From positions 2,587-66,586 of IMG/VR virus record IMGVR_UViG_3300034127_000032: a stretch of 64,000 nucleotides of DNA. One strand, given 5' to 3'. Below the pieces are notes generated by a model. That model saw only the letters and a list, made by a program, of their open reading frames with translations, was not told where the DNA came from and ran no database searches. Below, one piece after another: positions 1-64,000 of this stretch (position 1 is its first letter; each line of letters opens with the position of its first letter). This stretch comes from a virus. Its lineage: Duplodnaviria; Caudoviricetes. A program made the translations under genes and the position numbers.

Positions 1-192
1 AGCATCAGCTGTATCGCGCATTGTGCCAGCATTTTCTATAGAGTCGGCCAGCTCTTCACACTCTTCGTCCAGTCGTTTAATGCGCAAATCAGCTTGTGCT
101 GCATCGTCAAGTGGATTGACGGCAATGCCAAACTTGGCATGAAAGTCAGCAACATCAGCAACACATTTTTCAAAGCTAAAAGTGCAGTTCAT
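1..192 (-). CDS. MazG/phosphoribosyl-ATP pyrophosphohydrolase-like NTP pyrophosphatase (3' end runs off the window)
   Basis: Hand translation MNCTFSFEKCVADVADFHAKFGIA...LRIKRLDEECEELADSI...DTADA fits the FH.KFG / EE..EL / ADA pattern; RBS AAGGA upstream. Confidence 0.7.
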   Translation of the reverse strand, partial: MNCTFSFEKCVADVADFHAKFGIAVNPLDDAAQADLRIKRLDEECEELADSIENAGTMRDTADA

Positions 193-307
193 GGCATTTC
201 CTTAATAGTTGAATTTATATAGTACAGCTATAGGCCGCATATGGGAAATAGCTAGTTGTTCTTGATAGCTACTTTCATATAGCCAATTTTACTTTATTGA
301 GGGTAAG

Positions 308-335
308 AAAAAGCCCCGAAAGAATCGGGGCTTTT
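308..335. terminator. Rho-independent terminator (bidirectional shape)
   Basis: AAAAAGCCCCG-aaagaat-CGGGGCTTTT. Confidence 0.8.
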
Positions 336-351
336 GACGCGGCTAAGTCGC

Positions 352-840
352 TTATTCAGCGTCTTGATCGTGTTCGGCTTCAGGAGCTGCTTCACCGGCT
401 TGGAACTTGGCTTCTTCAGCTTCCAGTTCTGTCAGTTTGACGGTGTCAGCAGCAATGCGCTTTTGCAGGGCAGCAATACGTTCAACACGCTTGTCGGCGG
501 AATCTACCAGGCGCTTGGCAGCTTTTTCTTCACGCTCTTTGCGCTTGGCAGCTTGCGCTTCGGCTTTTTCGGTGTTGACGCGACGCGACAGTTCCAGACC
601 GGTGGCCTTACGGAAGTAAGTGATCTGGCTGTTGATCGACGGCTTGGACATGGTGGTGTTGGCAGCTGCAGTTTCAACAACGTAAGTGCTAGACTCGCCG
701 TTAGCTACAGCGTGTTGGCACAGGTCCCAAACGTAACGAGCGCCGGTACCTTTACCAGGGAACGCAACTTCGACGCCGTTGACAACAACGATTTCTTTCT
801 GAGGACGCAGGTTTTCTACTGGGGTTTGAATCTCGGTCAT
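352..840 (-). CDS. Putative DNA-binding protein with C-terminal coiled coil; paralog of 33937..34503
   Basis: Own promoter and terminator; helical segment ending SKPSINSQITYFRK, then a K/E/A-rich coiled coil. Confidence 0.55.
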   Translation of the reverse strand: MTEIQTPVENLRPQKEIVVVNGVEVAFPGKGTGARYVWDLCQHAVANGESSTYVVETAAANTTMSKPSINSQITYFRKATGLELSRRVNTEKAEAQAAKRKEREEKAAKRLVDSADKRVERIAALQKRIAADTVKLTELEAEEAKFQAGEAAPEAEHDQDAE

Positions 841-892
841 GACAAATTCCTTACAGGGATTTTAATGGTTTGATTTGCTTGTTCAGAACTCT

Positions 893-921
893 ATTATGCC
901 TATAGGCTTAAGACTTGTAAA
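893..921 (-). promoter_or_regulatory. sigma70-type promoter
   Basis: TTTACA-17-CATAAT on the minus strand. Confidence 0.7.
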
Positions 922-971
922 TAGGCAAATCAAATTATTTTTAAATTATTTAGATTGAACTTCCGATAAAG

Positions 972-1166
972 CTAGAACGGGATAGTTCTGGAAAAGCTCG
1001 GGCATCCTTTCACAATAATCTTGAGAGGAGGCTGAGAGCCAAACAGCCTACAAATATTTCCTTGAATGTCGCAGTGTTCACAGTTAAAGCAGTTTACTTG
1101 GTCGTGTAGAACTATTTGCACAAACTTAACATACTTTTCTGCGCTAGCTAATTCTTGATCTGTCAT
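972..1166 (-). CDS. Small Cys-rich hypothetical protein
   Basis: CxxCxxC...C...C; ATGA overlap with the helicase stop. Confidence 0.6.
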   Translation of the reverse strand: MTDQELASAEKYVKFVQIVLHDQVNCFNCEHCDIQGNICRLFGSQPPLKIIVKGCPSFSRTIPF

Positions 1167-2875
1167 GCTACTTGCTCCTCTCCCTGGTAAACAGGGCTAA
1201 GTATTTCGGGATGGCCTTTTACTTTAAACCAAATCTTCACAGACACTGGCTTTTGCAGTTCAGCTTTGCGGCCTAAAAAGTCGTCACAACTCGTCGGATA
1301 ATTTTCATTACCTGTATTCTCTTTCCACCACTTACGCGCTAGGCCTTGGGCAGAACCTTTGTGCTCAAAGCAAAGCCAAGTACTGTACGGTAGTAACCCA
1401 CAGTGGTAGACTGCACGGATGCTTGGTGGTTTCCCGGGCTTTTGATAAAGCGCGTAAGTAACCATGTCTACCGGAATATCGCGCACATCAAGAGTTTGTG
1501 GAGTGTCGTCGCCAATACCCGCAATAGCTGTTTGCTCTGAAGCTCCAGCTGTAATATCGTAGGCCGGTGGTGGGAACTTATGGCCGCAGTCTCCGCATTC
1601 AGTTACTCGGCTTGGCCATTGGCTCTGACACTTAGGACAAACTTTCATAGGCGGTGCATCGCTTCCACCCCGCTTCTTTTTCTTCTCCGGTAATATAGGC
1701 TCATTGATTGGGCCTAGCCTAATAATGTTGTTTGCAAAGTCCAATACTAAACAGCCGAGCGATTTAGGCCCTGCTGCGATAGCTGATAGTCTGCCAGCAA
1801 TGGTAGTCAAGTCAAAGCCTGGTGCGTATACTGGACGGGTGCCACGGCCAAGTATTTGAATGTGCAAGCTGTTAGACTTGGTAGGGCGCATAAGCACAAG
1901 CAAATCAATGTTAGGAAAGTCAAAGCCTGTAGTCAAAACGCCCATGTTTACCAGCGCGCGTAAACCGCCTTCTTGACGTTTAAAGTCGGCAATTACGTCT
2001 TCGCGCTTCTTGGTCATTTTAGAGTGGATAACGCCCGTGCGTATACCCATATCGTTGAGCATTTCAGCAATGTGCTCGGCGTGCTCAATTGATACTGCAA
2101 AGATCAGCCACTTTTTACGCTGTTGTGCTTTAGCTACCATCTCTAGGCAGCAATTGTACGTCACGCCGTTAAGGTCGACTGCGTTGGCCAGTTGCTTTTG
2201 GTTGTAGTCGCCTGCAATAGTCCCAACGTCAGATAGGTCAAACTGGGTATCAGTCGACTTAGTAGTCAGTGTAGCCAAATAGCCTTCACGAATAAAGCGT
2301 ATAAATACTTCACGCGTAGCAAAGTCGCAGGCCAAGTGGTTAAATAGACCGCATTCGAGTAAGTGGCCTCCCTTCATGCGCCAAGGCGTGGCGGTTAGCC
2401 CAATGCAAACAAGCTTTGGGTTCTTCTCGCGTAGCATGTCAAGCGTCTTGCCGTACAGCGTTTCGGACGCTGCCGGAATCATATGAGCTTCATCAATAAG
2501 CACAATTGAAGGCTTTTCAACTTCATGAGCAATATTGACAAACGATTGAATACCAGCCACAATAATACGGCCAGTCAAATCACGCTGTTTAAGACCTGAT
2601 GAGTATACTGAAACAGACGCACCAGGCCAAACCCATTTAATTGATTTGGCATCTTGCTCGACTAGCTCCTGACTGTGGGTCAATACTACTACGCGTCCTG
2701 TTCCTGGCCAGTTGGCGTAAATGTCGCGAATAATCATGCCCAACAAAGAAGCCTTGCCTGTACCTGTGGCCATTACAATCAACGGATTAATATGGCCACT
2801 CCGCTCTGCAAAAGCCTGCCACAGGTAGTTAACAGCCGCTTCCTGGTAAGGTCTTGGAATGAACTTACCCTTCAT
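1163..2875 (-). CDS. Superfamily 2 DEAD/DEAH-box helicase (RadD/YejH-like) with C-terminal zinc ribbon
   Basis: PRPYQ Q-motif, ATGTGKA Walker A, IDEAH, GLTATP, TGFDFP, QILGRG.R, CPKC..CGDC; start re-called at MKGKF. Confidence 0.92.
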   Translation of the reverse strand: MKGKFIPRPYQEAAVNYLWQAFAERSGHINPLIVMATGTGKASLLGMIIRDIYANWPGTGRVVVLTHSQELVEQDAKSIKWVWPGASVSVYSSGLKQRDLTGRIIVAGIQSFVNIAHEVEKPSIVLIDEAHMIPAASETLYGKTLDMLREKNPKLVCIGLTATPWRMKGGHLLECGLFNHLACDFATREVFIRFIREGYLATLTTKSTDTQFDLSDVGTIAGDYNQKQLANAVDLNGVTYNCCLEMVAKAQQRKKWLIFAVSIEHAEHIAEMLNDMGIRTGVIHSKMTKKREDVIADFKRQEGGLRALVNMGVLTTGFDFPNIDLLVLMRPTKSNSLHIQILGRGTRPVYAPGFDLTTIAGRLSAIAAGPKSLGCLVLDFANNIIRLGPINEPILPEKKKKRGGSDAPPMKVCPKCQSQWPSRVTECGDCGHKFPPPAYDITAGASEQTAIAGIGDDTPQTLDVRDIPVDMVTYALYQKPGKPPSIRAVYHCGLLPYSTWLCFEHKGSAQGLARKWWKENTGNENYPTSCDDFLGRKAELQKPVSVKIWFKVKGHPEILSPVYQGEEQVA

Positions 2876-2877
2876 GG

Positions 2878-3756
2878 TTACCCCAAAGCAATAATAATAT
2901 CCGCTGGCTTTACAAACGCCCGATGTTTGCTGTACGCGCCGCATGGATGGTACGGGTCAATGTCGTCGGAGCCATTGTAAGCACACGACCATTTACCTTC
3001 TTTATTCGGTGATGCGTGTTCGCAAGTTCGGCAGTTAACATCAACTGACTCATTAGTCAAATGCCAGCAGTTGGCGCGATGATCGCAGATACGGCAGCGA
3101 TAGTCGGTAGCCCGTAAAGCGATGCGCTCAGGCGGCTCATCAGCAAAAGCTAGCTTGTCTGCTAGTTGCAACTTCTCATCAGCAAAGGCTTCGTCGAGCA
3201 TTACCCATTCGGTGTATAGCTCATCGTTGTTCTTGTTAACAGCCATGTAAAAGCATTTAGTCAGCTTAAACTCGCGCATGTATGTTTGTACTTGTGCGTA
3301 GTGTACCGGCTTACTGATCTTTACGCCTTTTTTGCCCAAGTCTTCAAAAGACTTAAGGCTATGGGTTTTCATTTCAAGTAGCACCCATTCGTTTGGATGC
3401 TCAACAAAACCAAAAGCAAAGCCGTCAGTAGAACCACCTACATGGCCATAAGCCCGACTGGCCTTGAACTGCTTACCGGTTTCTGGGTGTACGTCTTGAA
3501 CTTTGATGCCAATTGAGTGCAAATAACCGGTGAAGCGCGGTTCTTCAAGATGGCCACGATTAAATAGCCGTAACACAAACGGTGGAAAAGACGGACGTGT
3601 TGTCCAGCGGTAGCTAAGCCAAATAGACCTGTGGCATTCGGCGCCAATACCGCTAAGCCCAAGGTGCGTGCGGAACGGAAGCTCTTTGGCTTCTAGGCTA
3701 ATTGCCTGGTGTCGAAGCTGAAAGGCTTCAATAAGCTCTTGAGTTGGCGTGCTCAT
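2878..3756 (-). CDS. Cas4-like PD-(D/E)XK exonuclease
   Basis: ECHR...RGH.EE...GSTDG...LLEMKT...QVQTYM and CxxC-x5-C, the four-Cys Fe-S pattern. Confidence 0.85.
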   Translation of the reverse strand: MSTPTQELIEAFQLRHQAISLEAKELPFRTHLGLSGIGAECHRSIWLSYRWTTRPSFPPFVLRLFNRGHLEEPRFTGYLHSIGIKVQDVHPETGKQFKASRAYGHVGGSTDGFAFGFVEHPNEWVLLEMKTHSLKSFEDLGKKGVKISKPVHYAQVQTYMREFKLTKCFYMAVNKNNDELYTEWVMLDEAFADEKLQLADKLAFADEPPERIALRATDYRCRICDHRANCWHLTNESVDVNCRTCEHASPNKEGKWSCAYNGSDDIDPYHPCGAYSKHRAFVKPADIIIALG

Positions 3757-4199
3757 CGGTCTTTAACCTCAGCGCGTAGTAAACTATTTACTGGCGATTC
3801 AGTAAGCTCGAACGCACGTTTTACCTCAGGGTTTAAAGCATCTTCAAAGTCTTTTTGAGCTTCAGGAGAAATGCCGCTTGACGCAAAAACTTCTACCGGC
3901 GTAAGCGGACCAAACGGCGCAGAAATATCTGCTTGTTCTGCGCGCAAACGGTTTACAACGTTTTGTGCGTAGCCAGCAATGTCGATCCAACTATCGTCAT
4001 AGTCAGGATCGCCGCACATAATACGGCTGATTTTGTGCATGACCATTGCGAGCGCTTCACGTTGGTCGTAAGCAAGATTTTGCCAGCCTGGAAGCGAACG
4101 TAAGTAGTCTTCGAGCTTCATGGCTACTTCGCCGCTTTCAATAAGCGGACCGTAACGGCCACGACGTTGCGCGATGGTTTGTTCGAGCTCAGTGGACAT
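3753..4199 (-). CDS. DUF6378-like all-helical protein
   Basis: R..RYG...REAL.MVMHKISRI..GDPDYDDSWIDIAGYA. Confidence 0.7.
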   Translation of the reverse strand: MSTELEQTIAQRRGRYGPLIESGEVAMKLEDYLRSLPGWQNLAYDQREALAMVMHKISRIMCGDPDYDDSWIDIAGYAQNVVNRLRAEQADISAPFGPLTPVEVFASSGISPEAQKDFEDALNPEVKRAFELTESPVNSLLRAEVKDR

Positions 4200-4203
4200 G
4201 GTA

Positions 4204-4695
4204 TTACTCCCGGTTAAGTTCTGCTTCAGTTATTAAGTGTGCGCGTTGTACAGTCGGCAAATCCATCCAGCCGTAATGCGTTTGCTGCAGAGGCAAGCCA
4301 AGTTTATCCGCTAGCCACTTGTAGGCGCTAGCTCGAATCATACGCCTAGCTGCCATCATAGCATGAAAAGATTGTTTTGCATGTTGCCGTGCAGCTCTTA
4401 GCTCTTTATTTGCCAATGTGCCAAGCGGAATAGCCGTATCAGCATGTACGCCTACATGAGCTTCACAGCTTCCTGCACAAGCGTACAAAAATGGCCAATC
4501 GCCAACGCTTCTGCCATAGATAGTTTCGTTATTTACGAGTATGACACTACCTTGGCAGTAGGGACATGCCGTAGGGATGGGCAACGCGTCACGCACTCGT
4601 TTCATTGCTGTAACACTTACGTAAGGCAGACCTTCTGGCGGAGGAATAACCCACGTCTGTGGGTTTGGCTGTGGCGTAAAGTTAATCTCAGACAT
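4204..4695 (-). CDS. DUF3268-family zinc-finger protein
   Basis: CPYC...YGR...LYAC...C.AHVGVH...PLGTLAN.ELR.AR...AYKWLA..LG. Confidence 0.8.
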   Translation of the reverse strand: MSEINFTPQPNPQTWVIPPPEGLPYVSVTAMKRVRDALPIPTACPYCQGSVILVNNETIYGRSVGDWPFLYACAGSCEAHVGVHADTAIPLGTLANKELRAARQHAKQSFHAMMAARRMIRASAYKWLADKLGLPLQQTHYGWMDLPTVQRAHLITEAELNRE

Positions 4696-4907
4696 TAGCG
4701 TCTACTCATTTTATTGCGTTCTTGCTTACCTTTACAAAAGGCGCACAACGTACAGCCTGGAATGGCAAGACGACGAGCTTGAGGAATTGGTGTGTCACAC
4801 TCTTCACAGCTTTCAGCGCTTACGCCTTCGTAAACAACTCGGTTTGCCAAAGTGGCGCCCAGCATAATTTCTTGGTAGCCAGTTGCTACATCTACGTCGT
4901 CAGCCAT
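4695..4907 (-). CDS. TraR/DksA C4-type zinc-finger protein
   Basis: MADDVD acidic tip; CEECDTPIPQARRLAIPGCTLCAFC. Confidence 0.88.
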   Translation of the reverse strand: MADDVDVATGYQEIMLGATLANRVVYEGVSAESCEECDTPIPQARRLAIPGCTLCAFCKGKQERNKMSRR

Positions 4908-5313
4908 TGTATTGTACCTTTATACCATGTGAGATTAAATGTTTAATTGCGGCTTGTTGCGCCTCAGCCCAACGTCCTGGGTTACCCACAGGTGGCATTA
5001 CTACCTCGCTGACTCGCTTGCTTGCGACTATTGCTGCTGCGCATGCTAAGCACGGCTGGCTAGTAACAAATAACGTTAAGCTAGAACCTTCAGAGTTTTG
5101 TAGCGCATTGACTTCCGCGTGAATAACCATAAACGTTGAGCTTTCATTATTCAGTGTAGCATCATTATACTCTGGTGGAGGACCGTTGTAACCTGCTCCG
5201 TTAAGTTTTCTTTCGCTAGTTACTACAACTGCGCCTACTTTGCGCTCTTGCTTTGACCATTCGCCGACTTGGCCGGCTAGCTGCATAAAGCGGTCACGCC
5301 ATTTTTGTTCCAT
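4900..5313 (-). CDS. dCMP deaminase
   Basis: KVGAVVV...GYNGPP...HAEVNAL...PCLACA zinc-deaminase motifs. Confidence 0.88.
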   Translation of the reverse strand: MEQKWRDRFMQLAGQVGEWSKQERKVGAVVVTSERKLNGAGYNGPPPEYNDATLNNESSTFMVIHAEVNALQNSEGSSLTLFVTSQPCLACAAAIVASKRVSEVVMPPVGNPGRWAEAQQAAIKHLISHGIKVQYNG

Positions 5314-5384
5314 GTGTACACTCCAACTTGCGGTTAATAAAATGCGCCGGAATACCGACGCATCTTACCATTACCTAGCGGTGA

Positions 5385-6065
5385 TTACCAAGGTTGAGCT
5401 GGAGTTTCAACAGTACCGTCTGGAATTGCAGGTTGGCTTTGCGCTGCTGCAGCTACCAAGGCCTGCGCGTCTGCAAGAGCCTTTTGAGCTGCAGCTACTG
5501 GATCAACAACAGCAGCCTGAGCAGCAGGAGTTTCAACAGTTTTGGCTACAGAAGCTGGTGCCGCTGGAGCGGCCGCAGGTTTTGCTGGAGCCGATGGAGC
5601 CGCTGGAGCGGAACTTGCGCCTGCTGCAGCTGCGCCACCGACTGCACGGAAACCTTGAAACTCGTTGCGAGCTTCATACAGGACGCCGGAGTCTTTGTCG
5701 TTGGCTACGTTGTAGGTAGGGGCAGTGATTTTTACGCGGGCTTCAAACGGAATGCCGCAAAGCTGAGCAACGTTGTTGAGGTTCAACACGCCGATAGCGT
5801 GGCAAAGAGCAGACAGCTGACGCTGGCCAATCTCCTGCGCTTGTGGGTTTGGGTTTTGGTAGTTGATGTTACCAAACACAACACGACCGGCGTGAGTCGG
5901 GCCTTGAACCTTTGCCATGATGCTGACCATGGAGCCGGTACCGGCTTTGGTTGGCTTCAGCTCAGACTTTTCGATCACAAACTGATACCAAGCAGCTGGA
6001 ATTGGCTCGAAGTCGGAAGAGGCTGGTTGTACTTCAGTCGCGTTAAAGCTAAGAGTCAGGGACAT
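5385..6065 (-). CDS. DUF669 single-stranded DNA-binding protein
   Basis: FEPIPAAWY...GRVVFGNINYQNPNPQAQEIGQRQLSALCHAIG; Ala/Pro-rich tail ending PW. Confidence 0.8.
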   Translation of the reverse strand: MSLTLSFNATEVQPASSDFEPIPAAWYQFVIEKSELKPTKAGTGSMVSIMAKVQGPTHAGRVVFGNINYQNPNPQAQEIGQRQLSALCHAIGVLNLNNVAQLCGIPFEARVKITAPTYNVANDKDSGVLYEARNEFQGFRAVGGAAAAGASSAPAAPSAPAKPAAAPAAPASVAKTVETPAAQAAVVDPVAAAQKALADAQALVAAAAQSQPAIPDGTVETPAQPW

Positions 6066-6131
6066 TTGTTTATCTCGTTTATTTGCTACCTTACTTTGCA
6101 AATGCCAGGTGTAAGGAATAACCTGTTTATT

Positions 6132-6208
6132 TGGTGGGCCGGACAGGACTTGAACCTGCGACCGATCGATTATGAGTCGACTGCTCTAACCAACTGAGCT
6201 ACGGGCCC
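6132..6208 (-). tRNA. tRNA with CAU anticodon, probably tRNA-Ile2 (lysidine type, reads AUA)
   Basis: GGGCCCGTAGCTCAGTTGGTTAGAGCAGTCGACTCATAATCGATCGGTCGCAGGTTCAAGTCCTGTCCGGCCCACCA folds as a cloverleaf with encoded CCA; C4-G69, C5-G68, C29-G41 as in Ile2. Confidence 0.92.
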
Positions 6209-6214
6209 AAAGCT

Positions 6215-6928
6215 TTAAATCGCATGGCCCATCTTAGCAAACAGATGGGTCAGACTTGGATATTCGAGTTCGTCAAGGACGCCTGAACGGTCCTTGCACT
6301 GATACTGCCAGTTTGCTTTTGTCCGCAGCTGGCGAGCGCCGTTATTAGCAATTTCCAGCGCAAATACTTCGTCTAGCAGATAAGGCATGCCAGACTGCAG
6401 CATTTTACCGGGAAATTTCATGCCAATTTGAGTGGTACCCATTACATCGTCAGTTACTTTTTCCGCTTTGCACAAAAACACTATATGGTGATGCGTTGGT
6501 AAGTCGCGGAATGCGCGCACCAGGCCAAGAACGTCTTGCCCAAGAATGCCGTATGCTTGACGCGGATCTTTTACTGTGGGGTTTGCCAAAGCTTCAGTCA
6601 AAACTGTTTCCGCAGTGTCAGACAATGAGTCAAGAATAACTGTCTTGTATTGTAGTGCTGCAGGAGTTTGCAACCAAGCGTAAATTTCTTTAAGCTTGGC
6701 GACCGTAGAAACATCAATATACGGAACGTTGTACGTAACCCAGTCTTGGTCAGCGCCATACACTTTGGCAATGTTATCCGGGCTAAGCGATAACAGACCG
6801 CGTTCAGCGTTCAATAAAAGCGGCGCTGGAGCAGACGCTGCAATCATAGTCTTGCCGTTACCGCTAAGGCCGTAAATGGCCATTCGAATTGGTCCGGGCG
6901 GTGTAGCACCTGTAAGTTTCACTTCCAT
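6215..6928 (-). CDS. AAA_24 / Sak4-like ATPase (recombinase)
   Basis: IYGLSGNGKT Walker A, VILDSLS Walker B, KDRSG near the C-terminus; beside the SSB and exonuclease genes. Confidence 0.85.
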   Translation of the reverse strand: MEVKLTGATPPGPIRMAIYGLSGNGKTMIAASAPAPLLLNAERGLLSLSPDNIAKVYGADQDWVTYNVPYIDVSTVAKLKEIYAWLQTPAALQYKTVILDSLSDTAETVLTEALANPTVKDPRQAYGILGQDVLGLVRAFRDLPTHHHIVFLCKAEKVTDDVMGTTQIGMKFPGKMLQSGMPYLLDEVFALEIANNGARQLRTKANWQYQCKDRSGVLDELEYPSLTHLFAKMGHAI

Positions 6929-7030
6929 TATCTTGTCTCTCAGTTCATTTAGCTATTATATTGCGCTGCTTAAGGCTTGTACAACTTTATTTAAAATAAA
7001 CGTTCCCAGCAGTGCGCAACTGGGCTATAA

Positions 7031-7417
7031 TCAGTCGGTTTCAACTTCCGGCGCTTTTGTTATCTTAACTTGCGGGGTCCCCGGCGAAGTAGTAATAGCT
7101 TCAAGAGCTGCTTCAAGGTCGTCGCCTGTCAGTGTTTTAAGACCTGTTGCGCTGACGGTATAGCTGACTTTGAAGACACCGGCAAATTTTTCTTCGCCAA
7201 GCTTTTCTCGTGCGTCTGCCAACGACGGCTCAAACACTTTGACGTTTTCAGTATTTGTGAACGACACTTTATAGCCGTCCATCTCAACGGTCTTTGAGCC
7301 TTTCTTTGTATGGTTAGACCGAGCAAGTAGCTCAAGCCGTGCGTTAAGCTCAAGCTCTTTAATCTGCTCAAGCGATTTTTTAATGGCTTCCCACTTTGGA
7401 ACAGTCATTCCGCTCAT
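7031..7417 (-). CDS. Hypothetical protein of the recombination module
   Basis: ORF in operon; ends ITTSPGTPQVKI. Confidence 0.6.
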   Translation of the reverse strand: MSGMTVPKWEAIKKSLEQIKELELNARLELLARSNHTKKGSKTVEMDGYKVSFTNTENVKVFEPSLADAREKLGEEKFAGVFKVSYTVSATGLKTLTGDDLEAALEAITTSPGTPQVKITKAPEVETD

Positions 7418-7421
7418 TGCT

Positions 7422-7850
7422 TTACTCCCGGCGTAACAGCATTATTAAAGCGTCTGAACTGCCTTTGACACGAATGTCAGGTAGGATTGTTTGAGGCTTG
7501 AATTCGACGCGGTAGTGATAAACGCTTACGTCAGCGCCGTATAGCTGCTCGCTAAAATAAGTCACATTGTCTGACAGACCAAGCGAATGCTTTTTATATT
7601 CTTTGGGCCCAACTTTGCAGGTAACGTCCAGCTTACGCGCGCTACTTGCGTCAAAGGCACAACGGCCTTCAATAGACAGCATATAGCCACCAGTGATTCC
7701 GTTGTAGAAAACGATGCGCCGTGTAATTTCAAAGTTGTCGGCTGCAGCAGACAGGTTGCGTGAAGCAATATCCGCGTCGCGGCCACAACCGGAAAGTACA
7801 CTTGCAGAAAGGGTTAGTAAGCCAAGCGTTTTAAGCAGTTTGATTTTCAT
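7422..7850 (-). CDS. Conserved phage lipoprotein
   Basis: Signal peptide with lipobox LSGC; AS.NLS.AADNFEITRRIVFYNGITG. Confidence 0.75.
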   Translation of the reverse strand: MKIKLLKTLGLLTLSASVLSGCGRDADIASRNLSAAADNFEITRRIVFYNGITGGYMLSIEGRCAFDASSARKLDVTCKVGPKEYKKHSLGLSDNVTYFSEQLYGADVSVYHYRVEFKPQTILPDIRVKGSSDALIMLLRRE

Positions 7851-7882
7851 TTGTTAACTCCAACTGTTATTTATGAAGTTCA

Positions 7883-7912
7883 ATTATAACTTATTGCTTG
7901 TTCTTTTGTAAA
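7883..7912 (-). promoter_or_regulatory. sigma70-type promoter
   Basis: TTTACA-18-TATAAT. Confidence 0.7.
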
Positions 7913-7920
7913 CTACTTTA

Positions 7921-10446
7921 TTACTCTTCATTTGACTGTTGAACTATATAAACTTGTGTATTAGCTGGAAGCGCAGAGGCAGTAATACCCAGCGGAATAC
8001 CGCCCGGAGTTCGTAGTTCAATAATGCCTTGACCGACCAAGCTCTTAAGTGCCTCGTCTCGGCCTTGAGTACTAATCTCCGCACGGCTTAGCCCAAAGAA
8101 GCGTGCAGTATACTGGCTAAATAAACCAACTGTCAATATGCGCGCTTGAATGTCTTTGTCCAACGTCGTAGATAGTCGGCTAGCTTTACGCAGCATTTCT
8201 CGCACAGCTTCTAAGTCTGTGCCTTCAGTGTAAAACTTAATAATGGCCAACTCGTAGCGTGACGCTTGGTTGACGGTGTTCATTGCATGCTTGGCTTGAT
8301 GAGTAGTTGTGTCAACAGTTCGCGCAATGCTTTTGAACAGTATTTGCGCATTTTGCTTGACAAACTCCATGACAGCAATGCCCCATTCAAGGGACTCAAC
8401 GGTATGGCTTGCGCTTTCCGGTTCTTCAGACCACGCGTAAATAGCAGACAAATACTGCGCATAGGTAATATAGCGGTTAAACGCGTCTTCCTCTGCGTCT
8501 CCACCATCACCCTTACTTGCTGTTCCAAGTTCCAGTAGTCTTCTTACCAACGGTACGTTGGAACGCAGCAATTCCTGAGAATGCAGTACGGTAACAGCAG
8601 GCGAAGTAGTATAGCGACGAACTAAATTTGTTGCTTCCGATAAGTCTATTTGGACTTCGCCGTCTGGAACTTCAAACTTACCGTTCCAGCTGTTTGCGTC
8701 AATGGCTGGTTCATTACTTACCCACAGTATTAACCGAGCTAGCAGCCCGTCACCAAGATGCTGCATCAATACTGGCTTCATTGCTTTGATTGTGGATAAA
8801 TAAGCAAGCTGAACAACATAGTCTTGCAGGTCAACGCGACCGCTATTTGTGTTCTTGTCTGCAGAAGTTGTTGCGCCTGGAGCGCAGACGTTTTCAGTAA
8901 ACTCTTTGAGGAAAGCCTTTGCCCCACCTGGGTCGTTAGACGTGGCAAAGTTGGCTTCTGCCTCATCGACTAGGCCAATAGCCGCAGCTTGTTTTTCAAA
9001 CAGTGAGATACTGGCCGCAAGTTTGTTTGCGCCTTGAAGGCCTTTGCCCATATCCCGAACTGGGGTAAGCGGCAACGCGCCCATTGAGCCTTCAGCTTGT
9101 AAAGTTTGGGATACTAGCCTTGCAAAGTCACGGATACGTCGATATGCGCGTGACTTACCACGACCTGAGTTTGCCAGCGTAAAAAAGTGAACAATAGGTC
9201 GCTTGCAAATGGCGTCAGTAATGATAGACTTACCGGTACTCAAATAAACAGCTTGACATAACAACCGATCGCCAGCAAGCATACGCGTCAGCTGAATAAC
9301 CGACGGTGTAGATACGTCGAAAGCAACTTCACTGACGCGGTTTAATGCTGCAGCCAATACGCGCATGTTCTTAGGTAAAGGCGGTGGTTCTAAGAGCACG
9401 ACTGACTCAATGGTAGGAGGAGGTAGCATAGCCACAACCTCTTGGCCCATCGACAAGCTGAACGTAACCATTGGCAGTTCGAGTGAATTGTTCTTGACCA
9501 TGTTGTTGTAGTGCAGGTCAAACAATGAAACCAAGTCAGTCACTTTACGCTGACGCTTTGGCTTTGTGATGTTTGCTTCGTCTGCGCACGGGAAAGACAA
9601 GAATACGCGCTGCATTTGCTCAGCGTCAGACGAGTAACGCGATAGCCGTTGGACAAACACGCGCATGACGTCAGAGTTAAGCTGTTGCTGTGGGTCTTTG
9701 GCGTAAGCTACAGCTTCTGCGTCTTCTTTAAACTTTTCCAGCAGATATGCGTCAGCTACTTCTTCACCAACAAAGCCATGACGCAAATTAGCTTGTGCTC
9801 GTAACTCAGCGTTTTCCCGGGACTTTGCGGAGATTACTTCTTCAAAGTATGGAGTCAACGGCAGAATATCTGGCCAAGCTGGATTCGCACGGCCAGTCAT
9901 GTAAAGGAAAGTACCAGCGCCACGTGCGTCAATGCCGTCTACTACCTTGGCAATAACACCGGCCACTTCTGCTGGGCAGCTAAAGACTTGGTGTAGGCCG
10001 TTACCTCGGCTGGACATTTCTGTCCAAGTTTCGTTGGCTTTGCACAACGAAGTATAACCGGGGTTCGCCACCAAGTCGTCGTAGTCGAGTACAATAAAGC
10101 CGGGCTGAATAAGCCAGATATGGCCCATCGCAGTGGCTTTAGGATATTCTTTTAGGTAGGCCTGAACTTTGACAGAAAGCGGGTGCTTTGACATCGACGC
10201 AATGGCAGCAGTTGCTACGTCGTAATTAACCAAAGTTTCTGGTCGGCTAACGTCAGGCGCTCGGCCAGTCATGTGAACTTGTTTCTTGTAGGCTTGGCCA
10301 TCTTCATCGATAGCCAATTGCCAAACTCCCCAGACCGGAGAGTCGTCAATCATACACTGTGGGTAAGATGCCACGTTTAAGGTCATATAGTAAATCGCCG
10401 AAAGAAAGGGTTGCCAGCTGGTCGTGCTGGGATTACTAATCCACAA
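7921..10446 (-). CDS. Primase (AEP/prim-pol) fused to a P-loop helicase-like domain; start uncertain (10446 or 10386)
   Basis: IVLDYDD and TEMSSRGNGLH AEP motifs; ANSGRGKS and LVDEAE Walker-like motifs. Confidence 0.75.
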   Translation of the reverse strand: MWISNPSTTSWQPFLSAIYYMTLNVASYPQCMIDDSPVWGVWQLAIDEDGQAYKKQVHMTGRAPDVSRPETLVNYDVATAAIASMSKHPLSVKVQAYLKEYPKATAMGHIWLIQPGFIVLDYDDLVANPGYTSLCKANETWTEMSSRGNGLHQVFSCPAEVAGVIAKVVDGIDARGAGTFLYMTGRANPAWPDILPLTPYFEEVISAKSRENAELRAQANLRHGFVGEEVADAYLLEKFKEDAEAVAYAKDPQQQLNSDVMRVFVQRLSRYSSDAEQMQRVFLSFPCADEANITKPKRQRKVTDLVSLFDLHYNNMVKNNSLELPMVTFSLSMGQEVVAMLPPPTIESVVLLEPPPLPKNMRVLAAALNRVSEVAFDVSTPSVIQLTRMLAGDRLLCQAVYLSTGKSIITDAICKRPIVHFFTLANSGRGKSRAYRRIRDFARLVSQTLQAEGSMGALPLTPVRDMGKGLQGANKLAASISLFEKQAAAIGLVDEAEANFATSNDPGGAKAFLKEFTENVCAPGATTSADKNTNSGRVDLQDYVVQLAYLSTIKAMKPVLMQHLGDGLLARLILWVSNEPAIDANSWNGKFEVPDGEVQIDLSEATNLVRRYTTSPAVTVLHSQELLRSNVPLVRRLLELGTASKGDGGDAEEDAFNRYITYAQYLSAIYAWSEEPESASHTVESLEWGIAVMEFVKQNAQILFKSIARTVDTTTHQAKHAMNTVNQASRYELAIIKFYTEGTDLEAVREMLRKASRLSTTLDKDIQARILTVGLFSQYTARFFGLSRAEISTQGRDEALKSLVGQGIIELRTPGGIPLGITASALPANTQVYIVQQSNEE

Positions 10447-10538
10447 AAGGCTGTGCTACTACCCTGAGAGAGACCAATCTCTCGACGTCGGCGAACGCTT
10501 TGATAGCAGCACAGTCTTTTGTAGACTAGAGGAAGACA

Positions 10539-10567
10539 ATAATAGGCTTTTAAAGGGAATAAGTAAA
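10539..10567 (-). promoter_or_regulatory. sigma70-type promoter of the primase gene
   Basis: TTTACT-17-TATTAT. Confidence 0.55.
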
Positions 10568-10585
10568 TGCTAGCGTAAACTAGCG

Positions 10586-11116
10586 TTACTCGGCGTTGAT
10601 AGTTAGCTGGTTAGGCCAGTCGCGGTCGGCAATAATAGACACTTTTAACTCTTCAGCATTAAGCGTGGCAAGTTGCGCTGTTATCAGCCGCAAAGCCTCT
10701 GCTCGAATGCCTTGATGCTCAAGAGTAAGCCTAGCTGTTTGCGTGGCTTCGCTTTGCACTCGCTGGCGATACGGTAAAAGTTTGGCTTCGGTATTAGTGA
10801 GCTGCATTACCTGGAGAGTTGCTGCGTCTGCCAAGGCTTGAGCTTTTTTAGCCGATGCCATCCACTTATCGTAGTCTTCTGGTAGTTCGCACTGTAGCGC
10901 TTTATGTAAAGCGGCATGTGCGGCCATCTGCCCTGCAATTACCAATGAGTTGTGGTGTCGGATCATAACCGAATAGTCACCAGCTTGGCAGTGCGAAAGC
11001 AACACATCAGCATGAGCCGCGAGTAAAGCAGGATCACCCATTCCCGAAGCAAGACCAGCAGACATGCCAAGATAAGTGGCTGGATCAAGTGAAGGGCTTA
11101 GCTTTTCATTCGACAT
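10586..11116 (-). CDS. Hypothetical alpha-helical protein
   Basis: 176 aa ORF with AAGG RBS. Confidence 0.65.
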   Translation of the reverse strand: MSNEKLSPSLDPATYLGMSAGLASGMGDPALLAAHADVLLSHCQAGDYSVMIRHHNSLVIAGQMAAHAALHKALQCELPEDYDKWMASAKKAQALADAATLQVMQLTNTEAKLLPYRQRVQSEATQTARLTLEHQGIRAEALRLITAQLATLNAEELKVSIIADRDWPNQLTINAE

Positions 11117-11134
11117 TTCAATTACCTTATTTAA

Positions 11135-11323
11135 TTAACGTTCTATAGCTGCAAGCATCGTATCGAGGTCTGAAACTGTCGCGCTTATTTTATCTTCTAT
11201 CTCGGCAGAGCTTTCTGGTATCAAGTCCAACAACTCTTTTGCTTGCTTCAATGCACGCTCCATACTGATAGAGTTTGCGGTATTAGGAGCGCTTAAAACG
11301 CTGGGTAGCTTGAAAGTCTGCAT
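11135..11323 (-). CDS. Hypothetical protein
   Basis: 62 aa ORF, RBS GCAGGT, directly after a promoter. Confidence 0.6.
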   Translation of the reverse strand: MQTFKLPSVLSAPNTANSISMERALKQAKELLDLIPESSAEIEDKISATVSDLDTMLAAIER

Positions 11324-11352
11324 GCTTATTACCTGCGGTGATTAATGAACAA

Positions 11353-11381
11353 ATCATAAACCCTTTCTAGATTTTTGTAAA
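11353..11381 (-). promoter_or_regulatory. sigma70-type leftward promoter
   Basis: TTTACA-17-TATGAT, overlapped by a direct repeat AACCCTTTC. Confidence 0.65.
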
Positions 11382-11489
11382 CCCTTTCGCGCGCTGTATA
11401 GAAGGATGGTAACCCACAGTGGTAGGCCATGAGGCTTGAGGGATGAAACAGCTTACTTTATACCCTCTTATGTTACTTTATAACTACTA

Positions 11490-12310
11490 GATGCAAATGC
11501 TCGCATCGATGCGCATCAGGCTATCCGCTCGTTTCTGCAGAGATTGATTTGGTCTAGCTAGCAGCCAACGCTGCTTCGAGCTGATGCATCTTGCTTTAGA
11601 ATATTAGCCTGATGCGAGCTGATGCGGATTTTGCATCTGTTTTGCATCAGGTAAAGCGCATAAAAGCTATTAGGCAGATTAATTAGGACGGATAGCTTGG
11701 ACGAGTGACTTTAACCTTTAAAATACAGCTTTCTGCTTTATGGATTTGCATCCGCTGACTCTTGCATCAGGCCTCGCATCTGTCTAAGTCCTTGTTTTAT
11801 AAGGCTTTTTAAGCTCCTGATGCAAAGATGCGCATCAGGTAGGGTGCCGTATATTTGCTAAGGTGTATAGGTCCATATAGGCCTGTCTATATATTTTTAA
11901 TTTTTAAAAAATATATACAGCTATAGGCTATTGGTAGTAAGTAGGCAGACAAGTAGAGACTTACACACTAGCTGGTAACGGCTAGGGCTAGGGCCGCATC
12001 CGCCTAGGCCATCCGCATCTGCATCAGGTCGCATCACCTGCGTAGAGCTAAACGCACATAATTTAAACAAAAGGCAATAAAATCAAGCACTTAGGCTCCG
12101 TGCATCACAGATGCAAACCAGATGCATCTGGTGCGTTAGGCTACGCAATAAAAAGTGTACTTCGCCCAGCATTTGCTATATGATGCGAGAGTTACGATGA
12201 TTTGCATCAGCTAAAATTCGAGCAAATCTGACCGAAACAGTCTAAGGAGCCGCATCGGTGACCACTGTGGGTATTTAGTAAATAAAGATTTACTAAATAA
12301 GTTTTGCATC
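11490..12310. repeat. GCATC/GATGC iteron-like cluster with a central AT-rich palindrome; candidate replication origin
   Basis: About 28 GCATC/GATGC by hand count in about 820 non-coding bp; TATATATTTTT..AAAAAATATATA at 11888-11917. Confidence 0.7.
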
Positions 12311-12317
12311 ATATAAT
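12289..12317 (+). promoter_or_regulatory. sigma70-type rightward promoter with an overlapping 12-bp inverted repeat
   Basis: TTTACT-17-TATAAT; TATTTAGTAAAT-aaag-ATTTACTAAATA at 12272-12299. Confidence 0.75.
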
Positions 12318-12345
12318 TTAAATGTCTTAGATAGGAAATAAATAA

Positions 12346-12933
12346 ATGTTACCAGTATACTTTTGCTACGCCATCAAATTAAATAGCACAGAAGAACTTC
12401 GACCTACTGGCGAGAAAGGTTGGTTTACTACTTTGGCAAGAAAAGGAGAAAAGCAGTCTACTACTCGCTGGAAAATTGATTTGACTGGCATTAAGCTATT
12501 TATTTCTGAGCAAACAGCTTATAGAGCTTTACGCTCAACGTCTAAACCTGAATCAGCTAAGTATGGTTATACGCAAGAAGAGTATGAACGTCTTTTTAGC
12601 ATTACTAAAGTGTTAGTAAGTAAAGAGCTGTATGAAAGTACAGCAGAAACTGCTGCAAAGCTAAAAAAGCAAAATGAGGCAAGAGCCGCGTCACGCAAAC
12701 CTAAAACTGTAACAGTTTCTACTGTTAATAAGAAGAATGACCTGCTAGAGGGAGTAGAACTGAGCACGGTGTTTAGCGCAATTGTTCGCACTGAGGAGGG
12801 CCGCGTATCCGTAAAGCGTTTTAGAACGCCTGAAGCGGCATTACAAGAGCTTATGAAAAAAGTTGACCCAAGTTATTTAACGCTAGTCAGGATAATTTCA
12901 GAAACAACAATAAAGCGCCTACCTCATTGCTGA
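12346..12933 (+). CDS. Hypothetical basic protein, first rightward gene
   Basis: 195 aa ORF with AGGA RBS after the promoter. Confidence 0.7.
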   Translation: MLPVYFCYAIKLNSTEELRPTGEKGWFTTLARKGEKQSTTRWKIDLTGIKLFISEQTAYRALRSTSKPESAKYGYTQEEYERLFSITKVLVSKELYESTAETAAKLKKQNEARAASRKPKTVTVSTVNKKNDLLEGVELSTVFSAIVRTEEGRVSVKRFRTPEAALQELMKKVDPSYLTLVRIISETTIKRLPHC

Positions 12934-12956
12934 AGTAAGCGCTATTGGTACAGCTG

Positions 12957-13214
12957 TTAGTAAATGCTAAGACTATTAGCGCGATTGATAAAATAAATCA
13001 ATTTGTCTAGGCTTGGCTCAATAGCATATACAAGATTACCTTTGATGCGGATTATGTAGCAGTGAGTTGTTGGTACAGAATACTCCGGGTAATTAACAGA
13101 ATGCCCAATAGACACTGCTACATTATCTGCAACAGCGACTTCTTGTTGCGCTGCATCACACATTTGCATTACTGTAAAGTAGCTGAGTTGCTCAACTTTA
13201 TTTAGGTCTTTCAT
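12957..13214 (-). CDS. Hypothetical protein
   Basis: AAGGAG RBS and own promoter. Confidence 0.7.
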   Translation of the reverse strand: MKDLNKVEQLSYFTVMQMCDAAQQEVAVADNVAVSIGHSVNYPEYSVPTTHCYIIRIKGNLVYAIEPSLDKLIYFINRANSLSIY

Positions 13215-13256
13215 TTGACACTCCTTTAGTAAGTGTGTTTGCTTGTTGATGTATTT

Positions 13257-13286
13257 ATTATAAGGCAGTCAGCAGCTGCTGTACAC
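13257..13286 (-). promoter_or_regulatory. sigma70-type promoter
   Basis: TGTACA-17-TATAAT with upstream AAATAAAAG. Confidence 0.65.
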
Positions 13287-13351
13287 CTTTTATTTAGCTG
13301 TTATCAATTGATTGTTTTAATCCCTTAGCCGATAGCTATGCGAACAACTGA

Positions 13352-13381
13352 TTGTGCATTGACAGACAACGCCGCTATAAT
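13352..13381 (+). promoter_or_regulatory. sigma70-type promoter
   Basis: TTGTGC-18-TATAAT. Confidence 0.55.
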
Positions 13382-13408
13382 GAACGTACAAATAACGGAG
13401 AACATTAA

Positions 13409-13639
13409 ATGAATATTTTCGAAATCAACCAAGCAATCATTGATGCTGCTATCCCAAGCTACGGCGTAGAGACTGAACAAGACAATGGCGCTATTGATGT
13501 TGTCTACCTCGCAGACTACGAAGTTCAGCTCATGGATGGCATGATCTTTTTGAACGACAGCTGCACTGACAACGACATTGCTGAGTTTGCAGACATTGAG
13601 TCGCTTATTGCTCACTTGAAGAATATTATCAAGCTGTAA
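13409..13639 (+). CDS. Small, highly acidic protein
   Basis: 15 D/E versus 2 K in 76 aa; GGAG RBS. Confidence 0.75.
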   Translation: MNIFEINQAIIDAAIPSYGVETEQDNGAIDVVYLADYEVQLMDGMIFLNDSCTDNDIAEFADIESLIAHLKNIIKL

Positions 13640-13693
13640 GCTAATAGCAGGACCCGCAGTGTTAAGCCACTGTGGGTTATCAGCAAATAAAAG

Positions 13694-13722
13694 TGTACAA
13701 GCCCAAGCAGCTGCAGTACAAT
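13694..13722 (+). promoter_or_regulatory. sigma70-type promoter
   Basis: AAATAAAAG-TGTACA-17-TACAAT. Confidence 0.65.
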
Positions 13723-13755
13723 AGACACATACCAACGAACACTAAGGAATGAATC

Positions 13756-13884
13756 ATGACTATTGAGCGCAAAATCAGACTGCTGGAAGCCCAGTACGCT
13801 GCTATGACTGTCAATGCCAAGCTGCGTGACAAAGTGGCTTTGATTGCTCAAATCCGTGACCTTCAATCCCAGTTGGAAGCCTAA
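13756..13884 (+). CDS. 42 aa coiled-coil microprotein (not in ORF track)
   Basis: MTIERKIRLLEAQYAAMTVNAKLRDKVALIAQIRDLQSQLEA; AAGGA RBS. Confidence 0.65.
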   Translation: MTIERKIRLLEAQYAAMTVNAKLRDKVALIAQIRDLQSQLEA

Positions 13885-13887
13885 GCC

Positions 13888-14031
13888 ATGTACTATCAAG
13901 CCACTGCTACTGTAAACGGTCAGCTGTTTGAATCTGGCTTCTACCAGGAAGGCCGTGATTGGGCTATCCGCATGTTGGTACGCCAAATTGGTTTCGAAAA
14001 CCTTTCACTGATTACTGTTGAGGTGGTGTAA
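13888..14031 (+). CDS. 47 aa microprotein (not in ORF track)
   Basis: MYYQATATVNGQLFESGFYQEGRDWAIRMLVRQIGFENLSLITVEVV; tightly packed in the operon. Confidence 0.6.
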   Translation: MYYQATATVNGQLFESGFYQEGRDWAIRMLVRQIGFENLSLITVEVV

Positions 14032-14148
14032 ATGAAGTATTTAATCGTTTGGGCGTTTGTTGGCTTTATTTGCTATTGCTATTATGATTTGCATCAACAA
14101 GGCTACACTTTTATTCAGCCAACTATTCAGCTTGGCGGAAGTCGTTAA
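14032..14148 (+). CDS. 38 aa single-pass membrane microprotein (not in ORF track)
   Basis: MKYLIVWAFVGFICYCYY...; GAGGTGG RBS. Confidence 0.55.
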   Translation: MKYLIVWAFVGFICYCYYDLHQQGYTFIQPTIQLGGSR

Positions 14149-14210
14149 TACAGGCTGCTACAAATAACTATTTACAAGTAGCCACTTGCGCAGTAGATAA
14201 AGGCTTAGCC

Positions 14211-14708
14211 ATGAACATTTTTGCCACTTCGCAATGCCCAATCCAATGCGCTCAAGAAATGACCAACGTTCACGTTGTCAAAATGATTCTTGAAAGCGCC
14301 CAGCTGCTGTCTACTGCACACTTTGTCCTTGACGGCGCGCAAGTTGGCTATAAGCCGACACACCAAAACCATCCATGCGCTATTTGGGCGCGTGAGACTT
14401 CAGCCAACTACAACTGGCTTTACCGACATTTGACAGCGTTGTGCAACGAGTTTACTTTTCGTACCGGTAAGACGCATAAAACCAGCGAGCAGCTTTGGGC
14501 ATTGGCTGATTTTCCTTTGCAGATTAAAATTGGCACCCTAACGCCGTTTGCGTTGTGCATGCCAGAAGAATTTGCGCGCCTTGGCTTGTTTGACCAAACC
14601 TTAGCCTATCAAGGCTACCTCAACGTAAAGTTTGCTGAATGGCGTAGCCGCGATAAGCCAATCAAAGTTGAGTGGACAAACCGACCAACGCCTAGCTGGG
14701 CGGTATAA
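14211..14708 (+). CDS. Pyrimidine-dimer DNA glycosylase / endonuclease V family
   Basis: MNIF...HVVKMILESAQLLSTAH...YKPTH.NHPC.IW.R...NY.WL. Confidence 0.85.
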   Translation: MNIFATSQCPIQCAQEMTNVHVVKMILESAQLLSTAHFVLDGAQVGYKPTHQNHPCAIWARETSANYNWLYRHLTALCNEFTFRTGKTHKTSEQLWALADFPLQIKIGTLTPFALCMPEEFARLGLFDQTLAYQGYLNVKFAEWRSRDKPIKVEWTNRPTPSWAV

Positions 14709-14711
14709 ACA

Positions 14712-14963
14712 ATGTCTACCGCATACGCAAACTACTTAAAAGAAAACCTGCCTAAGCATTTAAAGGTACGTGAAATTAGCCGACATTTTGTTGAGCTGCT
14801 TACTGAGGTGCCGCTGACAGCGGCCGATGCAGACTATTTGGTAGATATTGGCCTCGGCTTTTGCAGCTGCCATTGGGACGCAATACCTTACGCAGGCCGT
14901 TGGAACCCAGGCGCCCAGCAACTAGGTCACATTATTTGCCGACGAGAGCATACAGGTAAATAA
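14712..14963 (+). CDS. Hypothetical protein
   Basis: ORF in operon. Confidence 0.55.
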   Translation: MSTAYANYLKENLPKHLKVREISRHFVELLTEVPLTAADADYLVDIGLGFCSCHWDAIPYAGRWNPGAQQLGHIICRREHTGK

Positions 14964-15025
14964 CTGTTTACGCGCAGCTAAGTACTGCGCTACAATTAAG
15001 CTTCTAACTTACTAAAGGTGTCAGC

Positions 15026-15238
15026 ATGAGAAAACTACTTTGTAAACTTGGGTGGCATAGCTGGGGTACGGCTATGCAACCAGTCTACTGCTCGCCAACA
15101 GCTGAAAGACTAGCCATACCAAGCAAAGAGGCTGAGCGTACTTGTATGTGCTGCGCAGAAACTCAACGCCGTGACGAACACTGCCTAGGGCTCAACCCTC
15201 CCGCCTACAGCTACACTTGGTATTCAGTAAGGAAATAA
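15026..15238 (+). CDS. DUF1660-like Cys/His-rich phage protein
   Basis: KLLCKLGWHSW...R.C.CC. Confidence 0.55.
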   Translation: MRKLLCKLGWHSWGTAMQPVYCSPTAERLAIPSKEAERTCMCCAETQRRDEHCLGLNPPAYSYTWYSVRK

Positions 15239-15241
15239 TTC

Positions 15242-15619
15242 ATGAAAGTCTACGCAATCCGTCACACTCCAACCGGCCTGTTTATGCCTGTGCCCACAGG
15301 TAAGAACGGTAGTGGCTCATCCTACTGGGAGCCAGTTGATGGTCACTACTCTCAAATCAATAAAACACCGGTTGACGGTGTAATTGTTTATGGTACGCCG
15401 CTACCACGCCTGTTTACGTACCGTCGATCGGCAAGTTCAGCCTTAACGCAATGGTTACGTGGTCGGCATGTTCCAATAACCAGCGGTTGTTCTCCATGCG
15501 TGGCTAATGGCTTTACTTACGACGATGAGTTAATCCGGGTAGATATTGTGCCAGTGCCTGAGCGCAAAGCTGACGACATGGAAATTGTTGCGTTTGAACT
15601 TGTGGAGGTAGGCAAATGA
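15242..15619 (+). CDS. Hypothetical protein
   Basis: AAGGA RBS, in operon. Confidence 0.65.
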   Translation: MKVYAIRHTPTGLFMPVPTGKNGSGSSYWEPVDGHYSQINKTPVDGVIVYGTPLPRLFTYRRSASSALTQWLRGRHVPITSGCSPCVANGFTYDDELIRVDIVPVPERKADDMEIVAFELVEVGK

Positions 15620-15909
15620 ACCGTGAACAATATTTGTTGCTTAAGCTGATTGAAGAACTGGGCGAAGCTGCTAAGAACGCAGCTAAGGCCATGCAGTTTG
15701 GTGGTGAAGATAAAGAACCCGGCCAAGGTCTTACCAACTTTGATCGACTCTACCTTGAGCTAGACGATGTACGCGCTTCAATAGCTATGCTCCATATGGA
15801 GTCGGGTAGTAAGTTTAACTACAGTCCAAACGCAACCAACATTGAACACAAGATCACCAAAGTTGAGCATTACTATGGTGTCAGCCAAGAACTGGGAAAG
15901 GTGAAGTAA
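15616..15909 (+). CDS. MazG-like nucleotide pyrophosphohydrolase
   Basis: KLIEELGEA...K..QFG...ELDDV. Confidence 0.65.
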   Translation: MNREQYLLLKLIEELGEAAKNAAKAMQFGGEDKEPGQGLTNFDRLYLELDDVRASIAMLHMESGSKFNYSPNATNIEHKITKVEHYYGVSQELGKVK

Positions 15910-16088
15910 TGGCCATTGCAAAAGTAGCTGAACCCGAAGTAATCGTGCTTACGCTTAGCTTGTCTGCTGCTGAAGCTAAAGAGCTCAAGGCTGTAACACA
16001 AAACCAATTTACTGCGACTGACGAGTCAGTAGAGCTTCGGGAAGTTCGCCATGCGATTTGGCACGCACTTAACCTAGCAGGAGTATAA
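15909..16088 (+). CDS. 59 aa hypothetical protein (not in ORF track)
   Basis: MAIAKVAEPEVIVLTLSLS...; TAATG coupling. Confidence 0.55.
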   Translation: MAIAKVAEPEVIVLTLSLSAAEAKELKAVTQNQFTATDESVELREVRHAIWHALNLAGV

Positions 16089-16089
16089 C

Positions 16090-16290
16090 ATGAACGGACG
16101 TGAAGTAATGATTGCGTACTACGCGGCTCTTTGCGCACAAGTTTGTAGCCTTGAAGCAAGGTATGACGCTTGTGTTACATACGCGCTTAACGTAGCCCTG
16201 CAAATCGAAGCCAGCATTACGCTCAAGCAAATCGATGCGCTCAAAGCTGAAATTGAAATTTCTAAAATGCACCTGGAGAAACATCAATGA
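16090..16290 (+). CDS. Hypothetical protein
   Basis: AGGAG RBS. Confidence 0.6.
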   Translation: MNGREVMIAYYAALCAQVCSLEARYDACVTYALNVALQIEASITLKQIDALKAEIEISKMHLEKHQ

Positions 16291-16529
16291 CTAAGCCAAC
16301 CGGCGGTCCAGCCTTTCCTAGACCAAAAAGCCCCAAAGGCGAATACACTGACTCTGAAGTTCCTGGCGCTCAAACTGGAATGACATTGCGCGACTACTTT
16401 GCAGCCAAAGCGCTGCCGGGACTTATGGGCAGGTCTTGGTCGCCTCTTACTGGCGATGAACTTGTTAGCCAGTGGGCAATCTCCGCTTATGCGCTTGCTG
16501 ACGCCATGCTTACGGAGCGTGCAAAATGA
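16287..16529 (+). CDS. Conserved phage hypothetical protein
   Basis: GGPAFP...GMTLRDYFAAKAL signature. Confidence 0.75.
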   Translation: MTKPTGGPAFPRPKSPKGEYTDSEVPGAQTGMTLRDYFAAKALPGLMGRSWSPLTGDELVSQWAISAYALADAMLTERAK

Positions 16530-16801
16530 CCGAACAAGTAATGGGCCGTATACACCACACGGAAAGTGGAGTGGTCTGCGCGCTTAACAGCGTTGGCCGA
16601 CAACTGCCAGACGATACCAAACTTTACGCGCACCCGGCCGAACACGAAGAAACTGACGCTGAGTCTCGCACAGCTTGGATTGCAGTTGTGCTGCAGAAAT
16701 ACCCCAACGCCAAGATTGAGGTTTTGGCAACTGTTGCAAACGCCAGCAACAATGCTATTGGTATTGGTAGCTGGACACCACACGCTTGGTACGTAAAATG
16801 A
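16526..16801 (+). CDS. Hypothetical protein
   Basis: ATGA overlap, GGAG RBS. Confidence 0.55.
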   Translation: MTEQVMGRIHHTESGVVCALNSVGRQLPDDTKLYAHPAEHEETDAESRTAWIAVVLQKYPNAKIEVLATVANASNNAIGIGSWTPHAWYVK

Positions 16802-16980
16802 CCAGAGAAGAATTTGAGGCGCCATACATGGATAAGAACGGCCCTTATGGAAAACACGGCTATTTACTTTTAGAAGTAATCGACGCACAATGGCGAGCAA
16901 TAGGAAAAGTGCGCGGTAAAGACGGCGACTACGTAGACCCTGAAACTCAACTAGCTTGGGAAGAGGCACAAAAGCAATGA
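16798..16980 (+). CDS. Hypothetical protein
   Basis: ATGA overlaps on both sides. Confidence 0.55.
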   Translation: MTREEFEAPYMDKNGPYGKHGYLLLEVIDAQWRAIGKVRGKDGDYVDPETQLAWEEAQKQ

Positions 16981-18221
16981 CCACAAACAAATTTGTAGTT
17001 ATCGAAAGCGCTGGTAAGCCAATCAAGGCATGGATACGCGGCGTGCAAGTTGAAGACGCAGCTGAACAGCAACTACGCAACTTAGCAAGTCTGCCCTTTA
17101 TCCACTCACACATTGCCGTTATGCCAGACGTCCACTACGGAATGGGCGCCACTGTGGGTAGTGTGATCGCAACCAAAGGCGCAATTATTCCAGCGGCTGT
17201 TGGCGTGGACATTGGCTGCGGAATGTCAGCTCAACGCACATCATTGATGGCAAGCGATTTACCTGACAACTTGCTTGGCTTACGCACGGAGATTGAAAAG
17301 CGCATTCCGCACGGCCGAACCAACAACGGTATGCCGGGAGACCGCGGCGCCTGGGATGTATGCTCGCCAGGTACAACAGTTGGTTTGCACGTTGGTGAAG
17401 TAGACAAACTACTACATCAACTTCAACAAATTGTAGCCAAGCATCCAAAGCTTGATAAGCCAGCGCGTCGAGCTTTGACTCACGCTGGTACACTTGGCAC
17501 AGGCAACCACTTTGTAGAGGTTTGCCTAGACGAGACCGATCGGGTCTGGATTATGCTGCATTCCGGCTCACGCGGTATCGGTAACGCAATTGGTAGTTAC
17601 TTTATTGAAAAAGCCAAGGAGGATATGAAGCGCTGGTTTATCAACTTGCCAGACAAAGACCTTGCCTACTTCCCACAGGGCTCGGAGCTATTCCGCGATT
17701 ACTGCGAAGCGGTAGAATGGGCGCAGAACTTTGCGCGGCTCAACCGTGACTTGATGATGTCGGCTGCAGTAGCCGCTTTGCGACAAGCTGTACCAAAACC
17801 GTTTACGCTGGATGAGACAGCAGTCAACTGCCACCACAACTACGTTAGCTGGGAAAACCACTTCAACGAAAATGTGATGGTGACCCGCAAAGGCGCTGTT
17901 CGTGCGCGTGAAGGCGAGCTAGGCATTATTCCAGGCAGCATGGGTGCACGGTCGTTTATTGTACGCGGCAAAGGAAACAAAGACTCGTTCTGCTCCTGCT
18001 CTCATGGAGCTGGTCGAGCAATGAGTCGAACCGAAGCACGACGCCGGTTTACGTTGGAAGACCACATTGCGGCCACTGTGGGTGTAGAATGCCGCAAAGA
18101 TGAGGAGGTTATTGATGAAACACCAGCCGCTTATAAGGATATTGAGGCCGTGATGGCTGCTCAGTCCGATCTTGTTGAGATTGTCCGTACACTACGGCAA
18201 GTTGTTTGTGTTAAGGGGTAG
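16977..18221 (+). CDS. rtcB: RtcB 3'-phosphate/5'-OH RNA ligase
   Basis: VMPDVH.G, VGVDIGCG, GTLG.GNHFVE, LHSGSRG, CHHNY, RKGA, PGSMG, SHGAGR, DETPAAYKDI. Confidence 0.96.
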   Translation: MTTNKFVVIESAGKPIKAWIRGVQVEDAAEQQLRNLASLPFIHSHIAVMPDVHYGMGATVGSVIATKGAIIPAAVGVDIGCGMSAQRTSLMASDLPDNLLGLRTEIEKRIPHGRTNNGMPGDRGAWDVCSPGTTVGLHVGEVDKLLHQLQQIVAKHPKLDKPARRALTHAGTLGTGNHFVEVCLDETDRVWIMLHSGSRGIGNAIGSYFIEKAKEDMKRWFINLPDKDLAYFPQGSELFRDYCEAVEWAQNFARLNRDLMMSAAVAALRQAVPKPFTLDETAVNCHHNYVSWENHFNENVMVTRKGAVRAREGELGIIPGSMGARSFIVRGKGNKDSFCSCSHGAGRAMSRTEARRRFTLEDHIAATVGVECRKDEEVIDETPAAYKDIEAVMAAQSDLVEIVRTLRQVVCVKG

Positions 18222-18235
18222 TCGGTAGAAGTAAC

Positions 18236-18262
18236 AAAGCCCTCTTAATTGAGGGCTTATTT
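18236..18262 (+). terminator. Rho-independent terminator
   Basis: AAGCCCTC-ttaatt-GAGGGCTT. Confidence 0.7.
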
Positions 18263-18303
18263 GTTTAGGATATTGTCAACAGCCGCTTGATACGAACAAT
18301 TGA

Positions 18304-18332
18304 TTGTGCGTGCTTGTCAGCTTTGGCATAAT
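18304..18332 (+). promoter_or_regulatory. sigma70-type promoter
   Basis: TTGTGC-17-CATAAT. Confidence 0.6.
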
Positions 18333-18366
18333 AGACACATCAAGACGAACAACGGAGCAATACGAG

Positions 18367-18699
18367 ATGAGCAAAGTACGGCCGAGCAACATACAGATGA
18401 TTTATGCAATAGGCCCTACTGGGCAGATACGCGCAGTAGTACCCCCGGCAGTTGATGGTTGCCTTCCTTGTGACGGAAGAGCTCTTCGAAAGGAAGATTG
18501 GCCAGCGTTGTACACGGCTGTTGGCGATGTGTTTTCTGAAAAACTAATAACCGTCCCAATTGCGCAAAAGTGGTGGCAACGCTTGTTCCGCCTCAAGGTT
18601 AAAACCAAGATAGTGCCAAACCCTGCCTACAACGAAAGCGAATTTAGACTGCCTGATCTTAGAGGGCGGTATTTCGTCAGTGGCAAAAGGATTAGCTAA
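18367..18699 (+). CDS. Stand-alone phage tail-collar domain protein
   Basis: G.I.A...P.DGCLPCDGRAL....WPALYTAVG...FRLPDLRGRY; GGAG RBS. Confidence 0.75.
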   Translation: MSKVRPSNIQMIYAIGPTGQIRAVVPPAVDGCLPCDGRALRKEDWPALYTAVGDVFSEKLITVPIAQKWWQRLFRLKVKTKIVPNPAYNESEFRLPDLRGRYFVSGKRIS

Positions 18700-18714
18700 A
18701 ACCACGCCAACCTC

Positions 18715-18735
18715 AAGCCCCTTAATTGGGGCTTT
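18715..18735 (+). terminator. Rho-independent terminator
   Basis: AAGCCCC-ttaatt-GGGGCTTT. Confidence 0.75.
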
Positions 18736-18762
18736 GTCAGTATAACCAAATGGAGAATCGCC

Positions 18763-19020
18763 TTGAGCCAACTTGCCAAAGACATTATTGAAGCAATGCA
18801 GCGCGTAGCTATTGAAAAGCAACGGCCTTGCATTGTCAGCCTTGAAGGCTACGAGTTCCGCTGCACGCCTAAGCGCGTTGGCCCGCCTGAAACCTTCTTT
18901 TTGGTCAATGGCTGTTACTTTGCGGAAGGCGATGTCAAACGCTTTGTGACTACTTTTGCTAAGTCAAAGCCAATTGCGGCTACTGCTGTTCTGAACGCTT
19001 TAAAAGCTGTAGAAAGCTGA
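18763..19020 (+). CDS. Hypothetical protein
   Basis: TTG start with GGAG RBS. Confidence 0.55.
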   Translation: MSQLAKDIIEAMQRVAIEKQRPCIVSLEGYEFRCTPKRVGPPETFFLVNGCYFAEGDVKRFVTTFAKSKPIAATAVLNALKAVES

Positions 19021-19184
19021 GGCTTCCAGAAGGCTATGGCCGCCAATAAGCTCCGTGGCTCAGTTTTGCTTTGTAGGCCTAGTAAAATGTATAGGACACG
19101 GTCCGGATGCCTCTACGGAGGCCAGGGACGTGTAGCGTTAAACTTTCAAAGGCCATTTCAGGCCATTAATTTATAGGTGATTGT

Positions 19185-19454
19185 GTGGAAAAAATTACTG
19201 TAACACCAAATGTTGTGCGTCTTGACGTCAAGCAAGCCGATGTAGAAGTTGAGGGTCTTATTGGCTACGCAGTACATTTTGAACTTTCTACCGGCCAGTC
19301 GTTTACGCTATCGACTGTAGCTATGCAAAATATCTTAGCAATAAGCGAACGTAGCAGTTCAAGCGTGCTGGTGCAAGTAAGTCCGCGCGATCCTCGCCTA
19401 GTCGGTATTGGCGTTGTCTATGCTGACCAGTATCCGCTGGAGGGAGCAAAATGA
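19185..19454 (+). CDS. Hypothetical protein
   Basis: GTG start with AGGTG RBS. Confidence 0.55.
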   Translation: MEKITVTPNVVRLDVKQADVEVEGLIGYAVHFELSTGQSFTLSTVAMQNILAISERSSSSVLVQVSPRDPRLVGIGVVYADQYPLEGAK

Positions 19455-19705
19455 AATACATTGTGACCAAAGATGAGAACGGTAAAGAAGAAATCTTTAT
19501 CTTTTCCAAAGCAATTAATCACGATTGCTTTGCTGAAGCCATTAGCCGAATTCGTGACCAATCTACCGGCCGGTGGCGTCGAATTGATCGCGAGCCAATT
19601 GCAGCTGGCTTTACTGACGGCAAGCAATGCCTCGGCCGTAGCGAGACACTAAATCTTAATTCGCGTGGTCGTCTTGACGAAATGCTTATTGACGGTAATG
19701 GCTAA
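19451..19705 (+). CDS. Hypothetical protein
   Basis: GGAG RBS, ATGA overlap. Confidence 0.65.
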   Translation: MKYIVTKDENGKEEIFIFSKAINHDCFAEAISRIRDQSTGRWRRIDREPIAAGFTDGKQCLGRSETLNLNSRGRLDEMLIDGNG

Positions 19706-19935
19706 TGGCTGACTTACTTAGCAAAGCAGAGTTTGACAATCTTCCACATCCGCTGTACCTTCGATGCTTTGGCAGTGAGCAATGGTGGCCTGCCGAAAGT
19801 ATTTGTGTGCAGACAGGGCTCACGCGCATAGACGTTTGTGGTAAACTAGATCGTATTGAGTTCGGCAGCGTTGCTCAGGTACGCGACGCTGACGGAAACT
19901 TGTTTGAGCCGGAAGACTTTTATTTGGAGGATTGA
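19705..19935 (+). CDS. Hypothetical protein
   Basis: TAATG coupling. Confidence 0.6.
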   Translation: MADLLSKAEFDNLPHPLYLRCFGSEQWWPAESICVQTGLTRIDVCGKLDRIEFGSVAQVRDADGNLFEPEDFYLED

Positions 19936-20117
19936 TGGGAACAGCTAGCGCAGAACGTCGGCTTGAAAAAGACCGAGCAAAAGCGTTGCGTGCACTTAAG
20001 CTTTGGGAGCGTGGTCACGATTTGCTTTCAATCTCACAAATGGCCGGAATTCCGGTCGGTAGCGTCACCAAGCGTATTGACCTTGGTCGACGACTGCGTG
20101 AAGCAGGTATTAAATAA
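19935..20117 (+). CDS. Small helix-turn-helix protein
   Basis: LWERGHDLLSISQMAGIPVGSVTKRI, like a sigma region 4 HTH. Confidence 0.55.
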   Translation: MGTASAERRLEKDRAKALRALKLWERGHDLLSISQMAGIPVGSVTKRIDLGRRLREAGIK

Positions 20118-20354
20118 ATGGATCCTCTACTGAAAGAATTTGCTCAAGCAATTGTTGACAAGCAAGAAGACAACGAATGGGCTTGCTGTCAGTTTTGCGG
20201 TGAGCGTCATTACCACATTATTTTAGACGCTGAAGGCAATGATCTGCCATTTGACAAATGGGTAGAAAAATGCGATCACCTTCCCGGCTGCGTTGTGCTG
20301 AAAGCTGAGCTACTATTGGCTACTGAGCTTTTGCTGGAAAATAAAAATGTATAA
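20118..20354 (+). CDS. Hypothetical Cys/His protein
   Basis: CCQFC...CDH..GC. Confidence 0.55.
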   Translation: MDPLLKEFAQAIVDKQEDNEWACCQFCGERHYHIILDAEGNDLPFDKWVEKCDHLPGCVVLKAELLLATELLLENKNV

Positions 20355-20463
20355 AGTCTGCGAGTACTGCGCCACAATTGTACAAGTGGCTTGCTTGATT
20401 TGCCCGGTTTGCAAAGCACCTAACCAGTCACAGTTTAAATACGTTCCAATTCCTTTACATTGA
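20347..20463 (+). CDS. 38 aa zinc-ribbon microprotein (not in ORF track)
   Basis: KVCEYC...ICPVC, two CxxC pairs. Confidence 0.5.
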   Translation: MYKVCEYCATIVQVACLICPVCKAPNQSQFKYVPIPLH

Positions 20464-20473
20464 GACTAACTAA

Positions 20474-21067
20474 ATGACGATCAAATATAACGTGTCCGGT
20501 GCCAAAGCACGCAACGGTAAAGAAATTGCACCAATGTCCTTTGGCGATCGGGCTGAAGCTGAACGCTTTGCTAAATATCATGAAGGCTTGAGCGTTCCAC
20601 AAAACCTTCGCAGGCGCCCTGGGACTGTACAGGCGTTTAGCAACGATCGTAAAGACTTTGAGCCCACAGCTAAGCAAACTGAAGCGGCTGAAAAGTTCTT
20701 TGCCCGATCAGCCGAAAGCTTGGCATTGCACCACCAAGAAATAGGCCGACTTACGCGCGTTCAAGATATTGTCAACATAACTGCACAACCGCTTGACAAT
20801 GAGTCCGACGCAGACAAATACGCTGCGTGTGAAGACGCGGTTAAAATGAACGACAATATGCGCAAGTACGGAACAATTGATATCCCGCAATCTGCCACTG
20901 TGGGTAATCCTAACGCTGATCTTGAGACAGCGTATGAGATGGGTTTTCTTGCAGCCACTCAGCGCTTTACTCCGTTTACTTCAGTAGATTATACTGAATC
21001 GCAAGACTACGCCGACCAACGTCGGTCTGACCTTAAAGAACTTGTAAGCTACGATCGTAGCATTTAA
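20474..21067 (+). CDS. Hypothetical protein
   Basis: 197 aa ORF in operon. Confidence 0.65.
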   Translation: MTIKYNVSGAKARNGKEIAPMSFGDRAEAERFAKYHEGLSVPQNLRRRPGTVQAFSNDRKDFEPTAKQTEAAEKFFARSAESLALHHQEIGRLTRVQDIVNITAQPLDNESDADKYAACEDAVKMNDNMRKYGTIDIPQSATVGNPNADLETAYEMGFLAATQRFTPFTSVDYTESQDYADQRRSDLKELVSYDRSI

Positions 21068-21081
21068 CCGGAGAAAGCAAA

Positions 21082-21510
21082 TTGATTATCACACAAACAG
21101 AAACACTTGTAGCGCTTGTAACCCAACTTGGCTTGTCGTCGACTGTGCCAATCGACCGGAACCTGTACGCCACCGGGCCAATGATCCTTGGTAGTTCAAC
21201 CTACCTTGAACCTGGCGATTACTTTCGTTACAGCGGTCTAAAATCAATTACGCTTAAGCGCACAACAGCTACAGCAGGTCCGCTAAAGCTGGCAGTGTTT
21301 CGACATTTCCAAGGCGAGCGCATTGAGGTCTTTACAACAATTTTGCCAGCCGATCGCCTTGAGCAGCTAACTCTCAACGACGCTCAAAGCCTTTTTGAAG
21401 TTGTTGTCCCTCAGTCTACGGACATTTGGGAGCTGTATGTGACAGCAGATAATACAGGCGCCGAAGCGTGGCCTGTAGGAGCTGCTGTACAGCTGATCCT
21501 CACGCCATAA
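21082..21510 (+). CDS. Hypothetical beta-rich protein
   Basis: TTG start with GGAG RBS; Thr/Val/Leu-rich alternating strands. Confidence 0.6.
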   Translation: MIITQTETLVALVTQLGLSSTVPIDRNLYATGPMILGSSTYLEPGDYFRYSGLKSITLKRTTATAGPLKLAVFRHFQGERIEVFTTILPADRLEQLTLNDAQSLFEVVVPQSTDIWELYVTADNTGAEAWPVGAAVQLILTP

Positions 21511-21518
21511 AATAAAGT

Positions 21519-21547
21519 TGTACAGCGCCGCGGAAACGCGGCATACT
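21519..21547 (+). promoter_or_regulatory. sigma70-type promoter
   Basis: AATAAAGT-TGTACA-17-CATACT. Confidence 0.6.
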
Positions 21548-21692
21548 TATATCTAATCATAATCAAGACGGAGCAAGAAAATGAAATATTCGTTTAACGA
21601 TTTTCTGACAAGCGACGCTTGCTGCGTCTTGACCTTTGTTGTGCTGGTTATCAGCGCTTTCAACTTGGTTGCTCATTGCTTTTGAGGCGTGT

Positions 21693-21989
21693 ATGAACAT
21701 TGAAGAAGAGCGTAAAGCTTTTGAGATTGATCAAGTAAAGCGCCACCCGAGTTGTGATTTGCGGCGTTGGGCTGAAGCTTACCGAAGTAACATTGTTGAA
21801 GCTGCCTTTCAGTCATGGCTTGCTGCCAAAGAGCACGCTGCTGAAATGGCCAAGCCAACAGCAACAGTAAAACAAAGTATTCAGACTGGTTGGTGGGTTT
21901 ATTACGACGTCTACCAACGTGGCGAGTTTAAAAGTAAAGAAGCCGCCGAAAAGTGGCTCAACGATCGCGGCTATCGGGTGATTGAATGA
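21693..21989 (+). CDS. Hypothetical protein
   Basis: GAGG RBS before MNIEEERKAFE; AAFQSWLAAK. Confidence 0.6.
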   Translation: MNIEEERKAFEIDQVKRHPSCDLRRWAEAYRSNIVEAAFQSWLAAKEHAAEMAKPTATVKQSIQTGWWVYYDVYQRGEFKSKEAAEKWLNDRGYRVIE

Positions 21990-22318
21990 AAATTCGCATA
22001 ATGCATACAGGTAGCTGCTTAGCTGTAGGCGGCGGAACTGAGGACGACGCTTGTCAGTGTGGCCAACACGCGTTTATTGAACGTTTACGCACATTGCGTC
22101 TTTGGCATTGGAAGCTTGGCCTCAAGCATCGTCAAGGCCAGTACGATCTTGAAGCACTGCAAGTTGAGCGTAAAAAGTCTAGCAGTTTGAAAGACTGTAT
22201 CAAAACGTATAGCGATGCAGCCAACGTTCACTTTACCGCTGTGCAGACACTTAACGAATTTTTCCCGATCGGCGACACAGCAGAGCGAGACGCTGAAAAT
22301 GCCAAACAAAATAATTAG
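21986..22318 (+). CDS. Hypothetical protein
   Basis: ATGA overlap. Confidence 0.55.
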   Translation: MKIRIMHTGSCLAVGGGTEDDACQCGQHAFIERLRTLRLWHWKLGLKHRQGQYDLEALQVERKKSSSLKDCIKTYSDAANVHFTAVQTLNEFFPIGDTAERDAENAKQNN

Positions 22319-22592
22319 CGGTGGCCGAGCTGCTGCAAATGGAACAACCCGCATTTATATTGGGCGCGGAAGTCATTACGGCAATCCTTTTCACATTAAT
22401 CAGCATGGTACGCGTGAGCAAGTGATTGAGCTTTACAAAAGTTACTTTTACGCAAATCCTGTTTTGATGAACCTTGCTAAATGCTATTTGAAAGACAAAA
22501 CATTAGTGTGCCATTGTAAGCCACTTGCTTGCCACGGCGACGTAATTGCTGAATACCTTAAACAATTTGACAATGAGTGGTTTGGACAATGA
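22299..22592 (+). CDS. DUF4326 protein
   Basis: IYIGRGS.YGNPF...TREQVIELY...L..KTLVCHCKPLACHGDVI. Confidence 0.85.
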   Translation: MPNKIISGGRAAANGTTRIYIGRGSHYGNPFHINQHGTREQVIELYKSYFYANPVLMNLAKCYLKDKTLVCHCKPLACHGDVIAEYLKQFDNEWFGQ

Positions 22593-22753
22593 ACCTTACA
22601 AGCGTTGACTACAAAGCTTTTTGGCAAGGTCGCCCGCAGCTGAAGCCTATTGGCTACATCGGCGTTGTCGGAAACAAGTTTGACCAAACAGCTGCACTTG
22701 CCATTGCACGTATCGACAAAGTACGCGCGCAAACACGCTTGGAGACTAAATAA

Positions 22754-23389
22754 ATGACAACTATTGTGAGTTGGCTTACTGCGCCGTACGGCGCCACTGC
22801 TTACCAGCCGTCTGGGCCTGAACAGTATGAGGGCTGGTATAAAAAGGATGCAAATGGCGAAGTAGAATGGTGGCAAATTGGTCATCAAGGCAAGGAACAA
22901 TGGACTTGGATGGGCGGCCGAAGAGACTATCCGTATGGTGCTATACTCCGGCCTGCTGAAACGGTTACAGTTAAAATTGAACCCGGCAACGGTGCGCTTG
23001 GTACTGTGGTTGTTGACTGGAGCAAAGCGCCAGAAGGCACAATGGGCTTTCATCCGCAAGCAAACGGTTATGTTGACCATTGGGTAAAATGGGCTGAAAA
23101 CGGCGATAACTGGTTTTGCACTAGAGGCTTTGAGGCAGGCGGTTGGGTTAAGTATGAAGTAAACCTTAATAGTATGTCGCCACGCTATCGTTCAACAATA
23201 GTTGTACGGCCCGTTGAAATGCCGCATACCTTTGATAATAAAATGTTGGACGCATGGATGGAATACGCCAATAACTTTCGACAAACTATTGGCGTTCAGT
23301 CCGCGCAAGAAGCAAAGCTACGCGGTGAAATTTCTTTAGAGTTATTTGCAGCCGGGTTTGAGGCCGGTGTAAAGGCTAGTCAAACATGA
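22754..23389 (+). CDS. Trp-rich hypothetical protein with an internal duplication
   Basis: W..APYGAT and WSKAPEGT repeat units. Confidence 0.65.
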   Translation: MTTIVSWLTAPYGATAYQPSGPEQYEGWYKKDANGEVEWWQIGHQGKEQWTWMGGRRDYPYGAILRPAETVTVKIEPGNGALGTVVVDWSKAPEGTMGFHPQANGYVDHWVKWAENGDNWFCTRGFEAGGWVKYEVNLNSMSPRYRSTIVVRPVEMPHTFDNKMLDAWMEYANNFRQTIGVQSAQEAKLRGEISLELFAAGFEAGVKASQT

Positions 23390-23676
23390 AAGAGCTTATT
23401 GGAATACTTAACAATCCGCTTGCTCCAGCGCAAACAGCTGACGAGCAGTATGATGTTATGCTTGACTTAGCCGGCAAGGGTTATACACTTCTTATTGTAG
23501 GGCGCAACATAGACCCAAACGACGAATTGCTACAAAAACTTGAGCTCAGCGGGATGTTTAAAGCACAGTTTGAGCTTCGACCATTTGACCGAGTAAAATA
23601 CAGCCGGGTCAAAGGCTCGTTTCTTTCCGGCGCGCAAGGTCAAGGTCCACGCGATAAATGGGGTAAAGCTAAATGA
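23386..23676 (+). CDS. Hypothetical protein
   Basis: ATGA overlap. Confidence 0.55.
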   Translation: MKELIGILNNPLAPAQTADEQYDVMLDLAGKGYTLLIVGRNIDPNDELLQKLELSGMFKAQFELRPFDRVKYSRVKGSFLSGAQGQGPRDKWGKAK

Positions 23677-23906
23677 GCAATAAACAGCTTATACAAGCGT
23701 ATCAGGATATAGTTATTTTGTACGCATTGCAACTTATGTGCAGTGCGTCTTGGAATTGGAAAATGCTTAATAAATACGCGTATATTCAGCGTGCACCGTT
23801 AGCGCCAAACTCGCAGGAATTGTTGCGCACGATCGCGCGATTAATGGTGGACAAAGCCGCGGCTTGCCGTCGCACTACGGAGATAACGGCCACTGTGGGT
23901 AAATAG
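23673..23906 (+). CDS. Hypothetical protein
   Basis: ATGA overlap. Confidence 0.5.
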   Translation: MSNKQLIQAYQDIVILYALQLMCSASWNWKMLNKYAYIQRAPLAPNSQELLRTIARLMVDKAAACRRTTEITATVGK

Positions 23907-23907
23907 G

Positions 23908-23936
23908 TTTACGTCTTTTATTTATTAGCGTATAAT
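23908..23936 (+). promoter_or_regulatory. sigma70-type promoter
   Basis: TTTACG-17-TATAAT. Confidence 0.75.
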
Positions 23937-24016
23937 TGCTTTAGCTTCTATGGTGCTGAATCGTCCTACGTTCCCAATGTCGTTGTAGGCAGCACCACCC
24001 AATTAAAGGAATTGAT

Positions 24017-24211
24017 ATGACTCGTGCAGAGGAATTGCTTGTAGGAAACCAACTGGCAGGCCGCGTGCGCAAAGCTGCACAAAAAGTTTGTGCTGGCATG
24101 TCGCGTGATCACGTTCGCAATAAAGACGTTTACATGTTTACAGATGGCAGTCGTATTGTAGTTTGTAAAAACAAAGTAATGCTTGAGTTTACTTCTAAGT
24201 CCGGAATTTAA
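24017..24211 (+). CDS. Hypothetical protein
   Basis: AAGGA RBS. Confidence 0.65.
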   Translation: MTRAEELLVGNQLAGRVRKAAQKVCAGMSRDHVRNKDVYMFTDGSRIVVCKNKVMLEFTSKSGI

Positions 24212-24388
24212 TTAATGAAAGTGATTGACCCACAGCTGGCTAAGCTGTACATTCGTCTTGAGCGAGCGCTTAGTTGGAAAGCTATTTACTCACCAAACAG
24301 AGCAAGCGAAGACCCGGCTAACTACGGCTTTGGTCGGAAATTGCTGACTCGTTACAGACTGACATTAACCAACTAGAAGGATAATCCG

Positions 24389-24859
24389 ATGCAATATCTT
24401 TGTGAGCATCAGACACAACCATGCAAATTTTCTTGCGTGTCAACTAGCCTTGCAATATTAGCTGGTCGACCCGTGGAAGAGTTTTATGCTCGTTTTCACC
24501 AACGTTATTGGGAAGATCGGCTTTCTATTGGTGACGCGCTACGCGAGTTAGGCATTCCGTTTAAATCTTTTGATTCTGCTGAGCGCAATAGTATTGAAGA
24601 ACCCGCAATTTATCTTTGCAATGTGCCGTCGCTTAACGTAGTTGGCGGCGGGCATCAAGTTGTTATCGAGATATTAGACGACGCTGATTGGCGTGTGTAT
24701 GATCCTGCTCAAGGTGTATTGGTAGACGGACAACCGCGTAAATATTATACCGCGCATATTCCAGACAATGAGTCGGAACCGTTGGCTGTGCAGATGAAAG
24801 GCGGCTACAACGTCGACGCAGCAGTTTCTCACACTGATTTGCTGGAGTGGCGTGAATGA
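24389..24859 (+). CDS. Peptidase C39-like cysteine protease fold protein
   Basis: Q-x5-SC..TSLAIL.G, GGGHQVVI and VYDPA give a Cys-His-Asp arrangement. Confidence 0.6.
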   Translation: MQYLCEHQTQPCKFSCVSTSLAILAGRPVEEFYARFHQRYWEDRLSIGDALRELGIPFKSFDSAERNSIEEPAIYLCNVPSLNVVGGGHQVVIEILDDADWRVYDPAQGVLVDGQPRKYYTAHIPDNESEPLAVQMKGGYNVDAAVSHTDLLEWRE

Positions 24860-25143
24860 TGCTTTCAGCAATTGTTACCGTTTGCTTCGCGCTTGAAGGC
24901 AAACAGCCGCACTGTCTAATCTCAGCTTTAAGGTCCGCTAAATTTGATACAGTGACTGACTGCGAGTTAGAAATTAAAAACGCTGCGGTATTGCTTGAAG
25001 CAAATGTTAAGGAGCAAGACGCTACGCTTTTAACGTTTAGCAAAGGTGAATGTTTGGGCACAAAGCAGTTTGCTCAACGTATTAAAGACATACCGGCGTT
25101 TACTGACAGCCTTGGAGCCACCTACAGTCTACGCTTTTACTGA
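24856..25143 (+). CDS. Hypothetical protein
   Basis: Overlaps the upstream stop; followed by a terminator. Confidence 0.5.
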   Translation: MMLSAIVTVCFALEGKQPHCLISALRSAKFDTVTDCELEIKNAAVLLEANVKEQDATLLTFSKGECLGTKQFAQRIKDIPAFTDSLGATYSLRFY

Positions 25144-25219
25144 GAAACGGCCGCTAGTTATTAGCGGCTTTGTTTTAATTTCTTTTTGATATTACGCAAA
25201 CAGTAGAGGAGTTAGTATA

Positions 25220-25381
25220 ATGAATCCTTATATAGGCGATCGACCACTCGATCCGCCGGATGAGTATGAGTGCCCAGATTGCTTTAGCGTGTTTAGCTCT
25301 AACGCAAAGTTGCTTGAGCATACGCAACGTTGTCCGGAAAATATTGATGCAAACCTTGAAGAGGAAGAGTTAAATGACTGA
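25220..25381 (+). CDS. 53 aa C2HC zinc-finger microprotein (not in ORF track)
   Basis: YECPDCFSVFSSNAKLLEHTQRC; GAGGAG RBS; ATGACTGA overlap with the next gene. Confidence 0.7.
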   Translation: MNPYIGDRPLDPPDEYECPDCFSVFSSNAKLLEHTQRCPENIDANLEEEELND

Positions 25382-25820
25382 CAAAGTACTGAAATATGAA
25401 GAACTAGCCAGTTCGGCTCGATGCCTTGCTGGCTCAACTGGAACTGCAAATTGGAACGCTGCGAATGCGGTCTTTCAAATAACTTGTACACCCTACAAGA
25501 TCATGGAAATAACCGAAGACTTCGACTGTGTAACCGCCGAGCGTGACGCCCTTCAAGCGCAGTTGGCAGCGCGTGAGTCAGAGCTTGAAGAATTTTCGGT
25601 AGAAATGACGCTTGCGATCAGCGATTCGCAAATTCGGTCGGCCATGACTGTTGTCGGTAGATCGCGGTTTCTACAGCTTTTGCAAGCGTACAACGCGCGT
25701 ATCGACGCCGCACTCAAGCCAGCAGAGGCGCCAACTCATAACGCCAAGCCAACTTGTCACTGGGCTTGTACTGGTTGCGATATTTGCGGGAGCGCCGGTC
25801 ATGGCAACAGCTGGTTTTAA
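25374..25820 (+). CDS. Hypothetical protein with coiled coil
   Basis: AERDALQAQLA...IDAALKP, a style common in Pseudomonas phage accessory genes. Confidence 0.6.
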   Translation: MTDKVLKYEELASSARCLAGSTGTANWNAANAVFQITCTPYKIMEITEDFDCVTAERDALQAQLAARESELEEFSVEMTLAISDSQIRSAMTVVGRSRFLQLLQAYNARIDAALKPAEAPTHNAKPTCHWACTGCDICGSAGHGNSWF

Positions 25821-25880
25821 AGCCCAACTCCCCGCCTACTGTTGGTGCCTGCTGGCACAACTGATTTGCTGAGGTGTTTT

Positions 25881-26108
25881 ATGAGTAAGCGCAAGATAGC
25901 ACCCGAACGAGTCTACGACCCCGAGGAGGGCGGCACTCACTACGTGGCGGACGGCCATAGCGGCAATGCCACGCTGTGCGGCCAAACCGATTGGCTGTGC
26001 CAGAAAGAACTGGGGCGCCCGACCGATGGGCTCGTGGACTGCACGTCGTGCCTCGCCATAGTGGCGTTCGTTGAATCACATAACTTCAAAGGGACGGCCA
26101 AGCCATGA
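25881..26108 (+). CDS. Hypothetical Cys/His protein in a GC-rich islet
   Basis: GAGGTG RBS; TLCG...VDCTSC. Confidence 0.65.
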   Translation: MSKRKIAPERVYDPEEGGTHYVADGHSGNATLCGQTDWLCQKELGRPTDGLVDCTSCLAIVAFVESHNFKGTAKP

Positions 26109-26473
26109 CCACCAACCAAACGATTGACGGCGTGCCGCGTGCTGACCTTGAGCTATTCCTTGTCTACGGAACCTTGACCGAAGAATCCAGAGCGGCTGGG
26201 GACCAGCTGCGCGCTCTGCTGGATGCGCCTGCTGATACGCGAAACGAGACTGTACCAAAACACAAGTTCGACACACTGGTACAGCACTGCAAGCGCCTCG
26301 ACGGTGAGATCGCCCAGGCGCGTGCTCACGTCAATGAAATCACTTTGTACCAGCAGAACGCTGTGTGGTTCTGGCAACACGACGGCCAGGACTTCCTAGA
26401 AAGCCTGAGTTGCCCAATTATCATTCAGCCGCACCATCTGCGCGAGTTGCTGAAAGGCCTCAACAACAAATAA
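26105..26473 (+). CDS. Hypothetical protein
   Basis: MTTNQTIDGVPR...LRALLDAPA N-terminus, recalled as typical of Pseudomonas prophages. Confidence 0.65.
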   Translation: MTTNQTIDGVPRADLELFLVYGTLTEESRAAGDQLRALLDAPADTRNETVPKHKFDTLVQHCKRLDGEIAQARAHVNEITLYQQNAVWFWQHDGQDFLESLSCPIIIQPHHLRELLKGLNNK

Positions 26474-26650
26474 CCATTATTTTCAAGGAATTACTGTGGC
26501 TAAAGATCGTGCGCTAGACATTATGATTGAGCATCAACGCGGTTTGCTTTTACGGTTTGTTCAAGGAACACCACAATGGCATGCCGTAAACAATAGTCTT
26601 GCCTCAATGACGCTTGAGTGGCGTAAAACTAACACTTTAAGGGCCGCCAA

Positions 26651-27088
26651 ATGAACGACCAAGAATTTGATTATCTAAGTGCAGAACTAGCAATGGCACA
26701 AAGCCAAGGCGCCACCAGCTTTTTGGTAAATGCCAAAGACATGCAGGCTCTGCTCCACACCGCTCGGCTTTGGCGAGCCACTGTGGGTAAACCAAAGCTT
26801 TGCGGCTTTATGTCGAGCGACGAAATACGTAGTCTTTGTGACGGCAATTTGCCCTCTACGCGGGTTGTGCGTAAGGCAACTGACCATCGCTGTACGCCTG
26901 TTTATTTCATTGAGCTGGAAGGCGAAGACTTAAGAACAGCTGAAGAAAAAGTGCGCGCTAACCGCAAGGAAAAGCGTAAAGCTGAAGCTAAGCGACTTGC
27001 AGACAAAGGTATTGTTGTACACAAACCAAAGAATGAGTTACAATTAAGCCTTGAACTACTTGGAGAGCTTAATTGTGAAAGAGATTAA
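26651..27088 (+). CDS. Hypothetical protein
   Basis: ORF in operon, basic C-terminus. Confidence 0.6.
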   Translation: MNDQEFDYLSAELAMAQSQGATSFLVNAKDMQALLHTARLWRATVGKPKLCGFMSSDEIRSLCDGNLPSTRVVRKATDHRCTPVYFIELEGEDLRTAEEKVRANRKEKRKAEAKRLADKGIVVHKPKNELQLSLELLGELNCERD

Positions 27089-27242
27089 AAATGACCCAAA
27101 TGGTTGGGTTGCCTACATCGATAGCGTTAAGCTGGCCGTAGGGCGCGAGCTTACTCAAAAAGAAGTAAGCGACACAATGACCAAAGGTTACATCCTTTCC
27201 AAACCGGCAGAAGACTTTGCCAAGACGCTAAAGGCAGACTAA
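27075..27242 (+). CDS. Hypothetical protein
   Basis: GTG start with GGAG RBS. Confidence 0.55.
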   Translation: MKEIKNDPNGWVAYIDSVKLAVGRELTQKEVSDTMTKGYILSKPAEDFAKTLKAD

Positions 27243-28330
27243 TGAAAACCTACCAGTTACCAATGACCCGCGATTACGTCCGCCATTGGGATTTGAAGAA
27301 AGCTGTTCAAGAGCTTCTTCAAAACGCCATTGACTCAAGCGCGCCCTTTGAACACGAGTTCTACGAATGTGGCGGCGGCATGACTGGGCTGGCTATTCGC
27401 TCGCGTGGCGTTGAACTACCGTCTTCGTCGCTTTTGCTGGGCTCAACTTCCAAAGCAGAAAACGATAATGCCATTGGTAGCTTTGGTGAAGGCTATAAAA
27501 TTGCGTTGCTTGTATTGACACGGCTTAATAAGCACCCAGTTGTTCTAAACAATGGTGTAGAGTGGTCAACTTCTTTTGAGCAGTCAGAAGCCTTTGGCGC
27601 TGAAGTGTTGACTATTGAAGAGCACTCCGACAAAAACTCAGAAGGTGAAGGGCTTGCTTTTCACATTGAGTACTTGTCAGAAGAAGATGTGGCCGCTATT
27701 GCTAGCTCTTGCTTGCAAATGCAAAATGACAACGACATTGGCAAAATCATCAAATGCCCACAGGGCGATATCCTGCTGGACAAGCCGGGGCAGTTGTTTG
27801 TCAACGGGCTGTATGTCTGTGAAACCAAACACCGTTATGGCTACAGTATCAAGCCAGCGTTTCTCAAGCTGGAACGCGATCGTCAGACGGTCAGTAGCTT
27901 TGACCTTTCTTGGGTTACCAAGGAAATGTGGTTTTCTACCAAAGAAAACAAACTCATGGCACAAATGATTGCTGACGGTGTTCCCGACATGGAGTACGCA
28001 AACTACGGCGCGCCGGAAAAAGTTAAAGATGCGTGCGTTGAGCATTTTACTACAGTTAACCCGCCGGATACGCAGATTGCGCGGTCGCCTGAAGAAGCCC
28101 GCGACCTCAAAGCAGCTGGTGCAACCAACCCAGTTTATCAAAACCCTACCTATCATGCGTGCGTAACTGCTGCGCCAAGCTACTCTCCGCCTAAAAAAGT
28201 GGTAGATATTCATACACCAAGCGCCATTATCAAGCGCTGGTACGAAGAAAATAAAAAGTATATGCCCCGTTTGCCTCAAGTGGCGCTCAAGAAAATTATC
28301 TCTGACAGCGAGAAATGGGCCAAGAAATAA
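27242..28330 (+). CDS. GHKL (Hsp90/MutL/MORC-like) ATPase domain protein
   Basis: ELLQNAID N-box; LLLGSTSK...IGSFGEGYKIALL G-boxes. Confidence 0.8.
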   Translation: MKTYQLPMTRDYVRHWDLKKAVQELLQNAIDSSAPFEHEFYECGGGMTGLAIRSRGVELPSSSLLLGSTSKAENDNAIGSFGEGYKIALLVLTRLNKHPVVLNNGVEWSTSFEQSEAFGAEVLTIEEHSDKNSEGEGLAFHIEYLSEEDVAAIASSCLQMQNDNDIGKIIKCPQGDILLDKPGQLFVNGLYVCETKHRYGYSIKPAFLKLERDRQTVSSFDLSWVTKEMWFSTKENKLMAQMIADGVPDMEYANYGAPEKVKDACVEHFTTVNPPDTQIARSPEEARDLKAAGATNPVYQNPTYHACVTAAPSYSPPKKVVDIHTPSAIIKRWYEENKKYMPRLPQVALKKIISDSEKWAKK

Positions 28331-28572
28331 GCCTAATCTCAAGACGCACCTAGCCTGAAACTTCCGTAGCCGAGTTTCAGGCTTTTTCTTATAGGTTAGG
28401 CTAGGCTAAAATAAAGAAGCTGTACGGAGGCTGTAGGAATAAAGGACAAGAGCTGAAGTTAGCCCATATAGCTGGAAATAGTAGCACAACCGCTTAATAT
28501 GCTTTATTTGTATAAATAAGCAGCGGCGTACAGCGTATAATCATCAAACACTAATTAAATGAGTAAACCGCC

Positions 28573-28773
28573 GTGAATCTTCTTGCTTACTGCGCGAGCG
28601 TTAAAAATCCGCCAAAAGGCTACGGGTCTATTGAAGCGGGCTTAACGGTTATGGCCTATCGTTCAGAACGGCTAAAATACTGGGCCAAAGAAATTGGCGA
28701 AGGTCTGTATACTGATGAAGTATTCACCCGCGCGTCGCGTGACGTTATTGCAAAATATGGTGAGCCATTTTGA
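28573..28773 (+). CDS. Hypothetical protein
   Basis: GTG start after an AT-rich promoter region. Confidence 0.5.
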   Translation: MNLLAYCASVKNPPKGYGSIEAGLTVMAYRSERLKYWAKEIGEGLYTDEVFTRASRDVIAKYGEPF

Positions 28774-28997
28774 AAGTTTATTTGGACGAATGGGACAAAG
28801 ATATTGGCCGATGCCTAGAAAAGGCAAGCCGCATGTCTGTGCTCTACAACAGCAAATGCCACCTGGCCAGTTTGCCCTCAAGTCGTTGGCGTCGCCCAGC
28901 ACTGTGGGTATTTGTAGACGGCTTAGTTCCGCCGGGCTATACAGTTGTGGAAACAGTGCATCCACCTTGCATTACTTTACGGAGCAGCAATGTATGA
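28770..28997 (+). CDS. Hypothetical protein
   Basis: 4-bp overlaps with both neighbours. Confidence 0.45.
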   Translation: MKVYLDEWDKDIGRCLEKASRMSVLYNSKCHLASLPSSRWRRPALWVFVDGLVPPGYTVVETVHPPCITLRSSNV

Positions 28998-29269
28998 CAG
29001 TTAAAAAAGGTTTTGTGATCATGACGGTAGCAGGTGAGTTTGTTAACTGCTACAACGTAAGCAAGCATGTCGGTTACGAAAAATGCTACGGTACTTGCGG
29101 GCTTAATCAAGCTTCTGTATTCGACATGCGTGAGCTTAACGCGGCAGTCACTACTGAAGGTAAGCTGTCAACGCTCAAAGTTGACGACGTAGTTCAATCA
29201 GTAGTAATGGTCGAAGCTTACACCACACGCAAAGTTGCGCTTGGCTTGCCACCGGCGGAGGAAGAGTAA
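28994..29269 (+). CDS. Hypothetical protein
   Basis: GGAG RBS before MTVKKG; 3' part of track ORF 28694. Confidence 0.55.
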   Translation: MTVKKGFVIMTVAGEFVNCYNVSKHVGYEKCYGTCGLNQASVFDMRELNAAVTTEGKLSTLKVDDVVQSVVMVEAYTTRKVALGLPPAEEE

Positions 29270-29599
29270 ATGAAAGATAATATCAACACAGTTTTAGCCC
29301 TTTTTGGCGGCGCAATGGCTGTTTACATACTAGCCGTGTTAATAGCAATTTTTGCGAGTAGCTACAGCAAGTGTCAAGCGGCTGAGCGCACTCAAGCTCG
29401 GCCGACCTACGATTACGGCAAATCTCGGTCGTTTGATCAACAAAATTCCGGTAATGCGCACTATCAAGAAAGTCGGCCGGCTAATGGTTATCGCTCAACA
29501 ATTGAGCGTACGCAAAATAGCCGTAGCGTAGAAAGCCAACGCGCGCAACAAAAACAGTTGAATTACGAAAACCGTAATTCCTACCAAAAACAAAAGTAA
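29270..29599 (+). CDS. Membrane-anchored protein with a Gln/Arg/Ser-rich disordered tail
   Basis: N-terminal hydrophobic helix. Confidence 0.6.
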   Translation: MKDNINTVLALFGGAMAVYILAVLIAIFASSYSKCQAAERTQARPTYDYGKSRSFDQQNSGNAHYQESRPANGYRSTIERTQNSRSVESQRAQQKQLNYENRNSYQKQK

Positions 29600-29613
29600 C
29601 TGGAGCAATAAAA

Positions 29614-29997
29614 ATGGAAGAGATTCTTACTCCCGTGATTAACGCGCTTAGCGCAACGCCAAGTCTTGCTGTTTGGGCTCTTGTTGTGGTATATGCCTAC
29701 AAAGCTATTGTTGTTGGCAGTATTTATGGTGTTATCCGCTTCTGCGTGACTCAACTGCGTGTAGTTATGACCACACCAAAGCACACGCTTGAAAAAGTTG
29801 AGATCGAGGCAAAACTCAGAAGCTTAACCATACCCGGTTGTCACGAAGACTTAATAGCACAAATTGATCGTTTGTCCGGCGTTCATACTGGCGTGTCGAC
29901 AGATAAAGCTTATATGAATAAATATATCCATGCGCAAGACGTTAGATGGCTACGCGAAGCAATCGACGCAAAACTTGAAAAGGACGCAAACAAATGA
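29614..29997 (+). CDS. Hypothetical membrane protein
   Basis: GGAG RBS; LAVWALVVVYAYKAIVVGSIYGV. Confidence 0.65.
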   Translation: MEEILTPVINALSATPSLAVWALVVVYAYKAIVVGSIYGVIRFCVTQLRVVMTTPKHTLEKVEIEAKLRSLTIPGCHEDLIAQIDRLSGVHTGVSTDKAYMNKYIHAQDVRWLREAIDAKLEKDANK

Positions 29998-30127
29998 AGT
30001 GGGTAGACCATTTATGCGTTATAATGCTTGCTGGATTCTTAATGTTTGCGCTTGATGACGCACGAGCAATTAAAAATGAACTGCAAGCGCTCAAAGCATC
30101 TTGCCCAGCCACTCAAGGAATTACAAA

Positions 30128-30325
30128 ATGAGCTGGGGTGCGTACGGTGATATGAAGCTTCGCGAAAAGAAACAGCGTGAAGCCTTTTTACTCAACGCCA
30201 AAGACGGCGACAAAGACTGGGATACGGAATGCGAATGCTGTGAGGCTAAGCCCACAGTGCATCCAACAGGCTTATGCGGTCCTTGCTGTTTCGGTGAAGC
30301 TGAAACAATTAACGGAAATTGGTAG
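30128..30325 (+). CDS. Cys-rich conserved phage microprotein
   Basis: DW..ECECC..KPTVHPTGLCGPCCFGEA...GNW. Confidence 0.65.
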   Translation: MSWGAYGDMKLREKKQREAFLLNAKDGDKDWDTECECCEAKPTVHPTGLCGPCCFGEAETINGNW

Positions 30326-30335
30326 GAGTAATAAA

Positions 30336-30956
30336 ATGGTAAAGGCACCAGCGTACGGCACGCCTGAGCGAGCTGAGTGGGATAAGCGGTCAACTGCGTC
30401 TTATAAGGTTCAGGACTGGGCAAAGCAACAACTTGTGGAAATGATTGAAATGGACGATCGTCAAGATCGTCTTAAGCACTTCCATGACGTGCATAACTTC
30501 TTTTTGAATTTGCGCAATACAATCATTGAAGTGCACGAAGGCTGTCACGTTCATTTTTGTACTGAATGTGGTAAGCCAGAAAAAGCTTGCTATATGGAAC
30601 CAACAAGCACTAAACTTAAAAAGAACGGCTTGTGTGTTCATTGCAACTTTTGGGCAGAACACCGGGCGACTTACAACGCTCAGCACCGCAAAGGCGCAAT
30701 GCTGGTAGTAAACGGTGATGGTCGGCAAGACTGCGGCAGTCAGCCAGAAGGCCCGGGCTCCAACAAATCTTTCCTAGGTTTTGGCGGCCACCGGTGGTAT
30801 ATCTATCAGCTGACTACGAGTAAGCTTTGGTCAACCAATAATCTTTGGTCGTTTGGCGATATTCCAAAGCGCTTCAAGTCGGGCATGCCTGACAACGCTG
30901 TACTCCTTACTAAAGAACAATATGAGTTGGCTGTAGCAGGCCGGGGGGAGCAATAA
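30336..30956 (+). CDS. Hypothetical Cys-containing protein
   Basis: AGGAG RBS; CTECG...LCVHCNFW...GFGG. Confidence 0.65.
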   Translation: MVKAPAYGTPERAEWDKRSTASYKVQDWAKQQLVEMIEMDDRQDRLKHFHDVHNFFLNLRNTIIEVHEGCHVHFCTECGKPEKACYMEPTSTKLKKNGLCVHCNFWAEHRATYNAQHRKGAMLVVNGDGRQDCGSQPEGPGSNKSFLGFGGHRWYIYQLTTSKLWSTNNLWSFGDIPKRFKSGMPDNAVLLTKEQYELAVAGRGEQ

Positions 30957-30957
30957 A

Positions 30958-31332
30958 ATGGCAACAGTAATTCGAATTATCAAGTACGAAGGCGATGAAG
31001 CAGCCGTACGTAAAGCTATTCAGTTGTCCAAGCCACTAGGCGTTACTGATTGCGGCAAAGGCGATGGTGGTCATTGGAAAATGACAATTGCCGAGCACTA
31101 TAACGACCTACCCAAACTTGTTGAGCTGACCAAAGAAGAAATTGAACAATCAATGGCGCATGAGCGGCTGACCAAGCTTCTCGGCTACATGTCGTCCAAC
31201 GTCAAAGAAGGCGGCTGGGAGAAAGTTGAAGACGCTGGTGGTATTGCTGGCTGGGTCGGTATTGACGAGGCGTTAAAGTTTATCGATGCTTTGCCAGTCT
31301 GTAACGCCGGCTTGATGGAGAAAGCCAAATGA
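30958..31332 (+). CDS. Hypothetical protein
   Basis: GGAG RBS. Confidence 0.6.
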   Translation: MATVIRIIKYEGDEAAVRKAIQLSKPLGVTDCGKGDGGHWKMTIAEHYNDLPKLVELTKEEIEQSMAHERLTKLLGYMSSNVKEGGWEKVEDAGGIAGWVGIDEALKFIDALPVCNAGLMEKAK

Positions 31333-31598
31333 AAGAGCAATCACCACTTCAAAAAGTTTGTATGCAGTACGGCAAAGACTGCTTTGCCATGGGCAATACT
31401 TGGACGCTAATCCGGTTCCTCAAAGCAAACGACCAGCATGTTACGGCCCTGCAAGTTGAAGCTGCTTTGAGCCGTGCCAAGTCTATTGCCCGTGCCAATT
31501 ACTTTGCTCGGCGTAAAGAGCTTCAGCCGGATTGGAAAGATTGGAAAGAGCAAATGGATGAAGCAATGGCAGAAGTCCAGCCCTGGTCAATCGCCTGA
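31329..31598 (+). CDS. Hypothetical protein
   Basis: GGAG RBS; last gene before a terminator and the late promoter. Confidence 0.6.
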   Translation: MKEQSPLQKVCMQYGKDCFAMGNTWTLIRFLKANDQHVTALQVEAALSRAKSIARANYFARRKELQPDWKDWKEQMDEAMAEVQPWSIA

Positions 31599-31661
31599 CA
31601 CTGTGGGTAACCCTATAAAGGTTTAGCATTGGCTTTACAAAGTCTTGCTAAACCTTTCTCA

Positions 31662-31690
31662 TTTACAAGTCAATCGATTTGCGCTAGACT
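31662..31690 (+). promoter_or_regulatory. sigma70-type promoter of the terminase genes
   Basis: TTTACA-17-TAGACT. Confidence 0.6.
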
Positions 31691-31725
31691 GCCCGTAATC
31701 CCTGCTTATTACTGGCCTGACAAGA

Positions 31726-32082
31726 ATGTCCGACTTAACCCCATCTGACGACAAACACCAGAAGCGCCAAGAAATTCTTGATGAGCTCTGGGCGCTTGTT
31801 GCTGACCCCGAGCACCCTGGGAGTGTAGTAGTAGCAGCCCTTGACAAGATAGCCAAGATCGAAAACGCGTATGCGCCAATCAAAATTGAGTCTAAAAGGA
31901 AATTTGCTAACCTAGCTGACTTTTACGCTAAAGTGGTTGTACCCGCACATGATTTTGCTGCGGATATTAAGTCAGAAGCTGCAGCGTCAACAGTACCCGC
32001 TACTACCTCTACGCAGGTTGTTGACAATGAGCCAGACGAGTTGGACGACAACGAAAACGACCCGGACGACTTTTTCCCATGA
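31726..32082 (+). CDS. Putative terminase small subunit
   Basis: Position (ATGA overlap with TerL), helical, acidic tail; no motif recognised. Confidence 0.5.
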   Translation: MSDLTPSDDKHQKRQEILDELWALVADPEHPGSVVVAALDKIAKIENAYAPIKIESKRKFANLADFYAKVVVPAHDFAADIKSEAAASTVPATTSTQVVDNEPDELDDNENDPDDFFP

Positions 32083-33467
32083 TTCAAATGAACCCCGCGC
32101 TTCAAGACGTTTGGTTTACACCTGCACGATTTAAATTTGTTTATGGTGGTCGCGCGTCTAGTAAGTCGTATGACTTTGCTTCTGCAATTAGCGTTCTAGG
32201 CAGTGAGCTTAAGCTGACTGTTGTAGTGGCTCGGCAGTTTCAGAATTCTATTGCGCAGAGCTGTAAGTCACTTATTGAAAACCGCCTTGAACAAATGGGG
32301 CTAAGTGAACAGTACGACTTTCAGCAGACCACAACCCTGGACCTGGAAACTGGCACGCAGTATTTGTACTACGGTATTGCCCGTAACCTGCAAGAAATTA
32401 AATCGCTTAACGGCGTCAACATCCTCATTATTGAGGAGGCTGGCAAGCTGACAAAAGAACAGTGGCAAACCATTGAACCAACTATTCGTGAGGATTTTTC
32501 TGAAATTTGGGTTATCTGGAACCCTGACTTAGCTACTGACTTTATGTGGTCGATGGTGTTAAACCCACCAGCCAACTCAATAGTTCGTAAGATTAACTAC
32601 GACCAAAACCCGTTCTTGTCTAATACAATGATTGCGTCTATCAAAGATGCCAAGAAGCGGTTGCCACCGGAAGAGTTTGACCATATCTATAAAGGCGTTC
32701 CACGTACTGACGACCAGCTTAGCTTTATCAAACCGTCCTGGCTTCGGGCATGTGTCGATGCGCACATTAAGCTGAATAGGCCGGGAATAGCTCAAGGCGA
32801 AAGGCGCCTAGGCTTTGACATTGCGGATGCTGGTGAAGATACCTCAGCGCTAGCTGACGCTAGCGGAAACTTTTTAAGGTCGATCGAAGAATGGGCGTCT
32901 ACCGAGGACCAGCTTCTTCAGTCTGTACAGTACGCGTATCATAAAGCAGTAGAGGCAAATGCAGTTCTCGTTCCAGACGTAATCGGCATTGGCGCGTCGG
33001 CTATACCAAAAATCAACGAGATGAACGAAGTACGGGAAGCTAAGGGTTTACCCACAGTGGAGCATGAGAAGTTTCATGCTGGCGAGTCAGCTTCCGAATA
33101 TCTCTATGTTGACGAGACCAACTGCGATGAGTACTTCACCAACAAGAAAGCAGAAGCCTGGGGCACGCTAAGCGACAGGGCGCGAAACACTTTTGTGTTG
33201 CTGTCAGCCATCGAGCGCAACCTTCCGCCGGAAGACATGCCGGTCTTTGAGGACGAAGAGCTACTGTCTATCAGTAGCGAAATTGAATGCCTTGAAAAGC
33301 TTTTTATGGAGCTGTCGGCTCCACGCAAAATCATTGATCTTGCTGGCAAAGTGATGTGTGAGAAAAAGGCAGACCTAAAAAAGCGCAATGTGCCATCGCC
33401 TAACTTGGCAGACGCGGCAGTCATTGCGCTGTACCGTAACAACGGAGCTGTTGGCTTCTTTGGTTAA
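32079..33467 (+). CDS. terL: Terminase large subunit (PBSX-like)
   Basis: YGGRASSKS, IIEEAG, IEPTIRE, WVIWNP, GFDIADAGED nuclease motif, SPNLADA. Confidence 0.93.
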   Translation: MIQMNPALQDVWFTPARFKFVYGGRASSKSYDFASAISVLGSELKLTVVVARQFQNSIAQSCKSLIENRLEQMGLSEQYDFQQTTTLDLETGTQYLYYGIARNLQEIKSLNGVNILIIEEAGKLTKEQWQTIEPTIREDFSEIWVIWNPDLATDFMWSMVLNPPANSIVRKINYDQNPFLSNTMIASIKDAKKRLPPEEFDHIYKGVPRTDDQLSFIKPSWLRACVDAHIKLNRPGIAQGERRLGFDIADAGEDTSALADASGNFLRSIEEWASTEDQLLQSVQYAYHKAVEANAVLVPDVIGIGASAIPKINEMNEVREAKGLPTVEHEKFHAGESASEYLYVDETNCDEYFTNKKAEAWGTLSDRARNTFVLLSAIERNLPPEDMPVFEDEELLSISSEIECLEKLFMELSAPRKIIDLAGKVMCEKKADLKKRNVPSPNLADAAVIALYRNNGAVGFFG

Positions 33468-33883
33468 CGTTTGGTTCGAACGTCTGGAAGGCTGAGACTC
33501 ACACCCTCCACCTGTGGGCAATCGTGAGTCCAGCCGCCCTCTTCGCGGAGGCGTGGCTTTCCTTTATCAAGACCCCAGTGCAAACCACCTTTTTGGCAGT
33601 AGCTGCACACAATATGCGTTGGAGTGGCTTTTGGCTCTTCTACTTTCACCGGCGGAATATAAGTTGCTTTACAGTTTATGTGGCGTAGCCGAGTTCGTCC
33701 GTCCATTTGAGTTTGCCAAATAAAGGCTTGCCCCTCTATCATACGCTCAATCATGTCGTCAGCAATATCACCCATTATAGGTCTCCTTAATAAATTCTCG
33801 CGCTCAATATTGTGGCGCATTTGTAGTTCATAAATTCTATCGTCTTCGTCTTTATCTCCGCTAGACTCGTCTGTATACTTCAT
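33464..33883 (-). CDS. Hypothetical protein with zinc ribbon
   Basis: AGGAG RBS; VCSYC...HDC. Confidence 0.6.
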   Translation of the reverse strand: MKYTDESSGDKDEDDRIYELQMRHNIERENLLRRPIMGDIADDMIERMIEGQAFIWQTQMDGRTRLRHINCKATYIPPVKVEEPKATPTHIVCSYCQKGGLHWGLDKGKPRLREEGGWTHDCPQVEGVSLSLPDVRTKR

Positions 33884-33898
33884 AAATTTCTCCTACGA

Positions 33899-33920
33899 CA
33901 AAAGGGCTTGCGCCCTTTTG
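33899..33920. terminator. Rho-independent terminator
   Basis: AAAAGGGC-ttgc-GCCCTTTT. Confidence 0.75.
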
Positions 33921-33936
33921 TTTGCTTTGTGGTTGA

Positions 33937-34503
33937 TTACTCGCCGCTAGCAGCCAGCAGCTCAGCTTCACGTGCAGTTGTAATGGCGTCAATTGTGGCG
34001 TCAAAATTGTAGTTTACACCATACAATTTGGCGATCAACGCAAGTACTTTGGCCTCGTTGGTTTTCTTTTCAGCAGTGTTGCCAAAACCGCGAGTGGCTA
34101 CAACGCCACGATCTTTCCGCCAGTAGCAGAGGTAGCTACTTACAACGCCCTTGGAAGTTTCCGGCGAAGCAGCATGAGCAGCTGCCTTAAGGTCTTCACC
34201 GGCTTCTTGAGCGGCGTCAAAAGCTGCGTAGAGGATATCGCGTTTGCTGCCGCCTTCTTTTTTCTCACGCTTTTGCGGAGGAGTAGGCAGTTGTACGGTC
34301 GGCTCGTGAACAACAAGACCACCAGTCTCGTTAAGCTCCGGCTCAGGAGTAACAGCTTCAAGCTTCAGCTCTTGCAGCAGCTCTTTGAGCTCAGGAACTT
34401 TCATTGCGTTGCAGCTTTCTTGGCCGTAACCTGCGTTAAAAGCAATAATTTGGTTGATCAGCTTTTGTTTGGCGGTAGGAGCTTTGCTTTTTTCAGTAGT
34501 CAT
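33937..34503 (-). CDS. Putative DNA-binding protein; paralog of 352..840
   Basis: Own promoter and terminator; SKGVVSSYLCYWRK. Confidence 0.55.
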   Translation of the reverse strand: MTTEKSKAPTAKQKLINQIIAFNAGYGQESCNAMKVPELKELLQELKLEAVTPEPELNETGGLVVHEPTVQLPTPPQKREKKEGGSKRDILYAAFDAAQEAGEDLKAAAHAASPETSKGVVSSYLCYWRKDRGVVATRGFGNTAEKKTNEAKVLALIAKLYGVNYNFDATIDAITTAREAELLAASGE

Positions 34504-34562
34504 GGTAAGCCTCGTTATTTAGCTAGTCAGGTTCAACACGCTTGTTGCTTGTTGATGTGTCT

Positions 34563-34592
34563 ATTATGCTCAGTAGGACGCTCTACTGGAAA
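34563..34592 (-). promoter_or_regulatory. sigma70-type promoter
   Basis: TTTCCA-18-CATAAT followed by AGACACATCAACAAGCAA. Confidence 0.6.
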
Positions 34593-34694
34593 TACCATTA
34601 TGGAATAAGGATTATGCTAATTAGCTATTTCCGTATCTTTACGTACTGTAGCAGTCGCATACGCCTGCATAATAAGAAGTAGAGCCCCTTAATA

Positions 34695-34723
34695 TTTACT
34701 AAAAGGACAAGCCGAGTTAAAAT
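34695..34723 (+). promoter_or_regulatory. sigma70-type promoter of the portal gene
   Basis: TTTACT-17-TAAAAT. Confidence 0.65.
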
Positions 34724-34753
34724 CGGCTGAATTGCACTCAAGGCCTATTAACG

Positions 34754-36598
34754 ATGAAGTTTCTGAACTTGTTTACCAGAAAAGCAAAGCCTACAGCTGT
34801 TGCTTTGCCCACTGACAAGCAAGAGCAAGGTGTTCTTGATCTTTCTGCTAAAGCAGGTTTTGGTGAAGAAGCTCCCACCCTTGGAACGGAATTACAAAGT
34901 GTGTTGGCTCGTTCTATTCAGCGAACAATTACTGACATTCCTACAGTGGATGCGAGTCTTGTTTTTACCGGTGATGCTGCAACAGCTGAAGTTATAAAAA
35001 AGACTAAGGTTGGCGATGCCTTTTCTGGAACGCAGGATTTGTCTGTAGGTTCTATTTCTCCGGCGCTAACTGGTTGGTACGCTTCGCAAGGTTTTATTGG
35101 CCATCAGCTTTGCGCGATTATAGCGCAGCATTGGCTTGTTGGCAAAGCATGTGCAATGCCAGCAGAAGACGCCCTGCGTAACGGCTGGACCACCGACTTT
35201 AAAGGCGTTGAAGACGCCAATCAAGTTGAAGAGCTTACTGAAAAGCTAAGCAAGCTGGACTCAAAATTTCGACTCGATGCTGTGCTGCTTGAGGCCGCAA
35301 AATTTACTAACGTATTTGGCATTCGCATTTTGATTCCGCTGGTCGATTCAACCGACCCAGAATACTACAAGAAAAAGTTTAACGCTGACGGCATAACGCC
35401 TGACTCTTTCCGTGGCTGGACGCAAATTGACCCACAGTGGATCTTTCCGCTGTTGGACTCAGTTGGTGCGTCTGACCCTAGCAGTCCTGAGTTTTACGAG
35501 CCTACATTCTGGGTAGCAGGCGGTGTAACTTATCACCGCTCCCATTTGGTTATTTTCAAGACTGAAGAGCCTGCGGATATACTTAAGCCGAGTTACTTAT
35601 TTTCTGGCATACCGCTTACCCAGCGGATTGCCGAACGAGTCTATGCGGCTGAGCGAACTGCCAACGAAGCTCCGCTGCTAGCAATGTCCAAACGGACAAC
35701 AGTTCTTAAGGTTGACTTGGCCAAAGCCAAGATGAAGCTCTCGGCTTTTCTTGGACGCATCCAGCAGTGGGTTAGCTACCGTGATAACTACCAAGTAAAG
35801 GTTATTGGTAACTCAGAGGACATGACGCAAACCGATACGTCGCTTGCTGACTTAGACGTTGTTATTATGACGCAGTATCAGCTTGTTGCGGCTATTGCGC
35901 GCGTTCCAGCCACTAAACTTTTGGGCACTTCGCCAAAAGGCTTTAACGCCACTGGCGAGCATGAAATGAAGTCGTACCACGAATACCTTGAATCTATTCA
36001 AGCCACCTGGTTCGATCGGTTTCTTGAGCGCCATTATTTGTTGGTGTCGCTGTCCTGCCTGGATGGTATTGAGGTTACACATACCTGGGAGCCTGTTGAC
36101 TCGGTTGGTGCAGAAGTTGCCGCTAACATCCAGAAGACCAAAGCCGAAACCGCTGCTATATATCTTGACCAAGGCGTTATTTCGCCGGACGAAGACCGCA
36201 GTCGCCTCCGCATGGATAAAGAGTCTGACTACAACCTGCCGGAGGATGTTGATGCACCCGGTGTTCCGGAAGAGCCAGCGCCTGGAGCAGAGCAGCCTGG
36301 CGCAGAACCCACTGTGGGCGATGTAGAAGAATTACAGCCGGGCGAAACTATTTTGGACGACATTGTACTTGCTACTGCGCTGGTAGTTGCTGAGCCTGCG
36401 GTAGAAGTAGGGTCAAGCGTTTCTGCTGAAAAAGTGGCTGAAACCTTAGCACAACTTGCTAGCGCTCTTGGCAAGGTTCAGCTTAAACCGCAGACCACAG
36501 TTGTTGCTGGGATAACTCCAACAGTTAAAAGTATTGAGCCTTCCGTAGTACCCGTTCCACCAGCTAAGTTTGCGCGTAAAGAAGCACCAGCCGAATAA
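34754..36598 (+). CDS. Portal protein (DUF1073 family)
   Basis: FIGHQLCAIIAQHWLV.KAC.MPAEDALRNG...YH.SHL...IPATKLLGTSPKGFNATGE. Confidence 0.9.
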   Translation: MKFLNLFTRKAKPTAVALPTDKQEQGVLDLSAKAGFGEEAPTLGTELQSVLARSIQRTITDIPTVDASLVFTGDAATAEVIKKTKVGDAFSGTQDLSVGSISPALTGWYASQGFIGHQLCAIIAQHWLVGKACAMPAEDALRNGWTTDFKGVEDANQVEELTEKLSKLDSKFRLDAVLLEAAKFTNVFGIRILIPLVDSTDPEYYKKKFNADGITPDSFRGWTQIDPQWIFPLLDSVGASDPSSPEFYEPTFWVAGGVTYHRSHLVIFKTEEPADILKPSYLFSGIPLTQRIAERVYAAERTANEAPLLAMSKRTTVLKVDLAKAKMKLSAFLGRIQQWVSYRDNYQVKVIGNSEDMTQTDTSLADLDVVIMTQYQLVAAIARVPATKLLGTSPKGFNATGEHEMKSYHEYLESIQATWFDRFLERHYLLVSLSCLDGIEVTHTWEPVDSVGAEVAANIQKTKAETAAIYLDQGVISPDEDRSRLRMDKESDYNLPEDVDAPGVPEEPAPGAEQPGAEPTVGDVEELQPGETILDDIVLATALVVAEPAVEVGSSVSAEKVAETLAQLASALGKVQLKPQTTVVAGITPTVKSIEPSVVPVPPAKFARKEAPAE

Positions 36599-36672
36599 TT
36601 TTAAGGTTCCGTTCCTCTACTGTTTCGTGGGGTTACAGTAGGGCGAGCGGAACCACCCTTTAAGAGTTTTCA

Positions 36673-37473
36673 ATGGCCAAGCCTTTCCAAGCTAGAAAAA
36701 CTCGAGAGCGAGCTAAAAAACCAACGGTTAAGATTGGTAAAGCTCTTATTCCCTCACTAGCGCTAGAACTTGAATACTGCCGCGAAATTTATAACGCAGT
36801 ATATGAGGCCGTTGTAGGTGAAGTTTTACCCTTCAAGCCAGAAGGCTATGCTGAAGACCGGTTAACTGTTAACAGTTTAAAGGCGTTGCAGCGTAAAGCC
36901 TACGCGTTGGTGACCCGCGCTGTCGCCAAGATCAATCGGCATTCAGCCAAGTCAACTTGGGCGTCAATTGAGGAGCTGGCTAAGGACAACCTCACTGTGG
37001 GTAGAGTAGACCTAAGTCCTCTTATCCAGCAGCAGGTAGAAACCAACGTTGGTCTGATTACAAATCTCGGTGAAGAAGCTCGCGCTAAACTGACTGCTTT
37101 GTATAAAGAGCATGGACCAGATTCTGCCACAATATACAAAGAGCTAAAGCACATGGTTGGCTATCGCGCAAAGCTGATTGCTAACGACCAAAACGCCAAG
37201 ATTTTTACCAGCCTAAACACTTCTCGTATGCTTGAGTCTGGGCTTAAGACTTTTCTTTGGGACCATTCTTCTGCAGGTAAAACGCCTCGGCCTTGCCACA
37301 TCAAACGCGATGGCCACACTTTTCTACTAACGGGCGGTCCTGCAGAGCTGCACTTTGAAGACGGCAGCGACGCCAACTACGCGTTTGGCGGTAAAAAAGG
37401 CGATGAAGGTAAACCAGGCTACGCTATAAACTGCCGTTGCAGAATGCGCCCAACAAGTAGTCTTGACGATTAA
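36673..37473 (+). CDS. Minor head morphogenesis protein (Mu gpF-like)
   Basis: RAKLIANDQ.AK...W.HS...PRPCH...PGYAINCRC. Confidence 0.88.
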   Translation: MAKPFQARKTRERAKKPTVKIGKALIPSLALELEYCREIYNAVYEAVVGEVLPFKPEGYAEDRLTVNSLKALQRKAYALVTRAVAKINRHSAKSTWASIEELAKDNLTVGRVDLSPLIQQQVETNVGLITNLGEEARAKLTALYKEHGPDSATIYKELKHMVGYRAKLIANDQNAKIFTSLNTSRMLESGLKTFLWDHSSAGKTPRPCHIKRDGHTFLLTGGPAELHFEDGSDANYAFGGKKGDEGKPGYAINCRCRMRPTSSLDD

Positions 37474-37484
37474 GCCCCTAATTA

Positions 37485-37513
37485 TTTACCCTAAAAAAAG
37501 TTCAGTCTATAAT
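37485..37513 (+). promoter_or_regulatory. sigma70-type promoter of the lysis cassette
   Basis: TTTACC-17-TATAAT. Confidence 0.65.
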
Positions 37514-37581
37514 TGAGAAAATTTGCTGCCCAACTACGGAGTGGCTTATTGATGAAACAACTACTCAATTGGAGAAACTGC

Positions 37582-37884
37582 GTGGAACACTACGTGGACC
37601 GTCTGCTAGAGTTTGCGCATTTATGTATGATCTCACTTCTAGCAGCTTGCGCAAAAATTTCGTACCAAACCCTGCATGGCAAACCATTTAAGTTTGCTAC
37701 TTTTATTGCGCTGCTTATGGTAGCTGTTTTTGCTGCCTTTCTTGCAGGCACTTTTCTACCGCCCGATCTTGCGTACCGTGACGGCATAGTTGGTATAGCC
37801 GCATGGTCAGGCAGTGAGTTTGTTAGAGCAATCGAAACTCGCTTACTCGCTAAAATAAAAGGAGGTGATAATGTCCCTGGCTAA
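37582..37884 (+). CDS. Holin
   Basis: 2-3 transmembrane segments, basic C-terminus, upstream of the endolysin; GTG start with GGAG RBS. Confidence 0.7.
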   Translation: MEHYVDRLLEFAHLCMISLLAACAKISYQTLHGKPFKFATFIALLMVAVFAAFLAGTFLPPDLAYRDGIVGIAAWSGSEFVRAIETRLLAKIKGGDNVPG

Positions 37885-38212
37885 CTATCTACACGCTGTT
37901 TCAACAATTCCACTGCCGCAGTGGGCAGCTAGCATCATAAGTCTAATCGCCATATGCTACGGTACTTGGCTAATTATACACGCCGATCATGACTGCCCAA
38001 AGGTTTTTGCAGTATTTTCAGTCGCTGGTGCGAGCATGTACTTGCTTATGCTTGTTGCGCAGCTAATGGACGCAGTGGCTTTTACAACTAGTCAAGATAG
38101 CGTCATGGCAACAGGCTTTTGCCAAGCGGCGCCAGTCCGCACGCTTTATGACCTTTTTATGGCCTCAATAAACTTAATGGTTTTACGCGCGCTACATAAC
38201 GCGCATAAGTAA
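37871..38212 (+). CDS. Second membrane protein of the lysis cassette (holin/antiholin candidate)
   Basis: Three hydrophobic segments; GGAGGT RBS. Confidence 0.55.
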   Translation: MSLANYLHAVSTIPLPQWAASIISLIAICYGTWLIIHADHDCPKVFAVFSVAGASMYLLMLVAQLMDAVAFTTSQDSVMATGFCQAAPVRTLYDLFMASINLMVLRALHNAHK

Positions 38213-38223
38213 GGAGAAATTCT

Positions 38224-38766
38224 TTGGACGCACTTACACTATCGCGAGCAATGAGTATTCCTTTGGCCCGCGCACAAAAGTGGGCTCAACCTCTTACGGC
38301 TGCAATGGAAGATGCGGCAATTAACACTCGGCTTCGCCAAGCTTCTTTTCTCGCGCAAGTTGGTCACGAAACACTATCTCTCGTTTATGTTAAAGAGTTG
38401 GGTGCTGCGTCCTACTTTTCTAAGTACGATAAAGGAACGCCGATCGGCATCAAGCTTGGCAATACGCAGACCGGTGACGGTCCAAAATTCCCCGGCCGTG
38501 GCCTAATTCAAGTTACTGGCCGTGCAAACTACTTGGCATGCAGCAAAGCTCTTTTCGGCGATGCCAGACTGCTGGATAACCCGGAGTTGCTAGAAAGCCC
38601 ACAGTGGGCTGCAATGTCAGCCGCTTGGTACTGGAAAAAGAATAGCCTTAATAACTTGGCAGACGCTGATCGGTTTACCGACTTGACAAGAAGGATCAAC
38701 GGCGGGATTAACGGTCTTGAAGATCGTCAAGCCCGGTATAAAACTGCGCTATCTGTGCTGGTATAA
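38224..38766 (+). CDS. Endolysin, glycoside hydrolase family 19
   Basis: FLAQVGHET, GDG.KF.GRGLIQVTGRANY, SAAWYW, TRRINGG.NGL.DR. Confidence 0.93.
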   Translation: MDALTLSRAMSIPLARAQKWAQPLTAAMEDAAINTRLRQASFLAQVGHETLSLVYVKELGAASYFSKYDKGTPIGIKLGNTQTGDGPKFPGRGLIQVTGRANYLACSKALFGDARLLDNPELLESPQWAAMSAAWYWKKNSLNNLADADRFTDLTRRINGGINGLEDRQARYKTALSVLV

Positions 38767-38768
38767 AT

Positions 38769-39299
38769 ATGTCACCACTCGATAAGCTGTTCCCCTACTT
38801 GCTGGCTATTGGGCTTGTATTTTCTGCGCTATTTGGTGCCTACTGGTACGGCAGCTCGGTAGAAAAAACTAAGTGGGAAGCAAAAGAAGCTAAGCGCAAT
38901 ACTGACGATACTGTTGCCAGACTTGCTGCAGAAGTTAAAGCGCGAGAGTTAGAGTCCGCATACAACCTAGCTAACCAAAAGGTAGCAGCAGATGGCCAGC
39001 AACAGATCGACAGTATTAAAGTTTTGCTTGATTCCGCTAATGCTAGGTCTAACAGCGTGCAGCAACGGGCAAACCAGCTTGCTGACAAACTTGCCAGCAG
39101 TTCAAGAAGCCTCAATTCCTGCACTACCGCCTCAAGCAAGGCAGCTGCCGATACCGCAAGAATACTCGCCGACGTATTTAGCCTGGCTGACTCAGCAGCG
39201 GGAGTCTTGGTTGAAGCTACTGAACAAGCAAGAACCCGCGGATTGATTTGCGAAAAAGCGTACGATAGTCTTGTCGCTAACAGTAAGCAACGCAAATAG
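38769..39299 (+). CDS. Inner-membrane spanin (Rz, DUF2514-like)
   Basis: N-terminal transmembrane helix, coiled coil, G..CE.AYDSL. Confidence 0.85.
   Translation: MSPLDKLFPYLLAIGLVFSALFGAYWYGSSVEKTKWEAKEAKRNTDDTVARLAAEVKARELESAYNLANQKVAADGQQQIDSIKVLLDSANARSNSVQQRANQLADKLASSSRSLNSCTTASSKAAADTARILADVFSLADSAAGVLVEATEQARTRGLICEKAYDSLVANSKQRK
38992..39246 (+). CDS. Outer-membrane spanin (Rz1) embedded in Rz
   Basis: Lipobox LTAC and Pro-rich periplasmic part, in a different frame inside Rz. Confidence 0.8.
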   Translation: MASNRSTVLKFCLIPLMLGLTACSNGQTSLLTNLPAVQEASIPALPPQARQLPIPQEYSPTYLAWLTQQRESWLKLLNKQEPAD

Positions 39300-39493
39300 G
39301 ACGTTATTATGCGGCGTAGACTAATAACGTTTGCTTTTTGCCTATCTTTAACGCAGTGTCAGCCCGCCCAGTTTGCGGATAACATTGAATACCTGTGGGC
39401 AGCAGCTACCGCAGGTAAAAAAGGTACTACCAGCACCATCAGTCGGGACAACTTTTTGGTAAAATAAAATTGGTTGACTTTTAACCCGCAATA

Positions 39494-39522
39494 TTTACAA
39501 GCTGTAGTGCTTGGCTTAGAAT
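39494..39522 (+). promoter_or_regulatory. sigma70-type promoter of the head operon
   Basis: TTTACA-17-TAGAAT. Confidence 0.65.
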
Positions 39523-39550
39523 GAAGCCAGTTATTTAGGGTTAGTATCGC

Positions 39551-40885
39551 ATGCGGATTATCTTTGACGCTTCAGCTTCACCAAGTTCCCGGCGTCTTGA
39601 CGACAACGGGTTCTTACACGTCTCAGCATGCCCAATTACTTCGTTTGGTGTGTTTGATTACGCGCGCTCAGAAGCTGAACTTCCGGGCGACCCAAACGAA
39701 ATAGTTAAAGTTCTTCGCGCTAAAGAAGTCATTTCTTCTGCCGAATTCATTGCCTCCTGCCAAAATCTTCCCATTGTCAATAATCATACCTATATTGAAG
39801 GCGTGACAGTTGACGCTGAACCCGGTGAAGAAGACGGCATGGACCCCGATAAAAAGGGTGTTAACGGTGCAATGACCAACGTGCGATTTGATGAAGAGTC
39901 AGGCTGGGTAGTTGCTGATCTAGTGTTCTACTCCCGCACAATGATTCGTCTAATCCTGTCAAATAAAAAGGTAGAGCTATCCCTTGGCTACACCTGTAAG
40001 TTTGTTCCGCTGGACGGCCAGGCCGAAGCGGCCGAAGCAGCAGAGCAGACGGATATGTCCGGTAACCATCTTGCATTGGTGGACCGGGCCCGTGTACCAG
40101 GCGCTCGAGTTCTTGACAGCGCTTTTCCCGACGCATCCCTTGAGGGCAATGAAATGCCAAAACCAGTTGTAGTAAAGAAAAAAACAATGGACGCCGATGC
40201 GCTGTCCGCCTTGCGTGAAGCGCTTTTGCCAGCACTGACCGCTTTCCTCGAAGGCCAAGGCGGCGGTGAGCCAGCAGCCGCTGACCCAGCAGCAGAACCT
40301 GTTGCTGAACCGGCTGCTGACCCAGCTGTTGAGCTTTCCCCAGAAGAACAAGCTGCAAAAAAAGCTGCCGAAGAAGCTGCTGCAGCTGAAGCTAATGTTG
40401 ATCCAGAGGCTGCTGGCGACGAAGGTGAAGAAGCCGGGGCTGTTAGCGCGCTGATTAAACAGCTGATTGATGTGCTTAACGGCGGTGCTGCTGAGCCTGC
40501 AGTCGGCGATGAAAAGCTTGACACTGATCCAGTAGTCAAACCTACCGGCGATGAAGACGGCGAAGAGCAAGTTGCTAACGCACCGGACAAAAAAGGTGTA
40601 ACAATGGACGCGATGTTTGCGGCTGTTGCCAAGCGAGACGATCTGTATAAGCGTGTTTCCCGCGCAGTCGGTGCTTTTGATTGCGCAGCAATGTCGCACG
40701 CCAAGGTTGCTAAGTACGGTGTTAAAAAACTGGGCATTAAATGCGCAGACGGCCATGAAGTGACTGCACTCGACGCGTACCTGCTGGCCACAGACAAGGC
40801 GGCAGAAACTGCAGCTAAACCTAAAATCGTTGGTGACAGCATGCCGTCTAGCTCTGAGCTTGACGCGTACCTGGCCGGTAAGTAA
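39551..40885 (+). CDS. DUF2213 head maturation protease/scaffold
   Basis: D.NGFL...CPITSFGVFDY...ELSLGY.C...GNHLALVDRAR; acidic Ala/Pro linker. Confidence 0.88.
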   Translation: MRIIFDASASPSSRRLDDNGFLHVSACPITSFGVFDYARSEAELPGDPNEIVKVLRAKEVISSAEFIASCQNLPIVNNHTYIEGVTVDAEPGEEDGMDPDKKGVNGAMTNVRFDEESGWVVADLVFYSRTMIRLILSNKKVELSLGYTCKFVPLDGQAEAAEAAEQTDMSGNHLALVDRARVPGARVLDSAFPDASLEGNEMPKPVVVKKKTMDADALSALREALLPALTAFLEGQGGGEPAAADPAAEPVAEPAADPAVELSPEEQAAKKAAEEAAAAEANVDPEAAGDEGEEAGAVSALIKQLIDVLNGGAAEPAVGDEKLDTDPVVKPTGDEDGEEQVANAPDKKGVTMDAMFAAVAKRDDLYKRVSRAVGAFDCAAMSHAKVAKYGVKKLGIKCADGHEVTALDAYLLATDKAAETAAKPKIVGDSMPSSSELDAYLAGK

Positions 40886-40896
40886 GGAGAATACCC

Positions 40897-41424
40897 ATGT
40901 CGTTTCAAACTACGGTCGGCTTTCGTAACACCAGCGGTTTCCTGGGCCAAATCATCCGTGAAGTGCCAAGCGTCGTAAAAGTATGGCACTTGAACAGCCA
41001 AACTGCTTTGACAAATACCTTTGGTAAAGCGTTTACCGCTTCTGCCGAGTCGGTTACTACTCCAGAAATGGGTCTGCAAGCAATTAAAGTTGCAGTAGTA
41101 GGCGGTACTGCTGCGTTTGCCGGTATCCTGGTTAACCCAAGCGAATTTGCAAACTCCGGTTCGGCCTCCGGTACGTTGGCGCCAAACCTGGATCTGCCAG
41201 CCTACTCGCGCGCTGAGCTCATGACTGAAGGCGAAGCTGTTGTATCGTTTGCAACCGCCGTTGCGTACGGCGATGGCGTGGCATTTAACCCGGCTACCGG
41301 CGCGCTTGTTGCTCCTGGCGCGGGTATGACCACTATTGTCGGCGCAATGGTAACCAACACTACCACTGCTGCTGGTCTTACTACCATCAGCCTTGCGAAG
41401 CTGCCAACCCCAGCCACCGCCTAA
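40897..41424 (+). CDS. Head decoration/cement protein
   Basis: MSFQTTV...G; lies between the DUF2213 gene and the major capsid gene. Confidence 0.7.
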   Translation: MSFQTTVGFRNTSGFLGQIIREVPSVVKVWHLNSQTALTNTFGKAFTASAESVTTPEMGLQAIKVAVVGGTAAFAGILVNPSEFANSGSASGTLAPNLDLPAYSRAELMTEGEAVVSFATAVAYGDGVAFNPATGALVAPGAGMTTIVGAMVTNTTTAAGLTTISLAKLPTPATA

Positions 41425-41484
41425 CAACCCATCCAGCTGCTGCACTTTACTTACCCACAGTGCAGCGGCAATAAGGAGCAAGAT

Positions 41485-42582
41485 ATGAGCAAAGTTCACA
41501 ACCACTTGAGCGCAAGAAGCGTTCGCCCTTTCAACATGACGCAGATCGGCGACCAAGCGGTGCAGTCTCTTGCTCGCCTGGGTATTCACATCGATCCGGC
41601 CGTTGTTCATCGTCAAGTACGAGCTCTGGCGGTAGGCGACTCCTCTTTTGTAGCGCCTGTTACCCAAGGTTCCATCACTACGCCAATCCAGTTTCTGCAG
41701 GCTTGGCTTCCAGGCTTCGTGCAGGTAATTACTGCTGCTCGCAAAATCGACCAGGCCATCGGCATTACCACTGTGGGCAACTTCCACGATGCCGAAGTGG
41801 TGCAGGGCATTGTTGAACCGGCCAACTCGGCCACTGAGTACGGCGATTACAACGCTATTCCACTGGCCGAGCTGAACGTCAACTTTGAGCGTCGTTCGAT
41901 TGTCCGTGGTGAACACGGCATGTCGGTAGCACTGCTGGAAGAAAAACGTGCATCGGCCATGAACCTGAACGTCGCTGAGCAAAAGCGTCAAGCTGCTGCG
42001 ATCGGCCTGGAAATCATGCGTAATGCGATCGGCTTTGGTGGTTGGTTTGCCGGCAACAACCGTACCTTTGGTCTGCTGAACGACCCGTTCCTGCCTGCTT
42101 ACGTGGCAGTAGCCGGTGCAGCTTGGGCTACTAAAGACGCGTTGGCCATCATGTCCGACATCCGTACTGCAATTGCACGTCTGCGTACTCAATCGCAAGA
42201 CAACATCGACCCTGAAAACGTCGATATGGTCCTGCTGATTGCCACCTCCTGCGTCGATTACCTGTCGGCTGTCACCATCAACGGCGTGTCGGTTCGTGAC
42301 TGGCTGACTCAGACCTACAAGCGTATTCGCGTTGAATCCGCTCCACAGCTGAACGCAGTTAACGCCGGTGCAAACGGCTTCTACCTGTTTGCTGAAAACG
42401 TCGATAACTCGATTGACGGTTCTACCGACGGCGGCATGGTGTTTAAACAGCTGGTGGTCAGCAAGTTCATGACTGTTGGCGTGGAGAAAAAAGCAAAACG
42501 CTACGTCGAAGACTTTGCCAACGCCACTGCGGGTGTTTTGTGCTCCCGGCCGTACGCAGTAGTCCGCTACTCCGGTATCTAA
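41485..42582 (+). CDS. Major capsid protein (DUF2184 family)
   Basis: PIQFLQAWLPG.V...YGDY...N.IGF.G...TFGLLNDP.LP...NATAGV...RPYAVVRYSGI; strongly biased codon use. Confidence 0.92.
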   Translation: MSKVHNHLSARSVRPFNMTQIGDQAVQSLARLGIHIDPAVVHRQVRALAVGDSSFVAPVTQGSITTPIQFLQAWLPGFVQVITAARKIDQAIGITTVGNFHDAEVVQGIVEPANSATEYGDYNAIPLAELNVNFERRSIVRGEHGMSVALLEEKRASAMNLNVAEQKRQAAAIGLEIMRNAIGFGGWFAGNNRTFGLLNDPFLPAYVAVAGAAWATKDALAIMSDIRTAIARLRTQSQDNIDPENVDMVLLIATSCVDYLSAVTINGVSVRDWLTQTYKRIRVESAPQLNAVNAGANGFYLFAENVDNSIDGSTDGGMVFKQLVVSKFMTVGVEKKAKRYVEDFANATAGVLCSRPYAVVRYSGI

Positions 42583-42605
42583 TAAGACAACCGGCAGCGT
42601 TAACT

Positions 42606-42630
42606 AAAAGGGGATTTATCCCCTTTTATT
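42606..42630 (+). terminator. Rho-independent terminator after the capsid gene
   Basis: AAAAGGGGA-ttta-TCCCCTTTTATT. Confidence 0.85.
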
Positions 42631-42692
42631 TTATCATACAACTGGGTCTTTCATTTACTAATTAAATCAACTGTAGGTTTATTCCCAATAGG

Positions 42693-42722
42693 TTTACTTA
42701 ATAATCTGCTCTGGGCTATAAT
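42693..42722 (+). promoter_or_regulatory. sigma70-type promoter of the neck/tail operon
   Basis: TTTACT-18-TATAAT. Confidence 0.6.
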
Positions 42723-42759
42723 AAACCTGTAAAAACCCCCAAAGGTAAAGGACTTTTAT

Positions 42760-43197
42760 ATGTCTAAGTACGTACTATCTACAGCCACTTGCAGCCAGCG
42801 CTTCGTTGACTACCACCTTGGCGCAAACGGCGGTGTACATTCGGTGCTTAAAGAAGTGCTGATTAAAGGCGGCGCAAACTCGCCTAGCTCCACCAGCGGT
42901 TTTGGCGAACTTGCTAGCACTGAAGGCGGTCAACCGCTGTGGACCCCGCAGGGCTGCGTAACAACCATTACCGATGAAGAAGCAAAGTTTCTTGAATCGC
43001 ATGAAGGCTTTCAGGCGGCTGTCAAGCGTGGCTTTTACACCGTTATGGATAAAAATCCAGGCGATAGCCATTCCAAATTGGCCAAGATCGTTGAAAGCGA
43101 TATGACCAAAAAAGATGGCTCTGCACCGCTTAATAAAGACACGCTTAAAGGCGTAGTTAAAGTCACTACTAAATTGAAAGTAGACGACGAGGATTAA
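42760..43197 (+). CDS. Virion morphogenesis protein
   Basis: V.IKGGAN...TP.G.VT.ITDEE..FLE....F, typical just after a DUF2184 capsid gene. Confidence 0.65.
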   Translation: MSKYVLSTATCSQRFVDYHLGANGGVHSVLKEVLIKGGANSPSSTSGFGELASTEGGQPLWTPQGCVTTITDEEAKFLESHEGFQAAVKRGFYTVMDKNPGDSHSKLAKIVESDMTKKDGSAPLNKDTLKGVVKVTTKLKVDDED

Positions 43198-43200
43198 GCA

Positions 43201-43641
43201 ATGGCCGTAGTACTCGACATTCCAGCGTTTAGAGCAATGTTTCCGCTATTTGCAAATGAAACTACTTACCCTGACATGCTCATAACCATGTACTGGGCGC
43301 AGGCTAAGTGCATGATGGACGACGAGTGCTACGACGGTTGTTTGCCAACCGGCGATTGTGCTGAAATACACATGTACTTGCTACTCGCGCATTTTTTATC
43401 ACTACATAAAAACATCATGCGTAACAAGCAAGGTGGTTTTATTAGCAGTTCGTCCGTTGATAAAGTGTCTGTTACCAAGGTTGCTCCACCGGTAGTAGAC
43501 ATGTTTGACTGGTGGATGTCGCAATCACCCTTTGGTCAACAGCTTTTGGCCTTACTGTTGGTTGACTCTGTTGGCGGCTTTAGCGTTGGTGGCTTGCCAG
43601 AGCGTCAAGCCTTCCGTAAAGTCTATGGTACCTTTGAATGA
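43201..43641 (+). CDS. Head-tail adaptor (DUF4054)
   Basis: FRAMFP.FA...YPD...LLLAHFL...SVDKVSV...QSPFGQQLLALL. Confidence 0.85.
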   Translation: MAVVLDIPAFRAMFPLFANETTYPDMLITMYWAQAKCMMDDECYDGCLPTGDCAEIHMYLLLAHFLSLHKNIMRNKQGGFISSSSVDKVSVTKVAPPVVDMFDWWMSQSPFGQQLLALLLVDSVGGFSVGGLPERQAFRKVYGTFE

Positions 43642-44087
43642 AAAGCAAACTTGAACAGCACGCAGAAATTTTGCGTCAGCTAGACGGTACAAATACTGAT
43701 CTAGGCTGGTTCGAGAATGCTACTTATCCAACGGGTGAAAGCGTTGCTGCTGTAATGATGTCAAACGAATTTGGTAGTGCTGGTTCGGCGACAAAAGCCC
43801 CTACCCCGGCACGTCCGTTGCTACGTCAAACTGCAGCAGTGTTAGACGAAAAAGTTCCGGCTTACATCGAGCGCCGTAAAATGGAAATGATGGAGGGCAA
43901 GTTAACAGTGCCTGAATACCGTAAAAAACTTGGTGAAGCAATGGTTGCGGCCGGTCTTGAGACCCTCAAAAAAGGAGACTTTGAGAAAAACGCAGAGTCT
44001 ACTGTTAAGCAAAAAGGTTTTGATAAGCCGCTTGTTGACACTGGTTTGCTTGGGCAGTCTCTTACGTACAGGAATGATGCAGAATGA
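43638..44087 (+). CDS. Neck/tail-completion protein
   Basis: GWFE.ATYP.G..VAAV...EFG...PARPLLR...KGFDKPLVDTG.L. Confidence 0.8.
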   Translation: MKSKLEQHAEILRQLDGTNTDLGWFENATYPTGESVAAVMMSNEFGSAGSATKAPTPARPLLRQTAAVLDEKVPAYIERRKMEMMEGKLTVPEYRKKLGEAMVAAGLETLKKGDFEKNAESTVKQKGFDKPLVDTGLLGQSLTYRNDAE

Positions 44088-44464
44088 CCAGCGGAGTACC
44101 AGGCTCTAACCTGCTAGAAGACGCGTTTGAAGCCATTGAAACAATGGAAGTGCTCGTACGTCATCAAGGCGAACGAGTTAAAAACGCTGTTGGGCAGTAT
44201 GTAACTCCGTTTGAAGAACCTGTAGCGTTTGAAGGAAGCGTACAAGCTGTCAATAGAACTGCATACCAGCAACTTGGTTTAGACTTCAGCAAAAAATATG
44301 TGACTATCTACTTGTGCGCAGACGTTCATAGTTTTACCCGTAATACCTCGGGTGACAGAATAACTGTTGGTACAAAGAATTTCGAAATTGTAAGTGACTT
44401 GGACTGGTTTGAAATAGACGGCTGGGTAGGTCTTTTGTGTGTTCAGCTGGTGCTGCCAATATGA
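44084..44464 (+). CDS. Head closure protein
   Basis: VPGSNLL...GSVQAV....YQQLGLDFSK.YV...DW. Confidence 0.75.
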   Translation: MTSGVPGSNLLEDAFEAIETMEVLVRHQGERVKNAVGQYVTPFEEPVAFEGSVQAVNRTAYQQLGLDFSKKYVTIYLCADVHSFTRNTSGDRITVGTKNFEIVSDLDWFEIDGWVGLLCVQLVLPI

Positions 44465-45012
44465 CAGACAACGATATTATAGCAAAAGTCATAGAGCTGC
44501 TAAACGCCAAGTTTGCTGTCTGGCCGTACCCTGTGGGCTATGGTCCAGTGGAAGTGCAGCAGAAGCAGCAGCCAACCAAACAAGGCATTCCGTCTGCTCC
44601 AGCAGTGTTTGTAGAAAAGCTATTTGACCGCCGGTATGGCTGGACAGCTATTTTGCAGGAAGAAACCTCTGACCCAACTAAGCTACTAGAGTCTGAAAAC
44701 CAGCTGTACAACACTACGTTCCAAATTTCTGCTTTAGCGCTGCAGGACCCCAGCCGAATTGACTTGCCCACAGCTAGCGACCTTTGTAGCGACGCTTGCG
44801 CAATTTTGCAAAGTCGTTACGCACTTCAGGAATTTACTGCAGCAAAAATTGCAGTGTTCCGTGTTTCTGATGTGCAAAACAACTACGTGACTGACGATCA
44901 AGACCGTCAGGAGGCAGAACCTTCCTTTGATATAGTGCTTAGCTACACAAGGACTATTGCTTCACCGATCGATAAAATCTCTCGCGTAGACGCCATTTTC
45001 GAGCGAGTATAA
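44461..45012 (+). CDS. Tail terminator/completion protein
   Basis: QQPTKQG...TTFQISAL...LPTASDL...F. Confidence 0.75.
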   Translation: MTDNDIIAKVIELLNAKFAVWPYPVGYGPVEVQQKQQPTKQGIPSAPAVFVEKLFDRRYGWTAILQEETSDPTKLLESENQLYNTTFQISALALQDPSRIDLPTASDLCSDACAILQSRYALQEFTAAKIAVFRVSDVQNNYVTDDQDRQEAEPSFDIVLSYTRTIASPIDKISRVDAIFERV

Positions 45013-45037
45013 CATTCCCTATGGAGGGATATAAAGC

Positions 45038-46561
45038 ATGACTATTTCCATTACTCGCTACGTAGATATTACGTCGGGCGTAGGCGGTGAAGCCGGTGTG
45101 ACTCGCCGTGAACTTGGTTTGCGCCAATTCACACAAAATCCACTTGTGCCTGCTGGTACAGTTGTTTCTTTTAGCCAGCTGACTGATGTACAAAACTATT
45201 TTGGTACTGCTGCTGACGAGTATAAAGCCGCAGAAAAGTATTTTGGCTTTGTTTCGAAGCAAGTTGCTAGCCCAAAGAGTATGTCGGTTGTACGCTGGCA
45301 TCCGGCCGCTATTGCCCCAGCCGTATACGGCTCGCCTATCACCGTAGGAGCTAGTGCATTTGCTGTAATTGCAGCTGGCACATTAGCCATTAGCGTATCA
45401 GGTACCGAGGCTGCCGAGTTTACTGGAATTGATTTCAGCACAGTAGCCACAATGGCAGATGTGGCAACAGTACTGCAGACCAAAATTCGTACCTCTGCCC
45501 TGCCTCAATTGGCAACTGCAACAGTACTGTATGAAACAAACCGAGGTGCGCTAATACTCACTGGGGCAGTTGCAACTCCGGGCGATACACTTGTGCTTGA
45601 AAATTCAGGCGTAGACGACCTAGGCGCAATGACTGGCTGGCTGACGGGTCTTCAAACAAACCAAACTGGCGCTGCTGGAGCGACTGCTCAAGTGGCTGTT
45701 GCCACCAGCGCAGATGGCGACGATAACTTTGGCTCGTTTGAGTTTACTGGTACCGTTGTGCCTTCTACCTTGCCAGTAGTTAAAGATATTGCAGCTTGGA
45801 ACCACGCGCAAAATGTTAAGTTCATTTACTGCCTGGCAGTTAGCAGTGCAGTAGGCGCCGCTTACTCACAAGCGCTTATTGGCTACAGCGGTACCGCGCT
45901 AACCCTGCTGGCAGCTGGTGATGACGGCAGCGACCACCCAGAGCAGATTCCTGCTGAAATTCTGGGCGCTACTAACTTTAACCGTCCTGCGGCTTCTCAG
46001 AACTACATGTTCTATCAGTTTAGTAACCGCCTATTTGCGGTAGATAGTAACCCCGGCGCAGATACCTGGGACGCTTTGCGAATAAACTATATTGGTCGTA
46101 CGCAGACTGGCGGCCAAAAACTTGCCTTTTACCAAAAAGGTTACTTGATGGGAGGATCTACTGCGCCCATCGACATGGCTGTTTACACCGGCGAGATGTG
46201 GTTGAAAGACGCATTTGTTAGTACCATTATGGGCGGTTTTTTGGCGCTGCCTAGCTGGTCAGCAAATGCAGACGGCCGTATCACGCTGCTTAGTCTCATG
46301 CAAGACCCGATCGACCAAGCGCTGTCCAACGGCGTTATTTCTGTTGACAAAGAGTTTGATGCCACCCAAAAGGCCTACATCACGCAAGTCACGGGCAGTT
46401 CAGACGCCTGGCGCCAGGTTCAATCCAAAGGTTACTGGCTTGATGCAGCTATTGTTAAAACAGTTGAAAACGGCGTAACCACCTACACTGCGGAGTACAT
46501 TTTTATCTACGGTAAAAATGACCAAATCCGCAAAGTTACTGGTAGCGACATCCTGATCTAA
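45038..46561 (+). CDS. Tail sheath protein (DUF3383)
   Basis: ISITRYVDITSGVG...YFG...EY..A.KYF...NFGSF...RINYIGRTQT.G. Confidence 0.9.
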   Translation: MTISITRYVDITSGVGGEAGVTRRELGLRQFTQNPLVPAGTVVSFSQLTDVQNYFGTAADEYKAAEKYFGFVSKQVASPKSMSVVRWHPAAIAPAVYGSPITVGASAFAVIAAGTLAISVSGTEAAEFTGIDFSTVATMADVATVLQTKIRTSALPQLATATVLYETNRGALILTGAVATPGDTLVLENSGVDDLGAMTGWLTGLQTNQTGAAGATAQVAVATSADGDDNFGSFEFTGTVVPSTLPVVKDIAAWNHAQNVKFIYCLAVSSAVGAAYSQALIGYSGTALTLLAAGDDGSDHPEQIPAEILGATNFNRPAASQNYMFYQFSNRLFAVDSNPGADTWDALRINYIGRTQTGGQKLAFYQKGYLMGGSTAPIDMAVYTGEMWLKDAFVSTIMGGFLALPSWSANADGRITLLSLMQDPIDQALSNGVISVDKEFDATQKAYITQVTGSSDAWRQVQSKGYWLDAAIVKTVENGVTTYTAEYIFIYGKNDQIRKVTGSDILI

Positions 46562-46608
46562 CCCTCAAGCCCACAGGTGACCTGTGGGCAACTTAAGGTG
46601 AAAGCAAT

Positions 46609-47064
46609 ATGAGTACAAATATTTCGCTGTTTGGGTTTAGCGTGCGTATTGTCGCTGACCGAACTTTTCCGCAAGGCTTTACTATTACTGAGTGGGCTGA
46701 TGACCAGCCGCCCATCGATAGCTCCAACATCGAAACAGCGGGTTTTGGTATAGGACCTAATGGCGACATGGTAGTTTGGCAAAAGCCTGCTGCCATACAG
46801 GCTAGTTACTCTGTGATTCCAAACTCTGAGGCCGACCGTAACCTGTCGATCCTTCATGAAGCCAACCGCATCAGTAAAGTCAAAGGCATTGTGCCGATGG
46901 ATAAAGTAACTGCAACTGCTGTTTACCAAGACGGCCGTGTAGTTACCCTGAGCCAGGGTATCTCACACAGTGGGCCGGCTGCACCAGCAGGCTCGCAAGA
47001 TGGTCGGTTGTCTAGCCGTACTTTTGGTTTTGTTTTTGAAGACCGCAACGAAACACGGCCGTAA
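46609..47064 (+). CDS. Tail tube protein (DUF3277-like)
   Basis: ADRTFPQGFTITEWADD..P.D...G.G.NGDMVVW...VIPNS. Confidence 0.85.
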   Translation: MSTNISLFGFSVRIVADRTFPQGFTITEWADDQPPIDSSNIETAGFGIGPNGDMVVWQKPAAIQASYSVIPNSEADRNLSILHEANRISKVKGIVPMDKVTATAVYQDGRVVTLSQGISHSGPAAPAGSQDGRLSSRTFGFVFEDRNETRP

Positions 47065-47076
47065 GCAACTGCTAGT

Positions 47077-47106
47077 AAAAAGCCCGGCTAGTTCGGGCTT
47101 TTTATT
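47077..47106 (+). terminator. Rho-independent terminator
   Basis: AAAAAGCCCG-gctagtt-CGGGCTTTTT. Confidence 0.85.
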
Positions 47107-47114
47107 ACCTGGTA

Positions 47115-47144
47115 TTTACTAAGGATGAAACCCTACAGTATAAT
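47115..47144 (+). promoter_or_regulatory. sigma70-type promoter of the baseplate operon
   Basis: TTTACT-18-TATAAT. Confidence 0.6.
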
Positions 47145-47167
47145 GCTAGGATTAATGGAGTCTTCTT

Positions 47168-47461
47168 GTGAAAAAAATTCCGCTTCGAGCTGTGCCAAAT
47201 CAAACGCTGACGTGTACGCTTGGCAAAAAGCTGTTTGACATAACAGTTCAGCTCGGTGCGTCCGGTGGAACTTTACTGTCTGTGACTGTTGATGGTGTGG
47301 TGTTATTTAGTTCGTTGCTATCAGTTCGTGGCGCACAAATGATGATTGCGCCCTTCGCAGCGCAGTACGGTAATCTGGTATGGATTTGTGCTGACGGCGA
47401 TAGCTACCCAGCTTACACAAAGTTTGGAACTACACATGGGCTGTATTGGTGGCCGCTATGA
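47168..47461 (+). CDS. Baseplate plug-like protein
   Basis: IPL.AVPNQTL...P.YTKFG.TH.L. Confidence 0.7.
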   Translation: MKKIPLRAVPNQTLTCTLGKKLFDITVQLGASGGTLLSVTVDGVVLFSSLLSVRGAQMMIAPFAAQYGNLVWICADGDSYPAYTKFGTTHGLYWWPL

Positions 47462-48153
47462 AGAGTGGACCGCTAGTAAAAAGTCCTGGCGATGACCAAT
47501 CTCTCGCGTCTACTCTGCGCTTTATTCAGCGCGCCATTGAAATGGATATGGAAAACTGCTTACCATGCCGCGTAATGGCCTATGACCGTGAGGCTAATCG
47601 TGCTACTGTAAGACCCGCTATTATGTCCACTGTACGCTCAACGGTGTCGACTGACTTAATTAGAAAAAATAGGGTGGAATATCCGGACATTCCGGTATTG
47701 AGTCTTGGCGCTGGCGGTTTTCATATTAGTTTTCCAGTAAAGAAAGGCGACTTGGGCTGGATATACGCTTGCGATCGTGATATCTCACTATTTCTTCAGT
47801 CGCTTACTGAACAGCCTGCCGGACTTGACGGACCTAGCCATAAGTTTAGTGATGCCATTTTTATACCTGACGTGTTTAGTAAGTACAATATCAACGAAGA
47901 AGACGAAGGCGCATTAGTAATACAATCCACTTCATCAGCGACACGTATAAGTATACGTGAAGATAATATAAAAATCACTGCGCCAGTTAAGGTGCAGCTA
48001 GACACTCCTTTGACAGAAATTTTACACGACCTAACAGTTAGTGGCAATTTGAGTGTAGCAGGCCCGACCGCTATACTACCGCAAGCTACCACTGTGGGTG
48101 GAGCAACAGTCTACGGGCATACTCACGGAGGGGCGGTTCCGCCTTTCAGCTAA
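47458..48153 (+). CDS. Baseplate central spike (Gp138-like)
   Basis: CLPCRV..YD...NRATV.P...FPVK.GD.GW...DRDIS...H.FSDAIFIP...HTHGG. Confidence 0.88.
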   Translation: MKSGPLVKSPGDDQSLASTLRFIQRAIEMDMENCLPCRVMAYDREANRATVRPAIMSTVRSTVSTDLIRKNRVEYPDIPVLSLGAGGFHISFPVKKGDLGWIYACDRDISLFLQSLTEQPAGLDGPSHKFSDAIFIPDVFSKYNINEEDEGALVIQSTSSATRISIREDNIKITAPVKVQLDTPLTEILHDLTVSGNLSVAGPTAILPQATTVGGATVYGHTHGGAVPPFS

Positions 48154-48626
48154 TGGCAAATAAAGTGCACAGCATTGACGGAATAGAATTTCGTTTTACA
48201 AAAATACCTGCAGTGCCTGCAAGAGAGCTGCTTTCAGGCATGCAGGCGGACTTTGATGTGCTGCGCCCATATATTGAGGTTACTACAGCTGAAGGTTGGG
48301 TAGCGCTTGATAGTAAGGTAACCATAGAAAAGCATATTAGGTCGTGGGAAACACTTACTACAGCAGAGTTATTTGCTTACGACTACAACTACGGGTTTTT
48401 AGCTACTTGGAAGCCAACCCCGCTTCCTGCAAAAATGGAAGAAAGTTCATATAGAGTAGCTGAAACTAAAAATGTTGACGCAGCTGTTTCTGCTTTGATA
48501 ACAAATGGTATGGCAAATTATGAACAGTTGCGTGACACGTATTCTCTAGAAGAAGCGTTTAAGCTACTAGATGTTTTAACTGTCAAAAAAATTAATGAAT
48601 TTCGCGCAGCAGAGGCCTCCAAATGA
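48153..48626 (+). CDS. Tail assembly chaperone-like protein 1
   Basis: FRFTKIPAV.ARE...W.TL...YNYGFL, then ANYEQLRDTYSLEEAF. Confidence 0.6.
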   Translation: MANKVHSIDGIEFRFTKIPAVPARELLSGMQADFDVLRPYIEVTTAEGWVALDSKVTIEKHIRSWETLTTAELFAYDYNYGFLATWKPTPLPAKMEESSYRVAETKNVDAAVSALITNGMANYEQLRDTYSLEEAFKLLDVLTVKKINEFRAAEASK

Positions 48627-49021
48627 AAGAAGTTTATGTGCCCACAGGCGATGGTAAAACTGTTCTTACTTTTAACGTGCATAAGTTTAGCCCGCTGGAT
48701 GGCCGAAAGATTCTCGCTTACTACCCGCTATCAATCTTGAATAAAGAGCATACTTATAATAGCAACGAAGCTGCTATGCGTAAGCTAATGGCTTATTGCT
48801 CGGTGGGTAAAGAAGAAGAAGAGCAAGTCCACCTTGTGGACGATGCGCTAATTAACGAGCATGTGCCAGACTGGTGGACGTTGGTGCAGCTCGAATATGC
48901 TTGCCTGAAGTATAACTGTTCTTTTCTTGAAGGTACAGACTTACTTGCAGTTGCAAAAGCGAGCATGACAAATGCCCTCAAAGGACTTGTTGCAGACCAC
49001 TTGGAGCGCCTTAGCAAATGA
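48623..49021 (+). CDS. Tail assembly chaperone-like protein 2
   Basis: KFSPLDGRKI...LINEHVPDWWTL..LE...YNCSFL. Confidence 0.65.
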   Translation: MKEVYVPTGDGKTVLTFNVHKFSPLDGRKILAYYPLSILNKEHTYNSNEAAMRKLMAYCSVGKEEEEQVHLVDDALINEHVPDWWTLVQLEYACLKYNCSFLEGTDLLAVAKASMTNALKGLVADHLERLSK

Positions 49022-49374
49022 GCACTTTGACGCTGGCAATGGACGGTAACCGAGACTTGTTCATGAACCGCTTTAGCAACATAGAAACTAAAGTTGATGA
49101 AGAAGCGATGGCAGACTACTTGACCCAGCGTCTTTCATCTCTTGTTGGAGAGTTCAGGTTTAATAAACAGCGTGGCATTTCGTATATGACAACTGTATAC
49201 ACTTCAGGCAAAGAAGGTATTCCGGCTCTTCGTGCAAGTATTATTGCGGCGCTGTCCGCTGAAGCGACAGTAGCCGGTATTTCTTATTTAAATATGGCCC
49301 AGACTGACGATAGCCTTGTGTTTGAGCTTAGTGTTGCAACCATTTACGGCCAAGTATACTTACTGCGGGTGTAG
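49018..49374 (+). CDS. Baseplate wedge protein (gp25-like)
   Basis: GEFRFN...GI.Y...V...V.TIYG. Confidence 0.7.
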   Translation: MSTLTLAMDGNRDLFMNRFSNIETKVDEEAMADYLTQRLSSLVGEFRFNKQRGISYMTTVYTSGKEGIPALRASIIAALSAEATVAGISYLNMAQTDDSLVFELSVATIYGQVYLLRV

Positions 49375-49376
49375 TC

Positions 49377-49994
49377 ATGCTAGACTTTGTTACAGGCATA
49401 GTAGCATCCGCAAAAGAAAAATTTGCAGATGCAAAATCATTTTTACAAGGGCTATTTGAGGGTCAAGTACGCCATGGCGTTTTTGATAATGAAGGCGTAA
49501 CCAACATCTTTCCGAATGTTGGTATCCTGAATGTCGATATCATTAGGGATAAAACAGTTGCAAGTCACCCTCTTGAAATAAACGTGTATCAGCAAGACAA
49601 CATTGTAGTGAACCCAATAGTCATTACTGTTACGCTTGCTGCGGAATCAGAAGAGGTAGACAATCTTTATAATACGTTAGAGCAACTCTACGCTTCGGAC
49701 ACTGTGCTACTTAGCGTGATGTGCGACAACAGACTATATACCAATATGGTCTTGCAGTCTTTACCAATTCGCCGTGATCCTAGCAAATACGACTTGCTAG
49801 AAGTCCCTATCGTTCTGCACGAATTCATCTACCGTAGAACGCGTGTGACGCTCATGAGCAGCCCTGAAAACGTAGGCTTAGCAGAATACTCAGACCGCCA
49901 AAAAGCTGGCCTGGTACAGCCTCAGACGGTCTCAGGCGCAGATGAGATAAGCGTGCAGTCTCAAAAAACGGTAGTGCCAGGGAGTACAAACTAA
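49377..49994 (+). CDS. Baseplate/tube-initiator protein
   Basis: HPLE...QDNIV.NP..I...YTNMVLQSLP. Confidence 0.7.
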   Translation: MLDFVTGIVASAKEKFADAKSFLQGLFEGQVRHGVFDNEGVTNIFPNVGILNVDIIRDKTVASHPLEINVYQQDNIVVNPIVITVTLAAESEEVDNLYNTLEQLYASDTVLLSVMCDNRLYTNMVLQSLPIRRDPSKYDLLEVPIVLHEFIYRRTRVTLMSSPENVGLAEYSDRQKAGLVQPQTVSGADEISVQSQKTVVPGSTN

Positions 49995-50512
49995 TGATTC
50001 AAATCGGCACGTCTGGGCTATTTGCCTACTTGATTGCGTCAAAAACAATGCCTATTGGTTTTTCAATTAAAACATTCGCAGATGATGCAGACAGCATACA
50101 AGTTCATGAGGCAGAAAACGGCCAAGCAATACTTGATCTTAATGGCAAAGTAATACGCTGGACAGTCGCAAATCCACTTGTAGTTAGTTTAGCGGTTATG
50201 CCCAATACTACGGAGGATGATATTCTTGCAGTTATTTATAACGCTAACAGAGTATCAAAAACATCCAAGTCAGTCAATGACAGTATTAACCTAATGGTTA
50301 AATTTCCAAATGGCGGCATACGTACTTTTGTGCAGGGTCGAATGGTCTCAGGCCCGTCCTCATATACAGCTACTGCCGAAGGCCGGTTGGTTGGTAATGT
50401 TTATACCTTTGCTTTTGGTGACCAGTACGCCCTTACCATCGCGGCAGTACTAAACACCATAGCAGGCCAGTTGGGCATTGGCGATAAAATTTCTGGCATA
50501 ACTGGACTATAA
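49994..50512 (+). CDS. Second tail-tube paralog
   Basis: Alignable by eye with 46609 (P.GF.I..FADD...NG..I.W...V.PN...NR.SK). Confidence 0.7.
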   Translation: MIQIGTSGLFAYLIASKTMPIGFSIKTFADDADSIQVHEAENGQAILDLNGKVIRWTVANPLVVSLAVMPNTTEDDILAVIYNANRVSKTSKSVNDSINLMVKFPNGGIRTFVQGRMVSGPSSYTATAEGRLVGNVYTFAFGDQYALTIAAVLNTIAGQLGIGDKISGITGL

Positions 50513-50513
50513 C

Positions 50514-50864
50514 ATGCTAATTGAACTTAACAGCAAACAATTTCGCTTGACTAAATTTCCGCCAATAGTAGGCCGTCGTCTCATGACAAAAGGCGTTGGT
50601 GTGCATGGAATTTTTTCAAGAAGCGTAGAAAGCTGGCTGCCTATTTTTGAGTTTGTTGAGGTAGGTCTTGGCCAAGACCAATGGATACCACTATCCACAA
50701 TAACAATGCTAAATAACCACGTGCCTAGCACTTTTCAGGCTGAGTTATTGACAGCTGTTTTACAGTTCAACTGTAGCGAAATCGATGGGCTAGTTAGCGG
50801 CCCCACAGTGAACGACGCACTGTGGGCAGAAGTGTACGACGCTGTAGCGGAGGCTTTTAAATAA
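50514..50864 (+). CDS. Tail assembly chaperone-like protein 3
   Basis: FRLTKFPPIVGRRL...WIPL...NNHVP...FNCS. Confidence 0.55.
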   Translation: MLIELNSKQFRLTKFPPIVGRRLMTKGVGVHGIFSRSVESWLPIFEFVEVGLGQDQWIPLSTITMLNNHVPSTFQAELLTAVLQFNCSEIDGLVSGPTVNDALWAEVYDAVAEAFK

Positions 50865-52813
50865 TGGGCGTTTTAAACACTTTTTTTCTTCGCTACCGTG
50901 CGGATACAGGTCAAGCCGTAAAGGATATTGAAAAACTTTCTACAGCCGAACAAAAAGAGGCAAAAGTACATAAGACAAATGCTGAACAGCGAAAAAAAGA
51001 TTCTGCCATCACGCAGGAGACCATGAAAAAAACCACCGAGTCTTCTAAAAAGCTAGGTGAAAGCTTAACGCAGTTAAGCGAAGGCGGCACTAATAAGCTG
51101 GGTGCCCTCAGAGCAGCTTCTAGCACTTTTTCAGAAGCTCTTGGCTCAATAGGCGCGTCTGGCGCTATTGCGGCTGTTGGCATTGGCGCAGTTGTTGCTG
51201 CTATTGCAGTAGCTAACTCAGGTATTGACGATGCGCGTATAGCCGCCAAAGAGGCAATTGAACTTGGCGAAAAAGCGTTTGACGCGCGCCTAGCCCAAGG
51301 CGAACTTATTCGTCTACAGGGCCAAGGTCGGACTCGTGGTGTTAGCGACGATACTACCTCACAGTCAGCTAAAGGCGTTTACGACCGAGTGTCTGAAATA
51401 CGAGCAGCCCAACGCCAAGCGGCTCGAGACCCAGCTTCTGCTTTTAACAACCCGCTTATTAAACAAGCCAACCTGTGGAAGAAAGCAGGTGTAGACGTTG
51501 CTGCTGGTCTTGAGAAACAAATGACTCAGCAGGATAAGTATTTACGCGGTCTTAAAGACGCTGGACAAGAAGAGCGCGCGCTAGTAGAAGGTACGCAGCT
51601 GTTCGGCCGGACACTTGCTGACGTTAAGTCTGTTCTGTCCACCACGCAAAAGCAAATGGACGAAAACGCTCTTGCAATGGCAAAAGAGTCTCAAGTCCGT
51701 AGAAGTTTACAAACATCTTCTGAAAGCTTGTCTAGCTCAGAAAATAAGCTAGAAGCAGCGCGTAAGCGTAATGACGAAAGAGTACGGCAGTACACAGTTC
51801 CAGCTACTGATGCTTTTACAAAGGCTCTTACCGAGTGGGAAACTGCTGTTGGCCCGCTAAAAGATGCGTGGGGCGAATTTGTAGCGTACCTTATAAAGGG
51901 TATGGCTGAATTGCTAGAAGGCGCAACAAGCTTCCTAAGAAAAACAGGTATTATTGACGATAATAGAACACCTGAGGCTAAAATAGAGGAACAAGTTAAG
52001 GCAAAAGTTATGCTTAACGAGGACCTTTACGGCCGTATGAAAGGCCAAATAAAACCTGGTGAAGAAGGATTTGAGGCAGCCAAAGCTGCTTTTCTTAAAG
52101 ATATTGCAGACAAAGAACGCGCGCGTCTTACCGGTCCAGCGAACGAAGCTGAGGCGGCGCGTAAAGCCGGCCTTGCTAGTACCGCAAACCAAGCGGCAAA
52201 AGACCTTGTTGCAAGCGGCAAAATGACTGAAGCAGAGGCAGCCGCAGCAGCAAAAGTTGCTATTAGTCAAGGAGAAAAAGATCCTAGCGTCAGTAAGTTA
52301 GAAGACCTGAAAACCTTGATGACTGAAAGCAACGCTGCTCAAGCTGAAGAAGGTAAAGTACAAAAGGCCCAAACAGAATATACCAAAAAGATTGAGGCTA
52401 ACACAATGGCCCTTGTTAATACAGGCCTTGAGCAGGCAATGGCGCTGTGGGCTGCAAACGTTGGTAAGGGCGCTGGAGTTGGCTCAGGCTCAATGCAGGG
52501 CGAGACTCAGGCAGATTATGAAACGCGGGTTAGGGCAATGCAGCGTACCATCAACCCTAATGCTGCGACAAAAATGAGCATGGACCGCGCAGCAGTTGGC
52601 GCAATGTCTAGCCAAGCTGAACAGCTAAACAAGTCAAAAACTGCGAGCGGCGGTAATACCGACCAATCAAAAACTGTAAAAATTGATACCTTAAAGGTAG
52701 AGGTAATTAGCCAAGCGCAAGACGTAGCTGGCTTGGCACAAGACGTTGGTGTAAGTATTCGAGACGAGCTGCGCTACGCTGCAGCAGAATTTGCTAGCCC
52801 GGTGGTGAGCTAA
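50864..52813 (+). CDS. Tape measure protein
   Basis: Long, helical, Ala/Lys/Glu-rich; position; C-terminal DQSKTVKIDTLKVEV. Confidence 0.8.
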   Translation: MGVLNTFFLRYRADTGQAVKDIEKLSTAEQKEAKVHKTNAEQRKKDSAITQETMKKTTESSKKLGESLTQLSEGGTNKLGALRAASSTFSEALGSIGASGAIAAVGIGAVVAAIAVANSGIDDARIAAKEAIELGEKAFDARLAQGELIRLQGQGRTRGVSDDTTSQSAKGVYDRVSEIRAAQRQAARDPASAFNNPLIKQANLWKKAGVDVAAGLEKQMTQQDKYLRGLKDAGQEERALVEGTQLFGRTLADVKSVLSTTQKQMDENALAMAKESQVRRSLQTSSESLSSSENKLEAARKRNDERVRQYTVPATDAFTKALTEWETAVGPLKDAWGEFVAYLIKGMAELLEGATSFLRKTGIIDDNRTPEAKIEEQVKAKVMLNEDLYGRMKGQIKPGEEGFEAAKAAFLKDIADKERARLTGPANEAEAARKAGLASTANQAAKDLVASGKMTEAEAAAAAKVAISQGEKDPSVSKLEDLKTLMTESNAAQAEEGKVQKAQTEYTKKIEANTMALVNTGLEQAMALWAANVGKGAGVGSGSMQGETQADYETRVRAMQRTINPNAATKMSMDRAAVGAMSSQAEQLNKSKTASGGNTDQSKTVKIDTLKVEVISQAQDVAGLAQDVGVSIRDELRYAAAEFASPVVS

Positions 52814-53778
52814 TGGCCAATACAATGTATGTAGCTGATTTGCTGAACAAAGTAGACCAGCGCCGTTTGAGCCTTAGGATAGGCTCAGACACAATTGTGG
52901 AAGAGTTTACTGAGGAATTCTATATAACTTGTCGCACAAAGAAAAATGTGCTATCAGTACAGAACCAGTGTTCAATTTCTATTGATAACCTAACAGCAGA
53001 ACGCCGTAATTTTTTACTAGGCTATTTTACGCAGTGGGAAAGCCGCAACTACAGCCAACCGTTTATTCCAGTTGATGTGCGCATTGGCCGAGAAAGCACC
53101 GAAAGCCAACTAACAACTATTTTTCGTGGGGCCATACTTGAGACCAGTCTAGGCAATCCGCCAGACATTACGCTTGGTCTTAAGTGTATCACAAGTTTAA
53201 TTGACATGAATATAGCTAGTACAGGCTTTGTGTCCAATACGCTACCAAAGGTATCTACCCACAGGGAGTTGTGTCAGTGGGCAGCAGACTTGGTTAATAT
53301 GCCTTTGCGATATGAGGTCACAATACCTTTGCCTGCAGTATCTGCAAGTGCTCATGCAACTATTATTCAAAAGGCTTATAGCTTAACAGCAGTTGTAGGT
53401 ATGCTAGCAAACTTTCATAAAGATAAAGTTTGTGTGTTTGTTGACGATGGTGTTTTGATTGTTACCGAATGGGGCAAAGCATTACAGGGAGAAGTTGTAG
53501 AAGTTAGTGCAGCTAACTGGCTGATTGGTATTCCTACCATTACGCAGTGGGGCGTTCAGTTTACCACTTTAGCTGACGCGCCTATCCGGCTAGCAGGCGC
53601 AGTTAACCTTATTTCTGAGCTTAACCCGTCAGTCAACCAGCCTTGGGTAATGACACAAGTTGAATACGATATAACTTCACGCGACACCAGCTGGTATGCA
53701 ACTTGGTCAGGCTCGCCTAGTGCTGCAGCTCCGTCTGCTACTGAGCCAGTAGTTTACGAGGAGCTCAACATATGGTAA
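52813..53778 (+). CDS. Baseplate hub protein
   Basis: NQCSISIDNLT...TIFRGAI.....GNPPDI.L...IGIP..T..GV. Confidence 0.75.
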   Translation: MANTMYVADLLNKVDQRRLSLRIGSDTIVEEFTEEFYITCRTKKNVLSVQNQCSISIDNLTAERRNFLLGYFTQWESRNYSQPFIPVDVRIGRESTESQLTTIFRGAILETSLGNPPDITLGLKCITSLIDMNIASTGFVSNTLPKVSTHRELCQWAADLVNMPLRYEVTIPLPAVSASAHATIIQKAYSLTAVVGMLANFHKDKVCVFVDDGVLIVTEWGKALQGEVVEVSAANWLIGIPTITQWGVQFTTLADAPIRLAGAVNLISELNPSVNQPWVMTQVEYDITSRDTSWYATWSGSPSAAAPSATEPVVYEELNIW

Positions 53779-53804
53779 AATAATAGCATTCATTGGAGAT
53801 TTTT

Positions 53805-55016
53805 ATGCCGTATAACTATATCACCTCGACAGGCGTAATTGTCCCTGATACCAGTACGCTAAAAACCGATGTTCAAGGCGAGTATACAGGGCAGTTTGGC
53901 GCTGCTTTGTTGCTTGCTGACGATACTCCTCAGGGCCGATTGATAGATGTTGAAGTCACTGCACGCGACTTAGTTATACGGGGTGCGGCTGAACTTTCTA
54001 ACCAGTTTAATCCAAACATAAACTCCGGCATTTTTCTTAAAAGTGTTGCTGCGTTACACGCAGTAGAGGCTTCTGCCGCTTCCTACACCGTTATTCCGGG
54101 CGTAGTAGTTACTGCTTTGCCTTCAACTGTTATTCCTGCTGGCTCGCGTATTGCAGACACAGCTGGCAACTATTTTAAAGCTATCACGCGCATAACAGTT
54201 CCTGTAGAAGGCACTGTAACGGCCGACTTTCAGGCAACCGAACCAGGCCCGGCTGTTCCGGCCTTAAATAGCGCGACTCAAATTATTGACGGTGTGTTTG
54301 GGTGGCTGACTGTAAATAACCCGTTAGTCGCTACTCCAGGTTCTTTTGAGGAAACTGATGATGTGCTTCGTCTTGCGCGTAACTCAAAGCTTTCCCTACT
54401 TTCTAAAGGCCCTATTGAAGCAATATTTTCAAACCTGCTAGCAGCGCCCAACGTAAGATGGTGTAGTGTCAGAGAAAATGATTCCGATACTGCACAGACT
54501 ATTGACGGCGTAGTAATGACGCCGTCTAGCACTTGGATTTGTGTCCAGGGTGGCGCTGATGACGATATTGCGCTAGCGTTTATTCGGAGCAAGCAAACAG
54601 GGAGCCCACTCACTGTGGGTACAGATAATGGTACGCCAGTGCTCTACTCTGTTGTGGATCCAATAAGCGGCCAGACTTATCCAGTTATGTTTACCCGCCC
54701 TGTTCCTGTTCCGTTTCTGCTGAGAGTTACTGTGGCAAGTGGTTCTGCCGTTGATCCGTATACAGCTATTCCGGACGCTGTTGTAACTTACGGTAACGGG
54801 CTGCTAGCAGGCGAACTTGGCTTTGTAGTTGGCGCTACTGTTAGTCCTTTTGAAGTAGCAGCAGCCATTAACGTTCAACTACCAGAACTTTTTATAAAAA
54901 GAGTTGAGTTAGCCCTTCCTGGTGGTACGCCTATATACACTACCAACGAGTTGTCTATCGCTCTTTGGGAAGTAGCTACCACAACTACTGGTACCATTTC
55001 TGTTGTGGTGGTGTAA
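53805..55016 (+). CDS. Baseplate J-like wedge protein
   Basis: TGVIVPDT...TPQGRLID...FNPN...ETD..LR..R...V.END. Confidence 0.88.
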   Translation: MPYNYITSTGVIVPDTSTLKTDVQGEYTGQFGAALLLADDTPQGRLIDVEVTARDLVIRGAAELSNQFNPNINSGIFLKSVAALHAVEASAASYTVIPGVVVTALPSTVIPAGSRIADTAGNYFKAITRITVPVEGTVTADFQATEPGPAVPALNSATQIIDGVFGWLTVNNPLVATPGSFEETDDVLRLARNSKLSLLSKGPIEAIFSNLLAAPNVRWCSVRENDSDTAQTIDGVVMTPSSTWICVQGGADDDIALAFIRSKQTGSPLTVGTDNGTPVLYSVVDPISGQTYPVMFTRPVPVPFLLRVTVASGSAVDPYTAIPDAVVTYGNGLLAGELGFVVGATVSPFEVAAAINVQLPELFIKRVELALPGGTPIYTTNELSIALWEVATTTTGTISVVVV

Positions 55017-55702
55017 TGGACAAGCGTATTAGCTTAGCTCCTGACTTGCTTGCGAATATAACTTGGCAGTATGATGCTGCGCCTAACTTAAAAGGACTTG
55101 TTACACGTAAGCAGGACTGGTATGCCACAAACTGGGGCAATTTTTGGAACAATTGGCAGGTTGCAGTTTTTGATTTAAAAACTGCCAATAGGTTCGGCTG
55201 CGTCGTATGGGCCATTATTTTAAACGTACCTACAAGTCTTGTCTATAACCCACAAACGATTGGTGAGACTCCCCCTTTTGGCTTTGGTGGAGGCCGGGAA
55301 AATTTTGATGGCTCTAACTTTTTTGGCGCTGCTCCAGTTGTAACACTTACGCTTGAAGAAGCAAGAAAACTTCTTCGTGTTCGTTATTACGCACAGACTA
55401 TGAGCACCACAATTTCAAACATTAATGGAATGCTTAAAGACGTGTTTGGGGAAGATGGACTTTCTTATATTGAAGAGACAGTTGGTGGTACTGCCATTGT
55501 GCCATTTGGATTTGGACAATACCGACAAAACTTTAATACTCCATCGAATTTTAATGGTTCTTTGCTATACGGTAATATCAAGGCCATGGTTCAAAAGTAT
55601 ATTTTTACTTTTCCACTTTCGCCCAACTTTAAAGCCGCATTGCAGATATACCTTCCTAAAGGGTCTGGTGTGCAGACTATAATCTCTTCACCGAGTGTGT
55701 GA
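55016..55702 (+). CDS. Baseplate wedge protein (DUF2612)
   Basis: WQYD.APNL..L...K..W...FDL.TAN.FG..VWAIIL. Confidence 0.85.
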   Translation: MDKRISLAPDLLANITWQYDAAPNLKGLVTRKQDWYATNWGNFWNNWQVAVFDLKTANRFGCVVWAIILNVPTSLVYNPQTIGETPPFGFGGGRENFDGSNFFGAAPVVTLTLEEARKLLRVRYYAQTMSTTISNINGMLKDVFGEDGLSYIEETVGGTAIVPFGFGQYRQNFNTPSNFNGSLLYGNIKAMVQKYIFTFPLSPNFKAALQIYLPKGSGVQTIISSPSV

Positions 55703-55729
55703 AGTCTTTAAAAGCTATTGGAGCACAAA

Positions 55730-57535
55730 ATGGTAGCTAAACTTTTTACTAAACCGTTTGGGGTTGCAGGGGATAAAACCCCAATTCCCAATGGTGTTCA
55801 AACAGACGGTACAGTCAGCTACGAGTCAGGTTTTGGGGCAGACTACGAGCGCCAGCTTGGTGTAGACCCAGCCGCAAAAAATATCGGTCGTCAAACGTTT
55901 AACGAGCTTATGTTTGACGCTACCACAGCACTTCAAGAAAACCAAGCGGGTTTTGGCGCATCTCCGTATAGCCTAGTACTGGCCCAGGCTTTGCCCGGCG
56001 GCGGTTATCCAAAAGGCGCGTTAATTCCAAGAGCGGATGGTACAGGCCTTTGGTTTAATACTGTAGTAGCCAATACCACTAACCCGGATACAGGCGGAGC
56101 TGGTTGGTTGCAGTTTAACGCACAAGATAGTCTTTACGCTGTTGATACGGGTGTTGCTAACACGTATGTATGCGCTTTTACGCCTACACTTGTTCGTAGT
56201 GAAGCACACCCTATCTCCGTCAGGATTAAGACCGCTAACACCGGTGCCTCTACCATTAATGACGGTAACGGTGCAGTGCCCATTGTGGGCGCTTTGCTGC
56301 TAGGCCTACAGGGCGGCGAACTTGTACAAAACACTGTAGCTATCCTGCAGTGGGTGGCAGCTATTTCTTCATACGTCGTAGCTTTTTCTGCTGGAGCTTT
56401 ACAAGTAGGTCCAGCAAGCAAAAGTTTACAGGCTGTTAATGCGCAACAAGTCCAACGACAGAGCACAACGTTTTTTACAACTACTGGTACCAGTACTACA
56501 CAAGCTATTCTGCCCGTTCCAGCTGTTCAAGCCTACGCAGCTGGTTTGCGCTTTAGCGTAGTTTTTAACGTGGCGAGTGGAGCAAGTCCGACGCTGGACG
56601 CCTCAGGCTTAGGCCCAAAAAACGTCATGCAGTACACCGCAAGCGGTAAAGTCTCTGCTACTTGGGGCGCTGGCCAAGTAGCTGATGTTGTCTACGATGG
56701 TACAGACTGGGTTTTACTCCAGCAATTGTCTTATGCAGTTCAAGCCTCCACCGATTCTTTTACCGCAGGCAAAGTGGCCTTAGTGGGTAGTGGCGGCGTT
56801 GGTGGCGCAACCATTGTATACGCCGGATCGATCGATAGCCTAGCTGCTGGCCAGCTATTTTCTACTGGTCCTGGCTCTACAACACTTCCCCAGTATGCCG
56901 CAACCACTCAAGGGCAAGGTGTTTACATTCATCTAAATGCTAACTTTGGTTATATGCGTTGGACTGAAATCACAACTGGCATTAGTTTCGAGCGCCAAAA
57001 AGTATCAGGCACATGGCAGGCATGGGGGGAATGCTATGGCCAGGTGTCATGCGACCTTACTGGGTCTGTGTTTGCATTTCTGACAAACGCAGCGCCTGCA
57101 GGGATGATAAAGGCAAATGGTGCCGCAGTCAGCCGAACCGTGTATGCGCGTCTGTTTGCTAAAATCGGAACGCTGTACGGTGCTGGCGATGGCTCTACTA
57201 CGTTCAACACTCCAGACCTTCGTGGTGAGTTTATTCGTGGCTTTTCTGACGGTCGCACATCAGTTGACGTTGGTCGCGTAATGGGTAGCAGCCAAATCGG
57301 CTCGCTTATATCTTATGACCCGACAACCGTGTCCCCGATTTCTACTGGTTTACACTCAACAGCATCCGATGCTAACACTCGCATAGACCTGGGTCTTGAT
57401 ATTCCTGAAGCTTCAGGCCTTTACCCTAACGCTGATGTTATCAGCGGTAGTAGTACCGGAACATTTAGCGTTACAGCTGCAGCTGGCGTAGCTAGACCGC
57501 GAAACGTCGCCCTCCTTTACTGCATCAAGTTTTGA
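55730..57535 (+). CDS. Tail fiber protein with C-terminal collar domain
   Basis: KPFGVAGDK..IP...DG.VSY..GF..DY; APAGMIKANGAAVSRT.YA.LFA.IGT.YGAGDGSTTFN.PDLRGEFIRG; RPRNVALLYCIKF. Confidence 0.92.
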   Translation: MVAKLFTKPFGVAGDKTPIPNGVQTDGTVSYESGFGADYERQLGVDPAAKNIGRQTFNELMFDATTALQENQAGFGASPYSLVLAQALPGGGYPKGALIPRADGTGLWFNTVVANTTNPDTGGAGWLQFNAQDSLYAVDTGVANTYVCAFTPTLVRSEAHPISVRIKTANTGASTINDGNGAVPIVGALLLGLQGGELVQNTVAILQWVAAISSYVVAFSAGALQVGPASKSLQAVNAQQVQRQSTTFFTTTGTSTTQAILPVPAVQAYAAGLRFSVVFNVASGASPTLDASGLGPKNVMQYTASGKVSATWGAGQVADVVYDGTDWVLLQQLSYAVQASTDSFTAGKVALVGSGGVGGATIVYAGSIDSLAAGQLFSTGPGSTTLPQYAATTQGQGVYIHLNANFGYMRWTEITTGISFERQKVSGTWQAWGECYGQVSCDLTGSVFAFLTNAAPAGMIKANGAAVSRTVYARLFAKIGTLYGAGDGSTTFNTPDLRGEFIRGFSDGRTSVDVGRVMGSSQIGSLISYDPTTVSPISTGLHSTASDANTRIDLGLDIPEASGLYPNADVISGSSTGTFSVTAAAGVARPRNVALLYCIKF

Positions 57536-57542
57536 GGTGATA

Positions 57543-58019
57543 ATGATTATTTACAACGTAGACCATAGTACCGGCGAATTTGTCAGTGTCGGGGAGGCTG
57601 ATGAAAGCCCTTTGGAGCCAGGGGTGTGGCTTATCCCAGCAGATGCCGTTGCCGACGAGCCGCCTAAAGCTGGAAAGCGTGAGGTTCCTGTATACAAAGA
57701 TGGCGAATGGAAGCTGACTGCTGACTGGCGTGGCTATCAGTATTGGGATAAGGTCGATGGGAAAGCCCACATTATTACTGAAGTAGGGGTTGTACCTCCA
57801 AAGGGCCACTTAACAGAAAAGCCGCCACTTAGTATAACTGAGGTGGAAGATCTTCGCGCAGTAGCGTACGCAGATCCCATTAGTGGTAGCTACAGACACT
57901 ATATGGAGGCCATCAGACTGACACTGACCGGCGGTGAACCAACGTTGATAGAGGAGTCTGTGTCGTTGGGCAATGCTGCTCGCGCAAAAACTCAAGAGGA
58001 TTTTCCGTATGGCGAATAA
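57543..58019 (+). CDS. Tail fiber assembly chaperone
   Basis: IYNVDH.TGEFV....ADESPLEPGVWLIPA.A....PP...W....DWRG. Confidence 0.85.
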   Translation: MIIYNVDHSTGEFVSVGEADESPLEPGVWLIPADAVADEPPKAGKREVPVYKDGEWKLTADWRGYQYWDKVDGKAHIITEVGVVPPKGHLTEKPPLSITEVEDLRAVAYADPISGSYRHYMEAIRLTLTGGEPTLIEESVSLGNAARAKTQEDFPYGE

Positions 58020-58689
58020 CATGGCAGCGGATACGCTCAGTTTGGTAAATTTCGACCCAACCAAATCGCCGCTCTATATCTTAAATACTGTGCGTGGGCC
58101 GGGTGCCGTTTTTGAATGTACGTGGTCAAACTACATTGAGTTCAAGCGTACCGGGTTCAACGCCAAAGGCGCTATCGGTGCGCTTGGCTCGTTTGAAATG
58201 AACATGTCCGTAAACATGGACTACAAGACCAGTCTGCACCGCTTCTACGACAACACCCAGGATGCATACTGGACGGCGCTAAACACGGCCGGGTACTACC
58301 TGCAGTTTGCCCCAAAATTTGCCGGTGACGGCGATGTATGGGATAACACGGGTAACCAGTACGGCTTCAAAATTAACGTAGACGAAGCTCAGTTTAACGG
58401 TCATCTGGTGCCGATCGCTGACGACAAGGTCGGGCTCGGTAAGTCTACGCGCCGTTACACTGGGCTTTTTGTCAGCAAGAAGGCAGCGCATGTAGTGGTT
58501 ATACCAGCAGGTCAACTCACTGCATGGGTTGATAACGTTGGGTGCCGTCCTGATTCGCACGTCTTCACTAACGTTTCATCTGGCGCGTTTGTGAACAGTC
58601 GAGCAGTGCCAGCAGTTCACGGTTTCACAGTGCAAATCGAGGCTGCGCAAGATACCCCTACATCAGTAAGCTTTTTTATGCTCGGCTAA
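58009..58689 (+). CDS. Putative second tail fiber/spike (adhesin)
   Basis: End of the late operon; VPIADDKVGLGKSTRRYTGLF fiber-like motif; beta-rich. Confidence 0.5.
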   Translation: MANNMAADTLSLVNFDPTKSPLYILNTVRGPGAVFECTWSNYIEFKRTGFNAKGAIGALGSFEMNMSVNMDYKTSLHRFYDNTQDAYWTALNTAGYYLQFAPKFAGDGDVWDNTGNQYGFKINVDEAQFNGHLVPIADDKVGLGKSTRRYTGLFVSKKAAHVVVIPAGQLTAWVDNVGCRPDSHVFTNVSSGAFVNSRAVPAVHGFTVQIEAAQDTPTSVSFFMLG

Positions 58690-58764
58690 GAGCCAATAAA
58701 GCTAGCCAAAATAAAGCTTGCAAGTAAAATGTCTAGCAATTAGCATAAAAAGAAAAAAAAAACT

Positions 58765-58830
58765 AAACCCGGTAGAACTTCGTGTTGGAAATTGCGTTTA
58801 TTCCAATACAATTTCCTACCGGGTTTTATT
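58765..58830. terminator. Long interrupted hairpin at the convergent junction; probable bidirectional terminator
   Basis: AAACCCGGTAG/CTACCGGGTTT outer stem plus TGTTGGAA/TTCCAATACA inner stem; A-run and T-run flanks. Confidence 0.65.
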
Positions 58831-58844
58831 TTGCTCAGGTAAAA

Positions 58845-59153
58845 TCACAAAGTTTTATGGCTAGGGCTCAGCGCCAAATTACGTAAACGAGCAGCCTGTC
58901 TAGCAGGTGTGTTTGTTGCCACATTAGCATAAAAGCCATTTGTTTGGCCTTTTGCTGGCCAGCTTATTTCAGCGTTTATTGCTGGTTGCCGACGTAGCCA
59001 AGCGCAAAAAGTTGTTTGCGGTAAATCAAGAATAGTAGCAGTAGATGATTTGCTTTCACCTCCTTTGGCAAATTCTTTTAGCACTTCGCAAAAGGTTTTT
59101 CCTTCCTCAGCTTCTACCCTGTTGATATGGTCCTTCATTAATACCCTAGCCAT
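58845..59153 (-). CDS. HTH-like hypothetical protein
   Basis: ESKSSTATILDLPQTTFCAWLRR. Confidence 0.5.
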   Translation of the reverse strand: MARVLMKDHINRVEAEEGKTFCEVLKEFAKGGESKSSTATILDLPQTTFCAWLRRQPAINAEISWPAKGQTNGFYANVATNTPARQAARLRNLALSPSHKTL

Positions 59154-59154
59154 A

Positions 59155-59445
59155 CTACACCGCCTTGCCAGCAGCTTTAAGGGTTGCGTAGCGGTCAGCA
59201 GACACCCAGCCTTTATTTTCTAACGAGCGTAGATACTGACCGTTATAGAAAAACATAAGGTAAGGCCACACCACCAATATGCCAAAGCCCGCGGTAAAAA
59301 AGATAATTGCAAAGGCAATAATAGCAGTTGCCATATCACCACGGCACATTGGTACAAAAAGGCCAAAGAACAGGCTTGTCCAGCTGAACCCTGTGGGTAC
59401 GTATTCATCGCGACCGGAAGTTGGATTAATCATCTTGATAGTCAT
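59155..59445 (-). CDS. DUF2628-like membrane protein
   Basis: PTGFSWTSLFFGLFVP..RGD...FFYN..Y...L..KGW. Confidence 0.7.
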   Translation of the reverse strand: MTIKMINPTSGRDEYVPTGFSWTSLFFGLFVPMCRGDMATAIIAFAIIFFTAGFGILVVWPYLMFFYNGQYLRSLENKGWVSADRYATLKAAGKAV

Positions 59446-59912
59446 TTTGCTTTAGCCTCATTCTCTGCTCGAATTTTATCCAAAAACTCCTGAGGAAGTT
59501 TCTTAGGGTATTCAGTTGTAATATTAAAGTATTCCGCAATTTTTTCTACTGCGTCAACCCAGCTATAGCAAACAAAAGCTTGATAGCCGCGGGCTACCAT
59601 AGCTTTGCCAAATTTCTTTTGTACCGTTGAAACAACGCCGCCTGGCTTTTTCATCTCAATCCATAACCCGTTAAAGTTGTAACGAGGGTACGGCACAAAC
59701 AGGTCAAACACTCCAGGAGTAACGCCTTCGGCTTTAAGCTTGCCTGCAGTTATTTTATCACGACTGCCGCCGTTTGGTACAGCAAATATCCATTCAAGTT
59801 CTGGATGGTAATGAGTCTTACGGCGTAGCCAGCAGAACAGTGCAGCTTGATGAGCGTGCTCGGTTCCAGCACGAGCAATTTGCTCTGGCGTGTAAGAAGA
59901 GGATACGGCCAT
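59442..59912 (-). CDS. VRR-NUC domain nuclease (resolvase-like)
   Basis: EHAHQ...FAVPNGG.R...KLKAEGV.PGV.DL...IEMK...Q. Confidence 0.9.
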   Translation of the reverse strand: MAVSSSYTPEQIARAGTEHAHQAALFCWLRRKTHYHPELEWIFAVPNGGSRDKITAGKLKAEGVTPGVFDLFVPYPRYNFNGLWIEMKKPGGVVSTVQKKFGKAMVARGYQAFVCYSWVDAVEKIAEYFNITTEYPKKLPQEFLDKIRAENEAKAK

Positions 59913-59914
59913 AT

Positions 59915-60103
59915 TTACTCCGGCAAGTTAAGGGCTTGGACGGCAAGGCGCTCAAGGTGCGCTGCTTCGCCTTGAAAATGGTCTTCAGTATAGGCTATTG
60001 ACTGGCCGTTAACTACCCGTTGTTGGTTAGCCGCTTCCATACCTTTTACGCGTGCAACTGCGGCCTGAATGTAGGCAAAAGTTGCTAGCTGTTGATTATT
60101 CAT
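59915..60103 (-). CDS. Hypothetical protein
   Basis: GM.AANQQR...GQSIAY.EDHF; TAATG coupling. Confidence 0.6.
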   Translation of the reverse strand: MNNQQLATFAYIQAAVARVKGMEAANQQRVVNGQSIAYTEDHFQGEAAHLERLAVQALNLPE

Positions 60104-61068
60104 TATTCCTCCGGGAATTCAAGCGTAGCTGGTTGTTTGGTCAGCTTTTCATCAGCCCACAGTGGATGGTCCCGGCCGAGGTCTTCATTATGGCGAAAGC
60201 CTGCCCAAATGCCGTGACGTGGTTTGCTCTTTACCCCGTGTGCAAAGTGCTTAAAGCGGGTAATGTCGCCTCGAGTTTCTTCACGATTTTCCCATGCCCA
60301 CTTGGCTTGCGCATGAGTCATTGATCCGCAGCTAACACCAAACGTACCTTCATAGTCTGGGTGGTAGCAAATGTACGAGCCCAACCGGCCGGAAGCTACA
60401 AGGTTTTCAGCGTGTGAAGAACGGACGTCACGCCCAAGCTCGTTGACGTAAGTTTCGTTTTCATTGTGCATTAGTTCTTCAAAGCCGACAATACGTGCTT
60501 CACCATGACTAAAGCGTTTGACTTTAAGAAGACCGCCTTCGTTGGTTGTTGATCGGCCCATTTTGTAAAGACCGTCAAAAGACCGGACCATAATGCCTTC
60601 GTAACCCTGCTCAATGCACTGGGCTTCAAAGGCGTCAAGTTCTTCTTGGCTGCGCATTACCCGTTGAGTCAGAACGACAACATGCACATTGTCAGAATGA
60701 ATGGACGATAAACGGTCGGAGTAGCCAACGCCTTTTAGGTCCCAACGGTCAAATACGTACAGCTTAACATCCGGTATGCCTTTTTTAGACATGACACCAG
60801 AAGACGTTTTCTGCATACAGTTTGGATCAGTGGGAGAACCTACTACCAGTTCACCATCAAGGCCTTCGCAGTCAGCAAAGCGGGCTTGAGTATGGCTATT
60901 TGGAATCAGTTTAAGTGTACGTGACAGCAAACCGCCTCTTGTGCCGAGTGCTCGAATGCCATCAATCTTAGGCGACGCATAACACGGAAATTTTTGTTTA
61001 GCTGGGTCAAACTTGCCAGCAAGATTTGGCTTAAGACCTGCGGGAGGCGGTACGTTGAACAAGTCCAT
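60103..61068 (-). CDS. lig: ATP-dependent DNA ligase
   Basis: SPKIDGIRA (KxDG), LDGEL, YVFD, EGIMVR, LLKVKR. Confidence 0.93.
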   Translation of the reverse strand: MDLFNVPPPAGLKPNLAGKFDPAKQKFPCYASPKIDGIRALGTRGGLLSRTLKLIPNSHTQARFADCEGLDGELVVGSPTDPNCMQKTSSGVMSKKGIPDVKLYVFDRWDLKGVGYSDRLSSIHSDNVHVVVLTQRVMRSQEELDAFEAQCIEQGYEGIMVRSFDGLYKMGRSTTNEGGLLKVKRFSHGEARIVGFEELMHNENETYVNELGRDVRSSHAENLVASGRLGSYICYHPDYEGTFGVSCGSMTHAQAKWAWENREETRGDITRFKHFAHGVKSKPRHGIWAGFRHNEDLGRDHPLWADEKLTKQPATLEFPEE

Positions 61069-61130
61069 TTAACTCTCCGGAAATAAGAAAGCGCCCAGCA
61101 AGCTAGGCGCGTTGTGCAACTGTGGGTTGA

Positions 61131-61568
61131 TCAGAAACCTGAGCCTTCAAGCTCTTTCAGCAAAGCTGCGACTTCTGGGTCGGTCTGCGCCATGACGGTA
61201 TAAAGCTCACGCTCTTCAAACTGACGGCGCTTGGTAGCCAACTGGGCTTTGACGCGGGCCATGTGCTCAGTGCGCTCTTGCACTTGTTTGGCAAAAGCCT
61301 CGTCGAACGAACCCCAAATAGATTTTGTGGCTTGGCCATGAACATCAATGACGTGATCGCGCACAATACGCACAATTTTGAATGGGAACTCGCTATTGCC
61401 GGACGCTTGATAAACAGCTGCGTATTGGCCGGAACGAGCGCTTTCTGGCGCAAAGTAGTGGTATTCTTTTTGCCCATTTTGCTCGCTGAAAACAACAGCG
61501 ACAACTTGTACTTTGCCGATTGCGTCAACGGCAATTGCTTTGGTTTCAGTAGCGTTTACTTCAGTCAT
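61131..61568 (-). CDS. Hypothetical protein
   Basis: ACGGAG RBS before MTEVNATE; KEYHY...; C-terminal helix. Confidence 0.65.
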   Translation of the reverse strand: MTEVNATETKAIAVDAIGKVQVVAVVFSEQNGQKEYHYFAPESARSGQYAAVYQASGNSEFPFKIVRIVRDHVIDVHGQATKSIWGSFDEAFAKQVQERTEHMARVKAQLATKRRQFEERELYTVMAQTDPEVAALLKELEGSGF

Positions 61569-61898
61569 GGTATTGCTCCGTTTGTTCATTAGTAAGGATA
61601 AAAAGTAGGGTTGTTCCCTACCAACGAAACCCCCCAATTAAGGAGGTTTGTGGAGCCGCTTACGGCCATCCAGGTTTTTGTAGCTTTTTGGCGGGATTAC
61701 TAGCAGCAACTAGCTGAAGCCCGAGCTTAACATTCGCCAATGGTCTGAGGGCGTACGCCATAGCCGCTTTGCGGCCCGTAGACCATTGTTATTAAATAGC
61801 TTATAGCCAATTGCTGTTGGCCAGTCCACTACCGCGAACGCTAAGCCCCTAAGAAGGAGCATTAGCATATTTATTCCTTATCAATATTTATTGCCTAC

Positions 61899-61920
61899 AA
61901 AGCCCCAGTTAAGGGGCTTT
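61899..61920 (-). terminator. Rho-independent terminator
   Basis: AAAGCCCC-ttaact-GGGGCTTT on the minus strand. Confidence 0.75.
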
Positions 61921-61938
61921 AGGCGGGCGCGGGGTTGG

Positions 61939-62106
61939 CTAGCGATACAGGCCTAGCTCGTGGATCGTTACGGAATAGCCGCTTATTTCATATTGTATAT
62001 AAGCTTCAAACGCTTCTGTGTAAGTTTCAAATTCCTTTATGCCGTTATCCAGTTCTTCGGCGGATTCGAAGGACAAAACATAATTGGTGCTGGCTGCGTA
62101 GGTCAT
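61939..62106 (-). CDS. 55 aa acidic/aromatic microprotein (not in ORF track)
   Basis: MTYAASTNYVLSFESAEELDNGIKEFETYTEAFEAYIQYEISGYSVTIHELGLYR; own promoter, GGAG RBS and terminator. Confidence 0.7.
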   Translation of the reverse strand: MTYAASTNYVLSFESAEELDNGIKEFETYTEAFEAYIQYEISGYSVTIHELGLYR

Positions 62107-62140
62107 CTCGTCTTGCTCCGTTGTTCGTTTCGATGAGTTA

Positions 62141-62169
62141 ATTATGCCAGGGTTAACTGCAGCTGTACA
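62141..62169 (-). promoter_or_regulatory. sigma70-type promoter
   Basis: TGTACA-17-CATAAT. Confidence 0.65.
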
Positions 62170-62186
62170 CCACTTTGCTTAGAACA

Positions 62187-64000
62187 TTAGGCTTCTACAA
62201 AAGCGCCTTCAGTAAGTATCTGGTTATATGGCAACTCGCCTACTGTACCCCAGCTCAAACCACTATCACAAGACGACAGTAGAGGTACATACAAGCCTGG
62301 AAACGGATTTTCCATCTGGTGCCTAGCCTCAAGCAGCGCCTCTTGATGTAACTTGCTACCATCAAAGCTAAAGCAGTTTTCATCATGTACAGTCAGTAGC
62401 ATAGGCATCACGTCTTGTAGACCACTTTCCCAATATTTTAGCATTGAGGCTTTGAGGCAGTCGGCAGCTGAGCCTTGTAGCACACGGTTAACTGCTTTAT
62501 GCAAGCCGACGCGTTGAAGGTTTGGCCCATAAATTTCTACAGCTTTTTCACGCGGATAAGGTGTTTTCGATCGGCCGTTACGGTTGTTGGGTACCCAGAA
62601 GTCAAAGCGTGCTTTACGCCCAAGGAAGGTAGAAACATACCCTTCGCGGCTAGCTTCATTAGCGTAATGCTCAAGCGTTTTAGCTACGTAGGGTGATGCC
62701 TCAAAGTACGAGTCTACAAGCTCTTTTGACTTGTCAGCCGGTAGCTGAAGGCTGATTGCTAGCTTGTCAAGTCCCATGCCGTAAAGCAGACCAAAGTTAA
62801 TGGTCTTGGTTGACTTACGGCTAATTCCTACACCTGTCAAGCCGTTAATCATGTCGCAAACAAGTTGGTGAAAGTCTAGCGTCGGGTCAGCGCAAAAAGC
62901 CGCGCGAACTGCGTCAGCGCCTGGGCCAACAGCAAAGTGCGCAAGAATTCGATACTCAATGGAAGACAAATCCAGCGACTTCCAAGTCTCGTTATATTCT
63001 GGAACAAACGCGCCCCTGATACGCGCGCCAAGCTTTGTACGAATTGGAATGTTTTGTAGGTTTGGATCGCTTGAGCTAAAGCGTCCGCTTACTGTACCGC
63101 CGCCTTCAGACTTCAGCTGTCGAAAAGTACAGTGTAGTCGCCCATTAACGTTTTTATTGAGAATGTACCCCTCAACAAAAGTTGATCGCATTTTAATCAG
63201 TTCTTTAAGCTCAGTAATATGGGATGCTAGACTGTGTGTTTGCGTCTTCATAAATGTGGCAGTAAACGACGGGTTACCGACTTCTGTTGTTGGGTACTCG
63301 TAGCCAAACTTATCAAAGGCTTTTGCCAAGTCTTGACCCGAGTTAACGTTTACAGCAAAGCCACACTGCGCACGAAGCTCCATTGTTTTAATGGCCGCTT
63401 GTTCTTCAAGTTCGTCGCGCAGCTTATTAGCGTACGGCAAGTCGACTCTAACACCGCGAAACCGCATTGCGATCATAAGCGGTATTAGCTTGCATTCCAT
63501 CTGGAATACGTTCATCAGGCCTTCACGTAGCAGTATTGGCCATTGACGCTGCAAAACAGCCAAAGGTAAAGTTGCGTCTGACTCAGCGTAAGGACCGGCT
63601 AGCTCAATTGGGCAGCGGTACATATTTGCCCGTTGAGTGCCATTGGGCTGTCCGCCATAGGCGTCAGCTAGCCACTTATACATACCGTTAGATTCTTTAC
63701 CTTCGCCCATATACTTTTGGCCAAGTGCTTCAAGATTTTGCCGAGCAGTCTCGTCGATAAGCGCTTCAGCAAAGCCGCAGTCGTACAGCATGCCTTTTAC
63801 AAAAACACCTTCAGACTGTAAAAAGCCAACGTCGTATGTAAGGTTAAGACCTACTTTTACTTGGTGCGGTCGACTTAGCTCTTTTTGCGCCCAAGCTAAT
63901 ACGGCTTCGCGGTTCATGTTACCGCCAAGTATATGCTTAAACGGAAAATATCCTTTATACCCACAGTCAGTGGCAACAGATATTCCTATTAGGTGTGAAG
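62187..64000 (-). CDS. polA: Family A DNA polymerase with 3'-5' exonuclease (5' end outside the window)
   Basis: Frame open to the edge (IGISVAT...YFPF.H..GGNM); SSSDPNLQNIP, DLSSIEYRILAH, KTINFGLLYG, TVHDE. Confidence 0.95.
   Translation of the reverse strand, partial: SHLIGISVATDCGYKGYFPFKHILGGNMNREAVLAWAQKELSRPHQVKVGLNLTYDVGFLQSEGVFVKGMLYDCGFAEALIDETARQNLEALGQKYMGEGKESNGMYKWLADAYGGQPNGTQRANMYRCPIELAGPYAESDATLPLAVLQRQWPILLREGLMNVFQMECKLIPLMIAMRFRGVRVDLPYANKLRDELEEQAAIKTMELRAQCGFAVNVNSGQDLAKAFDKFGYEYPTTEVGNPSFTATFMKTQTHSLASHITELKELIKMRSTFVEGYILNKNVNGRLHCTFRQLKSEGGGTVSGRFSSSDPNLQNIPIRTKLGARIRGAFVPEYNETWKSLDLSSIEYRILAHFAVGPGADAVRAAFCADPTLDFHQLVCDMINGLTGVGISRKSTKTINFGLLYGMGLDKLAISLQLPADKSKELVDSYFEASPYVAKTLEHYANEASREGYVSTFLGRKARFDFWVPNNRNGRSKTPYPREKAVEIYGPNLQRVGLHKAVNRVLQGSAADCLKASMLKYWESGLQDVMPMLLTVHDENCFSFDGSKLHQEALLEARHQMENPFPGLYVPLLSSCDSGLSWGTVGELPYNQILTEGAFVEA

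Follow-up and report, generated by a model that had tools for sequence, protein, structure and literature searches.

A heptamer evenly spaced along each DNA strand of an uncultured phage, possibly a designated start signal for its primase-polymerase

NrS-1 polymerase (gp28) is most efficient at priming on template 5'-GTGG or GTGA, with the start at the first base 5', and uses an 8-nt site too (PMC8718748). Its recognition is described as flexible, and a genome-wide even array of a long word is not described for it. ORF904 of the archaeal plasmid pRN1 strictly requires template 5'-GTG, a cryptic word from which synthesis starts one base 5' and whose 3' neighbouring base matters (PMC2034472). 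The enzyme is thought to be active in initiation of plasmid replication, and arrays of its three-base word are not known. T7 gp4 primase recognises 5'-GGGTC, TGGTC and GTGTC, short G-rich template words that fix the starts of lagging-strand primers and whose T templates the first A (PMC2910064, PMC12839067). Unlike the phage primase described below, gp4 is a TOPRIM/zinc-finger enzyme; its words of 3-5 bases are frequent by chance, so neither enrichment nor spacing is needed or reported.

Phages tf and Rembedalsseter resemble the present case in having a 9-base clade-specific word that occurs far above chance in and outside genes (PMC3517423, PMC11780129). They differ in having 9-14 sites that are clustered on a single strand and at which nicks were proven experimentally, whereas the sites reported here come from sequence analysis. 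The primase in the tf record is annotated as a primase/helicase with a DnaB-like helicase domain. We take this enzyme to be T7 gp4-like. Cluster A mycobacteriophages, which are temperate, carry genome-wide about 30 asymmetric 13-base stoperators (L5 repressor sites), mostly intergenic, in one orientation with transcription, and read as duplex DNA by the repressor. Chi sites are asymmetric G-rich words of 5-8 bases, enriched in host chromosomes, that an enzyme reads on one strand as it travels along the DNA.

The DNA analysed belongs to an uncultured 66-kb phage; the window is a stretch of 64,000 nt and the whole phage genome is termed G000. The heptamer CTGTGGG has 48 exact copies in the window, 27 on the + and 21 on the - strand (Table 1). 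Its CA-prefixed 9-mer form is found 25 times in either orientation, whereas 100 dinucleotide-preserving shuffles yield 0.30 on average and never more than 3. Each of the 25 starts that a first-pass annotation had listed for this 9-mer, in either orientation, matches exactly, its near-copies at 2673, 4985, 8721, 33512, 46570, 59391 and 61120 all hold the exact heptamer core, and the two 11-base palindromic copies are indeed present at 36308 and 38598. Synonymous codons were also permuted inside each gene, keeping proteins and codon usage constant and intergenic DNA unaltered. The enrichment stands against this control: the 9-mer falls from 25 to 6.2 copies, 5 of them the unaltered intergenic ones (z 18.7), and the heptamer from 51 to 20 in the whole genome (z 12.2).

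Table 1. Heptamer sites in the window, each an exact heptamer, and other features of the phage. CA-prefixed, 9-mer form; kept, conserved in the relatives G003/G004; sense and antisense refer to the gene that holds the site.
Feature	Coordinates	Strand	Context
SF2 helicase (ResIII/Helicase_C)	1163..2944	-	
Cas4-domain exonuclease	2878..3756	-	phrog_1990
Primase-polymerase, 841 aa	7921..10446	-	AEP + helix-bundle domains (residues ~23-320) fused to P-loop NTPase; proposed site reader
Non-coding origin-like block, 1 kb	11324..12345	.	28 pentamer-repeat copies; two outward-pointing flanking sites
ATP-dependent DNA ligase	60103..61068	-	PF01068
Family A DNA polymerase	62187..63917	-	PF00476
Heptamer	1397..1403	-	sense, SF2 helicase gene; CA-prefixed; kept
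Heptamer	2673..2679	+	antisense, helicase gene; kept
Heptamer	4657..4663	+	antisense
Heptamer	4985..4991	-	sense, dCMP deaminase gene
Heptamer	6574..6580	+	antisense, AAA_24 gene
Heptamer	8721..8727	-	sense, within primase gene
Heptamer	9688..9694	+	antisense, within primase gene; kept
Heptamer	10357..10363	+	antisense; CA-prefixed
Heptamer	11413..11419	-	intergenic; left border of origin-like block, outward; same geometry in six lineages
Heptamer	12265..12271	+	intergenic; right border of origin-like block, outward
Heptamer	13670..13676	+	intergenic; CA-prefixed
Heptamer	15293..15299	-	antisense
Heptamer	17152..17158	+	sense, RtcB gene; CA-prefixed; kept
Heptamer	17672..17678	-	antisense, RtcB gene
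Heptamer	18076..18082	+	sense; CA-prefixed
Heptamer	20663..20669	-	antisense
Heptamer	20898..20904	+	sense; CA-prefixed
Heptamer	23893..23899	+	sense; CA-prefixed
Heptamer	24229..24235	-	antisense
Heptamer	26781..26787	+	sense; CA-prefixed
Heptamer	27757..27763	-	antisense
Heptamer	28902..28908	+	sense; CA-prefixed
Heptamer	30251..30257	-	antisense; CA-prefixed
Heptamer	31601..31607	+	intergenic; CA-prefixed
Heptamer	33051..33057	-	antisense, large terminase gene; CA-prefixed
Heptamer	33512..33518	+	antisense
Heptamer	35431..35437	-	antisense, portal gene; CA-prefixed; kept
Heptamer	36312..36318	+	sense, portal gene; 11-base palindromic copy
Heptamer	36995..37001	+	sense; CA-prefixed; kept
Heptamer	38598..38604	-	antisense; 11-base palindromic copy
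Heptamer	39393..39399	+	intergenic
Heptamer	41454..41460	-	intergenic; CA-prefixed
Heptamer	41771..41777	+	sense; CA-prefixed; kept
Heptamer	44531..44537	+	sense
Heptamer	44767..44773	-	antisense
Heptamer	46570..46576	-	intergenic; inverted-repeat arm, partner 46582..46588
Heptamer	46582..46588	+	intergenic; inverted-repeat arm, partner 46570..46576
Heptamer	48092..48098	+	sense; CA-prefixed; kept
Heptamer	48641..48647	-	antisense
Heptamer	50802..50808	-	antisense; CA-prefixed
Heptamer	50820..50826	+	sense; CA-prefixed; kept
Heptamer	52445..52451	+	sense; kept
Heptamer	53258..53264	-	antisense
Heptamer	54613..54619	+	sense; CA-prefixed
Heptamer	59391..59397	+	antisense
Heptamer	60156..60162	-	sense, ligase gene; CA-prefixed
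Heptamer	61120..61126	+	intergenic
Heptamer	63960..63966	-	intergenic

Counted per DNA strand, the heptamer recurs roughly every 2-3 kb. This regular spacing, which the first-pass annotation had not noticed, is the main new fact and the strongest feature of the system. In G000 the 29 sites of the + strand have a gap CV of 0.38 and the 21 sites of the - strand a CV of 0.33, with a smallest gap of 1.8 kb, while random positions give 0.95 for either strand (P<1/4000 in both cases). Pooling the two strands yields a CV of 0.69, less regular than either by itself, and the + and - arrays are mutually independent in phase. The related genomes G001, G003 and G004 have per-strand gap CVs of 0.45-0.57 (P<=0.002). 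The information lies in the asymmetric heptamer and in preferred flanking bases, C at -2, A at -1 and T at +7; the palindrome is weak in its left arm. The asymmetric core, the regularity per strand and the unrelated phases argue for a strand-specific or directional reader and not a duplex binder, so that the earlier proposal of a symmetric site, bound as duplex by a dimeric protein, is not upheld.

The gene context of the sites leads to the same view. About 80% of them lie within genes, half of these antisense, which counts against the word being the duplex target of some global regulator, stoperator-like repressor, promoter-proximal activator or nucleoid organiser. Such a role would account for the 2.2-fold enrichment of sites in non-coding DNA, for intergenic copies that precede sigma70-like hexamers and lie 20-120 nt upstream of the start of a gene in the same orientation, and for the 53:17 co-orientation of the 9-mer form with genes in four genomes. 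The latter bias is, however, largely due to coding. The word had been said to be read in all frames, which is true only in part: 13 of the 18 sense-strand sites share one frame, encoding Thr-Val-Gly, and because of this the CA-prefixed 9-mer occurs chiefly on the sense strand, while most antisense sites fall on Pro-Gln or Pro-Thr codons. Stoperators differ further in that both strands carry arrays here and neither a repressor nor an integrase was seen in this phage. The binders suggested by the first-pass annotation, the primase not among them, belong to no recognisable family. With the regularity residing in single strands and the palindrome arm weak, duplex binding appears very improbable.

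Six relatives of G000 were available as metagenomic phage genomes or fragments, G000/G001 and G003/G004 forming close pairs. In each of the seven genomes or fragments that have the replication module (G000, G001, G003, G004, L021, L022 and L029), whose primases are 38-96% identical, the heptamer ranks first among k-mers. Two structural relatives that lack a primase homologue have 2 and 5 copies. The association extends to the syntenic replication module as a whole and does not single out the primase, which counts against the priming reading discussed below. G001 retains the heptamer at 28 of 32 orthologous places (background for all 7-mers, 31%), and G003, at 61% nucleotide identity, still does so at 11 of 30 (37%; background 6.8%, P 2e-6). 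The remaining sites turn over between relatives with density maintained. Comparison of the genomes indicates that individual sites are under purifying selection. Together with the codon shuffles, the conservation at orthologous sites backs the earlier claim that selection targets the DNA instead of the protein, and the signal is, as claimed, genome-wide and the phage's own.

The idea that the word is a functionless consequence of codon usage, amino-acid composition or common descent was rejected as having next to no chance of being correct. Sense sites do centre on one tripeptide, and the two close pairs share ancestry, but synonymous shuffles abolish the excess in four genomes (z 12-19), enrichment lasts at the divergence of G003 in spite of the turnover of places, 10-12 copies per genome are intergenic, and the spacing is regular.

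Pseudomonas is likely the host gene pool of the phage. Five genomes of the Pseudomonas fluorescens group show no enrichment of the heptamer: with 190-270 copies per 6-7 Mb, it equals or falls short of a control word in frequency. If Pseudomonas is the host, the word is thus unlikely to be host Chi. More generally, it seems rather improbable that it is a Chi-like polar signal taming a helicase-nuclease, be it host RecBCD or the phage SF2 helicase and Cas4-type exonuclease, whose genes adjoin. Degradation from any end would then stop within one inter-site distance, and a need to avoid long gaps would likewise produce regular spacing; the word is also G-rich, asymmetric, 7-8 bases long and disposed per strand as Chi is. 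Yet we know of no phage-encoded Chi-reading nuclease, and this reading leaves the conserved site pair at the origin-like block unexplained.

Programmed single-strand nicking is unlikely and fits worse than designated priming sites. By analogy, a phage nickase would cut the word between its T and G, either in packaged DNA or in DNA undergoing replication; as a nickase reads one strand, per-strand arrays are conceivable. The tf/Rembedalsseter motif (TACT/RTGMC, WACTRTGAC) has the six bases ACTGTG in common with the 9-mer, and both phages infect Pseudomonas (PMC3517423, PMC11780129). The present phage also encodes a VRR-NUC nuclease besides its ATP-dependent ligase. All described systems (T5, phiKMV, tf, Rembedalsseter) have, however, 4-14 sites on a single strand, clustered or uneven in the tf-like case (PMC3517423, PMC11780129), against 50-67 sites per genome here, evenly distributed in complete arrays on both strands round the whole circle. 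A variant of the tf motif with initial C in place of T, moreover, escapes nicking (PMC3517423). Cutting both members of the opposite-strand pairs that lie 12-18 bp apart (46570/46582 and 50802/50820) would yield double-strand breaks, and the scanned proteins include no recognisable HNH or other nickase.

The candidate reader of the sites as priming signals is the phage primase-polymerase, which matches phrog_3022 DNA primase and has invariant DxD and SxxGxGxH AEP motifs. Pfam models gave no direct match to the protein, but its remote profile matches carry PF22763, the NrS-1 helix-bundle domain. The predicted structure (pLDDT 81) finds its best match in NrS-1 N300 (Foldseek E 2e-10; VIA Z 14.4 over 237 aligned residues, both domains covered). 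The two proteins have the same order of AEP catalytic domain, helix bundle and NTPase ring, although they are only ~18% identical in sequence and NrS-1 polymerase doubles as replicative polymerase, whereas a separate family A enzyme is encoded here. The pRN1 primase has the prim-pol and helix-bundle fold in common with the model (Z 9.8). The modelled fold, like those of the NrS-1 and pRN1 primase-polymerases, indicates a primase of the sequence-specific kind. The NrS-1 word GTGG is contained in the heptamer (PMC8718748), where it follows two invariant bases (CT then GTGGG).

We put at about even the chance that the heptamer is the designated start signal for this NrS-1-type primase-polymerase/helicase. 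On the unwound single-stranded template, the helix-bundle domain would bind GTGGG, the 3' portion of the word, which a T often follows. Primer synthesis by the catalytic domain would begin opposite the T immediately 5' of GTGGG and proceed to the C, so that primers would start with A-G. An enzyme requiring such a long word would need one per 2-3 kb on either strand, about the size of an Okazaki fragment; sites averting a long gap would be maintained and redundant ones would decay, giving a regular array per strand. Known helix-bundle recognition is relaxed and concerns 3-4 bases, and an obligate 7-base recognition word has, to our knowledge, no precedent, which speaks against priming. Since the heptamer is constant while the primase diverges to 38% identity, co-variation is absent as support.

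Simple bidirectional replication from one origin needs only one strand per arm, which is a point against priming. With complete arrays on both strands, the priming reading has to invoke repriming, recombination-dependent replication or forks that travel in both directions. In six lineages, outward-pointing site pairs 590-850 bp apart surround a non-coding block where gene blocks diverge. Primers made at the two sites bordering the iteron-rich origin-like block of the present phage would be extended inward through it and could give rise to both leading strands, and the ATP-dependent ligase would seal the fragment junctions. If designated priming is true, the genome of the virus itself encodes the map of where its DNA is primed.

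The over-represented word of the phage genome is best described as the heptamer CTGTGGG. The 25 copies of the 9-mer (the heptamer with a CA prefix) listed by the first-pass annotation are all exact matches, against 0.30 expected from dinucleotide shuffles. An iterated weight matrix gathers 43 sites whose information lies almost wholly in the seven bases CTGTGGG, whereas the flanks show weaker biases: C is favoured at -2, A at -1, either T or C at +7, and A at both +8 and +9. The window contains 48 exact heptamers, 27 on the + strand and 21 on the - strand. Permutation of synonymous codons within each gene, which keeps proteins and intergenic DNA as they are, was the refutation test named in the annotation and the enrichment was not lost: 25 copies of the 9-mer compare to 6.2 after shuffling (z 18.7), of which 5 are the untouched intergenic copies, and 51 heptamers in the whole genome compare to 20 (z 12.2). 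Since synonymous shuffles fail to explain the word, its enrichment is a property of the DNA, and a codon artefact is ruled out as its origin. The excess over shuffles that preserve the proteins bears out the earlier claim that selection acts on the DNA rather than on the protein. Partial words that have GTGGG without CT are 35-60% fewer than in the shuffles, a deficit to be read with the caveat that the shuffle fixes codon totals.

The 9-mer was rejected as the functional unit. The CA-prefixed subset alone is not regularly spaced and is regionally clustered on its majority strand; regularity belongs to the heptamer. This subset is concentrated on the sense strand, where 13 of 18 heptamers are in the frame reading Thr-Val-Gly; most antisense frames could accommodate the prefix only with Cys or Trp codons. 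The sense-strand preference for CA is thus largely a coding effect. Intergenic sites, which are free of this constraint, still favour a core preceded by C and A and followed by T, showing that the flanks are real but secondary. In many unrelated proteins the Thr-Val-Gly tripeptide may have been shaped by the array or put to use by it.

The form of the word also bears on the earlier proposal of a symmetric site for a dimeric protein. The seven core positions carry about 2 bits, while beyond -2 on the left there are at most 0.3 bits, and this symmetry was not upheld. The weak left arm, together with a regularity that is found per strand, makes a site for a duplex-binding protein highly improbable. 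Several intergenic heptamers do lie 40-120 nt upstream of gene starts, but the word is not primarily a promoter element: about 80% of the sites are located inside genes, half of those in antisense orientation.

When both strands are pooled the heptamers are somewhat more even than random (coefficient of variation, CV, of the gaps about 0.7 versus 0.97). The order becomes apparent on each strand taken separately. The + strand of the phage genome has 29 sites with a mean gap of 2.3 kb and a gap CV of 0.38, and the - strand has 21 sites with a mean gap of 3.2 kb, a gap CV of 0.33 and a smallest gap of 1.8 kb. Random positions give a CV of about 0.95 and none of 4000 trials was as low as the phage genome. 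In three related metagenomic phage genomes (G001, G003 and G004) the gap CV is 0.45-0.57, with P<=0.002 on every strand. A rotation test revealed no coupling between the + and - arrays, which are independent. Such independent and regular per-strand arrays are an anatomy undescribed in the literature searched; searches on the word itself and on spaced priming sites in phages found nothing relevant.

This anatomy weighs on the alternative, put forward in the first-pass annotation, that the heptamers mark programmed nicks. The nick motif of phages tf and Rembedalsseter, which both infect Pseudomonas, shares six bases with the 9-mer (PMC3517423, PMC11780129), and this leaves the nick reading some weight. 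Their nick sites number 9-14, are found on one strand only and are clustered (PMC3517423, PMC11780129), and the described localized-nick systems (T5, phiKMV, tf) have a motif restricted to a single strand and 4-14 sites per genome, unevenly distributed in tf-like phages (PMC3517423, PMC11780129). In contrast, heptamers number 50-67 per genome, are more even than random and populate both strands in this phage and in all relatives. The tf variant starting with C is uncut (PMC3517423), and some heptamers form opposite-strand pairs 12-18 bp apart, where cutting at both members would sever the genome. Programmed nicking is thus unlikely; if the sites were nicks nevertheless, they would be the first nick system to occupy both strands at even spacing. 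A link between tf nicks and a prim-pol was dropped because the tf record annotates the primase as a primase/helicase that carries a DnaB-like helicase domain, and not as an enzyme of the archaeo-eukaryotic primase (AEP) type. Apart from the Cas4-domain exonuclease, the one nuclease candidate seen is a small VRR-NUC nuclease (59442-59912) encoded next to the ligase gene.

The word is conserved well beyond this genome. A portal search of viral contigs found four related records, three of which were fetched whole. The four carry 19, 13, 21 and 26 copies of the 9-mer and none of a control word. The 8-base form is the commonest 8-mer in each of the three whole relatives (28-44 copies; synonymous-shuffle z 11-19). 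The heptamer is also among the top k-mers in all three further fragments found via homologues of the phage primase (L022, L021 and L029, with primases 67%, 40% and ~38% identical). Orthologous places were compared in codon alignments, using the retention of all 7-mers as background. The heptamer is kept at 28 of 32 such places in G001 (background 31%, P 7e-11) and at 11 of 30 in G003, where the background is 6.8% at 61% nucleotide identity (P 2e-6). Sites that are not retained have moved in the relatives, with density kept or higher. Site retention above background and the maintained density indicate purifying selection both on individual sites and on their number. The over-represented word is a genuine feature, under strong selection across the clade. 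Two phages that share the structural module with this one but lack a homologue of the primase, Pantoea phage PA1 and a PB1-like phage, contain 2 and 5 heptamers.

Some of these genomes display other frequent words. In L021 (1-22574) a second over-represented word, CGCGGCCA(C), is present in 14 copies in 22.5 kb next to the heptamer and resembles GCCGCG-type words of PB1-like phages. The structural relatives PA1 and Pseudomonas phage pasz2 have a different top 7-mer in common, GCCGCGA (48 and 84 copies), which occurs on both strands and in PA1 and the PB1-like phage is 2-3-fold over synonymous shuffles. Its spacing is not regular and it was ruled out as the same phenomenon.

Host words, such as Chi or an uptake sequence, were considered as well. 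A 122-aa gene (26105-26473) opens with 32 bases (26105-26136) that recur exactly in just five of ~186,000 species genomes, every one a Pseudomonas of the fluorescens group; short identical stretches are shared with the Pseudomonas phages phiAH14a, phCDa and PfAn1 too. This common gene start suggests a Pseudomonas host despite the 47.5% G+C of the phage. The five genomes carry the 8-base form 190-270 times each, not more than a control word. Given the inferred host, the host-word idea was rejected, and a Chi-like polar signal is very unlikely.

The 66,586-bp IMG/VR virus record, of which the window covers bases 2587-66586, has a 127-bp terminal repeat. Self-trained gene calls divide it into three blocks (see the table). 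No close cultured phage was found at the DNA level. The portal protein shares 48-58% identity with its counterparts in Pantoea phage PA1, Serratia phage MTx, Burkholderia phage Maja and PB1-like Pseudomonas phages. The phage encodes also an RtcB RNA ligase (16956-18221), found in relative L021 too, and a tRNA-Met (6132-6208).

Organization of the phage genome and position of its replication genes (window coordinates)
Feature	Position	Orientation or location	Basis
Leftward gene block, replication genes	~58.8 kb through record ends to 11.3 kb	leftward	gene calls
Non-coding block, 1 kb	11324-12345	between two gene blocks	gene calls
Rightward block: small early genes, large terminase, portal, structural genes	12.3-58.7 kb	rightward	
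Family A polymerase	62187-63917	leftward block	
ATP-dependent ligase	60103-61068	leftward block	
SF2 helicase	1163-2944	leftward block	
Cas4-domain exonuclease, AAA_24 protein, DUF669 protein (replication genes)		leftward block	
Primase, 841 aa	7921-10446	- strand, leftward block	

A pentamer repeat occurs 28 times in the origin-like non-coding block, which accounts for a quarter of its copies in the window. In six lineages two heptamers that point outward, 590-850 bp from each other, bracket this block. The pentamer differs by lineage: it is GATGC/GCATC in this phage and G001 (28 and 23 copies) and GCAGC/CTGCA in the same block of G003 (35052-35840) and G004 (6734-7509), with 15-18 copies, the heptamer pair being unchanged. 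These lineage-specific pentamers with a constant heptamer pair look like iterons co-evolving with an initiator.

Heptamers are found in a few other intergenic settings. At 46562-46590, between a 507-aa gene (45038-46561) and the next gene, two opposite-strand heptamers make up an inverted repeat whose 8-bp arms match perfectly around a 5-base loop. The arrangement recurs in G001 and might correspond to an RNA hairpin composed of two sites. Intergenic heptamers of G003 (32640, 29815, 16442 and 34030) and G004 (9605 and 25087) are associated with terminator-like hairpins, being positioned in the loop, in the stem or directly before the hairpin.

The candidate reader of the heptamers is the 841-aa primase of the leftward block. 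Its residues D121, D123, E143, S145, G148, G150 and H152 are invariant across 17 aligned sequences, remote ones included, and D173 is invariant among close homologues. The AEP catalytic motifs I (DxD/DxE), II (sxH) and III (acidic) are present, DxD and SxxGxGxH being invariant, as are a Walker A (GRGKS, 428-432) and a Walker B (DEAE, 494-497). A whole-protein model from a 6-sequence alignment was too poor for use (pLDDT 45) and the N-terminal 340 residues were refolded instead. The resulting model (pLDDT 81, 17 sequences) displays a prim-pol fold directly followed by a small helical bundle: strands and helices occupy 39-183, and six further helices lie at 232-319. NrS-1 polymerase N300 aligns with model residues 22-330, and the match takes in the helix-bundle domain as well as the catalytic one (VIA Z 14.4 over 237 residues; Foldseek E 2e-10). 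The pRN1 protein ORF904 aligns over residues 23-323 (Z 9.8) and RepB' has Z 7.1, while unrelated chains stay below 4.5.

The primase has no Pfam match even at E 10, PF09250 (Prim-Pol) and PF22763 (NrS-1 HBD) included, no match in a sequence search against solved structures and no tblastn match in 50,697 records of cultured phages. PHROG 3022 'DNA primase' matches at 1e-15. When the N-terminal 335 positions served as query, an exhaustive profile search retrieved only 15 proteins. The link to PF22763 is only transitive, through profile matches at E 5e-7 to 1e-3 that carry this domain; in the remote matches it is followed by D5-type, DUF5906, AAA_25 or DUF3987 NTPase domains.

Primases prefer short template words, so frequent that genomes need not supply them. 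Those of the NrS-1/pRN1 type are known to initiate at particular template words, which their helix-bundle domain recognizes. ORF904 strictly needs 5'-GTG and starts at the base directly 5' of this word, which is not copied, and the 3' base matters (PMC2034472). For NrS-1 polymerase the most efficient words are 5'-GTGG and GTGA, with initiation mostly at the base that directly precedes them on the 5' side, and an 8-base site is described as well (PMC8718748). The heptamer consists of two invariant bases, CT, that precede GTGGG. That heptamers are designated start sites for a primase-polymerase of this type is the best-supported mechanism, with about an even chance of being correct. The enzyme would bind GTGGG(T) and start opposite T, yielding a primer that begins A-G. 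A seven-base requirement is not known for any helix-bundle domain.

If the 7-base word were obligatory, the genome would have to supply heptamers at Okazaki-fragment-like intervals on any possible discontinuous template strand; redundant close copies would decay, leading to under-dispersed gaps. Primers from the pair flanking the non-coding block would converge across it, the behaviour anticipated if they began the two leading strands at a bidirectional origin. Full arrays are present on both strands around the circle, so that the priming reading must assume forks or restarts both ways. The heptamer is associated with the whole syntenic replication module and not with the primase alone, and it stays unchanged as primase identity falls to 38%, which makes co-variation unusable. 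The wider proposal, which we hold at slightly less than even likelihood, is that the clade hard-wires its priming map. Its primase, with an unusually long template specificity of 7-9 bases, would start only at the heptamer, and selection would keep one signal per 2-3 kb per strand and the converging origin pair. The boundaries of Okazaki fragments would then be set genetically rather than stochastically, and the same may hold for leading-strand restarts.

The heptamer and the primase constitute a specific and testable enzyme-site pair. If the priming reading is true, helix-bundle domains of AEP primases could read words far longer than the known three or four bases, every Okazaki start would be predictable in a natural system, and replication priming can shape coding sequence genome-wide. 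A regular per-strand array of an over-represented word provides a simple sequence signature for finding such systems in other viruses.
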